DNA from: Ylistrum balloti
Taxonomy: Eukaryota
Direction: 5' to 3'
Assembly: GCF_031769215.1 (NCBI RefSeq)
Contig: NW_026781997.1
Location: 62,001-126,000 of the forward strand
Length of the DNA stretch: 64,000 nt
Positions 1 through 64,000 of this stretch are shown one piece after another. The position numbers and the translations under genes are program-made. Position 1 is the first letter of the stretch; each line of letters begins with the position of its first letter. The notes beneath the pieces are model-generated. The model was not told where the DNA came from. It ran no database searches and was given only the letters and a program-made list of their open reading frames with translations.

Positions 1-1312
1 TCCTAGGTGTGGATCTTGGTTGGTTTGTTTACATTTGCGAATAATGGATTTCATAGTTTGGACTGCTCGTTCAGCCATACCATTGGATTTCGGATATCCT
101 GGACTGCTAGTCACATGCTGAAAATCCCATTCCTCCGCAAATTTAAGAAACTCCTTGCTACTATAGCAAGGGCCATTATCACTCATTACCTGTTCAGGTA
201 TGCCGTATCTAGCAAAAGTAGTCTTCATGACTTGGATCACCGCTGTTGAGGTTTGATTGGTTAGTTGTACCACCTCAGGGTAGCCAGAAAAGGCATCTAC
301 GACAACAATATATGGGGTTCTATCCAGTTCAAACAAGTCTGTTGAGACTTTCTGCCATGGTCTTGACGGTATTGGGTGTGACAACAATGGTTCAGCCATC
401 TGTTGTTTCTGGTGAACTTGACATGGTTCACAAATTTTCACCAAATTCTCTATGTCCTCAGTCATGCTAGGCCAAAATAACACTTCGCGTGCTCTTTGTT
501 TACATTTGCTCATGCCTAAATGTCCAGCATGTATTTTCTGTAACATGTCTTTCCTGAGATTTTTAGGAATTACCACTCTGGATCCCTTGAATACTATCCC
601 TTTAATCACTGACAGTTCATCTCTATAGTTCCAAAATGGTCGTATCTCATAAGAACAGTCACTGCGACTCTCTGGCCATCCATCCATAATGGTGTTTTTT
701 AAGCTAATGAGCACTGTATCTTTTTGTGTTTGTACACGTATCTCTTCAAGTTTACGATCTGCGACTTGAATATTTGCCATGACTCCATCAACATATACCT
801 CAACGTCATTCTCGGTTGTGGACTGTTCACCATGAACTGGAGCTCGCGACAACGTGTCCGCAGTGTACATATACTTTCCTGGTGTATGTAATAAGGTTAC
901 GTCATATTTTTGTACCCGTAGTCGGAATCGTTGTATCCTGGGCGGACAATCATTTAAACCTTTTGTAAAAATCGCTAATAGTGGTTTGTGGTCTGTTTCG
1001 ACCTCAAACTTTGCTCCGTACACATACTGGTGGAACCTTTCACATGCATAGACAACCGCCAATGCTTCCCGCTCGATCGATGCATATCGTGATTCTGTGT
1101 CCGTCAATGCCCGTGATGCATACGCAACAGGGAGCCACTCGGTGTTGTGCTTTTGTAGAAGTACTGCGCCAAGTCCTTTCTGACTTGCGTCTGCAGAAAT
1201 CCTGATCAACTTTGTGGGGTCGTAGTACTGAAGTACTGGACTGTTTGAGACAATTTCTTTCAAATTCTCAAACGATTTCTGATGAACATCTGTCCATTCC
1301 CAACAGTTTTTC
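1..1312 (-). pseudogene. pol: Gypsy RNase H and integrase core, frameshifted
   Basis: Manual minus-strand translation gives 'ADASQKGLGAVLLQ', 'PVAYASR', 'ETDHKPL', 'YTADTLSRAP' and integrase 'GIPEQVMSDNGPCY...SSPGYPKSNGMAERAVQTMK'. Confidence 0.9.
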
Positions 1313-2075
1313 TTATCTAGCAAACCTCTCAAGAGTGCTGTATGCGTTGACAAGTCTCTTATAAAACGCGCTAAGTAGTTGATCATCCCTAGGAAACGTT
1401 GAATATCGTTTTTGCACTTGGGGGTTTTCCATGTCTTGAATAGCTTTGACCTTTTCGAGGTCAGGCTTAACACCGTTCTTTGTAACTCTATCTCCAAGAA
1501 ATGTTAGCTCGGGCACAGAAATTTCACATTTCTCACGCTGTAGTTTTAACCCAGCTTCTCGCGTTTTATCTAACACGTTTCGCAAGTTTCTGTCATGGTC
1601 TGCCTGATCAACTCCCCATACTATGATATCGTCCATGGATGTATCCACGCCCCTCATGTTCTCATACAAAAGGTGTATAGTTCTATGGAAGATCTCTGGT
1701 GCACTGGAGATTCCGAATGGTAAACGAAGAAACCGATATCGACCATATGGAGTATTAAAGGCACATAATTTGGAACTTTTTTCCTCCAGTTGTAGTTGCC
1801 AAAATCCGCTTGATGCATCAAGCTTTGAAAAGACTGTTGCACCAGCAAACTTCGCCATAATTTCTTCACGAGTGGGTAACTTGAAATGTTCTCTACATAT
1901 AGCCCTATTCAAGTTTCTGGGGTCCAGGCAAACACGCAACTTTCCATTGCTTTTATGTACAATTACCATGGAATTTACAAATTCAGTTGGCTCCTCAATA
2001 GGTTTTATAACCTGTAGTTCCTCCATCCTGTCTAACTCCTGTTTCAACTGGTCGTGGAGTGCAAATGGTACCTTT
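1313..2075 (-). pseudogene. pol: Gypsy reverse transcriptase
   Basis: ORF 1313..2047: 'LRVCLDPRNLNRAI', 'KLDASSGFWQ', 'LPFGISSAPEIF', 'SMDDIIVWG', 'FLG'. Shifts frame into 'QRFLGMINYLARFI'. Confidence 0.95.
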
Positions 2076-3413
2076 CTACAGGTTTCCTACTGGTTCTGCA
2101 TCAGGTTTTAACTTAATCTTTACTTTGTCGGCAAGACATCCTAGCCCTTCAAATAAATCTTTGTACTCTGTGAAAATATCTGGTGATTTTACACTGTCCT
2201 CCTTGTCCACCATCAGTACCCGTTTGACAAGTCCCATACTGTCACACTGCTTTCTACCTAGGATAGGTTTAACAACACTGCTAGCAATGACAAACAGCGC
2301 TTTCTTTGTAAAACCTTTGTATTTTATGTCCAGTACACATTGTCCCTTGGTTGGGATAGATCCTCCATTGTAGGCTGTCAATTTAACTGTTGACTGGTGA
2401 AGTCTAATTTTATGACATTGCTTGTTGATCCTATTAAAATCTGCAATACCCATAATGTTGACATCTGAGCCTGTGTCGAGCTTCATCGGTATAGCACATC
2501 CATTGACATCAATGTTAACTATCCATGAATCATCAGTTTTGTTGCTGTCATGTACTGCATCTACAAAGAATTGTTGATCTGTCTCGACTGAGTGTACTTT
2601 CTGTTGGTGTTTTGGTTTCGTTTTCAAATTGTTGTTGTTAAAATTGGTTCTTGTCCTACACAGTTTCTGGTAATGTCCTGTTTTACCACATTTATAACAA
2701 GTTTTTTCCTTAGCTGGACATGGACTTCCTTTATGATCCATTCCACATTTCTGACATCGAGATGTATTATGTTGCGGGACTCGTGGGCCTTTTCCTTTGT
2801 ATGAACTCTGGTTGGGATTCTTTTGAGACTGTTTCTTTATCAAATCTACGGATTTCTTTTCAGTAGTGTTTTCTGACACGATACCTTTCATTTGTACGTC
2901 AGTTCTTTCCGCGGCTCTACATAAATCAATGCATTTATCCAGATTCAGCTCGCGTTCCCTTAACAGGTGTGCCCGGGTTTGATCTTTGCCGATCCTTTCT
3001 ATAATTCTATCTCGAATCAGACCTTCCTTCAGATTCCCAAAACCACAATCTTTTGAAAGAACTTTGAGCTCTGTTAGAAATTGATCAAATGTTTCTCCGG
3101 ATTTCTGTACCCTGCTATTAAACACATGTCTCTCATACGTTTCATTCTTTTTCGGAATGCAGTATTCAGACAGTTTCTGTTTCAAAGGTTCTATCTTATC
3201 CTTTTCCTCCTCTCCGAAGTTAAATGTACCTACCAGCTCTATAACTTGCTCTCCTGCCAGCGATAATAGAGTGGCACATTGTAGTTTCTCAGATTTCTTA
3301 TCCTTCTCAGTGGCACACATGTATAGCTCATATTGTTGTAGCCAGCGCTTCCAACTTTCTGAAATGTTCCCATCTAAGGAAAATGGCTTCGGCGCAGGAA
3401 AATAATCACTCAT
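2076..3413 (-). pseudogene. gag: Gypsy gag (two CCHC-type knuckles) plus aspartic protease
   Basis: ORF 2076..3455, probable start MSDYFPAPKP. Motifs LRDRI-like 'IRDRIIERI', 'CQKCGMDHKGSPCP', 'CYKCGKTGHYQKLC', protease 'LDTGSDVNI'. Confidence 0.93.
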
Positions 3414-3437
3414 CCTTGACGTTGGACATCTACTGTT

Positions 3438-3450
3438 ACTTCTGACACCA
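3438..3450 (-). promoter_or_regulatory. Primer-binding site TGGTGTCAGAAGT (tRNA-Leu type)
   Basis: Complementary to the 3' end ACUUCUGACACCA of eukaryotic tRNA-Leu(CAA); lies between LTR and gag. Confidence 0.8.
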
Positions 3451-3622
3451 TGCAATAACTCAACAAGTCCGTTTTAAATACTGATATGACTGTATTCTGT
3501 CTGATGGTCATTTACATGTGTGGTAGCCATGCTGACTATAGCGGAAGCGGAAGTTGTTGGGGAGCATCCCTTACTTAGATATTATATAGGGAGCAGTTAT
3601 TATAATAGTTCATGTCATTACA
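3451..3622 (-). repeat. Putative 5' LTR of Gypsy-1 (172 bp, TGTAAT...ATTGCA)
   Basis: TG...CA ends with imperfect terminal inversion, directly followed by a PBS. The second LTR is not in the window, so the outer boundary is unconfirmed. Confidence 0.7.
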
Positions 3623-3789
3623 AGTTGTAGTTGTATAACTCAAGTTGCAACAAATTAAAAATTCTTTAAAGTTTCTCATTAAATTCGACTTAAAAATAAT
3701 GTGCTTTGCATTGCAGACTCTAGTTATGTATTTTGTCTTTAACATCTGGTTTTTATTAGTTATTGATAGGCAAATTAAGTCAATAATGA

Positions 3790-4430
3790 CAGACTCTGTC
3801 TCATCCCATATCCACAGACAAATCTGCCTCTTAATGACAGACCCCAGTGTCTCATCCCACACCAACAGACAGATTTACCCCATACTGACAGACTCTTATC
3901 TCATCCCATATCGACAAAGTGGCCCCATACTAACAGACTCTATGTCTCATCCCATACCGACAGACAAAGTGGCCCCATACTGACAGACTCTGTGTCTCAT
4001 CCAATATCGACAAATTGGCCCCATAACGACAAAGTGGCCCCATACTGACAGACTCTGTGTCTCATCCCTTTCGACAAAGTGGCCCCATATCGACAGACAA
4101 AGTGGCCCCATAACGACAAAGTGGCCCCATAACGACAAAGTGGCCCCATACTGACAGACTTTGTGTCTCATCCCATACCGACAAAGTGGCCCCATACTGA
4201 CAGACTCTGTCTCATCCCCCTATTGACAGACAAACTTTCCCCCTTTTGCCAGACTGTGTCTTTATTTCTGGTTTTCATCCCATATTGAAAGACAAATTTA
4301 CCCAGTAATGACAGATAAATTAACTCCCCATTGACAGACAAATTTGCTCCATATTGAGAGATTTAGTATCTTATATTTTTCATCTCATATCAACAGACAA
4401 ATTTGCTCCATATTGACAGATACTTCCAGT
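3790..4430. repeat. Composite minisatellite
   Basis: Shuffled modules GACAAAGTGGCCCCATA(AC/CT) and ACTGACAGACTCTGTGTCTCATCCC, decaying towards both edges. Confidence 0.9.
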
Positions 4431-5223
4431 CATGAGGAGATAGACATGCTTGCCCACATTTTCAGGCACCCATACTCATAAGGGTTTCTCCAGATGCACA
4501 AATGTAGTATCGTAATATGTGGCACTTGCTCCACAATTTATGACATTTCCCTTATTGACTTTTGAGTTTTCATTCCAGTGACCAAAAATATGATCCCTAT
4601 AAAGTTGAGATTGAAAGTAAAAACTAAAGAAAGTTCAGATTAAATTTCATAATTTTAGAATAAACCCCCCTGTAGAAAATATTTTCCCACCCGATTCCTT
4701 GTTGGTCAAGAAAGCAGTCATAATTATTGAAGTGAGAAAAAAGAGGAAACAAAGCTGATCCCATTTCGACAAGTGACTGGTTATAAATGCAGATCTTGAT
4801 GTGAGTTTTCTACCAGAAGGGATCAGTTATTCATTTTGAGATAATCATTACAGAATGAACTATCTGTAGAATATCAAAAGTGATACTCTATCAAACAACG
4901 AATCACTTTGTAAATGAATATTTTCTAATGTGCATGTATGAATGAGATTTCATACACTGTACTGTATACAGTAATTACAAATAACTTCCTGGTACAGTAA
5001 AGACATTAGAGACTCATTACCAATATATAAATCTTTTATTTATTGTTTATTCGTGTACAATTTCTTACTCTCCTGAAAAACATTTCAGCAAAAAGTGTAC
5101 AAAAGAAATCTCATATTTGCAAAATTATAACCTACAAAATATTTTCCATTCATCTGTCATATAAACAGATCATACTTCACCTATACCATGATATACCAAC
5201 ATCGACTTTTTTAAGCAATATGA

Positions 5224-5770
5224 AACAAGAGATCCCAGGGAGATCTTTGCACCAACCCACCATTGGAAGATCTTTAATCAGATCTTAAAATATAGTCTCT
5301 ACCTTTGTTTTGTCTTTAATTTCTTACAAGTTTTAAAATTCAGGGAATCCTTTACTGGAACGTACCTTAAATTCAACATATTTATATTACTCTATTTTCT
5401 GTTAATCATGGTGTTTCTTTATAATAATTATGTAATGACTACACATGAAATATGAAGTCCCTCCACTACTTCTCAAAAGCTATTGATAACAAACTGTCAT
5501 TGTTAAAATCCAAGATGGCCTCCTGTCAGCCATTTTGTTTTCCTCAAATTGAATGGCATGATTGGCAACATACTAGTACTTGAAAATATCCACCAAATAG
5601 TTTTGGAGAATAGAGATAAACTTTCATTGTCAGCATTCAAGATATCTGACCAGTCCCAAAATTAAAACAGAACAACTTGTCTCCATTGGAAACGTACAAA
5701 TGAAATTTAAAGAAGGTTCATCCAATACTTGTCAAGAAATAGCTATAACACCTTTTCCTTGTCAAAATTT
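5224..5770 (+). repeat. Non-autonomous interspersed repeat, family A (Helentron/HINE-like), partial copy
   Basis: Head AACAAGAGATCCCAG(G/A)G shared with 46831 and 48981; internal AAAATCCAAGATGGC...CAGCCATTTTGTTTT shared with those copies. Confidence 0.7.
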
Positions 5771-7579
5771 GCTATGACTGCCAGTCTGAACAGAAACAAA
5801 ATCAAAACAGTAGCAAGGGGAACAAACATAGGGAATCTGAGAAATATTCATCCTGTACTTCTCAAGGAAGAGTGATAACAAGAATTGTTTGACAATAGAC
5901 GGACAGACCATAGGCCATCGACGCAGGACAATTTGAATAGCCAACCATCTGTTAATGTAGATAAAATGTCTGAAAAACAAACATCAAAATAAGCTTGAAC
6001 ATAAACTCCTTTACGAAATATATACATTTCTTGTATATTGGCATTTATATGAAGAGTAATGCAGAAAGAAAGTATGTAGAAAAGAATCGAGTTTTAGCAG
6101 TTGAAATGCTGACTTTCCTTTAAAGACCTTTTGTAGCTTTCTTTCATATGAAAATTTAATAAAAACATTGAATAGCAGAAGCAATCAATGTTCATGATGG
6201 TCACTGAGACAATCATACAAGCTCGCTTACTGGTAATTGGTGAAATATGTTGCAAGATAGCAAAGACCTTTGATAAAGTGACATTAACCTCTGGTCAGGT
6301 GACTCCTTGTTTATTTCTTACCACATTAATTTCATAGTCATCACAAAAGGTCCATCTGTGAAAAGATCACAATATCTGACCTTAAGCTATGATTTTTTGG
6401 CCTTGACATTTGACCTTGGTATTGATCAATTTGTCTGTGAGCCAAATATCTTTTGGCCAGGTTTCATATAAATAAGTCAACAGGGCCGAGTTAATTTGTC
6501 CAGAAACAGATAACAGATAAAGAGAGAACTGTTGTAGAAGTACAGCACATGTTATTTGGATGATTTGGATTTTACATAACCAATCATTCCACTTCCTCCA
6601 CACAGGTATAATGTGTAATAGAATGCTTACAAATCCCTCTCACAATCTTATTGCTGAAAAAAATCAAACTTACTTGGGGTTATACTACTGAGTATCTTTT
6701 AATGATATCATTTATCAAAATCGACTTAATTCTAAGGAAAATATTCACCATAATGGACATAAGGAAGCCAAGAGGTTAAGTTGAAGATTTTTTAAGTTTT
6801 TGTTAGAAATAGCAGGAATAATTATGTAATCATATAATGTAAAAAACATGTAAAACAACTCTATTTGAAACAACAAATACTGGAGTCACCCAATGTTTTA
6901 ACGTCAGTGTTCTTGAAGAAACATTACAAAAATTACATGGCATATCCATAAGTCTTTATGACAATTGAGGCATATTAACTAAAATAAACCCTTAACCTAG
7001 GGCTGTCATAGAATCAACTAGAAAGGAATTCTATGTTAATATGGAATTCATGAGCAAGACAAAAAAAATGCTGTAAACAAGGTGATTCTGATAAATGGCC
7101 ATTGGCTTAACCGGGTCCTGAGATTGGAGAAATATTCTCAAATGGGACAGTCCCTAATCAGCTGGATGAAGCCTGAGCCAAGAATTTTTTTTTTTATTTT
7201 AGATGTGTCCAAGCGCCAGATTAATCCTCCTCTTTTTTCCATCTTCAATATGTTTTTTGCCTGGGGTTTTGTCTTTTCTGAAGAATTCCTTGAAAACATC
7301 CTTAAGTTCTTCCAACTCTTTAAAGATCCACTTGTGCCTATTTAAAGTTGGCGCCTTCCTTTTGTCTGGTTCTGCAGAAATAAAGATTTTAATTGAAGGT
7401 TATTGATATGTTATAATAAAATCAACACAAGCAAACATACTACCTGACAGATCAATAAAGACAGACATAAAGTATAAAAGATGGATTTACTGACACAAAA
7501 GCTATGCACTAGACAGTAACCTGCTTATGAGAATGTGCTATTGAAGGAAAATGAGGTCAATGTGCTATTGAAGGAAAAT

Positions 7580-8135
7580 GAGGTCCACAGGCTTCAATGG
7601 TCAACTAACTGAAAGACCTTCAGAAATTACAAGATGGCAGCCATGCAAGCCATATTGAAGTTCAGATTGACCGAATAAAATAACAACAATTGTTCAAGAT
7701 CATCTTAGGCTCATATCAGGTAAGTTTCAGCTAAAACCTACTTCAGAAGAAGTTTAATGCCCTTTTTCAAAATGAAGTTCATGGCTGCCTTCATGGATTT
7801 TGGACCAGCCTGAAATAATTACACTTGGCCAGAACCATTTTGGAAGAATTTCTGTTAACTTACAGCTCAATCCCACTTACAGAAATTGAAAAGAAGTTTA
7901 AAATGTCTTTTTCAATATGCCGCCAATCTGAAACTTCAGATCAATCTAAAAAGTAACAACACTTGGTTAGACCATTTCGGGATTCTTTCAGGCAAGTTTA
8001 AGCTCCATCCCACTTGTAGGACTTGAAAAGGAAGCTTAAAATATGAAAAGTTTACACCTGGCGGACAACGGACAGAGGATGGTGCTTGACACATCCTGAC
8101 TCTTTGTGTCAGATGACCTATAAAGAGAGACAAAG
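7580..8135 (-). repeat. Helentron/HINE-type non-autonomous repeat in a YR1 intron
   Basis: Minus strand starts TTATTGGTCATCTGAC...TCTGTCCGTTGTCCG...TAAACTTTTCA, followed by degenerate internal units with CAAGATGGC(A/G). Confidence 0.55.
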
Positions 8136-10379
8136 TCTCTATAATCAGCTACCTAGATCCAAATTATTCATGGCGAATCTCCCCCATAACCTTTTCCTGT
8201 TTGATATTATTTATATACATACTACTTTTGGTGGGCTCCTCAATCTGTTCTAGAAGGTCTGGGATGAAATCTCCATCTTCTCGGCTGTCCTCTGTTTGAT
8301 CCAAACTTGCTTTTTCTGCATCTCCACCTATCTCTCCAAGATCTCTACTGTTTTCTAGCAACTCTGAATGTTGAAAGAATTATGTTTTTTAACAGAGGCA
8401 TATGCATTAAAAGAAACTACTTAATGCAGCATCGCATTGACAAAATTTCAATTTCATGGAGTTGAAGTAATTATTCTTAAACTCTCTAAGTAAATTATAT
8501 CATTACATGTAATCAATCCTAAGACAGGTTTCTTCCCTTTTGCAAGTTATAGTTTTTGTAGAATATTGTTAAGCTTTATCATTTCCTCATCAATTATTGT
8601 CATGATGGTAAATGAAGGTAGAATTGTGCCACAGTATCATAACTAGAACTATAAACACATTTGACCCTATGACCTTAAAAGGAGTTATTCATTTAGACAA
8701 ACTTATAAGACCTTCATCCTATCACGCTACATACCAAATATTAATGTTCTTTGCCGATCTTTTTTTTTCAAAGAAATTATTGAATGAAATGGTTATGCAA
8801 TAGCATGATGACAGACAAAGCATGATGGCAATAGGTGATATCAACCCCTTGGGTCAGTAACCTAAAATACTTAAGTTTAAAGCACTGTAGCATGACTTTA
8901 TTACCATCTAGCTGGATCTCCTCTAGGTTTTTTTCCCTTTAAATTTTCCAACCATTCTATTGTCCAACAGCAACAGCAGTTTTGCGATGTCAACCCTCTC
9001 TATCACGTCAGATGTACATTTATAGTGGATTCTGTGCACATCAAGTGTATGGCCTAGGTGATCCACCACCCACTGCTGCTGTTGAGGTTTTATTTCTATA
9101 GCCTGAAAAAATAATAATTACATTTTTTCGTTATCATTTGAAATGTTTCAAAGACTGAAGCAGATGTAAAAAAGGCATCCTTCCTTCCTGTTTTTAAATT
9201 TCATTGTTTTACTGTTCACAGACAAACCATTCTTTTCTTAGCTGAAAACCATCATACTCATTTGAAGCATTTATTCTTTCTATTTGTATCACATAACCAT
9301 GAACTGTAGTGCATAAGATAGTAGTTGTTCAAAAGTATTAATATAGAGATTGTTACTTTCTTTCTTACATTAACAAGCAGATGACCCCATTTCAACTGTC
9401 AAAATTAATACGAAACTTCCTGACCTCAAAAACCGAAAGGAAACTGCTCAATTACTCATTTGATAAATGTTATTAAATACAACCATTAAAATGCAACCTG
9501 TGTTAGAGTGGCCATGAGGCGTCTCATGTTTGTCCCCCTAATTCTTTCTGGGTTTGTAAGTCCTGCCTTCTCTGTCACAGATATAATAGCATCATATCAT
9601 CGGACAACACCACCTCCTTGATAGAAATAAAATGGCACATTGGATTTCTTTCTACACCACAAAAGTATCACTCATCAACTTCAAGGTGATATTAAGATCA
9701 TTTACAAATAGCAAACAAAATATTCAACATATATCAGTAAACACTGTACAACAGGGATAGCGTTTCTGCGATGATTTTAATTTCCAAATAAACCTTTGTC
9801 AACCATTTTTATTTGATACCATGCCAATATTGAAAAACACTAATTCTCAAGTACTTACTGTTAGTTGCAAATATGTATGGTTTGGAAGGAATTCCCACAT
9901 TCCTCCTTATCCCTGGGTCAGCTAGATATTTTAGAATCCTTCTGATGTGTGATGGCACTATCACTGGCACATATTTGCCACACTGTAATATGTAAAATAT
10001 AAAGAACTTTATTGACTTTGCTGAAACATAAAGAATATTTTTGGGACTATCACTTTTTCCTTCAGAACTTGGACTCATAGTCTCTTCAAGAGACCGATTC
10101 AAAACAAGATTCAATTTTCATTTGATACATTTGACAGCTATCTGCATGTCAATTAAAATAATACATGCATGTTTCACTGTTTTCAAACAGCTAAGATCAT
10201 GAGACTTCTTTTTAGATTTCTGCGCTAACCTTTCCTCTGTTTTCAATCACATCCTGTGATTCTACCAGTTTCTTCTCAAAGGAACTCAGGTTGTGTGCAA
10301 TCTCCTCAGATACTTCATCAATACATGTCTTTCTGTTTTCATAGGCCATCAAGCTGCAAGAACATAGTAAATTGAATTA

Positions 10380-10900
10380 TAACAAGAGGTCCAATGGCCC
10401 TGCATACATCGACCACCTGGTATTCAAAGTTTACATATCAAACTAATGACATACCTTACGTGTTAAAGAGGGTAGCTCCTAGATCCAATCATTTCCAACT
10501 AACTCCAAAACATTTACCTTACCAAAGTTAAGGATTCAGTTGATCATAAATTGCTTAAAGATTTTGATATTTGACCCCAATGACCTTGAGACAGGTTCAT
10601 CTGCTTTTTGTAGATATTGTCCGCTATGATCTAGGGAATGTACCTGCCAAATATCAGAAACTTGCCAATTTATTTTAGAAGCTGATAAGAAGTTAAAATT
10701 GGTGCTGGACAGACAAACCTGTAAGCCAAATTTAAAGTTGCAATGGCTGATATTTTAGATGACTTTGATGGGTCTCAAGACAGATTTTTTTATGAAGGTT
10801 CAAGATGTAATTATTAATTAAGAATTATGTAGTACTACCTAGACCACCACCTTAGCAAGGTGAACCAATATGTTTAGTATGAAGTTCCAGTGACTAGTAG
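10380..10900 (+). repeat. AACAAGAGG-headed interspersed repeat in a YR1 intron
   Basis: Head AACAAGAGGTCCAATGGCCC...ACCTG; internal TTTGACCCC/TGACCTTGA motifs. End uncertain. Confidence 0.5.
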
Positions 10901-13059
10901 AGTAAGAGATATGGACTGGAAAGTCCTTTTTCTCTTATATAGGTCAAAGTCAAAATGTAGGTCACCATGATCAAATTTTACACACAACACACCTACTCAG
11001 CAAGGCTAACCTATATGCCAAAGGGAAAGACAAGACCCAACCCAAAATTATATACCTGACACTATGGTAATTGCAGGAAAATATGATGGGAAAATAATCA
11101 TCATTATCAAGAGAATATAACAGAGAAATCTCCATACTTCATATAATCCAAGGATTAGACAATCAAGAAAATTACCCAAAGCGTTTCACAGTCACACACT
11201 CAAGGTAGGGGAAGATTCTTTTAATCCTTCAATCACATTATAATAACTTGGATTATAATACCTCAGTGCTTGGATCTCTCCTGGTCGCCGTCTGTTGTAG
11301 GTTATAAGCCCAGCCTCAGCCAGTATAACACCATTCCGAAAGTTCTCATATGAAGTGTCTTCTATGTTGAAGTTTTCCATTTCAGAACGCAAGTATACCG
11401 CCAGCTTTTGGACATCCTCGGGTAAAGGTAGAGGTTTATTCTTCAAGTGCTTCCTCTCTTCTAATGCTACTCTAGACAGCTTTGTTGTCCATTCTAATTG
11501 CATCAATTTTAGGAAATCCTTTGCCTCAGATTTCTTTATGTTGTCGCATTGCTTAATCGCATTGGCAAGCTTTAGATTTCCCATTCTTTTTAAGTCATAT
11601 GCTAATTTGATGGCATTAGATGGGGCTTCAATCTTCTCCTCATCATCCTCATCTTGTCTTGCAACTTTTAATGTAGCTTTTGCAATTTCAGTGAAATACA
11701 TTGGATGAATGTATGACTCAAGGTCCTTTCCACTGGCAGGAGTTACCATGCTGTTCAACTGAATTAGGAGCCTGCTGGCAAGTCGCATAACTGCAGAGGC
11801 ATAATATTTCCGCATTAATTTGTTACCAACGTTACGGCGCATCCACTGATTTCCTAAACCTACAATTAGTCTGTCCTGTCTTGCCAAGACACCAACTTTG
11901 TAGTCTTTCATGATTGGAAACACTTCCCTTACCAAAGTTTGGTCAGCCTCTCCAGTAACCCTTCCTGCTAATACAGCACTTTGAATGAGGAGATTTCCTT
12001 TTGAAACATGTACAGAAGCTGATTTCTTACTTGTTGTGCACTTGTGTCTATGTATATTTGCTAAAAGAATCCAAGACAGACAATTTGGACAAGGTCCATA
12101 GTTGGAAACACTGAATTTTTTCTCATTGCACCGGCGAGAAAGGAGTAGTTCTCCTTTCTTGGCTTTAAGCACATCTTCATTGTGCTGGTTGTTTCCTTTG
12201 TTTCTAAGATCAGTTAACAATAACTTTTTGTCTTTTCCTTTGGCACACAACAGCTGTTTTACAAGAGGTTCATTTCTATGGTGTTTTGACATGACATGCT
12301 GTGCAAAACTGGAACATAATTTTTTGCAAAAAGGACAGCAATTTCTGGTATTGTAAACACGGTCACTTCTTTTAGCCTTTCCATTTTTACTGGTTGAAGA
12401 ATGTCTAATTTTTTTCACAAAAATGCTTTAACAATCTTCATCTCGGAAAATTTCATCTTCATCAAGATCACTTTCATCCTCCTGTTCAGAACTGTCATGT
12501 GGTTCTGTATTCAGTGACAGTGGTCCAAAGCATGGAACATTTGGAATAATATCTGACAGATCTGAATCACTATCTTCTACAATTTCAGACCCTTTCTCCA
12601 CTTTCAATCTTTTTACTTTAAGTCTGGAAGAAGAAGCAATACCTCTCTTTGATGTAACGTTTGATTTTGACTCTTCTATCATCTCATCATCTTCACTAGA
12701 ATCACTTGAATATGGTGAATATTCCGAGACACTAGTTATCAACAGTGCTTTCATCAGACATTTCAAAACTTTGATCACTATCCATATCACACTCTAAGTT
12801 ATCAGCTGTTTGATTGTCAGAATACATGTATGGTGATAAGGTTGGATTTGGTGCTACCACAGCAGTTTGAAGGAAAGTAGTCATCCCATCTTTCATCCCA
12901 AATTCACCTTTGAATAGATAATTCTCACCATTGGAATCTTTCACACTCACAAAATCAGGAGACGAACTGAATTTAGAACTGGAATGATAACCATGTACAT
13001 CTAGTTTACTTGGCTGTTTAAAAGACACTGAAGAGGAAGGAAGTTCACAAGACATCAAG

Positions 13060-13525
13060 GTGGTAGGCACAATATTGGTAGGCAGTTCACAAGAAGCTGA
13101 GGTGGTAGACAGTTCACAAGATGCTGAGGTGGTAGACAACAAATCAGTATGCAGTTCACAAGATTCTGAGGTGGTAGACAACAAACTGGTATGCAGTTCA
13201 CAAGATGCTGAGGTGGTAGACAACAAATCAGTATGCAGTTCACAAGATGCTGAGGTGGTAGGCAGTTCACAAGATGCTGAGGTGGTAGGCAGTTCACAAG
13301 ATGCTGAGGTGGTAGACAGTTCATAAGATGCAGAGGTGGTAGACAACAAATCATTATGCAGTTCACAAGATGCTGAGGTGGTAGGCAGTTCACAAGATGC
13401 TGAAGTGGTAGACAGTTCACAAGATGCTGAGTTTGTAGACAACAAATTGGAATGAAGTTCACAAGATGCTAAGGTGGTAGACAGTTCACAAGATGCTGAG
13501 GTGGTAGACAACAAATCATTATGCA
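13060..13525 (-). repeat. Coding minisatellite, 27-bp and 42-bp units (L(P/S)TTSASCE / LHTDLLSTTSASCE)
   Basis: Repeated CAGTTCACAAGATGCTGAGGTGGTAG(A/G) with an optional 15-bp CAACAAATCAGTATG insert; ORF 12732..13526 is open across it. Confidence 0.95.
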
Positions 13526-13815
13526 AGCAGTGTAACCCTTTGGACTCTTACCTGTTTAGTTATCTCAATATCTACTTTATACTTCTTTAAGAGATACTTG
13601 TTGTTTTTCAGCTTCCCTGAAACAAACAAAATGCACTTTACTAAACTACATAAAACAGACATGGAATTTTCATCAACACAAGGGTTTTTAAATATAACAG
13701 GAGATCCAAGAGTTTTTGAAATAAACTTTTGATAAATCATGGAATATTGTTACATTATTTTGAAATACATATCATGTTACAACAATGTTAATGCTGTACA
13801 TCAACATGTACAAGG

Positions 13816-15443
13816 CTAGTTTGTCATGAACACTATTGCTGTAGTTATCAAAACAATGTCCTGATAGTGCTGGACAGCATGATAATCATGGTTGATATCC
13901 TCTGATATGATAACATCTGACTCACGGACAGTTCTATTTTGGGATTTATAGTAGGACACAATGGGATGGATGGTAATTTGTTCCTTACTGTAATACACCG
14001 ATTTGATTTCATCCTGGTATTTTACCTCCCGGTTTCTTGCGAAGTCCATTACTTGCAATAGGCAGTTTTCAGGCAGGTTCTGTTTGATGGAAGTAAACTG
14101 CATAGTTTGCCAATTGGCAGTGTTCAAGTGTTGAAAAAAGATGTTCCTGACGTTGGCTCCTCAATGTCTTTAAGGAATTCTTCGAGCAGTTCATGTTTCT
14201 GTCCTTGTCTTGTAGTGAGGATACTTTTTTTCTTTTTCTCAATTTCAGTGTAGGTCCATCTACTCCAGGTCAATAGCGTCTCATCTGAGATCTCTTGATG
14301 AAAAGTATTAAGCTTTTGTTTTCTGGTTTCCCTCGGACCACATGTTTTACATGTTCCATTTATACAATCCATCTTGAAGAACCTCTCTGCATCTGACTTA
14401 GGACAAAGCAACATCTCGCATATTTTACCTTCGGAGGTAACTTTGGATTCTCTTTTTACGTGTCGACTTAATGTCAGCATTTTCTTTCGTATGTTTATGC
14501 AATATACACAACAAAATAATTCTGTTGTACAATGCCGGACACTGTCACTTGCATCAAGTAACCTGGACCAGCGTTTGTAGTTTAATGCTTCTGGGGCACA
14601 ACTCTATAAATATCCTCCGAAAGTAGAACTTCTTGATAGTTTCATTTACAGCATTGCACCTCTTACCTTTAGTGACCTTTTTCTGATTTAAACTGATTGT
14701 TCTTCTGTTCATTTCCAGTTTCTTCGCAACAAATCTTCTACTCTTGTTTTTATACTGCCTGGCTACTTCTTTCAGTGCTGATTTACCTTTTAGTGTTTTT
14801 TTTAAGGGTTTTTATCAATAATTCTTCATCATTTTTGACTGAGATTGTTTCAATCACTGCCTTCTTGTGTGGAGAGAGATTTTTTTGTAAATTGTCCAAC
14901 ACTTTCACAAACTTCCTTGGTGATGATGGGAAAGCCTGTCTGACTTTTGAAGTTACATTCCACTCAGTTTTCTTTGAAGAAAATGGTGTTTTTTCTATGT
15001 TTGTTAATGAGGTTTCAAGTTTTCGTTTTGTGTTAGTGATCTGTTGTCTTTTGACTCTTTTTATTTCTCGGTCTTTCTTTTTTATCCAATGTTTCTTCTG
15101 TACAGACATTCTGGCACGGGATTCTTGTTTTTTGATACGATTATATTCCTTTTTAGATTTAATACTCTTTCTTGTCTGTATAACAACTTTTGGGGATTTT
15201 GACTTTGAAACTTTCATTTGATATTCACCTGGATGGTCTTGGTCTCTGTTCTTCTTTTTTTCCATGTATCTCTTTTGCCGCTCCCTCTGCTTTTCCAACA
15301 TTCTTGCCTTTTTTTCCAATGCATGTGTGTCTTTCTTTAAAACTCTTTCTTTCAGGTGATCTCTTGCTTTTTTTCATCTTTCTGTTTTTTCAGGTATAAA
15401 TCATAGTTTGGATTTTGTTTCCGGCTCCGGATTCCTGATTCAC
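13816..15443 (-). pseudogene. Degenerate DDE DNA-transposon transposase, tentatively Sola(2)-like
   Basis: Fragments 14783..15319 (basic coiled region, 'PSSPRK'), 14124..14480 ('CINGTCKTC', 'WSRW') and 13816..14127 ('VMDFARN', 'QDEIKSVYY..QITIHP', 'ISEDINHD'). C-terminal part missing. Family name is from memory of motifs. Confidence 0.6.
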
Positions 15444-16120
15444 CTTAAAAAAAAGAAGAGTTAATGTCAGTGTTATGCCGTACGAATTGAGAACAAACAA
15501 CTCTGCATAAAGTGTCACCATGTATTAATCAAAATGCGGTGAAAACCTACAATCAAAACAGAACAAATACTTACAAATGGAATGACAATACAAATTCATA
15601 TGACGTACAATTATAGAAACCGTATACGTATGACGTACCCGGAGATATGACGCTAAATACCAGTTTAACTTATTGCCACAAACCAGACTTCCAAATCGTT
15701 TTAACCGATGGAATATAACTAAATTAACACCAGAAAATCCACAAATGTTGTCAAACGATAAATCAAATTGGCGTCAAATCATCGGCCATGCCATACCACA
15801 AACCTACACAAAATATTTAACCTGTCTATATTAATGCACCAACTCAAGAATATCAAGATGAAATATCAGTTAAATGTCTCACATTATTTTATAACTATCA
15901 TCTATAATTGACTAGAATGCGTAATGAAAGGTATTTATATACACATAACGCCATGTAACCAAAGTTGTTGAAACCAAAAGTACACTGGATTCCGAGAAAT
16001 TCAAAGTTTATCGATAGCATGTGTTTACAAATATTTTGACCATAATCAAACCTAATATGCATAGACTACACTATGACAGTCAATCATTAACATAGATAAC
16101 ACGTAATGCCATTTACTTAC

Positions 16121-16213
16121 AGAGTGTGAGCCACTAGACTGCCAGAAATCTTTGTTAAATGCCATATACAAATGTATCCTGTGCGAGCACGCCGCAACTA
16201 TGGGTGCCGCCAT
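16121..16213 (-). CDS. Putative first exon (MAAPIVAACSHR...GSHS) of the YR1 unit
   Basis: ATGGCG start, 31 open codons, strong GTAAGT donor, CpG-containing upstream region. The link to YR1 is inferred; its phase does not match exon 13616 directly. Confidence 0.45.
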
Positions 16214-16439
16214 TGCCTAACCTGTTTATCCAAAAACACGAGGAGGCCCAACTAGTCGATAAGATAAACCAAAACAATCGCCAAACTAGGCGATAAGTGT
16301 CAATTAACTAAAAATGGTCAAATATCACAAATTATCCAAATTAACAAAAGAACATTAATCTAAACACCAATTAATCTTATATTTTAACAGAACAGTCAGA
16401 GACACAGATTTATTTACATGATAGGTTATATTCACTATC

Positions 16440-16740
16440 AATTCCATTGTCAAGGTTAAGGTTTTGTATAAATATTGTCAATTTCCCTTTTATGCACAGT
16501 TATATCCCTGCTTCCCCTACCCATGATGTCTCCATGTCCCCAGTTGATCGGATATTCATGGGCTTGTACTAGATATCATGAGTTTTACATAAGATCTAGA
16601 CAGCTGGTAAACAAACTCATGTGGCAGCATGATGAAGATTATAAGAAAATTTTATGGTCGCTACCACAATTTTGTTAGGAAATGTTCTGTTTCCTTGAAC
16701 GACATGAGGTCAGACATTTTTTAGACCATATTTTTGAATG
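16440..16740 (+). mobile_element. 3' fragment of a non-LTR/Penelope-like retroelement RT (C-terminal region)
   Basis: Degenerate 'IVNFPFMHS', 'PQLIGYSWAC..Y.EF..R.RQLVNKL..Q', 'RKFYGRYHNFV', resembling the SQLIRY.RAC / KFYGRY tail of abundant mollusc retroelements. Confidence 0.6.
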
Positions 16741-19700
16741 GCTTTAGTCCATTTGATCACACACTTTGTGGTAAGAGGTGGGCATAACAACTAGTGTTGT
16801 TTCGATTAATCAAGTTCATTGAGGATCACTTATCCGAGATGCTTGATCAATTTATTAAGTAAGAAATCTGTAAAAGATTTTCATAAAAAATACTTGACAT
16901 CGTGATGTAAGAAAATAAATTATTTCAACATTGAAATTATTTTCAACATTAATAAAATTATTGAAAAGTATTCTGTGCAATTTACTTAATAACAAGCACA
17001 CAAAAAGATGGTTTAAGTACACAACAGTTGTCGTAATTAATAAAAATGCAGTTAAAACATTTCACATAATACATATTTAGACTTGAATAATATCCAAAAC
17101 AGACTTTAATCGATAATCCGTCAGTTACACAAAGTTGATGATTGATCAGGAAATTTCAACAGATTCCTAGTACTAATAACAACACTGTTATACGGTATAT
17201 ATCAATTTATATATAAAGACCTTTAAACTTGAATTGACCTACATGTAGCTATCCACGGTCTACATGAGGGTGTCATTGATGTAGCAGAAGACGCTTAAAC
17301 ACTTCAGGAACACATGGATCTTATTCTTGTACTTTTTTCAGGGACTCTCCAAGTAGAGCTTGCCTTTGTTTTGATGTTGCCCTTGATTTAATGGTGATTA
17401 ATTGAGTTTGAATTATGATTTTGTTAGCATGTTGGTATGGTATTTGTTCTCATTTACAAAGGCTTTAAAAACCTCAAGCAATATTAAAACCTTAAAAGTG
17501 AAGTTGATAGTAAAGAAACTGGAACATTAATCTGATTGTTTCTTAATGTTTTGTTGATCTTTTGAAAATTATGATAATTGGTCACTAACAACAGAATTCC
17601 TTTTTAATAGTAGGGTCAGAATACCAAAAAATTAAAACAAATTGAAAATATTTTTAACTTTGCTTAATTTCTAAATTTCACAGAAAGTACGTACTCCATC
17701 ATTATAAACAGTTTATGACAAAATTGACTGAGAGATTTGTAAAAAAAAGGATCTTCATTGTTTTGACAATGTTTTGTCAAACTTGAGTATTTTTTCTCAT
17801 AAATGTTCGTCTGAACATGCAGTTTTCCGTGTGGGAAATTTGAATTTCTGTACATCATTATTTTGTTGCATGTTACTGTTTCGCATACTTTTTTTCATTT
17901 CTGTGGGTTTTTTTTCTTCTTCTTTTTTGGAATATTCCACTTGAGTTTATTTATCAGCAATGGACATGAGGTAGACAGATGAAACTTGTTTATTCAAAAT
18001 GCATAAAACTAATTCAAGTTTCATTGAGTAAACATTACATTCATTTTTTATTATACTGTACATGTAGAAATAGAATTTGTGGAATGTTCCAATTTTGTAC
18101 ACTGTAAAATATTATCAGTGAGATTACACCAAAAAAGGTGGCAACTCTAAAGGTTGAAGTTTACACCACGTCACATAACACCAAAAATGGTGTTAACTGG
18201 TTATTGCAGCTGTACACTTAATTTAGATTTATGTAACACCATCTTCAGTGTTTACATACACCAGATATGGATTTATGTAACACCCTCTTTTGTGTAGATA
18301 AATATGTACACCAGACACTGATTTACAGAACTCCTCTTCAGTGTAGAAATACACCAGATAAAGGTTTATGTAACACCCCTTTTCTTGATTTGGTTCTAAA
18401 TACACTCGATTACTTGTATTAGAACACTGCATTATGTATATTTATTTGTACACTCTATTTGAACCAATAAAAAAGTACACTAATGAGTTATCAAATTGCA
18501 CTAGATAAAGATGTGCTGCCTGACAACAGAAAAAAAAACAAATATGCTAATACAATGTTATTATCAAACAATATTCCAACTGTATATGTTCTGATAAGCA
18601 ATGTTTGATGTTATATATAATTATTATGAATATTGCTGTATCATTATCCTAAAAGCTATTAGCATTGAGCAAGTAATAATGGTCATCTAGAGTCATTACA
18701 TGATAACTACAGTGTACTGTATGTGTAAAGTTGGTTGTTTTGTTCCTGCCTTCCAATCCATAAACATCAATGACAAATACAGAATATAATTACACATATT
18801 TATTACAAATCAAAATTCAATTACTGAATCATAATTTCAAAAAATAAAACAGGAAATTGTACCTTTCATCTTCTCTTAAATTCGACTTTCAATTGTATTA
18901 CAACACATTTGATTTCCAGTATCTTGGACATTTTCTCCAATTAAATCAAAATGATATTCAAAACTTTCAACAGAATGTAATTTCCTTGTATTTTATAGTT
19001 CATTATTCAAATCTTTTATAACAAGAGGCACAAAAGCCAATATGGTCACCCAAGTTCTACAAAATGAAATTTATCCTGGAGAATAATATCACAAAATTAC
19101 TACAAACACAAAATTCAATTCTTGAATTATCATTGCAAAATAAAAATCACACATTAAATTGTATCTTAATTGATTTTTAACACATCTGATATTTGGTATC
19201 CACATTTCTATCAATATGACATTCATTTATCAACCTAGCATCTGCATGTAATCAGCTTGTATTAAAACTATTTAGTCCATTATTCAAATATTTAACAACA
19301 AGAAGCACATTTCACTATTGGATAGAATTATGCAGCTAACAGACCCAGTCTAATATTTTTGGAAACTAAAATCAGCACATTATATAAACAAGTGAAAAGT
19401 TTTCACTGGAATAAACTGCCATTATTATGTTAACATCCTATAGTTTTTCAATGCAATCAGGCTAACGTTTTTACTTTTAAAGTCAAATAAAATGAAATAT
19501 TAGATCTATGTCAAAAGACCTTTTCTTCTCATATCTGAAAACATCTATCATTATTAAATATTCAGATTCTTTGTAGTATTTTGGTACCAAAATTAACTAA
19601 GATTACTTCATCAATTGTCCTATGGCCTATAATGCATACCCAAGCATGTTACTTTAGAAACTTAAAATTCTTCATGATGTAGAGCTTAAACAATAAAAAA

Positions 19701-20347
19701 CAACAAACAGCCTGGTGTTGGCATATTTAAAGGAGTTAAGGAATTATACATGTATACACTGGTGAAAAGCATTGATCGGTGAAAGATATTTCACATCAGA
19801 TCGTAATTTTGTTTCCAGAACAATAAAAAATGTCCACAAAACAAAATTCAATAAAATCAATTTATATCAGAAATCTCAAAATTGAGATAAATGAAACAAT
19901 AAAGCAAGTACAAAGTTACCATTGTACATGTTAGTCAACATACAATACTGGTATACAGTAACTGTATCCATTTAACATTTGTTGAGCCTTATATAAACTT
20001 TAATAAAAATGCACATTGTATCACAAAAATACATTCATAATAACTGCACCTGGCATGAATATCAACAGAAAATAAAAGGCAGATGGACAGAGAAGAAAAC
20101 TTCAGTGCCTAAGTTGGGGATTAAAATATCACATGATACCAGATTATTGAACCACAAGGCTTATCCCAGTTTTTAAAAGACAAACTGTTAAACTTGAATA
20201 AAATGCTTGAGGATATACTTAATCCATCTCACATATTTATAAAAAAAAATATATTCATTACAATTATTACACTTTCCAAGTGCTAAATTTTGATCAATTT
20301 CAATTTGAATAGTCTTGTGTCATTTAACTTCCAATTTAACACCTTCT

Positions 20348-21951
20348 TTACGTTATCCAATAGCTAGGGTAAACAGAAATCATGGTCTCATTATACTCCT
20401 GGCGTAAAGACCTATATTCTGCCTCTAGAAAATCTTCTGTATAAACACTCAGGGAGATAGAGACAAGACTGTCAGACAATTTTTCTAGCAACATTCTCAA
20501 CTCATCTGGCCAGAACTTTATTCCAGCACAGTCCAAGTGGCCAATACCTTGAGGCATAATGGCACATATGTATGTTGCAGTAAGCTGTGTATATGAAATA
20601 TCAAGAATGAACAAGTTTCTCAATTTGCTCAATACAGTGAAATCTTCATTACATAAATTGGCACAGCTTGACAACAGAGGGTGTGAAGGTTTTCCATGTT
20701 CACAAGAAAGCTTAAGGTTGACAAGCACACACCATGTAAATCTAACCACACAATGTATTTTGCCTTTGAAAGACCAATGGTGAGATATAAGTCTAATTCA
20801 GGTACCGAATGGTTCCACACCAAAAAAGGCAATTCTACACAATGAAAAATGTGCGCATGTTTCATCACCATTTGTAATGTTTCTGGGGAAAATGTCAGAG
20901 GTTCCTCATCGTTAAGTAAGTCTTCTCCTGGAAAATGGCGCCATAATGTGGAGTTTTCATGGACAATTTTGTGGAATAAGCTGCATACTGGGGTGACATT
21001 TCTTATTAACTCTACAAGGCCAAGGTTGCGGAATATCAATACCAGGATTTCACTAGGTAGCTCACAGATGTTTCTTTGGGTTACCTGAAAGCAAATTTAA
21101 TATTAAATACAATTTAAAATTTGGCATTTATTATCAAGTAACAAGAATTCCACGGAAGTGGATGTGTTGCCTACAGAGCAAGGTGAGAAAGCACCATGTG
21201 AAGTTTGAAGTTGATTGCCTAAAAGGAACTTAAGTTATCGCGAAAAACCTCCTTTTCTATTTATAGTAACAGTCACCTTGACCTTTGACATTTGGACCTG
21301 AATAGCAAGCATGAACTTTGGTGAGGAACCAGGTTATGAAGTTTTAAGCTGGTGAGCCACAGGGAACTTAAGTTATCATGAAAAAACTTATTTTCTATTC
21401 ATAGTAACAGTGACCTTGACTTTTGACCCTTGGAGCTGAAAAACAATCCCAAGCAAACACTTTTGGTGAGGAAGCACCATGTGAAGTTTGAAGTTTAGGG
21501 AGAATAAACTAAAGGCTGCTTTCCCCAGGGGAATTTTTATGTATTTTCCTAATTTCATGTTCATATTTTCCCAATCAGAAATTAAAATGTCCCTTTACAT
21601 CAGTTGATATGAAGAACTATGTCCTATGTTCAACAACTTGCAGCAATACCGTAACACATGGTGATGCCAGGGTAACAACATAGCTCCCTCTCTCTACCGG
21701 AGGTGAACTAAAATTTATACCATTCTGGCCCTGCCACCTGGACTATCAAAACCCTATTATTTTCTTGCATGAGTTATATATTTTTTGTTTGTGTGTGCTC
21801 AACCTTGGAGTTTGCTGATTACTTTCAACAAATACTTATACAAGTGTATAAATAAAGATTTACTCAAATGTATATATTATATACTTACATCTTTGTGGTT
21901 TTCTTTAGTTTCTCCATGAGAGAGATGGTTTTCCTTGTTGGCTTGGTGCAT
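20348..21951 (-). pseudogene. F-box/leucine-rich-repeat protein carried inside the CACTA element (one frameshift)
   Basis: Exon 21951-21889 (MHQANK...HKD, GTAAGT donor) splices in frame to 21084 'VTQRNICELPSEILVLIFRNLGLVELIRNVTPVCSLFHKIV...LWRH' (F-box). LRR-like 'WLDLHGVCLSTL', 'NLHTL-LSSCANL', 'LRNLFILDISYTQL'. One-base frameshift near 20675. Confidence 0.85.
21140..21720 (+). repeat. AACAAG-headed Helentron/HINE-type repeat in the F-box intron
   Basis: Internal ~120-bp degenerate tandem units (GCACCATGTGAAGTTTGAAGTT; GGAACTTAAGTTATC; TGACCTTGAC); ends AGCTCCC...GAGGTGAACTAAAA. Confidence 0.6.
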
Positions 21952-24109
21952 TTTAAATGAAAGAAGTTTTCAATCATGCAGAATGTATTTTGAACTTCCT
22001 TTTTGTATTTGATGTTTAAAATGAAAAAAATATGACATCAGAAGGTAAATACTCTCAACAACATCATCCGAGTCCGAAAGGAATTCTCTTTCTCCTGTAA
22101 TGTAGCATGTACAATTTCGAGAGTGGAAGTCCCCCACAACTACAAGTACTGGAGCTCCTGTTTTCTTAAGGCTTTCTTTGTCTGTAGATTCCTTTAAAAA
22201 AGAAAATTAAAAGTTTAAGATAAGTTAAAGCTACCACATAAATCTAAAGTTGTTACGAAAATAAAGCAACTGAATGAAGCAATACTTGTAACAATGATAC
22301 CTGTAAACACTCTAGTGATATAAGCTATTATGTGCTAGATCTACCATATTAGATTCCGATTATTTTCACCACTCAACTGTACTTCTACAATTGTTACAGC
22401 AATAACTAAACATTAATCAGCCAATCATCGACATTAATCAGCCAATCAACTTAGAGAATAAGGAGCCTAATCAAGCCATTTGTTTAAATAATTAAAATCC
22501 AAATATTATCTATATCATTATAAAGTAAAACACTATTTCAACAAGCACAAATTTCTATCAATATTGATGGTCTTACTCTTCAATTGTCAAGAATTATCCG
22601 TTTCAAGAAAAAGCTTTTTAATGGGAAGATAACAGACATTAAACCAAAGAAGAGATATACACTGATAATATGCTTGGTCTAAATCAAATTTGTTGTGACA
22701 AAATTACAGGACTTCATAATTTCAAGCTCTTGACAGATTCGTAATGACCTTTCTCATTGACAGGGAACAGATAATATGCATCTTGCATGTTCCTCTTAGA
22801 GTTAGTATACATATAGTATCAAACTTACTGGAACAACAGTCAAAAACTCAGCAAAATCCTCATCCAGAAGATCTGGAAGGAGACGAAGGCCTGCAATGGA
22901 CTGGTTGTAATGAACATCTCTTCCCAGAATATTTGGATCAGACTCCAATTTCTCCTTCAATTCAAGAAGAACAAGTGTCATGTGGGATGATTTCTTTTTA
23001 CGTTCTTTTGCAAGCGATATCAATGCTATAGCATACTTGTGGACATTTTCCATGAATGCATCTCTGCAGTCATTTCCCATCAGACGTTTCATTTCATGTT
23101 GCACCTCCTGGTTTTCTTGAAGAGCAGGATAGCCTGATATAATATCAGCTATAGATGGACCGGAATTGATAAATGACCTGCGAAAGGCATAGGTCTCTTC
23201 CATCAAATCAGTAACTAATTTTTTGTCTCGGAGAACCTTTTTCATTTCATCTTTAAGTATTCCAGCCTTTTTTTTATAATCAACTACATTTTTATCACAC
23301 ACTGAAGGTGCCCAATTGATACCACGTGCACTGTAAGTTTGACGATTTGCAGATGATTCATTTGGCATTTTTTCTCTTGGAGTTTCACTAGGAGATTGCA
23401 CCTCTGTCAACTTCCTTTTTGATTTCCTTACAGTTACTTCAGGAGCTGAACATTTTCTTCTAAAATTCTTCAACTGGTTGCGAACAGATTCTTTCCAACC
23501 GTCATATCCACTACCAATAGTTTCTCTCAAGTATGGGAATGTACGAATGATGCATAAGCCAACCTCTTGAAGTTGAGCACTGGTTGGGTAGTACGTATAT
23601 TCCAGAATAGAAGTTGTCACCATTTGTACAAACTCGTGTTTTAATGACCAACTTAAGTCTTTTTTGGACTTAAGTGCAACTTGCAAAGTTTGTGAAAAAT
23701 TTTGTGTGGGCAGGGAATATACCAATGGCCACTGCTTAAAATTACTGGAATCCACACTTGATGAACAGCTACTGGTAGATGCAATTGGACTCAAGTCCAA
23801 TGAACTGCCACTGCTACTACACTGAGAAATGTTATCAACAAAACTGTCATTTTCTGATGAACTGGCAATGCTCACAGGTGTAGAAATCTGCAGACATTTC
23901 AGTTTGTCTTTGTGCCTAACTGGTGTTTCCTCTGTTACTTCGAAGTCAACATATTGTTCCCAGTCCTGGTCATAACGTTGAAGAATCAGTTTTGAAGTTC
24001 CTAAATTGAATGCATCTGCTACTTTCTTGTTGATGTCATCTCCTTCATTTAATCTCAACACTTTGTTAGATAAACCAAAAGAAACTAACACATCAACTGG
24101 GGTACCCAT
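21885..24109 (-). CDS. EnSpm second protein (SAMD3-like, lacking a SAM domain)
   Basis: Exons 24109-22829 and 22191-21885, joined in phase 0 by GT-AG. Motifs 'ILQRYDQDWEQYVD', 'WPLVYSLP', 'YTYYPTS', 'SGYDGWKESVRNQLKNFRRK'. Tail 'YFFILNIKYKKEVQNTFCMIE' needs a one-base fix in a T-run near 22030. Confidence 0.82.
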
Positions 24110-25869
24110 GTCTGAAAAAAAACAAAGGGTACTTCACCACTGACACAATACTTTTTCACAAGCAGTCGATATACATTCAAATCTTCGTAAAATGGCATAC
24201 CATTAGTAACAGCAATCACAAATATAGTCAAAATTTAAACAATTTCTTGTATTTAAACAATACGTTATGACATGTTAGAAGCTGTGATGTTCTTTGAAAT
24301 TATGTAAGTACATGTATCAATTGCAAATTTGACAAGTACATTTCATGTATTGTTAAACAAAACCATACTGAACAATCTGGATACCTTTTCTTACATTGAC
24401 CATCATCATTTCACAGGAATACACCTGGAGGTTTTATTCATTTAGGATCTTGCACCAGCATAATATGGAACTTAATTATCATGCTTTCTGAATACACAGT
24501 AATGGACCTTCATTAACATGCTTTCTGAATGATACAGTGCCTTTTTAAATAAACTTTTCTAACTGAAATCAATTGAGTATATCTTAGTCCAATAGAATCC
24601 AAGGGTCAGATGACAATAAACTGAGCTGTAAGACATTAAGTCAGAATCATATCCCAACACTTCATGTGTACAGGTTATCTACCAATCAGAAATGTGTACA
24701 TGTTGCAAAAAAAAAAAAAAGATTTTTCTCACTTAGAAATACAACAAAACATCATTCAGCATGAAGAAACTCCATATTACACAGATACAAACAAGATATT
24801 TAAGACACGCAAATAGGTCAGTTACTTTTCAGAAAAAATGTACATGAAATTGAAAAATTCATGAATAAAGGTAACTATGCAAACTGTAGTATTACAGAAA
24901 TAACTAAAAACTTGTTCTGGTGAACAAAACACACATCTCCTCTGTTTTTAGTAGGATGAGTGTGATTTGATATAATGTGAGCTCAACATCAAACCATCAG
25001 TAACTGTGCCCAGCAGAGGATAAAAATATTTACATTATAATTCAACAAATACTATGAAAGGTAACTTATGGCATAAAATAATAATCCAGGTGTATTATGG
25101 CAATAACAGTTGAGACCCTGAACTCTGCAGTTATTAGCCAATAATTAATATAAGGAAACTTTGCATGCATTGCTCACCAAGGACAATAACTCTGAAATCC
25201 AAAACATAACTTATTTCAACTGGAGTATGAAAGGCTTCCAAGTTGGGATATGCCTTATAAATTTCACCTTTATTTTTACACATAGACTTTAAGGTTACCA
25301 AATGCAGTCCCAAATGGTATTACAGTGTACATCAGCTTTAGGGAATAAAGATGCACAGTAACTTTCATTAAGAATATCATGTAAGTTTTGAGGTTAAGGC
25401 CGAAACAAAAAACTCTTGTAAAAAGTCTTTTTTTTACCTTGAACCTCAAGGTCAAAGGAATCTAAAAGTAGTACACCACACACCGGCTTCAGGCGATGTA
25501 CCCATATTTCAAGATTTATTAAGATATCTTTAAGGGTTTACTAGCAGTTATGGCCAGGATAAGATTACTAGAATATCAAGAACAAGAACCAGGAACTGAA
25601 AAAATGTCTCCATTCATTCAAAGGGTAGACATAATTACAACTATGAAATTGGAAGCACTGACACATATGTATGATATGCCCATCATAGCCCTTGCAGAAA
25701 TTTACACAGATTAATTTAAAGCAGCAATGTCAAATGTAAATGCAAAACAGGTTAAATAATATTCTAAACTGTAAGAGTAGACTAGTTGTGCACAAAATGG
25801 CAAAAACTTCATATCAATACCCAAGACTGGCAACTAACGAAAGGTTTAATGCGGAAAGTTGAGAATATA

Positions 25870-26550
25870 CAGTCAAACCTGCTTTAGATGACACCTCCAT
25901 ATAAAGGACACCTGTCTATAAAGGACAGTCTCAGGAACCCCCAACAAGTTTTACTATATAATTTACCTCTATATAAAGGACACTCTCTATAAAGGACACC
26001 TGTCCATAAAGGACACTTAGAAATTTCCCGAAACACTATTTTCTATGTAAGATAACCTTTACTTAATGGACACCCATACAAAACTTGGAGACAGAAATTT
26101 CTCTCAGATATAAATCCTGGCTTTCCATAATGAAGTATTATAGTACATGTATAAGATAAATCTAATTACAACCTGATATATTTTATATTACATTTTATTT
26201 TAATCTCATCTTTGTTGATTTATTAAGCTAACCACTTTGTGTATTTTTCTACATGACAAATTCTATCAAAGCAATAAGTTAATATCTGCCTTACTTGAAG
26301 TGGAAGACAAGTGTGTATGGTTTGTGTCTGCATGGAGACACTTTAATTCTTAATTTCATTGACACTAATTAATTCTACTCTGACCATGGTGTATGTAAAC
26401 AATGACAATTTACACCATTCATTTTTATCATATTGGCTAAGAATCAAAATTGTGAATCTGATTTGATAACTAATTTTAAAATGTTAGTGATCTCTATATA
26501 AAGGACACTTCTGTCATTTCCCCAGTGTCCTTTATACACAGGTTTGACTG
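25870..26550. mobile_element. Tc1/mariner-pogo type MITE, 681 bp
   Basis: TA|CAGTCAAACCTG ... CAGGTTTGACTG|TA: 12-bp perfect TIR with TA duplication; internal ATAAAGGACAC repeats; non-coding. Confidence 0.9.
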
Positions 26551-29500
26551 TACAACAAAATCCTTAATACATGTTAAAAATCATTGCTTAGTGAAGCAAC
26601 ATACCAAATTTGAGAAGAATTGAAGAAAATATACTAAAAAGTTCTAGCATTTTCTGTATAATTTACATGATATATTATAATTATCTGTAATTGTACCAGA
26701 TTCAAATACCCAAATGACCATAACTCTAGTAAACACGGTCCAATCAAACTGCCCTTCAGGAAATCACAAGGTAATGTTTATTTTTATGTCTAACAATATT
26801 TGAAGGAAATTTGTTGAAAACTAAACAGATCTGCAGACAAACAAAATGTTTAGGATACCCGTCGTCAAATTGACGGGCATATAAAAAGCGCATGTTTGGG
26901 TAGTTGTATCACATGTACACACATGGCGAAGCTGATATTGGATTATTCCCTTAATAATGATTTAAATCAATAAAAGTGGAACATTCTTAGTTAATTGGCA
27001 GTAATCGCAAGACCATTCATTACATACAAGTATAGAGTTTACTTACCAAAAGCAAATGAACATTGTTTTCTTGTCTTCCAGTATCAACTTTGATATGATA
27101 AATGATGAATAGCAATCAAAAGAAAATAAGAACCCATTTCTGTGATGGGTAACAGTGTAAGAGGACAGCTCATTCATTTTAACAAGCAAGTCAAAATCTT
27201 CACATAAAACAACATAAATACTTGCAAATGGAAACACCATTTCTGAAGAAAAAGATTCTCTTTGTTAATAAAAATATCAATATTTTAACAAGTCAATTGT
27301 CATGTTTTCCTTCTATTCATGAATTATTTTCAAGTAAGATCTAGTGATCAGCTTGCAGCTAAGGTGCCAATACAACCTGATTACATTGCACAGCATGTGT
27401 ATAGATTCTAAATATGTATGTATACACAATATCTAGTGCAAAAGATTTTTGAAAATCCAACTGTCAACTGATTTGAAAATTAGAAGCAGAAAGCATTGCC
27501 CTAATTAAACTGACATACTGATTATTAAAGTATATTTCAAAAGGGCCCTGGACTGGCTGGACCAAATTATAAATGTTAGACTGATGATAGATCTGTTCCA
27601 GATAACTGCAAAATATATTAATAATTCCTTACTGAAATGAATGTATGGAACTGCAATGAGGGGAAACTGCAATAATTGATGATAAAGCAAAGCATCAATG
27701 AAAATCAACATGCGTGTCCCAAGTCCCACGTACTGAAAGAATCCTGATGGGAATGATTAACAAAGAATTTCTAAAAATACCTAGTTGAAAAAGACTTGTG
27801 AAATATATTGTAGATTTATCACTGGATGTATAAGTTTTAAAGACATAGTTTGAAAAATAAGAAAAACAATTTTGTAAACACTATAGTTATAGTCTTCCAA
27901 CTTTCTCAAAAATTAGCTCAAAGACAAAATTGAGGGATGAACATCTGGACAAGATTATTAAAAAAAAGAAATGCTGAAAAGGGAGATAACTTTTTAGCCC
28001 TATAACCACAAAAATATTAGTTTGTAACTCAATATTATGAAATGTTGTAGGCTCTTTTGGAATCTTGTACATGAAATCAGGGTATGATTATATAGCCAGC
28101 CTTACAAATTTTGAAAGAATTTCATTTTGGTTTAAAACTGAGAGTCGAGATCATCTCAAAAATATCAAAATTTAAATTTTTTTTGTTTTGTTTTGTTAAA
28201 AGTAAAACCCAAAAGGCAGTTATTTGCAAAACACAGTAGTTCAAGGGAACACAGCTAAAATTGACATAGTAGTATATAAAACCAAACAAGCCTGGGGAAA
28301 CTGTGTAGAGATTTGTTGAAACTCCGAGTTTTGCACACAAATATATATATCATAAAACAGTTTAATGGAACATGCCTGTTATCCTGCACTGTTTACAATT
28401 CCCCTATTATGTTGAAATATTTTGCTATGACTGATAATTAAACACCTGTCTGACGACAATGAAATACAACCAAAATGCAATGAAAGCGATAATTTCAATT
28501 GCTTAACTTACATGGGTAATATCAACTTTAAATCTGTCAGTTGTACCGTACTTCTGTTTACATATTGGCTTGTGTGCAGTATGGTAATACTAATAGCCGA
28601 CTCCGAAAACCAGTGAGCAAAATCCGCAATTATAAAACTTATAATGGTGTTGAAAATTACAACTACTGATATGTCTTTTGTTGCTTTAAAACATATTTAT
28701 CAAGAGGACATTTTCATTTAAATTTTCCTTCTGTATTAAATAAAGTTGTGAAAACAATATTTTTACTAAAAATAACAATTTACGATTCCTCAAGTCATAT
28801 CAATGACAAATCGGTCTCATGCTGTACATAGTGTACCGGGCCTCTATTTGAGAGCCATATCAACATCCATTCACATACAGTGATGGTATCTGAATCAAAG
28901 CAAACTTTCACTGCACAGGTTTCTTAGGTAAAATAAGGTCATAGAAATGTCAAATGAAACTGAAAAAGGGAAAATTCACCACAAGCTCAGGGGTTTGATG
29001 ATTACGATGTTAATATACAATCAAATGCTACCAGAAACAGATTTAAATTTAATAGGATAATTTGGTGAGTTTCTTGAAGTATGTCATCATCACTGTCGGT
29101 GTGTGTATTTTCCCAAAGAGTGAATTTTTTGGTCTACTTAAGTTGACAAGATTGATGGCCATGTTTACGCTCTTGTTCGGTAATAAGCCCACCCCCCAAC
29201 TTTTGACTTGATTTCATGTGCTGTCCCCTTGGGCTTGTTGGCATTGCTGGAGAAATACTGCAGACACCTTGACTGAAGATTTTAAGTAGATACATATTTA
29301 ATTCCACGAAAAAAATTTAATTTGGCTTTCAAAAGATAACCTAAAAAAGAATGGGATATAACTCATAAGTAAAAATAGCGAGTCAGGTAATCAGGTTGTA
29401 AACTTTTTCTGAGCTAATAGCCTAATAGTGGATTAATAAAACTGGGAGAGCTATAATTATTCATAAAGGATGAATTGTAACTTAGATAACATAATTAGGC

Positions 29501-29875
29501 TTGAAGTCCACTTAGAACATCTGTGGTATACAGTTTGTACGAACTTGAATTTTTGACTGGTAATTTACGACCAGTAATGATGTTTCTCCTGATATGACTG
29601 TTCATCTACATCTTGTGATTCAAGCAGCAAAGATATATATGCATAATTTTCAAATGGCTTTCAGAGAATGGGCATTATCAGGTTGTCAACATTACAGTGT
29701 GTGAAAAGATTCAATCCTTCAATACCATTTCAAACACTTACAAGCTTCAGATTTTGAATGACGGCTTTGAATTTGATCACCAAAAATAACACTGTACTGG
29801 TGTATATTTGACATTGTATGTTAGTAACTGAACCTGATTTTGAGTAATCTTCAGATAAATGACAAAGACTACAGC

Positions 29876-32560
29876 CTATCTGAAAAGCACTGAATGCTTT
29901 AGTACAACATACACAAATTGGTTTAGTCTGTATGGATCAAGTGGACAGACATCTAAAATCTCATCAAATCTTACAGCTTCAACTTTAACCACTTTCAGGA
30001 TTTTGTATGCACGGAAGTGAGGTTCATAAACAGAGTCACAAATTTGCACAACCAGTAATGTCTGATAATTGTGCGAAAACATAGCAATAATCTTTGACAA
30101 AACAATGTCATCACTCTCATAATGATGGACAACAAAACATCCTGGTTTGTATGCATGACCTTTGTAATTCACTCTGTCAAGTTTTGAAAGATATTGCTCA
30201 TTCTTTGACACACCTTTGTTCATCAAAGCTTGACCTACATTAGGATCAAGTGATGCAAGTGCTACATTTGAGCTCTTTAGAACCTCAGAATGGGTTTTGA
30301 AAATATCATTACCACTCGATGTGATGTATGCCTGCAAGTTTTGATGCCTTTGTGCCAATGTGGCATTAATGTTTTTGAAATTTCCAACTCTTAAAGCTAA
30401 CTGTTTGAAATAGCTATGCTTAGCCTCAAAACGCATGCACCAGCAAGTTCTTACAGGTCCGAAGTTCATTATCATCTCAGGATAGTGAATAAGAAAATGA
30501 TGCTTTGATCTAAGATTTTCATTTGGGAACACTTCCTTAAAAAGTTTATGATGATCAATGATCAAAGCCTTCAGATATGCACACATAGCAGGAGACATTT
30601 TTGGAGAAAACGTTAATTCTGTTATATCTTTGAGCAACAGAAGTACTTCCCAAACCTTGCTTTCCTCTGGTATAAACTTGCCAATGATTAATGGCATCAA
30701 ACGTAGTAGGGTCCACATTTGTGAGGCACTCTGTGTGAAGGACGAAATACAAGTTGGAGTCGTCGGTTTAGTTGTTGAATCATGCATACCATATTTCCAT
30801 GTCTGTAAACTGCTCAAAATATCTGTACTTTTAACTATACAATCTTTTTCCAAGGACTGCAACACCAAAGGGACTTCATACCTTGCACAACCTTCCAGGA
30901 TGTCGTGCATGCAGTCAGGTGGAAGCCCACGGGTGACATGGAAATATTGCAAGCTATTGAAAGGCGAGTCTCTTTTGACACCACATACAGAAGTACACTT
31001 ACTACCAGAGTTTACATCCATTTGATGGACATGATGATTGTAATTTTCAACATTCCTACTTTCAAAATGTGTACTATCATAATCTGTCTGAGTGTCCTCT
31101 GTGTTTGCTAAACAAAAGCGACACATGTTTTTCACACTGTAGTTGAAACATTCTACAAAACCTCCAATTTGGTGACTTCCCAAATTGTCCGCACTTATAT
31201 ATGCTAAACTACCAAGCAGATTACTTTCCAAACCAGGAATAGCTGTTCCAACAGTTTCTAATTGCTTCAAATCATTAATTAGTGGCTGCAAAACTGATTC
31301 AAATCCGAATTCTCTCAAGTCTTTATTTGTACATAATACACAAAGTTGAATTGGATTCAATTCTGATCTTTTTTCAGGGCTGAAGTTTCCTAGGGTAAAA
31401 TAAAATGCAGCAATCTTATGAATGCCTTTGCGGGATCCCAATGGATTGACTACTTCAAATTCATCAAAGTACAAAATGACTTGTAATGCATTTTCATGCT
31501 TTGAAAACAATGGATTTTCTCGAAAATATTTTCCATCGCAAAAGTCAACCAACTCCTGTCCATTACTTTTGTGAGAATTCATTACTTCTACTAATGCATC
31601 TTCCTGACTGAGCATGGATCTTATGCTATCTAATATGGGAATGTATTGGTACACTCTTTTGACATGCCTAGAATTTCTTCCTAGCATAACTGATATTGGT
31701 TTAACAACTGTTAAGCTACTTTCCCAGTATGAGTTGCGTCTGGCATTGGTTTTCAGAAGTTCTGTACACTTCTTCAGATGATTTTTACCAAAGACATCCT
31801 TGACAGAACTAACTATATCTCCTGTAATACCCTGCTGTCTTAACACGTTAATAACTTTTGCTTCTGTTTGATCAAATGCCTGCTCATACAAAGAGTCAAT
31901 TTCTTGTACAATAGAATCTACGGTTGAAATCGGCAAATGATTGATTTCCTGCAACTTCAATATCATTAACGCCATTGTTTTTAAAAACTGTTCTTCTGAA
32001 TCATTTGTTCCCTCTGCCGTCTCCTCCCCAATTTCTGAATTGCAATTAGCAAAATTTACAGGTCCGTTTACATTTTCAAATTCGGTTTCAACATCAACGA
32101 CCAAAAACTCCCTTTTTAACTGCAGTACAGTATGTTTTGAATGACACCTATGAATATGGGATCTCAGCGATGAATATATATTGAATGTTTGGGGACAATT
32201 ATTGAAGAGACAAACTGTGGAATCCCCTTTGTTCAGATGTTCTCCTATGTGTCCTATTAGCCGACTTAATGATGGGAATCTTAAATCTGTTGGACAAGCT
32301 TCAAAAGCACATCTTACTTTATTTGAAACGCCGACACTGTCAGACGTTAACATATGCTGCGTGTGAATCGTTGAAGTTGAATGGAATCGGTAAACGTGAC
32401 TTTTGAAAGCACTGAATGTTTTGAAGGTATTGGTACACTGACTGATTCCACATCGTACAAAAAAATTGGGGTCTGCCCTGTGACACCGACTCATGTGGGT
32501 CAAAAGTGTTTTCACATCTTGAAAGTTATCACTTCTATCACAAATTGGACAATTCAACAT
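29876..32560 (-). CDS. CACTA/EnSpm transposase with four N-terminal C2H2 zinc fingers, uninterrupted ORF
   Basis: 935-codon ORF; likely ATG at 32560 (MLNCPIC). Motifs 'LYFDEFEVVNPLGS', 'SADNLGSHQIGGF', 'CRFC', 'PPDCMHDILEG', 'KHHFLIHYP', 'WCMRFEAKH'. Confidence 0.93.
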   Translation of the reverse strand: MLNCPICDRSDNFQDVKTLLTHMSRCHRADPNFFVRCGISQCTNTFKTFSAFKSHVYRFHSTSTIHTQHMLTSDSVGVSNKVRCAFEACPTDLRFPSLSRLIGHIGEHLNKGDSTVCLFNNCPQTFNIYSSLRSHIHRCHSKHTVLQLKREFLVVDVETEFENVNGPVNFANCNSEIGEETAEGTNDSEEQFLKTMALMILKLQEINHLPISTVDSIVQEIDSLYEQAFDQTEAKVINVLRQQGITGDIVSSVKDVFGKNHLKKCTELLKTNARRNSYWESSLTVVKPISVMLGRNSRHVKRVYQYIPILDSIRSMLSQEDALVEVMNSHKSNGQELVDFCDGKYFRENPLFSKHENALQVILYFDEFEVVNPLGSRKGIHKIAAFYFTLGNFSPEKRSELNPIQLCVLCTNKDLREFGFESVLQPLINDLKQLETVGTAIPGLESNLLGSLAYISADNLGSHQIGGFVECFNYSVKNMCRFCLANTEDTQTDYDSTHFESRNVENYNHHVHQMDVNSGSKCTSVCGVKRDSPFNSLQYFHVTRGLPPDCMHDILEGCARYEVPLVLQSLEKDCIVKSTDILSSLQTWKYGMHDSTTKPTTPTCISSFTQSASQMWTLLRLMPLIIGKFIPEESKVWEVLLLLKDITELTFSPKMSPAMCAYLKALIIDHHKLFKEVFPNENLRSKHHFLIHYPEMIMNFGPVRTCWCMRFEAKHSYFKQLALRVGNFKNINATLAQRHQNLQAYITSSGNDIFKTHSEVLKSSNVALASLDPNVGQALMNKGVSKNEQYLSKLDRVNYKGHAYKPGCFVVHHYESDDIVLSKIIAMFSHNYQTLLVVQICDSVYEPHFRAYKILKVVKVEAVRFDEILDVCPLDPYRLNQFVYVVLKHSVLFR

Positions 32561-33803
32561 ATCGGAAACTAAGCCTAGAATTGTAAAAACTACAATTATC
32601 CGCATACTTACTTCATCACTTCTGCGTTGTTCCTCCTCTGAAAAGACCGCCAATATATTTAAGCAGAGCGCGCGCATCAGCAAACCGGAAAAACCAGCTA
32701 CTACTGGAAACGATTACCGGGTTATGAATACGGACGACTTGTTCGCGGGGATGTGCGTTATTTTTCATATTAATTAAGATACTGCTTTTTATCGCTGTTA
32801 TATATTGCTTGAGAAAAACACAGAAATATGGCACCGGGAAACCAGATAGCATTTCAAGTAACACGCGTTCAATGTACGTTTCACATGATATAGATAGATT
32901 CTACCATATCTTGAAATGAGAAATTCAGTCACAAAGGTAATGGTAAATCAGTCTTTCTTCTGTTTGCTATAGGCCTACATGACCAGATCTGTTATAACAT
33001 AGAGTACCTTTGCACGTCAGTCGACATTTTCTTGCAGCAGAATTACACCACAAAGCGTGAACAATTACACCATACTTTCACCACAAAGAGTGTTTTCTGA
33101 AATAACACTCGGAAAATAAAATAAAATAATTTAATCGATGTTTTCTTGAACCAGTGTTACACTTAAAACGAGAAATACTTTCACCATAAAAAGTGTATTC
33201 TGATCATTATCACTACATAAGGTGTAAACATCCACCATTTCCTGTGTTACTCGAACTACATTTTAGTGTAATCTCAATTTACACTTATTTAGGTGTACAA
33301 TAATTAGAAACCACCTTAGATCGGGAAATGTTACACACTGGTTACACTTATTCTGGTGTTAGGTTACACGACATTTTTACAGTGTAATACGATTGTAATC
33401 CTTATAAGTTATATTATCATTTATATTTATTTAATTTTAAAATGGCGAATTATCACTCATAAAATCATGTTCTGTCAAAAAACTGATGTCCGTCAACATG
33501 CTGACGTTTAACCTGGTGTGTCTGTCAAAACAAAGACGTTCATTATAACATTTCTGTCAAAATCGTGACGTTCATAATAATATGTCGGTCAAAAAAATGA
33601 CGTTTGACAACAAAAACCCGCGAAACCTCATATCGTTTTGAAATTCTCATCGGATTCTGTCAAAAAATTAAACATTGGATATAGGTTAGGGCCTTCTGTG
33701 ACAAAAACAGCATAGAAACATGTTTGCGGGGTTTCGTGATTCAAACGTCATCACTTGTAAACGTCAGTTAATTTGACAGACATCGGTAATTCATTGTTTT
33801 TAC

Positions 33804-33840
33804 CTGCATCCTCCTCCAATTCCTCCTGTCCGCCGGCCAT
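33804..33840 (-). other. Orphan putative first exon MAGGQEELEEDA(G)
   Basis: AAATATGGCC start, 12 codons plus 1 nt, GTAAAA donor, GC-rich upstream segment 33850-33960. No downstream exon identified. Confidence 0.35.
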
Positions 33841-34046
33841 ATTTGTTATTGCTAGACATGCAGGGATCCTAGCGGAAGCACTTGGCTTCATCGTAAGGGA
33901 GCTAAGCGTACGCTGGTATAGACCGATGGCGATCGTCAGCGAATGAAATTTCCGAGTTTGACGGACATGACGTTAGTTATTCTTGAGAGCATATTATCCG
34001 TAATTTCCAGGTGATATAGCAATGGCTTACTGAAATGTCCGAGGCA

Positions 34047-35905
34047 CTTAGTTTTCTTTAGTTTGACTCCATAGTCATCTAAACGCTTGAGTGAAGCATC
34101 CAGATTTTGCTGATGGGTAACATCATCTTTCCCGGTTACAAGAACATCATCCAGGATACAACCGACACCATCCAATCCCTGTAGTACAGTTTCCATGGTT
34201 CGCTGAAATATAGCTGGCGCAGATGCTACACCAAATGGAAGTCTGGTGTACCTGTACAATCCAAGATGGGTGTTGATGGTCACATATTTTCTAGACTCTT
34301 CATCAAGTAGTACCTGGTTGTAAGCTTGAGTTAAATCCAACTTTGAGAATTTTTGTCCTCCGTTAAGCTTTGTGAATAGCTCTTCACTTGTTGGCAGGGG
34401 ATATTCGGGTACTTCTAGCACCGGATTTATGGTAATCTTGAAATCACCACAAATTCTAACTGAACCGTCTGGTTTCATGACTGGCACAATGGGTGTTGCC
34501 CACTCTGAACTGTCCACCTTTTCCACTATGCCTGCATTCTCTAAACTGAGAAGTTCTGCACCTATCTGGTCTTTCAGCGCATAAGGTACAGTTCTGGCCT
34601 TGAAAAACTTAGGTTGGGCATTGTCCTTGAGCTTGATTGATGCTGTGATCCCCTTGACCGTGCCTAACTTGTCCTCAAACACTGAATATTTCTGTTCGTT
34701 GATAGACATCATGTTTATTGTTTTCCAGTTAAGTCGAAGTTGTCCTAACCAATTCCTTCCAAATAATGCTGGTCCATCAGCTTCCACAACAAGCAATGGT
34801 AAAAGTTTGGTCTGTCCCTCATAAGACACTTTGACGTTAGCCTCACCCAACACTGGTAATACTTCACCAGTATATGTTTTCAACATTGTCGAGCTGTTTT
34901 GTAGGTTGAATTTTCCCTGGAATTTAGCTCTGAAATCCTTATCAGATATCAATGAAACTGGTGAACCGGTGTCAAGCTCCATCGTTTGATCTATCTTTTC
35001 AATGTCAACAGAAATTCTTATTTCCTTTTGCCCTGTGGACTTTATAGAGAATATCGGCCATACTTCCGAAACATCATCCTGGTCTGAATCCTCAGTGAAA
35101 TGAATCTTCGAACTCTTCTTATGTCTCTTTGAGTCCCCCTTTGTTGGCCTGGCTGAATCAGTATTACATCTAGTACCACCAGTACCTTGATTTTTGGAGT
35201 TACCAGGTTTATCTCTAGAGGTTTTGGATTTTGGGCATCTCTTGTGTAAATGTCCTACTTCCTTACATGTATGACACTTACTGTTCTTGTAGAAACATGT
35301 CTGCGCTATGATTAGACTTACTACAGCGGAAACATTCTTTTGACGCTTGAAATTTGTGAACATTTTCAGCTTTATCCACTCTGTCACCCTTTAACTTCCG
35401 GGCCTCATTTTCAGCCATTTCCATACTCACTGCTATCTCTCTTGCTTTAGTCATTGTCAGAGTAGCTTCGGTTAGGAGTTTCCGTTGTGTAGGGGTGGAA
35501 GACAAACCCGACACAAACCTGTCTCTCAACGCATCATCTAGAAATGCACCAAATTCACAATGTTCACTGAGCCGTCTCAATCCAGCCACATATTGACATA
35601 CAGTTTCATTCGAATGTTGATTTCGTTGATAAAATTTAAAGCGTTCTGCTATAATGAGAGGTTTCGGCTTTAAATGCTGAGAAATGAGTGTCTTCAATTC
35701 ATCATGTTTTGGCGGAGGGCTTTGCGGGAGATGTGAGGTTTCGCACTAGTCCATACATTTTCTGACCCATAACCGTCAACAATATCGACCGTTGTTTGTC
35801 TGCGTCCTCCACTCCATTAGCTATAAAATACTGCTCTACTCTCTCTACATACTCATCCCAGTTCATTTCAAAATCGAATGATTCAATTTTACCGTACACT
35901 GCCAT
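34047..35905 (-). pseudogene. pol: Gypsy-2 gag-protease-RT, frameshifted, lacking RNase H and integrase
   Basis: ORFs 35702..35911, 35278..35697, 33936..35387. 'LRDRFVSG', 'CFRCSKSNH', 'CHTCKEVGH', 'LDTGSPVS', 'RICGDFK', 'KLDLTQAY', 'ILDDVLVTG'; homology ends at 'KLKKTKC'. Confidence 0.93.
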
Positions 35906-36036
35906 GATCAAGTTTACGTGCCCCTGTGCGTGAAAACTTTCGCCACTTGGCTGTCGGTGAATAATGGCTTTCTAGTATAATTACAGAGTTTTTGGTTTAC
36001 CGTACTGCCGTTATCTTCAGCTTCGATGCACCGGAA

Positions 36037-36049
36037 ATCCTCGTCGCCA
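36037..36049 (-). promoter_or_regulatory. Primer-binding site TGGCGACGAGGAT (tRNA-Ser type)
   Basis: One base after the LTR; complementary to the AUCCUCGUCGCCA 3' end of tRNA-Ser(GCU). Confidence 0.8.
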
Positions 36050-36050
36050 C

Positions 36051-36190
36051 TGAAATGTCCGAGGCAAGGCTTGTATTAGCTGATTTACGGGAACAAACGA
36101 GGAGCACATGGTTTCATGTTTATTCCAAAATGGCGGGCAGTCATCAACAACAATAATGAGCATGCGCAATACACATACAAATTGGTAACA
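36051..36190 (-). repeat. 5' LTR of Gypsy-2 (140 bp)
   Basis: TG...CA ends; its 3' end (TGCCTCGGACATTTCA) is duplicated at 34031-34046. Confidence 0.85.
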
Positions 36191-37150
36191 CTAAACACTG
36201 TTGGATGGAAACAACAACCGCCCCAGACTAGTATGATTCTACAAACATTACACTTATGAACTTTTTCTTCTTTTTTTTTTTAAGTTACGATTTTATATCA
36301 GTTAAATGCAGAAATATTTTGAAAATTGACGTGCACAGCCCATCTCTAAAAGTGAGCAAAAACACATCATCATTTCCAATTTATATTCTTAATTTCTTTT
36401 ATTGTGTATAAAGAAGAACAGTTTAAGGCTCACAAACATAAAATATGTGATACAAGATATACGTTTTGCATAAAACAGGTGGCATACAACAAAACCAATT
36501 ATTTAAAAATACATCATCATTTGCCATGTCTGTTTGTCAAGGAGTTAAAATCTGTCAAAAACACCAATTAAATCAAAATCAAAATTCATTTATTATTATA
36601 TGCATTGATTTTTTCTTCATTGAAAGTGTTTTTTACTGATAAAAATGGAAGATAACAACATCATGAAATAATAATTTCAATTAAAAACCTTAACTAGCAG
36701 AAATAAATGACTTTACACATTTTGACAGACAGTGATGCACTTTTATATGGAAGATGTCGTATATCATTCCAGATCAAGGGTCACATGATGGAAATGTAAT
36801 TCAAATAATTTTGAACTCCGATGAGATGTTGATAATTTGCACAATTGTTTTGCCATTTATGTTGTCAAAGTAATATATTGGCTCTAAGAACCAAGTAGAA
36901 ATAACTTGGTAATAACTTGGTGATAACAGGGCACTGTATGTGCCAAAAATACACTTCATATTAGGCATAAATTTTGCATAATATCTCCAAAATGCATCAC
37001 ATTCTTCTGATGAAATGCTTGCCAATTCTTCTGTAAAAGATACATGTATGGACTTCGGCATGTCTGTCTGATATGTCAATTGAAGTACAACCCATAAACT
37101 GTTTTTACAATTTCTAAACTGTTACAGGCATCATTCGAATATACACTTAC

Positions 37151-40065
37151 CAGCTGATGCAAATACATATTTATTGCTTGATGGAATCCCAGCAGCTGTC
37201 CTCACTGCATCATTTGTCAGATATTTCAATGAATCATCTACATCTGGAGGTAATATTACAGGAACCCCTTTTCCAGTCTGAAATGAGCAATATGGCAATT
37301 AGAACTTTTTTTCCAATCTCAGTTCTAACAATGCTTTTGATCAATACAAGAATAACAATATTTTACTGAGGATAAATTAGGGGGCCAACATTATTTCTAA
37401 ATGAATTTCAGTTAAACATGATACAATAAAACAAAGTTGATCAAAATTTTTTTTACTGTAAACACTATATAAAAAATGGCAAAGATTTAATTTTGGAAGG
37501 TACATTTCAAACCAAAAGGTACATTTCAAACCAACCTTTCCTCTTATTTCTACCACATCTTGGTGTTCTAGAAGATGGCGTTCGAAGCTGGTCAACTCTC
37601 CTCTAATTTCAGCACCCACTTGATCTACACCAGTTTTTCGGAGTGCATATGACATCAACCTAGAGAAGAAGTTCAATTTTCTTTATGGTTTGATAAATTG
37701 CACTGATGCATTATTGACATATGAAATGGAGTAAGGTGTGTGACAAAAGGAAAACATGTTGCTATATTATTCATCATAAAAATGTTCCTGTCAGCAGTGG
37801 TATTGTACATGGAATTTGTTTCTATTAGCCAGTTGTGTACCCAATGTTGAATTTTTCGTACAAATATCCCTCATAAATAATGAAATAAAATTACCTCATG
37901 GCTTGCACTTCATGACATCTTCTCCGATTGTAGAGTGTTATTCTGGCCAAATTGAGGCCAACAACTTTCCGGAATTGTGTGTACGATGTATCCACAAGGT
38001 CAAGATCCTTGATTTCTTTTGTCAAGTATACCGCTAACTTTCGTACGTCATCTGGCAGTGGTAGCTGTCTCTCTTGGTTGAATGTTCTGTCAGTCAATAT
38101 ACATCTTGCCAGTTTGGTAACTTTAAGTCCCCACTCAATGTCCATGAGCTTTCTAAATGATTCTGCCTCTGTTCTTTTCTGTTCATTGTCATCTTTGATT
38201 GCCTTGGCAAGTTTTGTAGAAAGCATCCTTTTAATATCGTGACCCAACTTCAAAGCATTGCTTGGTGACTTGAGATCCTCTTCATCTCTACCAATAGAAC
38301 AACACCAAAGTGAAGCTTGCACGACCTGATCAAAGTGTTTTGGTTTGAGAAATCCATCCATGTTTTCGTTAGCCAATTTTGTAAGAGTCTGGCAGTTTTT
38401 CTTTAACTTTGCTGCTAGTCGCATCACCGAACTTGTGTAATATTTGCGCATGATTGTATTGCCGCGGTGCCTCAACATCCATGGTTTCCAAGGAGGACAA
38501 TTAGATTATCACTCTTGGCAATACGTGACACGTCATCAATTTGCATAATCGGAAAGACCTCATCTAGTAGAGCATGTGATGCTTCATCTGTTACTTTTCC
38601 CACTATTATGTCCGACTGGACAATCAATGAATTCCTTGTGTATGAATTAGACAGTTCAGGATCAGTAGCACTGCAAGATTTATAATGGCGTTTCACCGAT
38701 ATCAATAATATCCATCCCAAGCAAGATGGACAAGGTCCATATCTTCTGATGTCAATGGTCTGTTTGCATACTTCTTCTAGTTCTCCCTCTTCATCATCAC
38801 TTTCAATATCTGCTTCATATTTTGATCTCCGAAGCAGAAATACCTCTCCCTTTTTGTTTTCTATAACATTCAGGTTATGGTGATGGTCAGCTTTTAGCCT
38901 AAGTCTTGCAATTAGGTTCTTTCTTTCCCTCCCAGAAGAATCCCTTATATACTTCACCTCTTCTTCATCTGCATGTTGTTTAGACAGTATATGATGGCTG
39001 AAATTACTCACAGTTTTTGAGCAAAATAAACATGGATGTTTTGAGTCATATACGCGTCTAGTTTTTGTGTGTTTTCCAGCTACGACAGCTTTAGTTACCA
39101 ATGACACATATATATCCTTATCGGAGATATCTCTCGCAATTTTCTTCTCATCCATGGTTTCATCAGCATCACTTTCTTCAGATAAAAAGACTATCTTCTT
39201 TTGAGGCTTATCCAACATGGGGAATACTTCAGAGTCTGTTGAATCTGCTGAATTCTCAACAAACCATTCATCAGATCTTGATTGAATCTTCGTTCGCTTT
39301 TCGTCTGGGCTTTTTCCTTTGCTGTTTCATTCCTTTTTTTCTTGGTTACCTCAATCCCATCTACATCATGCTGATACTCTATAGCTGTCCCATCATCTTG
39401 ATCATCTATCTCTGTTCCCTCATTCCTATCTTTGCCATGCTGATTGTGTTTATCTGTTCCTGATCGAATCTCCCTACTTAGCTTTCTTTTACGACTATTT
39501 GTCTCTCTGTACTTAACTGTATGAGCTTTCTTCTCTGTTACCTCATTCCCCTCTAGATCCACATCATGCTGATTATCTATCTCTATCAGGGTATGTTGAC
39601 CATCTGTCTCTGTCCCTTCATGCTGACCATCTGTCTCTAGCTCCTCATGCTGACCATCTGTCTCTGCCTCCTCATGTTGACCATCTGTCTCTGTCCCTTG
39701 ATGCTGACGATTTTTCTCTAGCTCCTCATGTTGACCATCTGACTTTGCCTCCTCATGTTGACTATCTGTCTCTGTCCCTTCATGCTGACCATCTGTCTCT
39801 GCCTCCTCATGTTGACTATCTGTCTCTGTCCCTTCATGCTGACCATCTGTCTCTGCCTCCTCATGTTTACCATCTGTCTCTGTCCCTTCATGCTGACCAT
39901 CTGTCTCTACCTCCTCATGTTGACCATCCATCTCTGCCTCCTCATGTTTATCTTTCTTCTGTGCATCTGTCTCTGTCCCTTCATGCTGACCATCTGTCTC
40001 TACCTCCTTATGTTGACCATCCATCTCTGCCTCCTAATGTTTATCTTTCTTCTGTGCACATAGCC
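37151..40065 (-). pseudogene. YR2: multi-exon tyrosine recombinase, disabled and 3'-truncated
   Basis: Exons 40065-37895 (TAG at 40034, frameshifts ~39250 and ~38475), 37659-37536, 37277-37151. Motifs 'RVYDSKHPCLFC', 'YGPCPSCLGW', 'SPSNALKLGHDIKRM', 'LPLPDDV', 'YNRRRCHE', 'IRGK', 'GKGVPVILP'. Exons carrying the second Arg, His and Tyr were not found. Confidence 0.85.
39595..40060 (-). repeat. Coding minisatellite, 27-bp unit (ETDGQHE[E/G][A/T/L/V])
   Basis: About 16 degenerate copies of GA(T/C)GGTCA(A/G)CATGA(A/G)G(G/A)G(A/G)CAGAGACA, open in ORF 39191..40024. Confidence 0.95.
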
Positions 40066-43015
40066 CTGTATAAAAAATCAAGAAATTACTAGATTCAAGA
40101 GCAGTAAATTTATATATCTATCAACAAAACCTTCAATAAATGACATGTTTTGACAACTGATGTTTCTTTGTTATGCTTACCTTTTAATTCCAACACAATG
40201 CTAAATATGGTAAATGTCTGAACTTTAAACATTAAAAATTTTCAGCATTTTCAATTTCCTGAGTGTATTTTTCACATTTTGTACATTATGTATCAACAGA
40301 CTGCAAAGGGTCTTTGCAGCGGATTGATTCAACAAAAGCACATTCAGTATGAAACATGTGGCATCATAATCTAAAAATGGATTTTCCATATCCAACTGCA
40401 GTGCAATGAGACACCATATAATGCAAAGACATTTTCAATCCTGTATGACTGTTACTACAGTATTATTACTAACTCATAACTAAATCAATAAATATTTGTT
40501 AATTTACAACTCTGTAATATAAGATGTTATTTTCCTAAAGCATTACCTATTACAAGATCAACATTTTTAGCAAGCAGCAAGATTTCAAAATACCTTCTCT
40601 GTTGCTATTGTCAATGGCCCAATCTAAGTCTGACAGAAATGCTTTCAGTGTGGCAGGCTTTCTCTTCAAGGCTTCTATGAAAACAAAACTTTTGTTACTA
40701 CCAAATGTCACTGGTATTACATTATAAAGTAATTATCCCTACATTCTGGCAATAGTGGTTGAGACAAAACTCTACAGTAATTAGCCATTTATATAATGAA
40801 AATATGTAATGTTCTCCAGGGAAAATAACTGAAATGATGTTTCAAATGGAGTACGACAGAGTTCCAAGTTGTGCCATCTCTTATAATTATTTTTGTTCAC
40901 ATTTGACCTTAACGAAGAGGTCATATTGACAGAATGATACACTCTACACATCTGCTTTATAAAGAAAAAGATATATACTAACTTATATTCAGATGTCCCT
41001 AAAGGTTTAAAAAAAAAAAAAGTTACAGCCCGGACAAGAAAATATTGAAAAATTTACTTTTGTTTCACCTCCAACATCAAAGTCAAGGTCATAGTGACCT
41101 TAGAAGATAGTGCACTGCACAATGGCTTTAGGTGATGCACCTGTATTTGTCAAGATATCTTTACACGTTTAGCAGCTATGCCTGGGCAATGTCTGATTAA
41201 AACTATCAGAACCAATACTAAAACAATGTCTCCCTTCATTAGAATGAGGCATAACTAAATTCCAATCAGCATTTGATAAAATTTTCATCAAATTTAATTT
41301 TGTATATTTCTACTTCATGCAATAGTCTGTCAACTGAAAACTGAGTTGTCCTTGCCCTGTAATATAATGAAATAAGAGAATATGCCAGAAATAACTTTCC
41401 TGGGTGTCCAAAAGACATATGCACCTTGAAATTGTACTTAAATGTTCTTTGTAATTTAATAATGGTATTTTCCCCCCACCAACTTTCCTGAAGCCTTGCA
41501 CTGTCAGTGATTCATCTGCAATATCTCTGATATATATTCTACATAGATTTTTGTGCATGTAAAATAACTGAGAAAAGTTCAAATTACTAAGAATTTACAA
41601 GTATAGTGAAAATTAAAGGTGCATACCAGTATTGTCTTTTGTATCTCCAGGGGTCGATATTAACTTTTTAGTCACTAGCAAACCAGTGCTAGTGCCTAAA
41701 ATTTCCACAAGCAAAAATTATGAACATTTTTTTTTATTTGGTGAAGTTTGACTTCATTACTGTTATATTGACAACTTTTTATTCTATTTACACAAAATTA
41801 TCAAGGGAAAAACTGGAGAAATCCCAAATGTATTGATAATCTATGCCACTTTAGTGTTTGTAACCTATTTACTTATGTATAGGCAGACGGTGAAAGGTAT
41901 CTTGTGGAAGATTTTTCGTCAAAAATACGGATTATATATTTTGTTTCCACTGGCAAAATTTTGCTTGTTCATTTTTTTTCCAGCTAGCAATTACCAGATT
42001 TTAGCTGGCATTTGGCTAGTTGTATATACAAAGTAGTTAATTTCGAACCCTGAATCTCTATTTAACAGTTTAAAGTTAGCAATTTGTGACTGATCAGTAT
42101 TCCAACCTTTTATGACATGTTCAATTGTTCATGAATCAGTGAACTGCTCAATTTGCCAAGCTTCAGTAAAGTTGTTCTGGTTATAACACTAAAATGGTGT
42201 ATGATGGAACATTTGAAAATTGAAAAACACAAAAACTTTCAACTAAAGCAGAAACAATTAAATAAAAACAAAGTTCTTCCCAGCAATAAAGGTTATATCG
42301 ATGAATGTAAAGAAATTAAGATATGAAATTTCCTAGGAAGAACTCTTGATGAAAAAAAAAAAAAAACTACAAATAACTTGAACATTTTGCAATCATCAAC
42401 ACATCTTACTCTGTGCAAGAGATCTTCTTTCCTCAATATGATGACCATTATTTTTGAATATTTCTACATCTTTCAAAGGAAACCTGTATGAATAAATTTC
42501 AATAACAAGACTAAACTGAATATCTAAATCATTGTCAAAACGTAACAGGGCTCTACAAAACCACTCACCTGCTCATTCATCAGGAAATATATGACAATTA
42601 ACACAAAATTCTGACATCAAATTTCTATTCAGTCAAAATAAGCATTCTCTTTCTGGACGAGTTCAGTCAATTTACTTTTTGTTTAATAGAAGTTTGCCTG
42701 GTCGATGTACCAGATGCATGTGCACAGACCATATTTTAGAATAAATTTTTAGCTCTCAAGATTTGTCTTTGTGTGGTGATGGATTTCCTAAAAACTTAGT
42801 CATACTAACAAATTTCCTTGCATTAATCTCATGTATGATGGAAGGATCCGATAATTGTTGCAGGATGAATGTGAGGTGTAACTCAGACTAATGCATGCAA
42901 ATTGTTGAATATACATGATCTTTGAAGTAGTTAACTGGCTTATCTTATTACAATGCATATTTGTGTACATACCAGGCATTGTCACTTAAACAATATCCCA
43001 ACTGCATGGGAGTGA

Positions 43016-43932
43016 CTACCAATGGCCAACGTACAGCACATTGAGGGACTCTGGACCACACAATCTGCCCAACTGGTAATTTGTGGCACCCATCTTTTGA
43101 TTTGTACTGAATTTAAAAAAAAGATTATGACATTCTCTCTGCATCCATGTACTAGTGGGTTTTTGTTTTGTCAAAGATGCTATGGGGTTTATACATCTTC
43201 CAAACTTCCTGTCCATGCGATAATGTATTTTCAGTCCATGACAGTTGCAATATTCCAGTAAAAAACAATAATCATCAAAAATATGACATCTCAAGCCATA
43301 ACACTGTCTGTAATCTACAATGTATAGCCGTATTTCACAACGAATCCCCAAGTATAAAACGTAGGCCAACGCTAACCTAAAATCCTTCGCTTCCCTGTGG
43401 AACATTATGTTCCACGCAACATTGTCATTGTTACTCATTACTTCCATTCAAATTGAAAGTCCAAACATTGAAAAAATATGTCCACTTTCGATATATCACA
43501 AACAGGAGAATGAGTATCAAAAGAAGAATCGTAAATATTGAACATAGTAAGCACGTGTGGACAACCGAGGTATCCGCCATTTTCCCGATAACCGGAAGTA
43601 AGAATGATTGAGCATTCAATGACCAAAATATGTCTAATTACGACTGAAAAATAAATCTTGATGGTTACATGGAGTCTAGTAACCTTTTAACTTTGAAATT
43701 TCATAGATTTTGTGAAATAAGCTAATCTGTTGTAAATCTCACTGACTACTTTCGGTTTCCAATATACCAAGTACTGAAAATGAAACCTCACAAAGCCGAG
43801 CCAAAAATGATCAATCGTAAGTCGTTTTCCGTTAGATAATCATTCTTTTTAATACACAAACTCCTGTTTATCGATTTTCGCAACATTCAATTATGAAATC
43901 ACTTACCTTGCAAGCCCCACATGCTGCGCCAT
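43016..43932 (-). pseudogene. Unknown gene upstream of YR2: 26-nt first exon plus a long intronless frameshifted exon
   Basis: Exon 43932-43907 (MAQHVGLAR, GTAAGT donor) is in frame with an AG acceptor at 43634, then ORF 43438..43626; ORF 43016..43447 continues after a frameshift. No recognisable domain. Confidence 0.45.
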
Positions 43933-44049
43933 TAACCGGAAATGACGACACTGCAATTTGGAACACCTCTCGTTTTTTTCAATTTAATAAGTGATCTCAG
44001 AGTTTTTAATTCGGAATAGCATTTTTTCGGACTTTAGTGGCATGTGTCC

Positions 44050-44400
44050 ATCAAGCTATTAACTGCGTGTCCAACAATTTGGACAAAAACGTTGTGGGGT
44101 AGACATTTATTATAACCAGCAACCCCAGAAACACCATTTTGACGGGAATCCTTGAAACGCATGTGGGGTTAACCCCACATGCAAAAATAACCCCACAAGG
44201 TTCAATTGGACAGGGAAAACACCCCACATGTATCACTCCTAAGAGCGGACGGACAGAAAGGCACGCACGCAGACAGACCCACATGGGACAAAAACAATAT
44301 GCCCCAATCTTTGATCCGGGGCATAAAAATTTTATCATCCCTAATAGAGAAATGGCTGATGTTTCAGTCAAATCGACAGCGTCATACAATCTTTTTTAAT
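44050..44400 (+). repeat. Helentron/HINE-type repeat
   Basis: ACCCCACA subrepeats, GGAC/GCAC microsatellite, terminal hairpin ATGCCCC-N12-GGGGCAT followed by AAAAA. Confidence 0.65.
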
Positions 44401-45593
44401 GAAAAACAATCCCAAAGTCCAAGATTAATATTAATATTGAAACAAGCAAATTCGTGGAATTTATATCCCCCGCTTCTAATTATTGACCTTGACCTTTGAC
44501 CTCCACAGATGAAAAGCAATCCAACACAAATACTTTTTGTCATTACCTTCTAAAGTTATTTCATCCAATGTCTTCCCAGCATACTTGTGACAATTGCCAT
44601 TGTCAACAGCTACAAGTAATTTACTAACTTTCGCCAGCTCAAGAGTTTGTTCCTGTAGGCGATAGAACCGTCTGTGAACAGTTATTAAGTGCCCCATATG
44701 ATTTGCTAACCACTCAAGCTCATTTTGAGAACCAAGGTCAACAACCTATATCAAATAAGAATCAGAAATAATTTAAATGGTTTAAATTGATTTAAATTGT
44801 GATTAAGAACAAGAAGCAGTCTTTGAAACCTGAAAGGTCAAAAGGTCATTGAAGTCATACAGAATTACTAATGCTGAATATTGACAACTGTACAAATATG
44901 ACATGGAGAACGTTTACTTGTACATGACACATATTGCATTTAGAATAAAATTGTTTCAAATGCCTTCAATGCCAACTAGAAATGGGCAGATTAAGTTTTA
45001 CTTTTCTTAAAAAGAGCTGATCTGATATAGGTGATAGTGTATATATCATACTTAATCATCAAAACTCCACATAAAAATATCCACTAGTTGTGCCACATAA
45101 TCCTTACATATACCATACTTTCCAACCCAATGAAAATGTTCAGAAAGGTATTTGTTATTAAATAATAAAGTCATGAAGATATACCTGTGAAACAGTAGCG
45201 ACGTATTTACGCATGTTTGTTGATGTCAAAAGTTCTGCCTTCTGAAGCCCTGCTTTTCGTGTCACAACATTCAGAGCTTCCCATCCCCTTAGATAGCCAT
45301 TTTCTGTTGAAGGGGCAGCAAAAAGATACTTGTTATTCATGGGTACCCCTACATCAGACCGTTTAGCCACTAATAAATCAATTGCCTTTCTCATGTCTTC
45401 GGTAAGTAACACAGGTACTTTCCTATTCTTTTTCCCAACAGCCTGAAACAAAGTAGATACTGACGTTAATAATATTGCGGAGTACAATCATAACATACCA
45501 CATAGAATGTATTATATTCTGAATCATCTGTTAAACAATTCCATCATAAATTTAGTATTAACGACTTATAAATGACCATAAAAAGACTGTGTA

Positions 45594-46650
45594 CGAGGGC
45601 GAATCAATAGTATCCAGCCTATCCCATTTCCGATTTAGTCACTGAAAAGCTTTAATTTACACTGCCGCCTTTGTAGCTAGTCAACATTGATAAATATGCA
45701 GTATAGTTCCAATTTGACTTTGTGCAACGAACTACAAAAGCATTTAAGCGCTAAAATTAAACACTGAGGATTGTAAAACACCAACGTTTGACACACCAAA
45801 ATTAAACCACCATATTTTGAGCAAAAAAAGCCAAATTTTAGCAACGCCGAAATATCCCAAAGTACAGTAATTCGGTACTTGTATTTAAAAGGTAAAACAG
45901 GCAAGGAAATACAAAGTGATTTAGCTGATATTTATGGGTCTTCTGCACCATCTTATGCTCTGGTTAAATTCTGGATATAGGAATTCAAACGGGGTAGAAC
46001 ACCTTTAGAAGATGACGCCCACTGGATGCCACCAACAAAGAAATGTGTAACAAAGATCAGGATCTGGTATATTCTGATAGGTGATTGTTTAGGTATAATA
46101 AAGCTCAGTCGTCAGTGGATAGGGCCAGGGTCTCCGAGGCCAAAGAAGTTAACGATGTAACTATCTGCTGGCAAGGTGATGGTCAGTATTTTGGGATGCA
46201 AAAGGCGTTATTATGTTAGACTTTTTACCCAAGAGAAGCAAAATAACTGGGGTGTCCTAGAAAAACTTGCTAGACCAGCTGAGAATCACCATCCTTGAAA
46301 AAAGCCCAAGTAAACTCTCTAAAGGTGTTTTGCTACAACAGGACAACATGAGAGTCCACACTTGCAAAGTTGCAAAGGATGCCGTAGAGCAAAACATGAA
46401 AAATTAATACCACATCCTGCCTATTTGCCTGATCTAGCACCTAGTGACTTCTTCCTATTCCCAAACTTGAAAAAGGCTATCCGTAGGAATCCAGTCTGAT
46501 GAAGAAGTGGCGACAGCAGTTGAGGAATGGGTCAATTGAAAGGACCCTGACTTTTTTAGTTCTGGGCTGATGACACTTGAACACCGTTCGTCTAAGTGCT
46601 TCACACTAAAGGGCAATTACATCGAAAAAGAAGAGGTTATCTCAACCAGA
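45594..46650 (+). mobile_element. Degenerate mariner element in a YR3 intron
   Basis: Starts TA|CGAGGGCGAATCAATA. Decayed 'VIRYLYLKGKTGKEI...FKRGRTPLEDD', 'SAGKVMVSI-WDAKG', 'QQDNMRVH', 'HPAYLPDLAPSDFFLFPNLK'. Right TIR not seen. Confidence 0.9.
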
Positions 46651-46830
46651 AACTAGAAATTTGTTTTTGTGACCAAAAACATGTCTACCCTTCCTAGCAC
46701 AAAATTGTGATATTTTGACCTTTGACCTCAAGGTCAAGGTCACAAGTCTCCCTTCATTCGAAGGAGAGACAAAATAAGGCTGGTTACTTATTGACTCTCG
46801 TATATATGGATCTTAGGTGTCATTAGCATT

Positions 46831-47788
46831 ACAAGAGATCCCAGAGGGAGTTTGACAACCACCAATGAATGATATCGTTTCTCCCTCTTATTCATTTAAT
46901 AACAAGGGGCATCAAAAAAAGATCTAAAAAGACCTTTTTTCTGAGATATACATGTACGTTGATAACAAATTTCCACTTTCAAAGTCAAAGTTGTGAAGGT
47001 TGCCAGCTGTCAGCCATTTTGTTTTCTTGATCTAATTCAAAACTAGCATAACTAGGGACCAAGGAGAACCTAACTATGAAGTTTGAGAAATATCTGTAAA
47101 GCGCTTCTCTATGAAACAGTGATTATATAACTACAAGTCATTAGCTCTCAAAATTGAAATAACTAGGGGTCAAATGGCACCTAAAAATGAAATTTGAGAA
47201 AGATCCATCCATAACTTCTCATAATTAACAATAACAAATTTTCAGCATCAAAATTCAACACGGTCAATTGTCAGACATTTTGGGGTCTTTCTTTCTGATG
47301 TGTCCCACTGTCCCAAAGTCAAAAGTGCAAAGCTTAAACCACGGAAGCGTATATATGTATAAAATTTGAGAAATTAAAATCCATTCAGTAATTCTAAAGA
47401 AATAGCAATCACAAATTTCCATTGTCAATATCCAAGATGGCTGACTGTCAGCCTTTTGTGTTATTGTTAAGAAATATCCATCCAGTATTTCTCAAGAAAT
47501 AGCCATATCAAACTTCAATTGTAAAAATCCAAGATGGCTACTTGTCATCCATCTTGTTTTGCTGATCAGATCCAAAATCAATGGATACAACTAGGGACCA
47601 AGGGAAACCCACATTGAGAAGTTTGAGAAAGATCCTTCCACTACACCTAAATAAATAGTGATAACAAGACTTATTTGCAGATAGATGACGGAAGGATGGA
47701 TGAAAGATCACGGATGCAAGGTGATGAAGTGCAAACACTTTGTGTCTTTTGTTCAAATAGAACATCATCAGATGGTGGGCTAAAATAT
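46831..47788 (+). repeat. Family A Helentron/HINE-like repeat
   Basis: Head ACAAGAGATCCCAGAGGG; several AACTAGGGACCAAGG/AAATCCAAGATGGC units; tail GATGGTGGGCTAAAA. Confidence 0.75.
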
Positions 47789-48980
47789 GCAATACATGCA
47801 AGTACTTTATAGAAATCAATGTTAATAGATTGGTATAATAAAACCCGTCTATAACTAGCTGTAGCTGGCTTGGTTGGAATACAGGAGGTAAACGACTGAT
47901 ATAAAGGATGATTTATTTTATTTCGTTCCATGTATCACCTTTACACCTTAGAAAACTGCGACGATTAAACAAACAAACCTTTACCATCATTGAAGTTATT
48001 ATTCAAGGACATATTAATTAATTGCACATGATGAAATTAAGCAGGTATATTATGTGCTATGTATTAAGATATCATAGTATTCTCGTACAGTTTACCGTCT
48101 CCATGACAGCTATATTTCAAGAAATGATCGTTTACAAATTAATTACGTTAAACAAAAAAAATGTGTAACAATTAAAATACGTTAAATTTGCCACAAAGAA
48201 ATTAATCAATCTGCAAACGTTTCTATGCCAACAACCGTCATAAAGACCGCCAACCATACCCTTAATATGTAAGCACAACAAACTGGTAATCTAATAAATG
48301 TGTAGCACAACAATACTACCTGATGAAATCGAAACCGAAAGTAGCATGCTCTATGAAAATCGCTTGAGCATGCAAACCCTACAATGACCAACTATGCACT
48401 GTTTCAATAATTATGTTTGCAGTGAGCATTTACAGATTGTAAATCATGGATATAGAACCATTAATTATGAAATCAGAACAATAAATGATCAAACATACTT
48501 CACGGGGAAGGGGAGGTAACTCTACTATACAAAACTACATGTTCTCATATAGATTTCAATGATCGTGATTATAAACTGAACTTAGGATTATACAGAACTA
48601 ACATGCAGTCCTTGCGATGCATAAACATTAAACGACATTACAGAAAAACATTTTTGCCTTGTTCCCTGACAACCAAGTGCTAATTTTATCAATTTTCTTT
48701 CGTTTAGCCACTTGGCTCCTTCGTTTCTTCAACGTTCGTTACCGGAAGTACTATACTAATAATGGAAACCTTTATCCGGATTTACAAAAAAATCGGATTT
48801 ATCATATACATATTTTACACACATACGAGGTTATGAGCAACGTCAAATTTAACTTTAAGAAATTTAAAACATGGACATTTACACTAGCCTGTTTGATACA
48901 AATCTTTACATGTTACGAACAAAATACTTATTTCCGGCAATTTTCTTCTTTGTTCTTACCAAAAAAATATGCTTAATATG

Positions 48981-49957
48981 AACAAGAGATCCCAGAGGGA
49001 TCTTGGCACCCACCATTGAACTATCTGTCAGTCCTATGAAAGACCAATCTTTCCCCTGCTTTTCTCTTCCTCTTCATCATTTGATAGCATCAAAATCCTG
49101 TCTATTGTCTATGAAAGATCTAAGAACTTTCTTATACAGATGTATATCAATAAAACTCTTCTGATATCAGAATCTAGTAAGTTCATTAAACACAACTAAC
49201 GACCGAGGAAACATTTTGATAAAATCTGAGATATCTATATCTTGTCAAAATTCCAATTGGTCACATGTAAAAGCATTTTAATTCTGACTTGTTCAAAAAT
49301 GGCACTTTCACAACTTATGACCAAGGGGAACCTTTACATGACCTTTGAGGAAGATCCCTCGAGTACTTTCAAACAAAGTGGAACAAATCTCAACTGTCAA
49401 AATAAAAGATAACCAGATGTCAGCTGTTTTGTTCATCTGATCAGTTTCAAAGATAAACGTTATGATTGTTACCATGTTCTTTGTGGAATCAACCCAAAAA
49501 GGTACAATCCAAACTTAGGGACCAAGGGTAACCTACATAAGAAATCTGAAAAAGATCCATTCTGTACTCCTTGAGAAATAGTTGTAACAAACTATTAATG
49601 TCAAAATCCAAGACGGCTGCTTGGCGACCATATTGTTTATGAGATCCGCCTAAAAATGGTTAAATGCACAACTAAGGAGGAAGGGTTACCTACACATGAA
49701 ATTTGAAAAGCATCCAACAAGTACCTCCAGAGAAATAGCAATAACAAACTTTCCCACTAAGATCCAAGATGGTGGCCTGGTGGCCATGTCGTTTATGGAA
49801 TCTACCCAAAAAAAGATACAATGCACAACTAGGGACCAAAGGGAACCTACATACTTGTTGAAAAATAGCGATGACAAGAATAATTTACGGACGAACGGCG
49901 GACGATGGACGAAAGGCAATTTAAACAGCCCACCATTTAATGATGGTGGGCTAAAAA
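48981..49957 (+). repeat. Family A Helentron/HINE-like repeat, full-length
   Basis: Same head and internal units; GACGAACGGCGGACG microsatellite; 10-bp hairpin AGCCCACCAT-TTAATG-ATGGTGGGCT (49927-49952) then AAAAA. Confidence 0.8.
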
Positions 49958-51709
49958 TGTTAAAGTTAAATAAAAAAATTAATCTATAGTTTAATCTCAG
50001 ATATTATTCGCAAGCAGCAAAAAACTGTTTAAAAGTGCATTCAGTACACACTGTGTTAATCTCTCATACTTTTCTTTTTAAAATAACAATCCATAATGAC
50101 TACAAATATGAATTATATCTATCCATAAGCTTGACTTCGATAGGCTGCAAAGTGGAAGTGATCTCTCTATTTTCAGCTTCCTTCCAGTTAGTTTTCCTGT
50201 TTTTATAAACAGACAAGAGCATTTGCCCAGCCTCACCACCTCTTCTTTTGTTGAAGACAGTAACACGACAAAGGCTCGTCAAAGCGAGGTTCCTCCAAAC
50301 ACTCGGTGACAATTCTGGTCCTTCAAGCAGCTTGCCGAGATCCACCATTTCTTTCAACAGGAAGTTTCTACACTTCACAATGTCTTCTGTCAATGGTAAA
50401 ACATTTGGTTCATTAAACTTTCTTTCTGAAATACTTTGAAGAGCGTGGCTGCTGACTTTATCGGCCCATTCTGCTTCATGCAACATCATGTATTCCTCAG
50501 CATGTTTTTTGCTTTCTATGTCATCATCCCGGAGAGCTTGACCAAGTTTGATTTGAGCCATTTTCTTCAGAGTATGTCCTAATTTCAGTGCTAACGTAGG
50601 TTTGTCATATTTGGGACATCCACGCTCTGTCCAATTGTCTGCACTGTCTGTATCCTTTACACTGCATATGCTCTGTATTCCTTGAACCAATAGGCAAATC
50701 CTTTTGGTTTCAAAAAGTCTCCTATTACTGCTGATGGTTTTTTGCCCACTTGTCGGAGATGAACAAGAAGCCTCCCAACCTCCCGCACTTTCTGTCGAAC
50801 AATTGGTTTCCTTGACTTTCCAACTTTTTTCAACATACTGGATCCCAACTTAAGAATGCATGTGTCTGTCTTTATAGCATCCAGTATCTCATCTTGCTTC
50901 ATACCTGCCAGTACCTCCATAAATTTGTCATCTGATCCTGAGATTGTTGAATGTAACAGTAACTTCGCTGAAAGTTTAAGGTTTTTGACACAGAAATCTT
51001 GCATACTGGTAGCTTTCTCTTTTAATGGGCTTTCTCTGACATGACGCCATAAGTCTTGTGACAGATAAAATCCAAGACAACGTGTGCATGGTAAGAATTC
51101 ATCAGAGTCTTTAACACCTTTTGGACGTCTGTCAACTATCAAGCTACCTTTCTTATCAGAGATAACTTTCAAATTGTGGTGGAAATTTCCTTTATTCCCA
51201 AGTTTCTTCCATCCTAGCTTTCTATTTTTGCTTTTTGGACAGAATATGTGCTACTTCTACCTCAGAGGAGGGTTTGTTTTGTAAATGATCAGATATTTTT
51301 GAGTATGTCCCATTGCAGTAGAAACAGGCATTTCTCTTGTCGTACATTCTTTTCCCCTCTTTCGATTTGTGAGCCTGCGATACAGAAACTGGAAAACAAT
51401 ATTAATAAGACAAACAGGGGAAAAAATGTTCAATTCAGATTACTGCCGGAAAAAATATTCTCCTAATATTATATAAGCATCATCCACCAAACGAATGTAC
51501 TGCTTTATCCTATTACCAGTGAATACTAAATGATCATGATGCTCCAAGTCGAATATTTCGTGAAATTTTGCAATTCTGAAGTCATGAATTAATCTAAAAT
51601 TAACTAGAATCCCATTGCTGTATACTCTGATGTCAAAGCTGTCGGCTGGCACAAATCTTTTCACAATTTCCAAATCAGACAAGGAAAATACCAAAATTGC
51701 ACCTGGGGA

Positions 51710-51930
51710 TCTTTGCGCCATTTTAATTCCTCGTAAACTTAAATGAACTGCTGCTCGCGTTATACCTCACAAAGAACTTTTCATTCTACTCGGGACTCAC
51801 CTTTTCCGCAGTTCTCACCTTCATCAACCATCTGATTGGAAAATACCCGGATGCGAAAAATTGCGCTTGTTCAATGAATCAAGCGTCTGGTTGAACGAGA
51901 CTAAAGTTGCAGACCACTCTTATTGGTTGC
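51710..51930 (-). promoter_or_regulatory. Putative Pol II promoter of YR3
   Basis: AAAATGGCG (YY1-type) overlapping the ATG; CCAAT on the minus strand at ~51835 and ~51923; CpG-rich relative to flanks. Confidence 0.45.
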
Positions 51931-54900
51931 AGACGCGAGAGAGGCCTAAATTCTAGACAAAAAATAGATACTTAAAAAGCGCACTAACAAGTGTTATAGT
52001 GATCACGGCTTCAGAATATGTATACTAATCAATGTTTAAAAGATGAGACGCCCAGAAATAACTTTCGTCGCGTCGTCTTCACAAATTTCATTATACAAAG
52101 AATTTTAATACAACAGTATTATTGATTTTGAATATTAGAATCATTTGACATTCTCATGACAAGATTATCACATAGGCTCATCTTAGTGCAAATAGAGACG
52201 TGTATAATTATTTGTAATAATATTATACAATTATCGACCTGTTTTCAGTTGGATACGATGATTTATCAATCCGAGAATATATTATTTCCCGATTCTGAAA
52301 ACAGAGGGAGATAGGCATACACACGTCTCTGCTGTACTGAACTGTATCGCTTTCATTTTATTATATGACATTTGCCGTATATTTTGCCTTTCGAAACGAA
52401 AATTTCCCGACATCAATATCTAGACATATACAATTATCAACAATCAGTTGGTGGATAGAAATGTTAGTAATCAGGATGTGCAGAGACAAAGTTGAAAATA
52501 AAAATGAGAAAAAAAGTGTCAATTCAATAATTTAACACTTTTGAAAATGAAACAAAATTAATGGATATATCAATAACGACACCCATCGCCACTATATTAG
52601 ATTTTTAAGAACAATCAACAAATACATTAACAAGGGGAAAAAAACGAAACAGAATCCACTTTCCATATGATCACATTTAAATGTAATTTATTGTGACGTT
52701 TAAACAATTTGGGAAATTTGATTTACAAATAAAGTTTCGCCAATCTCACATAAAGAGTTTGAAATACTAATATTCATTTTTAACACTGTTGACCACGATA
52801 ACTAAAAAGCTCTACCGGAAACAAAAAGAGAAATACCCCGTCTTAAGCTATCAGTTCAAGTAAGGCAGCGTTTTTATATACGAAAGAGCATATCTTAATT
52901 ACGATGTCTTTTCTATGGACAGAAATATCCCAAGATGAGTGAAAAAGTTTGCCTGGAGCGCAAACGCTTACATGAAGTTTGGGATACACTTGTTTACAAC
53001 ACAAACTCAATAACATAATAAAAATTGTGAAACATAATCATCGCGCCATCATCAGGGTCCAGAGGGGGGTGGGGGGCCTCTCGAGTTACCAGACTCGAGG
53101 CTTGCCGATTGTCGACATTGAAGAATTTTGTTTGTCTGAAAGCCTCGTGCTGACCAGCCACTGCTTACACTCAGGTTGACACTAATGCGATCTTTCCCTT
53201 GCTTGAACGCAGGACAGAGTAATCTCTATCCGAGGAGGAGATTCACGATTGTCTAACCCGAGGCTTTGCCGAGGGTTAGTGGCTGAGGGTAGAGACTTCT
53301 CCGTCGTGCCCTAAAGCCTGAGAAGTATCCCTGTCCTACCCCTTATATCTCCAAGCATGCTAGAAATATTAGAATAACGAGACAAATTTGTGCTGACTTG
53401 ATGTAAATGAATTGTCGACGTGACGTCATTGTATTGTTGAAGATTATTAAGTCTCGGCAAGCCTCGTATTTGGCAGCAAAAGAATCTTACCCCGAGGGTA
53501 TAATGACGTTACGTAGACGATTCAATCATGTCACAATGTGAATTACACAGAGCTGAGGGACAAACGGTATTTATAAGAGAAAAATAGACAATTGTCAATG
53601 GTGAGCAATGGTGGGAGAAAAAATCATTCTCTACATTGAGGATTTAACAGAGTCTCCAACACGAGGCGTGATTTTTTTGTTGTTGTTTAACCTTAAAACC
53701 TCGGGATCAATATCACACTAAAGACAAGCGACATGTGCCATTTGCTCATTCTCAATTGTATGACGTCTCCGCAATAATACAATGATGTCACGACAACAAT
53801 GAAATGACGTCACGTCGGCAATATCATCACAGACATTGTATCTTGGAGTAACTTCAGCTGCAAAACATGATGTTACGCCTAGTATTTGGCAACACAAGAA
53901 TATCCCCTTCTGGTTGAGATTCTATCGTCTCCATCTAATCTCGACCCGAGTGTAATACTGAATACCAAGCAGCCTCATACACTCTGGTTGAAATATCCCT
54001 GTACACGGAACAGAATCGCTCATTATTATTTCCCTCCACAACTAAAGTTTAAACCGTCTCATTCTTGACATCTTGTATTTGTAACGGTATAAAATGTTAC
54101 TAGCTAATATCAGTATCACTTCCTTCCACAAAAAATGTGATCGAAACAATTATAATGGGAGCTACTGACATTAAATCGTTGGCAAACAGAAGACATACGC
54201 ACAATCATATCAACTCAACAAAATCGTTTTTAATCAAACACCTTGCTACTTAACAAACATACCTACTACCCAATCGAACTTATGGAGACATCCTCACAAC
54301 ACACGTCAGTTTCGAAATATTGTGAACTTAATGCATTCTATAACAACTCATTATCTCCATTAAAGTTATTATGTGGAATAATTTTCCTCAAGGTATAAGA
54401 GAAATTACGACCGTTGCACTCCTAGACATCAAAACAAAGACTTATCTAAGGTTCCTTTGTAGCTTGCCGATTTGTCACAACTATCATTGTTAGTAACGAA
54501 TTGGGGCGTATTTCAAAGGACATATCATGTCAATTTGTTGCAACTTCCCATTTTCTTACAGATAGTTGTAACAAACTGGGAGGTTGTAACAAATTATCAC
54601 GCAACATCACTTCGTTCTGCAACTTACACGAATAGACCAGCTTTAAGGTTGTTTAGTTGTTTATACAGGTAACTAAACGTAAACTTTTTTTTGAATAGGA
54701 TGTTTGCATGTATGACCGAACCGTACAGGACTGAAAGGAGCTTGTTAACGAACTGTATTGCAAATGACCTGAATGACTAAGAGGAATGATATAAGGAAAA
54801 TCATGGACTAACTTGAAATCCTTAGCTACCAGCTTCGTTTTAACGAGCAATCTTTTATGGGTTTTTTTTTTTTCGGAAAGATACAGCATATAGCAGAACA

Positions 54901-55803
54901 TTCCCGAAGAAAGCATTTTGTTTACATGAATGTAGCTATATTGTTTGTAGAAGATTATGGAAATATTAGAGAGAACAGAACACTGTACATTGATGGTTTT
55001 CAATATATCGTACCGTTTTAACACATTATCAGTTTATGCCTTTCTATATTCAATAAAGACAATGTACGTATTGTATAATTCCCTATGAAGCAACAGATGG
55101 AAAGATTTTGGGTTGAACAAAGAAATGTGGAAGTGTGAATTGTAAGTAATATTGAGTCGTATTGAGAACTATTGGCCCACCCATTCTTCTTAATACCTAT
55201 TTGACATTTAATGCTAGATCTATTCCTCATCAAAATACTTCAAAATCTGGATACTGTTTTTTTTTTTTTTTTTTTGGATACGAATGTTACTTTGAAATTC
55301 ATAGACCTGTTTTCTGTAAAGTATTATATAACTTATATGTATTTAACACTGGAAATACAAGAAAAAGATAACTTCCTCACAAATAACGTGAGACAGTTTT
55401 CTGCATTTCTTCCCCATTACGTAATATATATTTTCCCGCCAAAAATACAGCATCAACCAAAAGAGCAAAGGTATACCGAATGGAAAATTACCCATGATTC
55501 CTGGACGGTCGATTTACGGCTAAGTGATAAGTCGGTGATTCGTATTAGGAATTTTCCACATTTGGGTTCATTTTGTTCATATTTACACCAGGATCACGAA
55601 AATATACCATATGTAACTGTGAGGAACTAAAAACTTCCCCACAAAAGTGAACAATTCCCACAACGTTGGTTCTATGACTGGTGAGAGTTCCCCACAACGT
55701 GGCTTTTGCTAACCCTCTCTCTCTCATACACACACATACACACTCACGCACGCAGACACATGTTCACGTTTTATTATTAATGTTATCCTTACAATCATTT
55801 TAG

Positions 55804-56790
55804 GTTAAGCAGGTCGCTCGAGAAAATATATTCAAATCTGGTCCATCCATTGTTGAGGAAATAATGGCAGAGAACTGTGATTTACGTCAGCCAGAATCTA
55901 GTCGACCAAATCCTTCAAACTTGACCTGCTTGGCTAAACGACAACGCCAAAAGTTGAGACCAGATGAACCATCCGATCTAAACTTTGAGGTATATCATTA
56001 TTAGTATATTTTGTTGAAAATCCGTAATTTTTAAATGTTTACACCTGTTTTTAATGTTCACTACGCTAGTATAATAAAACCACTAGCCACCAGTATTAAA
56101 TTATTCCCAATTGCAACTCACAAACCATACTACTTACGTAATTTGATGAATTCATATACGAAATATGCGTATGACGAGATTATTTATTTTTTGTAGTTTG
56201 ACGAGAACTTCCTTCAACCGGGTTTCTTCCGTAAAGATGTTAAAGTAGGTAATAGACGGCACTTTATCTTCGCTACTGATGAGCAGCTCCAAACCCTTTC
56301 ACAGGCCAAGAGATGGTACATAGACGGTACCGGCAGCTCGTATCCATTCACGCCTTTGTCCGTCCCGGTTCAGACACAAAACAGGTTCCCTTGGCTTTCT
56401 GTGTGATATCTGGGAAACACAGTAAAGATTACAAAAAGGTATATATACATGCGCTAACACACCTATATTGTGCTAAAGCCTCTTTCCATACACACTTGCC
56501 GTTTTCAAAAACTAAAATATCAAATTTTATCTACAACTCTGCAATTTTGTAACTGTTCAGTTCAATAATTGATATATACACCTAGTCTTAATTATATGTC
56601 TGTGTATGTAGACAAATCCACCTTAAATATGTGACTTAAAAAATACTTATTCGTAATTTTGGTGTTTAAGAAGATTATTAGGTTGTTGCCATCAGCACCA
56701 GTAGTCACCAATTTTATAGTTGACTTTGAAGCCGGCATCTGGAAAGCTCTCAGATCTGTTTTCGACGATCCAGTCTTCCTTGGCTGCACC
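55804..56790 (+). pseudogene. MULE (Mutator-like) transposase fragment, three exons
   Basis: Exons ~55804-55989, ~56197-56439, ~56681-56790: 'RQKLRPDEPSDLNFE', '[17 protein letters not shown]', '[12 protein letters not shown]...DYKK', 'IVDFEAGIWKALRSVF....GC'. Deletion after DGT; truncated at GC. Confidence 0.9.
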
Positions 56791-57509
56791 AATAGAGTCA
56801 GATACTTTGAGCTACCCTGCGTTTAATGTACATTGCAGGCAAAGGATTCAATACACTGTGGTGATTCGACCTAAATCATTACACGACTAACGTTAGCATA
56901 ATGTGGCCGACTTAGGCAAAATTGACCTACATCGTATCTAGCACAAAAAGTACAAAAATACTTCATAAGCCTAAGACCCATCCCCTTTGTTTTTAATTAC
57001 TTGTACAGTCGTGTACATTCAATGTATGTTGATACATTTGTGAATAACATTAATTTGTGTTTTTTTTTCACCAAACTAAAGAGGAGATGTTGGTGGAATG
57101 AAAAATCAACCATTACAGGGAAGATTAAGAGTTTTTAGGGACATCACTTTTTTATCTGGAATCTATTTTTTTTATTCATTGTTTGGGTATAATCTGTAGG
57201 TCCCAAAAAGTCATTTTATTTACAATTTTGTGCTAAATTTAAGATAAGTATCACTTCTGTTAAGTATGCTATTAATATTTCTACAGTTATTCTAGGAAAC
57301 CAAAATGGGGGGCTTGGGGGCAGAGTCCCCAATATTGCAAAAATAAAAAAAAAAGACGTGGACCTATATAACAGATGTGTTCCCTTTTTTTTCTCAATTC
57401 ATTTATCTTTAAAAAAATATTAAAATTGATTATGATCCTGAAAATGTAGATTTATTTTGTAACATTTTGGAGTTATGTTTAAATATTAATGTACTGTTTC
57501 CTGTTTCAG

Positions 57510-57686
57510 AGTTAATGCCACAAACAGTTCTCAGACAACCAGAGACGTCACAGAAGTAAAAAAAAAAATATGGCAGGATCTCTGCAATTTAACTAAAAAA
57601 AAGAGGCGCAGAGAGTGCGTGACAGACAAGCCACTGGTGGTGGACCGGCTTTATATGAAGATGATGCAAAGCTATGGGAAAAACTT
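57510..57686 (+). pseudogene. Myb/SANT-like (trihelix) DNA-binding exon of the Harbinger partner gene
   Basis: AG/GT-bounded exon 'VNA...RDVTEVKK-WQDL...KK...R..RQATGGGP' with A-run indels; further small exon-like blocks to ~59770. Confidence 0.75.
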
Positions 57687-59954
57687 GTGAGTAAAATTGT
57701 CTGTTCGACTTTAAGTAACCATTGACAAACATGACTTTATTAACATCAAAAACTACAACTTTTTAGATCATGTAGGTTAAGGGAAAAGTATACTTAGATT
57801 CTGCTAAAAAATGGATTCAAAATATTTATTTTAAGTGTTGGCAATATAGATAAAAATCAATCATTTATACATGTATGTCTTTAAAAAGATTATTGGAATA
57901 TTCACAAGGAGCGCGGTAGAAGGGGTTTCTGGAGGAGTAGATACTTCTCAGTCAAGTCTCGGTGTATTGGAGAAAGGTATGGGACCAGCAAACATCCATC
58001 TCTTGTGTTAAAACTTACTATCTGGTGATTGAGATATTTGTGCACATTTTTAAACCTTTATGGTTTGAATGTTTACAATCCTTTGTACCATTGGAAAAAA
58101 ACATTACTTAACTCTATATTCCTTTCACCTCTGGTATTGTTCAAGTGCATAAATGAAATGACAAACTCACTTTATTTTTTTCTTTAAATACAGAAGTATT
58201 ACATTTGGAATTAAAGTGGCATCAATGCAAACAGATTACAGAAGGGAAAGATTGAACTGCCAAAGTACATATGTACTAATGACGATGGTACAATGGAGAG
58301 TTCCATCCGATGATGCCCATGGAATCTCTTAGTGTGTTATATGTGTTCTGTTTCCTAATAATATTTCTTTCCTTTAGAGCGCCCATCTATGTTGGAGGCT
58401 AGTGGAGCTACAGACTTCCTTTATACCAGGTATATAATGTTTATAGATTACTTATAACATACAACACCTTTTCGTTGGTAAATAAATCATGCCATCAATA
58501 TTCAATATACATCTCTCTTACCAGGTATTAGATTCTTTAAACTTAAAATGGTTTATTTTGGTTATTATTTGCTTAAAGTTTGGATTGCTTTTATGAGAAT
58601 CATTGAATAATTGACTTATAAATAAAAGATAATTAATCTGTAAGGGTGGTCGGGTGGCGCACTGGCGGGTTTTCCCCGGGTACTCCGATTTCCCCCAAAG
58701 TAAGACCATTGGGGGCTTCCATCCAGGCCAACAAGAGTGATTAAAGTTGAAAACTTGTTTCACAACTTTGATAAATAAAGTTTGTGTTAAATTTATATTA
58801 TCATTAAAGGTAATCTGTACAAGTTTGCTATTTCAAGTACATCTTCATAATAATACTACTACTTGTTTACATTTTCAAATACATATACTCTCTAAAAGAG
58901 ACAACACTTTTTATAACATTTGTATTGCATCATCAAAAAAAAAAAATTTTATCACATGCACTGCAGTCACTGTCTGCAGTGGTGGGGGATGGTATTGATG
59001 ATGATGAGTAATCTTTAAATGTATTTATTTCCTTCAGATAATCCTTCAGATAATACAAGCACAAGCTCCAACATACATGTAACTACATGTACAGCAGAAG
59101 AAGCATCAGTGAGCAATTGCTCAGGTAACAAAGCCTGCTTTTTAGCTTTCTAGGGAACTTAACTTAAATCCCTTTTTCTCCATTGTTAGACATATTGTTG
59201 TGCATCTTTTCTAAACTTTCTAATCAGTCAGCAGGCTTTTGTTGAAGCTTAACTGGTCTCTTACATTCGAGTTTTGGGTGTCCAAAAATAAGCAGAGTGC
59301 CCATCTGTCCAACATGGCCATACATATATGCATGTATGCTGCGGTACATTTATATGTAGACTCAGTTGGGGTTAAAAAGGTAATTGGGTCAAGGTCAGTG
59401 TAATTGCAAAAAGACCAGAACACTGATAGCCAAGAGAATGGCACAGTTCTTGTTAAGCTGACAGGGTTCAAGTACAATATAAGTGTAACTATTCCCTTTT
59501 ACCAGTACTGACTATAAAGTGTGTAGAACAATAATATGTTGATGGACATGTTTCTAAATTCTAGACTTTGATTTCCCTTTTGTCTTTAAATAATGAAACT
59601 TAAATAATGGACACATCTCGAGAAAAGACAGTGTCTATAACAGTTTTTATCTAAGATTGTGTTTAATGCAAAGATTTAATTGCAAAAAAAACATTTCAGT
59701 GGAAGACGCTTCAACTAAAACCAAGCCAATTCTTCAGTTCAAGAAGAATAGAAAAAGATTTCTATGTAAGTATAGTATGCCTATACATTCTTAAAGGATA
59801 GAGAGCTTGGATTGTGTAGATCTCTGTACATGCAGCCTTGATTCTTAATGATTGCTGATTTGAAATGTAGTTCCAAAAAAGGTGTAAGATGTATTAAGAT
59901 TTTTTCTGCCTTTTTCTACATTGACATTTTTGTAACATACTTACATTGTTTAAT

Positions 59955-60120
59955 TATTAGTCCTACTGGTGAAACTGGAGGGGGTTGGGCAAAGTTTAAT
60001 TATTAGTCCCCTACCGGTGAAACTGGAGGGGGGTTATAGTTTTCCTCGCTGTCCATCCGTCTGTCTGTCTTGTCTGTCCGTTGAAGCTTGTCTGCACTCT
60101 AGTATAGCATTCAAAAAAAT
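59955..60120 (-). repeat. Helentron-type repeat end with duplicated hairpin
   Basis: TTATTAGTCC(CC)TAC(T/C)GGTGAAACTGGAGGGGG occurs twice, followed by a TCCG/TCTG microsatellite. Confidence 0.65.
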
Positions 60121-60699
60121 CTTCTTTTTTCCTAACATTTCAATTTAATTCTCAATTCAAAATCTGAAAATATCCCCATTTATGGCTAAATATTATCAAG
60201 TCACAGGTAACTACTCCACAGTAGCTGTTCCCCAGAGCCCCCATGAGGTACCCCAATTTTGTTGAATTAAATGGTAAAAACAACACCAACTGCCATATGT
60301 GTTTTTAAGAAAGTTGGCGTAAACGGAACACACCAAACCATGGTGGGTGCCAAGATCTCTCATTGATCTTTGAATTTTGAATTTAACATATTTTATTGCA
60401 AATATTTGCAAGTTATTACTACTTACATTAGCCCTTTCCAAAATACAATTAATTAAATAATTACATAAAAGCAATAATTGAGATATTTTGCTAGATATTC
60501 CAATTTTCTGCCTGAATATAAAGAGAAATCATCAGGGGTTTATCATTATTTACCCTGCAGTGAGGGTGTGTGATGATGTGTGTGGGCCCATAGTACCAGC
60601 TGTCTTGTTAAAGTTTAAAGAGTGTCATATTTTATGTTGTGCTCCACGGACCTCAATTATCTTTTTACTCTGAAGTTTTTGTATAGGCTTATAATTACG

Positions 60700-63506
60700 A
60701 TTTTAATTTTTACAATGTTGATATTATCACCAAAATCTGATGCTCTTTGCTGGCTTAAATTGCAGGCATCCTCCTGTCTTGTGCAAACATCTGTGAAAAA
60801 AAATATCAATTTCTTACGGGTATGAAAAGTATGATTTATGGTGAATCATTTAATGCTATCTTGCTTTAAAGAAGTTTAAAATCATTGTACAGCTGCACAT
60901 TCTTCAAAGCAATAAAGGACCTAGAGGAAAAGAGGCTCAATGGGTCTGTATCGCTCATCTGCATACTGTAACACGCACCCAATATCTTTAGGTAATTGAG
61001 AAGAAACCATTTGAATGGAAAAGTTGCCGCACCACAACATCAGCTTTCTGACACTTACCCATTATTTTTTTGCATAATTTATTCCATAGAATTGTATTTC
61101 TTATCCTGAATATACCTGAACCTGCGCTTAAGCACTCCAAAGGCTCTCTCCACAGTGTTCCTAGTAGAGCAGTGAGCTTTGTTGTATCTTTCTTCCTGTG
61201 GATTCCCTGGGGCACCAAAAGAAGTCAACAACCATCTTTTAAAAGGATACCCCGAGTCTCCCAAGAGCCAACCATTAATGTTTTCCATTATATATGGTAG
61301 ACCAGAGTTTGATCAAGTGAATGTGTCATGGGTTGCTCCAGGCCACCTAACCACAATGTTGGTAAAACTGTAAAAAAAGAAATAAATTTAATACAGTGTA
61401 TTACTAAATCAAATGCATGTATGGTCAAATTTTACCCCTTTAGTCCCCACTACTGAATATCTGTGGGATGAGGAGCATATAATTCCCAATTTTGGTGGAC
61501 CTTTGCCTAAGGAAGGTTTTTGTAATAGTTAATCAAAATCGGTGCAATGTTTTTTTGAGAAGAAGTATAAAATGTAGAAAGTTTATGATGCACAACAGTC
61601 GGACACTGGAAATAGGTGATTTCATCTCAGGTGACCAAAAAAATCTTACCGAAGATTGGCATCCACAACTCCCTGTACATTGATAGCTGAGAATCCTTTA
61701 CGACAGATGAAGTTTGGTTCTTCTTCCCCAGACATTCCTTGGATAGGTATCAGCGTACCATCAATGGACCCCACAACATTAGGGAAGCTGGCTATTTTAT
61801 AAAATTCATCTTTGACTCTGTTCAGATCACCATGTGATGTTGGAAATTTGATGTTGTCAAGTTTATCACAAAGAGCTGAACAAACAGAATAGATGATCCT
61901 GGATACTGATGCTATGGATATTCCATGGAGGTCACCAACCTCAGACAGGAACTCTCCCTTTGCCAAAAAGCGCAAAGCTGTCATTATCTAAAATAAATTT
62001 AAAATAATATTGAAAACTGAAATTCAGATAATGTATATAATCAACATAAATTTTAATTTATCTAAATTCAAAAAGGATTTCAGGTGTATTTTATTTTATT
62101 TATTTTTTGGGGGGGGAGGGGGGGGATGGGCTCTAAAAATATAGTAGCCAGTGTAGGTAGGAAAACAATTCCTTATATTTATCTGATGATAAGAATCTAC
62201 AATAATTACATAGATAATAATGAAAATCCAAATGAAAGGATTTGGATATAGTTAAAAGCTGATATGCCAATATAGATTTATTTTTATTCCACAAAACTAT
62301 GACCCTTAATCCCAGTGCATGGAGGTGTTGGAATTTGACCCACTGATGTAAGGGTGTTGCTGACAGAACATAATTTGGAATTATCCGGGGGTATTTGTAG
62401 TATTATTTTGTAAAATTCAGTTTTCTGTTAAAAAGGGGGCATTTTTTATATGAAAAAATAACCTCTTTTTTTCTAATCAATAATTCCAACTTTTAGATAT
62501 CAGGAAATAGGAATATCTCATAACAGGATTTTTTTTTTATTTCACTAATTTTGGTATCAAAAATAAAATTCATTTTTTTATATCAAAATTTCATATTTTT
62601 TTATATGAAAGTTTTTTTTTAATATCTAAAAGCATAATTATGTTAAAAAAATTTCTCATATCAAGAAATCATTTCGAATTTTGTAAATAAATAAAATATC
62701 TTCTGATATCAAAAAATTATAGCCACAAAATTTTCAGGCAATGAATTTCTGAATTCCTAATTTAAAAAAATCAATGATCGCAGAAAATAGGTAATAAATA
62801 CTGAAATGGCACTCACAAATATTATTTTCATGATTGTTAGCATATGTATACAGGAGAGTGGCACAGGCTAATGCATATCATTGTGCCTCTTGTTTTGACA
62901 CCCAATAAATTCATAACAATATACAGTACCAATGATAAAAGATTTAACATAAAATATCATATTTCTTGCTTTATTACCCCCACCCCATGCTCCAAAATAG
63001 TGAATGTTAAGTCACTTGAAGACTGGACTAGTTTGATAAAAAAAAAGACAGCACATTACTTTAACTATTGAGTGACAGTATATGATACCAATATCATTGT
63101 CCTTTTTAGAGAAAATTATCGGCTACATGCATTTCACATAAGTTTTGAAATAAAACTGATAGGAAATAGAGATATGAATAATGATAACTCTAGCAAGAAG
63201 TTCAAGAATGATCTCCCTTGAAAGGAAGACAGAACGACTATTCTTTTTAACCTCCATTGCTTGAATCGACTTTCACATTGTAAACGCTTGTGTGTGTGGT
63301 GGAATCGCATATGGTCTTGACGTTGGACGTTCCACCACATCGCGTATGCTTTCTAACATCTCAAGGATACTTGTCCTCGGAAATCGATACCTTGCTATCA
63401 ATTCGCTGTCAGTAAGAGTATCTAGAATGTTCAACCTATCCCGAAAAACTCTCTCTCGTCGCATCGCTCCGTCATTCTCAAATAATAATACTAGTGCCAC
63501 AGCCAT
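60700..63506 (-). pseudogene. PIF/Harbinger DDE transposase (HARBI1-like), four exons
   Basis: Exons 63506-~63290, 61987-61650, 61367-61116, 60790-~60700. 'RYRFPR', 'TALRFLAKG', 'GSIDGTLIPI', 'RKGFSAINVQ', 'WPGATHD', 'LLGDSGYP', 'VERAFGVLKRRFR'. TGA at 61313-61315. Confidence 0.93.
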
Positions 63507-63639
63507 GTTTGTTTGCTTTTCTTACGACAATTTTTTACACTTACGACACAATTTTACACTTACGATAGGGGTCAAGCACTCATAAAGATACGATAATTTT
63601 TTTCACTTAGGAGTAAAATTTTTTGTGAAAAGCTGCACA

Positions 63640-63898
63640 GATCTCCAGGCAAACTTTTCTTTAAAAATACACAATTTTCAGTTATATCTTTGCCACTCAC
63701 TCTACCTCCCCATGACGTTGAACTGAAGGAAATCACACCTTGTGGAGTTATTCCAAGCAAAAATTTCACCGTGTTGTGGTGTTTGTAGGAAGACCAGGTT
63801 CCTGCTCGTGCATTTAAACTTGGGGGACTCTCAATGAAGACTTTGAAACAGTCAATTATCACAGCACGCTTGGTCCCAAAATGTTTCCAAAATTGCAT
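63640..63898 (-). pseudogene. ISL2EU-type (DDE_Tnp_4, PIF/Harbinger-related) transposase fragment
   Basis: '[45 protein letters not shown]...WGGRVS...LPGD', broken just before the expected ADRGF motif. Confidence 0.85.
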
Positions 63899-64000
63899 AG
63901 AAGCATCGTTTTTTTTTCAGTATTTCTCTCTCTGGCCACATTACAAGGGGTTTCATCCTAACATACATGATATTTATCCCGGCTGAAAACAGTCTTGAAA

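What the first reader, a model, noticed from the sequence alone, without database searches (positions are those of the whole stretch)
7150..51930. Same-strand cluster of three divergent, intron-rich tyrosine-recombinase units: candidate family of large cargo-bearing YR transposons in an animal
Seen: three clearly paralogous but very divergent spliced genes (YR1, YR2, YR3) lie on one strand within 45 kb. They share an architecture: RxY..CxxC..H zinc motif, a second (Y/F)xPCxxC motif, 'A.KL...(I/L)K(R/K)', 'LPL..D', 'N(R/K)RRxxE', 'xGK..VPV', 'TNMR(R/K)', '(L/M)GH..VH..(H/F)Y'. Each is preceded by its own ATGGCG-starting putative first exon, and unexplained ORF remnants flank YR1 and YR2. Established: R-K-R-H-Y is the tyrosine-recombinase catalytic set; Cryptons are eukaryotic YR DNA transposons; fungal Starships are giant YR-mobilised cargo elements. 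Inference: these are 8-10 kb YR elements that insert next to or into each other, or one large multi-YR element. I cannot tell whether this subfamily is already catalogued.
Basis: partly seen in the sequence, partly recalled or inferred. Interest (0 to 1): 0.8.

Follow-up and report, generated by a model that had tools for sequence, protein, structure and literature searches.

The report
Three decayed tyrosine-recombinase transposon relics
Three broken, head-to-tail copies of a widespread but unnamed animal tyrosine-recombinase (Crypton-like) transposon family sit in a scallop transposon graveyard; the genes between them belong to other, younger transposons and are not cargo.

Summary
Three paralogous tyrosine-recombinase (YR) genes lie on the minus strand: YR1 at 7199-13526, YR2 at 37149-40058 and YR3 at 44548-51386. 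They are 26-47% identical to each other.

They belong to a large pan-metazoan family of 'uncharacterized proteins' (the genome is Ylistrum balloti). No Pfam model covers the family, but its structure model matches XerH, Cre and other integrases. The catalytic R, K, R, H and Y are conserved, along with two zinc fingers and a Myb-like tail.

None of the three is intact:
- YR1 has a frameshift, two stop codons (one polymorphic) and a second frameshift.
- YR2 is frameshifted and lacks the exons carrying the second Arg, the His and the Tyr.
- YR3 has two frameshifts and has lost a zinc ligand.

Each is single-copy at the DNA level. YR1 differs from a second individual mostly by non-synonymous changes, so it looks unconstrained.

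The DNA between YR1 and YR2 is one 4.5-kb repeat split by three younger insertions, one of them a 15.3-kb CACTA-type element. All occur elsewhere without a YR, so cargo is not supported in this window.

A sister lineage elsewhere in the genome does form ~18.4-kb repeated units that carry a Ras-like ORF. That is only a lead.

Verdict: ordinary relics of a Crypton-like family. The head-to-tail array is mildly interesting.

The parts
7199..13526 (-). YR1: the most complete unit. It has N-terminal coding tandem repeats (13110-13516), an acidic region, and 7 exons at about 12427-11262, 10353-10230, 9982-9859, ~9619-9498, 9102-8905, 8363-8221 and 7371-7199. RRRPGE, GKYVPV, TNMRR and GHTLDVHRIHY are all present. 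Lesions: a frameshift at 12732-12790; a TAA at 12428-12430; a TGA at 9597-9599; a 1-nt frameshift in an A-run near 8935; and a shortened Myb-like tail.
   Evidence: HMM maps. Splice sites and lesions read directly from the sequence. The RefSeq model P0121 (LOC132545279, Ylistrum balloti) is 100% identical but skips exons 4-5 and starts after the first CxxC. The TAA aligns with a Lys in the Mizuhopecten (P0122) relative, in sequence that Argopecten (P0129) shares. In a second individual the TGA reads GGA (at 9599).
37149..40058 (-). YR2: a 3'-truncated unit. It has coding tandem repeats (39593-40058), exon 1 in two frames (39218-38475 and 38505-37895, with a 1-nt frameshift near 38478), exon 2 at about 37661-37533 and exon 3 at about 37277-37149. 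The invariant Gly of RRRxGE is replaced (RRRCHE). There are no exons for the second Arg, the His or the Tyr, and no tail.
   Evidence: The three intron positions and phases are identical to those of YR1.
44548..51386 (-). YR3: coding pieces at 51386-51225, 51238-50681, 50615-50118, 45451-45182 and 44730-44548. KRRGGE, GKKNRKVPV, TNMRK and GHLITVHRRFY are present. Lesions: a frameshift near 51235; the invariant second His of the first finger is replaced by Pro; a frameshift near 50680; no canonical splice donor at 50118; a 4.7-kb repeat-filled gap; no detectable tail.
13853..36762 (-). Repeat R, not part of the YR units. It is a ~4.5-kb element that is contiguous on contig C1023. Here it is split by three insertions: 15471-16394, 18099-33382 and about 34035-36253.
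   Evidence: The seven C1023 pieces (13929 down to 9398) match window 13853-15470, 16395-16987, 17135-17687, 17689-18099, 33383-34034 and 36254-36762 at 94-99% identity. No YR match was found on C1023.
18098..33386 (-). A nested 15.3-kb CACTA-type DNA transposon with ends CACTG...CAGTG. It carries the F-box/LRR ORFs (20348-21039), a 435-aa ORF (22802-24109) and a 935-aa ORF with C2H2-like zinc-finger motifs (29876-32683) that I take to be its transposase by position. Not part of the YR units.
   Evidence: 99% identical copies on C133 and C257, and in part on C695. Ends read. Pfam results.
34045..36258 (-). A nested, truncated LTR retrotransposon with gag, a zinc knuckle, RT and one LTR. Not part of the YR units.
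   Evidence: Pfam RVT_1 and Retrotrans_gag. 99% identical copies on C117, C278, C390 and C6, with paired ~250-bp LTRs.

Best explanation
YR1, YR2 and YR3 are old, inactivated insertions of three different lineages of one pan-metazoan family of tyrosine-recombinase DNA transposons (Crypton-like in the broad sense).

The intact family protein has these parts, in order:
- a variable N-terminus made of coding tandem repeats;
- a C2H2-type zinc finger and a C2HC-type zinc finger;
- a helical core-binding domain;
- a catalytic domain with R (RRRxGE), K (GK..VPV), R (LRK), H and Y (GH..H..Y);
- an acidic linker and a Myb/SANT-like tail.

By analogy with Cre, Xer and Cryptons (inferred, not shown), such a protein would excise its element as a circle and re-insert it by conservative site-specific recombination. 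That reaction is orientation-specific. Repeated integration at or beside a resident copy would therefore build a head-to-tail array like this one.

Afterwards the three copies decayed through frameshifts, stop codons and truncation. Younger, unrelated transposons then inserted between them: repeat R, a 15.3-kb CACTA-type element and an LTR element. Those insertions stretched a compact array to 45 kb. None of the three units can move now, and the window holds no cargo belonging to them.
For: Fold and chemistry:
- The AlphaFold model of an intact paralog has pLDDT 88.
- Its best PDB matches are all tyrosine recombinases: XerH, XerA, Cre, IntI, Tn1549 Int and lambda Int.
- There is a weak Pfam Phage_integrase hit.
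- The catalytic and zinc-binding residues are invariant or nearly so across 61 members.

Transposon-like behaviour:
- At least 93 matches in the genome, many with stop codons and some intact at 600-1040 aa.
- Bounded repeated units at 92-96% identity lie in different flanks.
- Relatives occur in molluscs, fishes, echinoderms, hemichordates, a priapulid and insects.
- In a tree, YR1 and YR2 group with sequences from other species, including echinoderms in YR1's case, rather than with each other. YR3 branches apart from both.

Decay:
- Lesions were read directly from the sequence.
- YR2 lacks its catalytic exons.
- None of the coding parts has a second DNA copy in the genome.
- A second individual carries the YR1 locus with other indels. 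There the stop codon reads Gly, and 10 of 11 exonic differences are non-synonymous.
- The Argopecten relative is a fragment in an unrelated context.

No cargo:
- All intervening DNA is accounted for by R and three nested elements, each with 94-99% identical copies elsewhere and no YR beside them.
Against: - I could not compare the family with Repbase or Dfam, so its Crypton subgroup, and whether it is already catalogued, is unknown.
- No element ends, target-site repeats, circular junctions or empty sites were seen for any member, so mobility by a YR mechanism is inferred.
- The family does not match DUF3504, the CryptonA signature.
- Intron positions are conserved between scallop and echinoderm members. 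This could equally suit an old host gene family.
- RefSeq annotates YR1 as protein-coding, and no RNA data were available to test that.
- Targeted, oriented integration is only one way to get the array. All nine transposon coding units in the window are on the minus strand, which points to a property of the region rather than of the YR family.
Confidence: 0.72

Rival explanations
1. The co-orientation and clustering are properties of the locus, not of the recombinase. The region is a transposon graveyard or a one-strand piRNA-type cluster in which insertions of any family are retained in one orientation. The three YR relics landed there independently, without any target preference. This rival concerns only how the array arose. 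It shares the 'decayed transposon relics' core of my best explanation, so its confidence overlaps with that one.
For: - All nine transposon coding units in the window are on the minus strand: two retrotransposons, R, the CACTA-type element and its ORFs, and the three YRs. The two-sided chance of this is about 0.4%.
- The same contig holds a fourth YR copy on the minus strand, 20 kb outside the window.
- The nested young elements (99% identical copies elsewhere) show the region still accepts insertions.
Against: - No small-RNA or RNA data exist to show a piRNA cluster.
- YR copies also lie in neighbouring pairs on other contigs: 8 of 10 pairs within 50 kb are co-oriented, against about 0.3 pairs expected by chance (tallied). 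This suggests something specific to the family, although these contigs are repeat-rich and partly duplicates of each other.
Confidence: 0.3
2. The three units are a tandem cluster of domesticated host genes. These would be recombinase-derived DNA-binding proteins, comparable to the ZMYM/KCTD1-type Crypton derivatives, that arose by local duplication and are fixed in scallops.
For: - Each unit is single-copy at the DNA level.
- Introns are conserved in position and phase between YR1, YR2 and echinoderm members.
- There is a RefSeq gene model for YR1.
- The YR1 locus is present in a second individual.
Against: - All three units carry multiple frameshifts and stop codons.
- YR2 lacks half of the protein.
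- The stop codon in YR1 exon 4 is polymorphic, and each allele carries its own coding-region indels, including a frameshifting 1-nt deletion in the second individual.
- 10 of 11 exonic differences between alleles are non-synonymous.
- YR1 and YR2 are closer to sequences from other species, echinoderms included for YR1, than to each other, so they are not local duplicates.
- The Argopecten relative is a truncated fragment.
Confidence: 0.07
3. The whole 45 kb, or each 8-10 kb unit with its neighbouring ORFs, is one large cargo-bearing YR element. This would be the animal counterpart of a fungal Starship.
For: A sister lineage on other contigs forms ~18.4-kb repeated units. Each holds a YR gene, tandem repeats and an intact 180-aa Ras-like ORF on the same strand. 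Large gene-carrying YR elements may therefore exist in this genome.
Against: - In the window, every ORF between the YR units belongs to elements with their own ends and their own 94-99% identical copies elsewhere, without a YR.
- No part of the YR units recurs anywhere at the DNA level.
- No Ras-like sequence was found in the window.
- The family does not match DUF3435, the Starship captain domain.
Confidence: 0.03

Closest known systems
Crypton DNA transposons (Goodwin et al. 2003; Kojima and Jurka 2011, PMC3212892), especially the animal groups
   Same: - The only enzyme encoded is a tyrosine recombinase, with no reverse transcriptase.
- The one repeated unit examined has no terminal inverted or long direct repeats. 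The paper reports the same for animal Cryptons.
- The elements are multi-copy and patchily distributed across animal phyla, and some lineages carry introns.
- The motif around the second Arg is (S/T)x(L/M)RK, much like the NxSxRK of the scallop's own DUF3504 elements.
   Different: - No member matches DUF3504, and the profile-profile comparison is not significant. The paper reports CryptonA recombinases matching DUF3504 at E of 8e-12 or better.
- The protein is far larger. It has two N-terminal zinc fingers, coding tandem repeats and a Myb-like tail, whereas the paper describes animal Cryptons as having no C-terminal domain.
- Whether this family equals Repbase's CryptonV or another group could not be tested.
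Starship elements of fungi (DUF3435 'captain' tyrosine recombinase)
   Same: A tyrosine recombinase gene sits at one end of a large unit. The sister lineage's ~18.4-kb unit carries an extra gene downstream on the same strand. A language-model search gave weak leads (score 0.88) to DUF3435 clusters.
   Different: There is no DUF3435 match at the sequence level. The host is an animal and the unit is ten to forty times smaller. The single extra ORF shows no sign of selection. No ends or target sites were defined, and the window holds no cargo at all.
Domesticated Crypton-derived genes (ZMYM2/3/4, QRICH1, KCTD1, KIAA1958)
   Same: They are recombinase-derived animal genes with introns, each present as a single locus.
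   Different: Those genes are conserved and syntenic and have lost catalytic residues while staying under purifying selection. Here the catalytic residues are kept where the exons survive, but the frames are broken and evolve without visible constraint.
DIRS/Ngaro tyrosine-recombinase retrotransposons
   Same: They are animal mobile elements that use a tyrosine recombinase.
   Different: They carry reverse transcriptase and RNase H alongside a short recombinase. Here the reverse-transcriptase ORFs in the window belong to separate LTR elements with their own copies elsewhere.

Membership tests
Tyrosine recombinase superfamily | Two-domain fold: a core-binding domain plus a catalytic domain of the Cre/Xer/lambda-Int type | tested here: met
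   The model of the intact paralog (pLDDT 88) has XerH, XerA, Cre, IntI and Tn1549 Int as its best PDB matches. Foldseek probability is 1.00 and about 400 columns align. The structure atlas also returns bacterial and phage integrases.
Tyrosine recombinase superfamily | Catalytic residues R, K, (H), R, H/W and the Tyr nucleophile | tested here: met
   R374, K422, R497, H523 and Y532 are invariant or at least 90% conserved in 61 members. The usual first His of HxxR is Ser or Thr. YR1 and YR3 keep R, K, R, H and Y. YR2 keeps only the first R and the K, because the rest of the gene is missing.
Crypton superfamily (broad sense) | The element encodes a tyrosine recombinase and no reverse transcriptase | tested here: met
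   The intact 939-aa copy is the only ORF of 150 aa or more in its 10-kb locus. In the 18.4-kb unit the stretch downstream of the recombinase exons holds no ORF I recognised as RT on reading the translations, though no Pfam scan was run on it. The RT ORFs in the window belong to other elements.
Crypton superfamily (broad sense) | Short (4-6 bp) direct repeats at the ends, and excision as a circle | tested here: inconclusive
   A sharp 5' boundary was seen between two copies of the sister lineage, and no terminal repeats were found. The 3' ends vary between copies. No empty sites or junction reads were available.
CryptonA | The recombinase matches DUF3504 (PF12012) | tested here: not met
   No DUF3504 hit for the intact paralog at E up to 1, or for any of 61 members at E up to 0.01. 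hhalign against the scallop's own DUF3504 elements gives probability 0.5%. The genome's 57 DUF3504 matches all lie at places other than these loci.
CryptonV and other Repbase/Dfam Crypton groups | Sequence similarity to the curated consensus proteins; insertion into microsatellites for CryptonV | not testable with these tools
   Repbase and Dfam are not on hand. The held literature only names the group (PMC8869645, PMC5753468).
Starship | DUF3435 captain recombinase at the 5' end of a large cargo-bearing element | tested here: not met
   No PF11917 hit, only a weak feature-based lead. The window holds no cargo.
Domesticated recombinase-derived host gene | Intact frame under purifying selection, with syntenic orthologs | tested here: not met
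   Lesions are present in all three units. The stop codon is polymorphic, and 10 of 11 exonic differences are non-synonymous. The Argopecten relative is truncated and lies in an unrelated context. Full synteny could not be tested.

The most novel reading that the evidence does not exclude
The family may be an undescribed, pan-metazoan group of tyrosine-recombinase transposons with its own architecture: tandem-repeat N-terminus, two zinc fingers, recombinase and Myb-like tail, sometimes with a SET, FHA, BRCT or kinase domain annotated upstream in the same predicted protein (real fusion or prediction chimera, not checked). Its members would integrate in an oriented way beside resident copies, building head-to-tail arrays of unrelated lineages like the one in this window. 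At least one scallop lineage would have grown into ~18-kb elements carrying a Ras-like GTPase gene. That would be the first animal counterpart of gene-carrying YR elements.
Probability: 0.2. Interest if true: 0.65.

Novelty: new member of a known kind. Interest (0 to 1): 0.35.

Why it matters
For this window, the result mainly tidies up the annotation.
- LOC132545279 is best read as a decaying transposon gene.
- The 'cargo' is a nest of other transposons.
- The apparent 45-kb cluster was once a compact array.

More broadly, the family is abundant in animal genomes, with hundreds of 'uncharacterized proteins' from molluscs to fishes. It has no Pfam model, so it is invisible to routine annotation. 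A profile for it would clean up many gene sets.

If the arrays and the 18-kb Ras-carrying units prove to be products of recombinase activity, they would give a testable animal system for site-specific, gene-carrying YR transposition.

Tried and rejected
- Pfam on all exon-sized ORFs gave no hits. Only the full-length paralog gave a sub-threshold Phage_integrase match.
- The PDB sequence search found nothing.
- hhalign against DUF3504 elements of the same genome was not significant.
- The search for RNA runs found none, so expression, splicing and the RefSeq exon skipping could not be tested. The single DNA run was used instead to check the lesions.
- The four near-identical 940-950-aa copies (C593, C793, C1164, C1194) could not be used to define element ends. 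Their 99.3-99.9% identity runs beyond the 11-13 kb that I had fetched, so they may be haplotigs or segmental duplicates.
I therefore did not read the rest of contig C140 with its fourth copy, or the flanks of the other 18-kb units, and asked for no further loci for that purpose.
- The Ras-like ORF was searched for beside family members in Patiria, Holothuria and Pinctada and was absent. Between copies it shows 5-6 non-synonymous against 3 synonymous codon changes, so there is no sign of selection.
- A tblastn of the 935-aa ORF against phage records was uninformative.
- The upstream 'ATGGCG' ORFs showed no similarity to family members.
- The literature searches found no description of this family.
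Units were analysed exon by exon, and the tree used a region that is uninterrupted in each unit.
Full report
**What is there.** All long ORFs of the region lie on the minus strand. I built a family HMM from relatives of an intact paralog. It maps three units.
- YR1 has seven exons between 12427 and 7199. Coding tandem repeats (13110-13516, 27-nt periodicity) and an acidic stretch precede them.
- YR2 has its own coding repeats (39593-40058), exon 1 (39218-37895) and two small exons that end at 37149.
- YR3 has coding pieces at 51386-50118, 45451-45182 and 44730-44548.

Pairwise identity between the units is 26-47%, with E from 1e-10 to 1e-52, so the paralogy is real. I analysed the units exon by exon.

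**What the family is.** The genome is Ylistrum balloti: RefSeq protein LOC132545279 is 100% identical to YR1. The window is part of a 187-kb contig of a 648-Mb assembly.

The family is large. A search with YR1 exon 1 gives at least 93 matches in this genome. A profile search scored only 69 of 395 candidates. Copies range from intact intronless ORFs of 600-1040 aa to fragments with stop codons.

Outside the genome, relatives at E below 1e-120 occur in oysters, clams, other scallops, zebrafish and other fishes, sea urchins, sea stars, sea cucumbers, a hemichordate, a priapulid and a beetle. Every one that carries a source name is 'uncharacterized' or 'hypothetical'.

Pfam gives only a sub-threshold Phage_integrase match, and only in 3 of 61 members. 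DUF3504 and DUF3435 are never hit.

An AlphaFold model of the intact paralog (L004:6575-8302, pLDDT 88) has tyrosine recombinases as all of its top PDB matches. These include XerH, XerA, Cre, the integron integrase, Tn1549 Int and lambda Int, and both domains align.

The alignment shows these invariant or nearly invariant residues:
- a C-x2-C...H-x4-H finger;
- a PCxxC...H...C finger;
- N-R-R-R-x-G-E;
- G-K before VPV;
- L-R-K;
- G-H-x4-H-x3-Y-R.

Complete members end in an acidic linker and a conserved W..E...PGK..C...W..K..V.N tail. I read this tail as Myb/SANT-like (with a lead). Some subfamilies carry SET, FHA, BRCT or kinase domains upstream.

**State of the three units.**

YR1:
- The repeat ORF and the acidic ORF are in different frames (12732-12790).
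- A TAA at 12428-12430 aligns with a Lys in the Mizuhopecten (P0122) relative, in sequence that Argopecten (P0129) shares. No ATG lies between this stop and the first CxxC.
- Exon 4 carries a TGA at 9597-9599, at a position where YR3 has Gly (…LRGWEAL…).
- An A-run near 8935 shifts the frame of exon 5 just before the conserved …LEEIQLD….
- The RefSeq model avoids these lesions by starting after the first CxxC and skipping exons 4 and 5. That removes the second Arg, the His and the Tyr.

YR2:
- It has a 1-nt frameshift near 38478 and RRRCHE in place of RRRxGE.
- No trace of exons 4-7 exists anywhere in the window, by regex or by two HMMs.

YR3:
- It has frameshifts near 51235 and 50680.
- Pro replaces the invariant second His of finger 1.
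- There is no canonical donor at 50118. A 4.7-kb gap follows, filled with satellite-like and other repeats. No tail is detectable.

None of the coding parts has a second DNA copy in the genome. Only the repeats around them do.

Contigs from an independent run, about 1% divergent, cover the YR1 locus collinearly. In that individual the exon-4 stop codon reads GGA (Gly). The same allele has a 1-nt deletion in exon 1, extra bases at the 12732 and 12794 frameshift site, and a 57-nt deletion in the tail exon. Of the 11 exonic single-base differences listed, 10 change the amino acid. This is the pattern of an unconstrained sequence.

The closest Argopecten relative is a fragment covering half of exon 1, with no similarity in its flanks.

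**Introns.** YR1 and YR2 share three intron positions and phases: phase 2 after …LR/MR, phase 0 after RGK, and phase 1 after …ATN/SAG. The same exon breaks recur in a sister lineage on other contigs and in Patiria and Holothuria members. YR1 and YR3 also share the phase-0 intron after …(T/S)Q.

The clade related to the intact 939-aa ORF is intronless. The introns are therefore old features of one subfamily, not decay artefacts. In a tree of the region uninterrupted in all units, YR1 groups with Mizuhopecten and Argopecten sequences and then with sea-cucumber sequences. YR2 groups with other, unnamed sequences, and YR3 stands apart. The three are therefore not local duplicates.

**What lies between them.** Contig C1023 holds one contiguous ~4.5-kb repeat, R. 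Its pieces match, in order and at 94-99% identity, window 13853-15470, 16395-16987, 17135-17687, 17689-18099, 33383-34034 and 36254-36762. In the window, three insertions split R:
- a 0.9-kb repeat (15471-16394);
- a 15.3-kb element (18098-33386) with CACTG…CAGTG ends and 99% identical copies on C133, C257 and C695. It carries the F-box/LRR ORFs, a 435-aa ORF and the 935-aa zinc-finger ORF;
- a truncated LTR retrotransposon (34045-36258) with 99% identical copies on four contigs.

C1023 shows no YR match. With these removed, the last YR2 exon lies about 0.7 kb from the first YR1 coding repeat, and YR3 ends 4.5 kb before YR2. The original structure was a compact head-to-tail array of three unrelated lineages, with YR2 truncated where YR1 begins.

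**Why an array.** Two readings remain open.
- Conservative site-specific recombination is directional. Repeated integration at or beside a resident copy would give this arrangement. In support, YR loci pair up on other contigs: I counted 10 neighbour pairs within 50 kb among about 60 scored loci, where about 0.3 are expected, and 8 of the 10 are co-oriented (one-sided p about 0.055). The count comes from the tables. Its caveat is that these small contigs are repeat-rich and partly copies of one another.
- Every transposon in the window, of any class, is on the minus strand, 9 of 9. A fourth YR copy, also on the minus strand, lies 20 kb outside the window (C140:40030-41804). This points to a regional cause such as a one-strand piRNA cluster. 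I cannot separate the two readings without RNA or population data.

**The sister lineage.** Copies on C1094, C1114 and C1261 are 92-96% identical over a bounded unit of about 18.4 kb. The unit has a sharp 5' boundary, unrelated 5' flanks and no terminal repeats. C1281, C510, C1098 and C1011 also hold parts of it.

The unit holds several kb of coding tandem repeats, a five-exon recombinase core plus a tail exon, a second tandem repeat, and an intact 180-aa Ras-like ORF with a CaaX end on the same strand. Diverged Ras-like relics (31% and 36% identity) also lie 3-6 kb downstream of YR matches, on the same strand, on C617 and C219.

Against a functional role, codon changes between copies are 5-6 non-synonymous to 3 synonymous. 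No Ras-like sequence lies beside the family members examined in three other species, and none lies in the window. This is a lead for the cargo idea, not evidence about the window.

**Comparison with known systems.** The family works like, and by definition falls within, the tyrosine-recombinase DNA transposons called Cryptons. It is not CryptonA, because the DUF3504 test failed. It is not a Starship captain, because there is no DUF3435 match. It is not a DIRS or Ngaro element, because it has no RT of its own. It does not behave like the domesticated ZMYM/KCTD1 class.

Whether it is Repbase's CryptonV or another catalogued group could not be tested. The held literature says only that CryptonV is a cnidarian, microsatellite-targeting group (PMC8869645) and describes no family with this architecture.

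**Verdict.** The paralogous recombinase units are real, with YR2 incomplete. The cargo and large-element interpretation fails for this window. The units are ordinary decayed relics of a widespread but poorly annotated Crypton-like family. What remains interesting is the head-to-tail array and the Ras-carrying sister units.

Noticed in passing
window 18098-33386: A 15.3-kb CACTA-type DNA transposon with ends CACTG...CAGTG and 99% identical copies on contigs C133, C257 and, in part, C695. It carries an F-box/LRR gene, a 435-aa ORF and a 935-aa ORF with C2H2-like zinc-finger motifs. It looks recently active and really does carry a host-like gene.
   Followed up: partly
L015:5013-5552 (contig C1094:78012-78551) and its copies on C1261, C1281, C1114, C510 and C1011: An intact intronless 180-aa Ras-like GTPase ORF with a CaaX end lies inside an ~18.4-kb repeated unit, downstream of a tyrosine-recombinase gene on the same strand. 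Diverged Ras-like relics sit 3-6 kb downstream of YR matches on C617 and C219 as well. Changes between copies look neutral.
   Followed up: partly
window 1313-51721, minus strand: Every transposon coding unit in the window is on the minus strand, 9 of 9: two retrotransposons, repeat R, the CACTA-type element and three YR relics. A fourth YR copy at C140:40030-41804 is on the minus strand too. This may be a one-strand piRNA-type cluster.
   Followed up: no
window 13110-13516 and 39593-40058; L001, L002 and L004 upstream of the recombinase core: In YR1, YR2 and both sister lineages examined, the recombinase ORF begins with long coding tandem repeats, 9-aa units in YR1 and YR2 (27-nt period). The repeat sequences are unrelated between lineages, and the arrays reach several kb in the 18-kb units. 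Their role (protein, binding sites or target-derived DNA) is unexplained.
   Followed up: no
window 9599 and 7307-7365 (YR1): A second individual reads GGA (Gly) where the assembly has the TGA stop codon in exon 4. It also lacks 57 nt of the tail exon. The RefSeq model LOC132545279 skips exons 4-5, probably because of this stop codon.
   Followed up: yes
family members in other species (P0008, P0040, P0084 and others): Many fish, echinoderm and oyster members have SET, FHA, BRCT or kinase domains annotated upstream of the recombinase core. Structure-atlas clusters of several hundred chordate members are 92-99% SET-positive. Whether these are true fusions or gene-prediction chimeras was not checked.
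   Followed up: no
contigs C593, C793, C1164, C1194 (L004, L007-L013): Four copies of an intact 940-950-aa family ORF are 99.3-99.9% identical over more than 11 kb, flanks included. They may be haplotigs, segmental duplicates or a very large young element.
   Followed up: partly

Follow-up and report, generated by a model that had tools for sequence, protein, structure and literature searches.

Accessory genes reveal how DNA transposons handle their hosts. The known ones encode DNA-binding partners, proteases of the ubiquitin and SUMO pathways, VANC and TET/JBP proteins; VANC, carried by the VANDAL group of MULEs, acts against silencing. CACTA and MULE elements are also known to capture fragments of host genes. 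F-box proteins are encoded by several parasites, with P0 of the poleroviruses, VirF of Agrobacterium, GALA of Ralstonia and the F-box/LRR proteins of pox-, nudi- and giant viruses as examples. Among the CMC transposons, the TSD ranges from 2 to 5 bp (2 bp in Mirage and 3 bp in EnSpm), a DDE + C(2)C + H(3)H signature has been described for the transposases, and TET/JBP dioxygenases are carried by fungal CMC/KDZ elements (PMC12730594). Our literature search brought up no description of an F-box gene carried by a DNA transposon of animals, nor by any CMC element.

The element described here lies at positions 18100-33384 of the window, by which we mean the whole stretch of 64,000 nucleotides that was analysed from the scallop Ylistrum balloti (contig NW_026781997.1). 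It is a 15.3-kb DNA transposon of the CMC/CACTA type with three genes, all on the minus strand, for a transposase, a second protein (ORF2) and an F-box/LRR protein (Table 1).

Table 1. Positions of the features of the element in the window.
Feature	Positions	Strand	Description
Left TSD	18098-18099		TA precedes CACTG in 4 of 4 copies; flanks otherwise unrelated
Left TIR and subterminal repeat zone	18100-18500	+	TIR CACTGTAAAA at 18100-18109, 10 bp, perfect, pairs with 33375-33384
F-box/LRR coding exon (exon 2)	20348-21084	-	245 aa; stop codon 20348-20350; Pfam F-box-like E = 2e-9
Putative intron	21085-21888	-	Donor GTAAGT 21888-21883, acceptor AG 21086-21085 (sequence reading)
Putative F-box exon 1	21889-21951	-	ATG 21951 plus 20 codons; joins exon 2 in phase 0
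ORF2 last exon, window copy	21970-22191	-	Acceptor AG 22193-22192, in phase with the ORF2 main exon
ORF2 main exon	22829-24109	-	Open frame, 427 codons; donor GTAAGT at 22828
Transposase	29876-32560	-	Open frame; 894 aa from conserved Met; N-terminal C2H2 fingers and DDE core
Right subterminal repeat zone and right TIR	32980-33384	+	TIR 33375-33384, reverse complement of CACTGTAAAA
Right TSD	33385-33386		TA

Four insertions of this family (family A), approximately 99% identical, were found in the Y. balloti genome at different sites and between different flanks, with TA at the end of each; the element was mobile recently. Alignment of the four copies is exact as far as the TIR bases, and the alignment of the full copy C133 to the window stops at 33386. 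TA also follows CAGTG in the window copy and in C133, the three-base flanks being different between the two sides. The right end of the element is located about 85 bp outside the imperfect inverted-repeat pair given by the repeat search. Furthermore, the motifs TACACC, ACACCA, TTACAC and GTAACAC are enriched 15- to 30-fold in the terminal 400 bp at both ends. The element thus has CACTG termini as TIRs, a 2-bp TA TSD and subterminal repeats, as CMC elements do. The original prediction had placed an F-box/LRR gene between the ends of a CACTA transposon, 2.2 kb inside the left TIR and co-oriented with the transposase and the gene called here ORF2. This layout was recovered in full, with both TIRs, the TA TSD, a minus-strand exon ending 2248 bp inside the left end and all three genes in the same direction. 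The CACTA label holds for the CMC superfamily in the broad sense, the CACTG ends and the 2-bp TA TSD being of the Mirage type.

Homologues of the transposase (n = 262) occur in molluscs, echinoderms, a spider and fishes. The putative catalytic residues, assigned by their position in the alignment, are D407, D499, C521xxC524, H729xxxH733 and E753; 88% or more of 37 aligned homologues share them, and they are invariant in A3. Neither PF02992 (Transposase_21) nor PF18759 (Plavaka) matches the window transposase in a Pfam hmmscan at E <= 0.1, and the filing of the element as CMC-type therefore rests on its ends, TSD and motifs; membership of a named family is not claimed. Precomputed Pfam matches were present in just two relatives, P0072 for PF02992 and P0044 for PF18759.

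Downstream of the transposase, homologues of ORF2 occur in families B and C, described below, and at no fewer than 30 distant metagenome loci. Transposase and ORF2 are the conserved core of a large and poorly described group of metazoan transposons; in fishes, echinoderms and molluscs, its proteins bear the annotation 'uncharacterized'. The last exon of ORF2 has a motif, ...LLMS.Y..(F/L)N.(E/K)Y..., in common with family B. The Pfam scan of ORF2 gave no domain beyond a weak Forkhead match (E = 0.02). Its earlier designation as 'SAMD3-like' was not upheld: no SAM domain was found in Pfam and the sole homologue from the word search has no name. In the window copy, the ORF2 frame is shifted by one additional T within a T-run, at 22030, and meets a premature TGA at 21972-21970, whereas in the other copies the frame continues to a TAA at 21887-21885; the window copy probably carries a frameshifted ORF2 tail.

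The F-box exon of the window matches PF12937 with 37.4 bits for a cut-off of 24.3, the range across lineages A and B and contig L058 being 34.8-39.8 bits, and the same domain is matched by 42 of the 49 members of the F-box family. LRR_4 or LRR_Zer-1 matches were obtained for the window protein and its relatives (LRR_4 in 21 of the 49). In the AF2 model of the protein (pLDDT 94.1), three helices at residues 11-43 are followed by seven strand-helix repeats. Foldseek ranks SKP2 in SKP1-SKP2 complexes first in the PDB, followed by FBXL2, FBXL17, FBXL3 and KDM2, and the top structural match in the Atlas is again SKP2 (TM 0.74). These data bear out the predicted identity of an F-box plus LRR protein, for which the model indicates a SKP2-like fold with the features of the FBXL class, i.e. 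an N-terminal F-box and a C-terminal LRR solenoid. The similarity searches used exon 2, the 21 codons of exon 1 being below searchable length. The word-index protein search with the F-box protein gave no match, and the relatives came from an exhaustive profile search; the locus search with P0128 found nothing.

The start of the gene in lineage A is uncertain because exon 2 has no in-frame ATG ahead of the F-box motif. The F-box gene of lineages B and C has its own ATG right behind the acceptor, and in B, C and L058 an equally strong acceptor is found directly 5' of the coding start. The splice signals of putative exon 1 are good, but its conservation could not be detected outside lineage A. 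The putative intron contains a duplicated SINE/MITE-like insert at about 21160-21500, and its polypyrimidine tract is 6 bases longer in the other copies. In the NCBI gene set (protein collection) of this genome, the transposase of C133 is present (P0001) and the F-box protein is absent. Putative exon 1 overlaps the end of the ORF2 last exon in another frame; in the copies C257 and C133, ORF2 reads through it and its stop TAA falls within the putative F-box splice donor. This overlap, together with the common strand and the lack of an obvious promoter between the two genes, would fit a reading where the F-box exon is not a separate gene, ORF2 using it either as an alternative 3' exon or as a cistron further down its mRNA; the F-box product would then depend on the expression of ORF2. 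However, the ORF2 frame stops at the same ATG-TAA whether spliced or not, and therefore no fusion protein would be formed, while the F-box of lineages B and C starts at its own ATG; we consider this reading highly unlikely.

The F-box gene is present in 4 of the 4 copies of family A, but its frame is intact in only two of them, C257 and C133 (245 codons). It is broken in C695, a rearranged copy where a W codon is replaced by a stop, and in the window copy, where a 1-bp deletion accompanied by a substitution is found at about 20677. This deletion, absent from the other three copies, is the single indel noticed in the original prediction, and the F-box gene of the window copy is a pseudogene through it. 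In the genome search, the older A-like copies C528 and C101 gave ORF2 and end-repeat matches and no F-box match. Changes in the F-box gene of family A comprise 6 nonsynonymous, 1 nonsense and 1 frameshift versus 4 synonymous, and the singletons of family B give a dN/dS of approximately 0.7, with no power on internal branches. Within families, the gene thus evolves almost neutrally, which is expected for dead copies and gives no direct proof of selection; between families, synonymous sites are saturated.

The order transposase, ORF2 and F-box on one strand is found in three lineages: family A, family B of the same genome and family C, on ENA contig L053 from another assembly. The support for linkage comes from these three lineages of known context, two of them from one genome. 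Their pairwise identities are 41-52% for the transposase, 32% for ORF2 and 29-31% for the F-box protein, with a star-like pattern for all three. In family B, five loci carry the trio with 43-51%, approximately 32% and 29-35% identity, respectively, and the trio of L053 shows 42%, 32% and 30%. The F-box gene has 240-256 codons in all three lineages and aligns end to end, full-length frames being present in C257 and C133 for A, in C68 and C668 for B and in three 240-aa copies of P0121 for the third lineage. Between lineages, similarity survives in the coding segments alone, the non-coding DNA being unalignable. The TIRs of L053 were not found in that contig, which is full of a ~230-bp interspersed repeat.

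Some members of the F-box family have no transposase within 10 kb, namely those of Tegillarca L057 and of L056/L059, the latter two being one locus seen twice because they are 99% identical over 20 kb. An accessory F-box gene of a BEL/Pao element was considered at L056/L059 and rejected: 1.3 kb of sequence separates the F-box from the end of the LTRs (385-921 and 8118-8657). On contig L058, an F-box gene is followed 95 bp on by a putative transposase of the DUF7869 type.

No close host parent of the gene was found in the genome, as all F-box matches with E < 1e-9 fall in these element families; among these matches, C59 is an A-like copy that has decayed, and no transposase match adjoins C68 or C240. 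At 80 loci with 27-39% transposase identity no F-box was found, ORF2 being present at 30 or more of them, and none was found at the sea-urchin locus L054 or at locus L055. The absence from distant transposase relatives suggests that the gene was gained once in the ancestor of a clade and then kept, and its absence from distant loci that have ORF2 argues for a third gene that is specific to this clade and maintained by selection. On the sequences compared, the F-box would be the third gene of a clade found in bivalves.

The original prediction had left a choice between a captured passenger and a factor encoded by the element. A neutral passenger would be a host F-box gene taken up by an ancestor of the element and transported since then without serving the transposon in any way. 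Such capture is known from CACTA and MULE elements, and both the neutral decay of copies within families and the lack of the gene in more distant elements would be in agreement with it. In Drosophila, a telomeric retrotransposon bears fragments of the F-box gene CG12520 (PMC13534243). In contrast with a captured fragment, the scallop gene has a complete frame, is also present in families B and C and has no host parent in the genome. Open frames persist across lineages whose transposases are just 41-52% identical, with position and strand constant where non-coding similarity is gone. We regard a neutral passenger as extremely improbable; the other side of the choice, an element gene, is supported by the presence in all four copies, the three lineages, the open frames and the missing parent. 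Kept in three deeply diverged lineages, the gene looks like a transposon-owned SCF adaptor rather than a stray host fragment. Taken together, these data make it rather probable that the F-box/LRR gene belongs, as a third gene added and kept by one clade, to an autonomous cut-and-paste transposon of the CMC type (CACTA/Mirage-like).

For this third gene, we propose the following model. To a core made of a DDE transposase and ORF2, one clade would have added, and then retained, a FBXL-type protein of ~240 aa. The protein may be translated from a spliced transcript, in view of the strong 3' splice site that abuts the coding start in every lineage, by analogy with En/Spm, where one transcript is alternatively spliced. 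Its F-box is predicted to dock onto the SKP1-CUL1-RBX1 core of the host, and its seven LRRs could recruit a protein for ubiquitination to the benefit of the element. Candidate targets would be a host factor restraining the element, by silencing or restriction, or the proteins of the element itself; the host silencing proteins put forward in the original prediction would thus be one candidate of several.

The latter case would be that of a self-directed adaptor acting on the transposase or ORF2 and not on a host defence factor, which could clear the post-transposition complex or confine activity to a window of the cell cycle. SCF-SKP2 acts on RAG2 with such a limiting effect in the cell cycle. 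The first rank of SKP2 among the structural matches and the place of the transposase in a CMC/Transib-related clade would be in line with this possibility, as would the similar divergence of F-box and ORF2 across lineages (29-32%), which co-evolving partners might show. Most transposase relatives, however, work without an F-box gene, which is therefore dispensable for the basic chemistry of transposition, and we judge a self-directed adaptor to be unlikely. A wider hypothesis, which we hold to be quite doubtful, is that animal transposons have repeatedly made a weapon of small SKP2-like F-box/LRR proteins, which would be present in more than one transposon type and steer SCF against germline control, e.g. 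the piRNA machinery. It concerns the ~240-aa family with its approximately 60 representative clusters in public data. The first type of carrier would be the CMC clade described here, and the second may be the type with the DUF7869-type putative transposase on L058.

A F-box/LRR receptor stably inherited in an animal cut-and-paste transposon would represent a new class of accessory gene, and would suggest that transposons hijack the SCF ubiquitin ligase of the host as many viruses and bacterial pathogens do. The case is amenable to testing, with a small protein, a confident model, intact copies (C257 and C133) and recent activity of the element, and the substrate of the F-box protein could expose a factor with which molluscan hosts limit DNA transposition.

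Compared with the described CMC elements, the scallop transposon has the same CAC...GTG ends, short TSD, subterminal repeats and DDE + C(2)C + H(3-4)H motifs as En/Spm and Mirage. As with TnpD and TnpA of En/Spm, the same strand encodes a second protein further downstream, which is probably made by alternative splicing. Unlike En/Spm, its TSD is TA (2 bp, Mirage-like) and not 3 bp, and it adds the F-box/LRR gene as a third one. Capture by Pack-MULE or CACTA elements likewise places host-like coding sequence between transposon ends, whereas the scallop gene is a complete ORF that diverged autonomous families have conserved and that lacks a host parent. The predicted protein has the three-helix N-terminal F-box and the curved LRR solenoid of the SKP2/FBXL receptors, but is shorter (~245 aa, about seven repeats), only 11-20% identical to FBXLs and transposon-encoded, with no ortholog-like host gene. 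VANC and TET/JBP are, in the same way, lineage-specific extra genes of autonomous DNA transposons, thought to counter host control; the scallop F-box differs from them in protein class and mechanism, its anti-silencing role being a hypothesis. A further parallel is that of the parasite F-box proteins, where a mobile or parasitic genome redirects the host SCF with an adaptor of its own. Models of the viral F-box/LRR proteins match the scallop fold at a TM of ~0.5, the kinship in sequence being limited to the shared domains, and their carriers are viruses or bacteria, whereas here the carrier is an animal cut-and-paste transposon. If such proteins were a recurrent weapon against germline control, they would parallel, on the side of animal transposons, the P0-AGO1 system of the poleroviruses.

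The transposase, the second gene (ORF2, called SAMD3-like at the first reading) and the F-box/LRR gene are all carried by the same strand of the element, as the original prediction had stated. The left end of the element is CACTGTAAAA and the right end is the reverse complement of CACTGTAAAA, and TA is found on both sides as a 2-bp duplication. A repeat search of the window returned an imperfect inverted pair, but the true right end was placed by alignment with other copies and not by this pair. The motifs TACACC, ACACCA and TTACAC are enriched 15- to 30-fold in the last 400 bp of both ends, a likeness with CACTA-like elements, for which subterminal repeats are typical, while the TA duplication has the same length as the 2-bp target duplication of Mirage elements. 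The transposase signature (D407, D499, C521xxC524, H729xxxH733, E753) is conserved (37 homologues). At the level of sequence, the ends, the TA duplication, the subterminal repeats and the transposase signature all fit a CMC-type element. The name CACTA given originally holds in the wide sense of the CMC group, with a duplication of the Mirage kind. In the Pfam search, Transposase_21 gave no direct match with the window transposase. No named family is assigned because of this missing match and because only two relatives among the collection homologues have precomputed Pfam matches.

Coordinates of the element, its genes and neighbouring features (window positions)
Feature	Position	Strand	Remarks
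Transposon	18100-33384		15.3 kb; from ends, TA flanks and alignment with other copies
Imperfect inverted pair	18095-18134 / 33261-33300
Transposase	32560-29876	-	open frame; N-terminal C2H2 fingers
ORF2-transposase spacer	24110-29875		5.8 kb
Inverted-repeat pair	25965-26543		within the spacer
ORF2 main exon	24109-22829	-
ORF2 second exon	22191-21970	-	end as read in the window copy
Putative F-box exon 1	ATG 21951; donor GTAAGT 21888-21883	-	21 codons
F-box acceptor AG	21086-21085	-
F-box/LRR exon	21084-20348	-
Reverse transcriptase frame	33936-35387	-	550 bp beyond the right end

In the protein collection, the transposase of a sister copy is named "uncharacterized protein LOC132545086 [Ylistrum balloti]". 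For ORF2, a two-exon gene, the Pfam search found no domain except a weak Forkhead/winged-helix match (E = 0.02), which leaves the SAMD3-like label unsupported. Family B, a second family of the same genome, has a spacer of just some 0.5 kb between the two genes, and that of the window probably holds nested insertions, such as the inverted-repeat pair. Beyond the right end, an open frame codes for a reverse transcriptase domain (RVT_1, E = 8e-20) as well as a CCHC knuckle, and is part of a retrotransposon adjoining the element.

In the protein encoded by the F-box/LRR exon, leucine-rich repeats come after an F-box motif (LPSEIL...VC...LW), and the Pfam F-box-like score of 37.4 bits exceeds the cut-off of 24.3. 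In the window copy this reading requires the joining of two overlapping frames, in agreement with the near-complete frame with one indel predicted originally, the indel being a 1-bp deletion that lies, with a substitution, at about 20677 and is private to this copy. C257 and C133, two other copies, have a single open frame of 245 codons across this exon. With five sequences AlphaFold produced a mediocre model (pLDDT 72); with 49 family members the pLDDT was 94.1 and the pTM 0.90, and the model shows an F-box of three helices and seven strand-helix repeats. In the PDB this model best matches SKP2 as present in SKP1-SKP2 complexes (TM by query 0.60-0.69), followed by FBXL2, FBXL17, FBXL3 and KDM2A/B; SKP2 is also the top ESM Atlas match (TM 0.74), and F-box/LRR proteins of giant viruses, one entomopoxvirus and one nudivirus match at a TM of about 0.5. 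Together, the Pfam score and the SKP2/FBXL matches identify the protein, by sequence and predicted fold, as an FBXL-class F-box protein, which bears out the F-box plus LRR description. We consider it fairly likely that it would serve as an element-encoded SCF substrate receptor, whose targets could be control factors of the host or proteins of the element itself. A purely self-regulatory role, directed at the element's own proteins, gains some appeal from the SKP2-like predicted fold and from the known link between SKP2 and RAG2, and is nevertheless judged rather unlikely.

Family A comprises the window's element and its copies, of which four (C140, the window; C257; C133; C695) are about 99% identical. 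The four have unrelated flanks, and TA adjoins the element end in each; they therefore represent distinct recent insertions, not haplotigs. C133 is full length and inverted, C257 is cut by a contig end beyond which its transposase would lie, and C695 is rearranged. The F-box gene is present in all four, with an open frame only in C257 and C133, so the integrity expected across copies was found in part. The transposase is open in C140 and C133; ORF2 is open in C257, shifted in its tail in C140 and frameshifted in exon 1 with five stops in C133; the F-box frame is shifted in C140 and has a W to stop change in C695, where transposase and ORF2 lie in the rearranged copy. None of the four assembled copies shows all three genes intact. 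The F-box exons differ by 6 nonsynonymous, 1 nonsense, 1 frameshift and 4 synonymous changes, which is the neutral decay after insertion expected of transposon copies. In C695, 21497 at the end of the left arm (18098-21497) meets 30492 of an inverted segment (29511-30492), another piece (21480-22050) is found at a distance of about 13 kb, and the breakpoint falls within a duplicated SINE/MITE-like insert of the putative F-box intron. Older A-like remnants (70-85% DNA identity) occur on C59, C528, C101 and elsewhere; C59 retains an F-box fragment, and in C528:242315-245557 and C101:129815-142895 (70-80% identity), which keep end repeats and a decayed ORF2, the genome search detected no F-box.

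Searching the Y. balloti genome with the three proteins revealed family B, with at least seven copies mutually 92-97% identical. The trio stands in the same order and strand at five loci (C668, C360, C799, C157, C407), with identities to family A of 43-51% for the transposase, about 32% for ORF2 and 29-35% for the F-box protein; in two copies the F-box frame is open over 256-262 codons, and C68 and C240 have no transposase match alongside. Among 262 transposase homologues of the protein collection (Patella, spider, sea urchin, sea cucumber, brittle star, many fishes), a 46% relative on ENA contig L053 (assembly ERZ26273219) defines lineage C and likewise carries the three genes together, at 42%, 32% and 30% identity; its F-box gene has one stop codon, and intact 240-aa copies lie on three other contigs of that assembly. 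Pairwise identities between lineages A, B and C are 41-52% (transposase), 32% (ORF2) and 29-31% (F-box), a divergence that is star-like for each of the three genes, as expected if the trio was present in a common ancestor. All F-box matches with E < 1e-9 in the Y. balloti genome belong to family A, family B or an A-like remnant; the next (E = 0.03) covers the F-box motif alone, and the genome search with the F-box protein found no host parent gene. The gene is thus not confined to the window copy, and its shared position in families A, B and L053, together with the lack of a parent gene in the genome, speaks against the captured passenger envisaged originally. Since only coding segments still align between lineages, while the full-length F-box frames align end to end with few gaps, the comparison would imply purifying selection in the active lineages. 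Within families, the dN/dS check proposed originally is not able to reveal such selection (about 0.7 for family B singletons). That the gene is carried along neutrally, without a role, appears very improbable in view of its conservation across lineages.

At greater distance, tblastn and HMM searches found no F-box within 10 kb at a sea-urchin locus (36% transposase identity) or another NCBI locus (33%). Eighty JGI metagenome loci (27-39%) also contain no F-box. An ORF2 homologue lies downstream of the transposase on the same strand in at least 30 of these eighty (including L062, L063, L071, L073, L074, L082, L090, L093 and L114), and a dozen or more loci without F-box extend over 3.4 kb past ORF2. 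Because distant loci have ORF2 but no F-box, transposase and ORF2 are the core genes of this large group of metazoan transposons, in which one clade gained the F-box as a third gene. In a profile search, about 60 representative clusters of 200-260-aa proteins, including the bivalves Tegillarca granosa and Mytilus coruscus, match the F-box protein end to end, and Pfam F-box-like matches 42 of 49 family members. The Tegillarca copy is a lone exon located in a WD40 gene intron, and no genes of the element occur within 10 kb of it. A BEL/Pao LTR retrotransposon (LTRs of 540 bp) is nested upstream of an intact F-box gene (P0123/P0281), at a distance of 1.3 kb, on two contigs (L056:385-8657 and L059:418-8678); both loci are 99% identical over 20 kb and are probably one locus seen twice, as haplotigs or a duplicated block. 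On JGI contig L058:1274-4397, a member of this F-box/LRR family has, 95 bp downstream and on the same strand, a gene for a 766-aa DUF7869 protein, some Atlas relatives of which have a DDE transposase domain (DDE_Tnp_ISAZ013); another type of transposon may thus carry an F-box gene, which is a lead only.

The main F-box exon of lineage A has no in-frame ATG upstream of the F-box and directly follows a strong 3' splice site (polypyrimidine tract and CAG); the putative exon 1 is in phase with it. Lineages B, C and L058 have an equally strong acceptor 2-8 nt ahead of the F-box coding start, after which the ATG comes in B and C. This recurrent acceptor suggests that the F-box gene may be reached by splicing from an upstream exon, by analogy with En/Spm, where a single primary transcript is alternatively spliced. 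In C257 and C133, the last exon of ORF2 crosses the putative F-box exon 1 in a different frame and its stop is the TAA within the GTAAGT donor. Splicing makes no difference to the ATG-TAA at which the ORF2 frame ends, and hence there is no ORF2-F-box fusion; translation of the F-box as a dependent cistron of ORF2 is conceivable for lineage A, with a small chance of being correct. Relative to the other three copies, a T-run of the window copy is longer by one T (22030); this shifts the frame of the last ORF2 exon and truncates the ORF2 tail at 21972-21970, and could reflect either a true mutation or an assembly error in the homopolymer.

Full-text literature searches returned no description of a DNA transposon of an animal that carries an F-box gene. 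The nearest published cases are the fungal CMC/KDZ transposons carrying TET/JBP genes, in the work that describes the CMC group (PMC12730594), and a Drosophila telomeric retrotransposon that captured F-box gene fragments (PMC13534243). In contrast to the fragments of the latter, the scallop element has an open F-box frame in C257 and C133.
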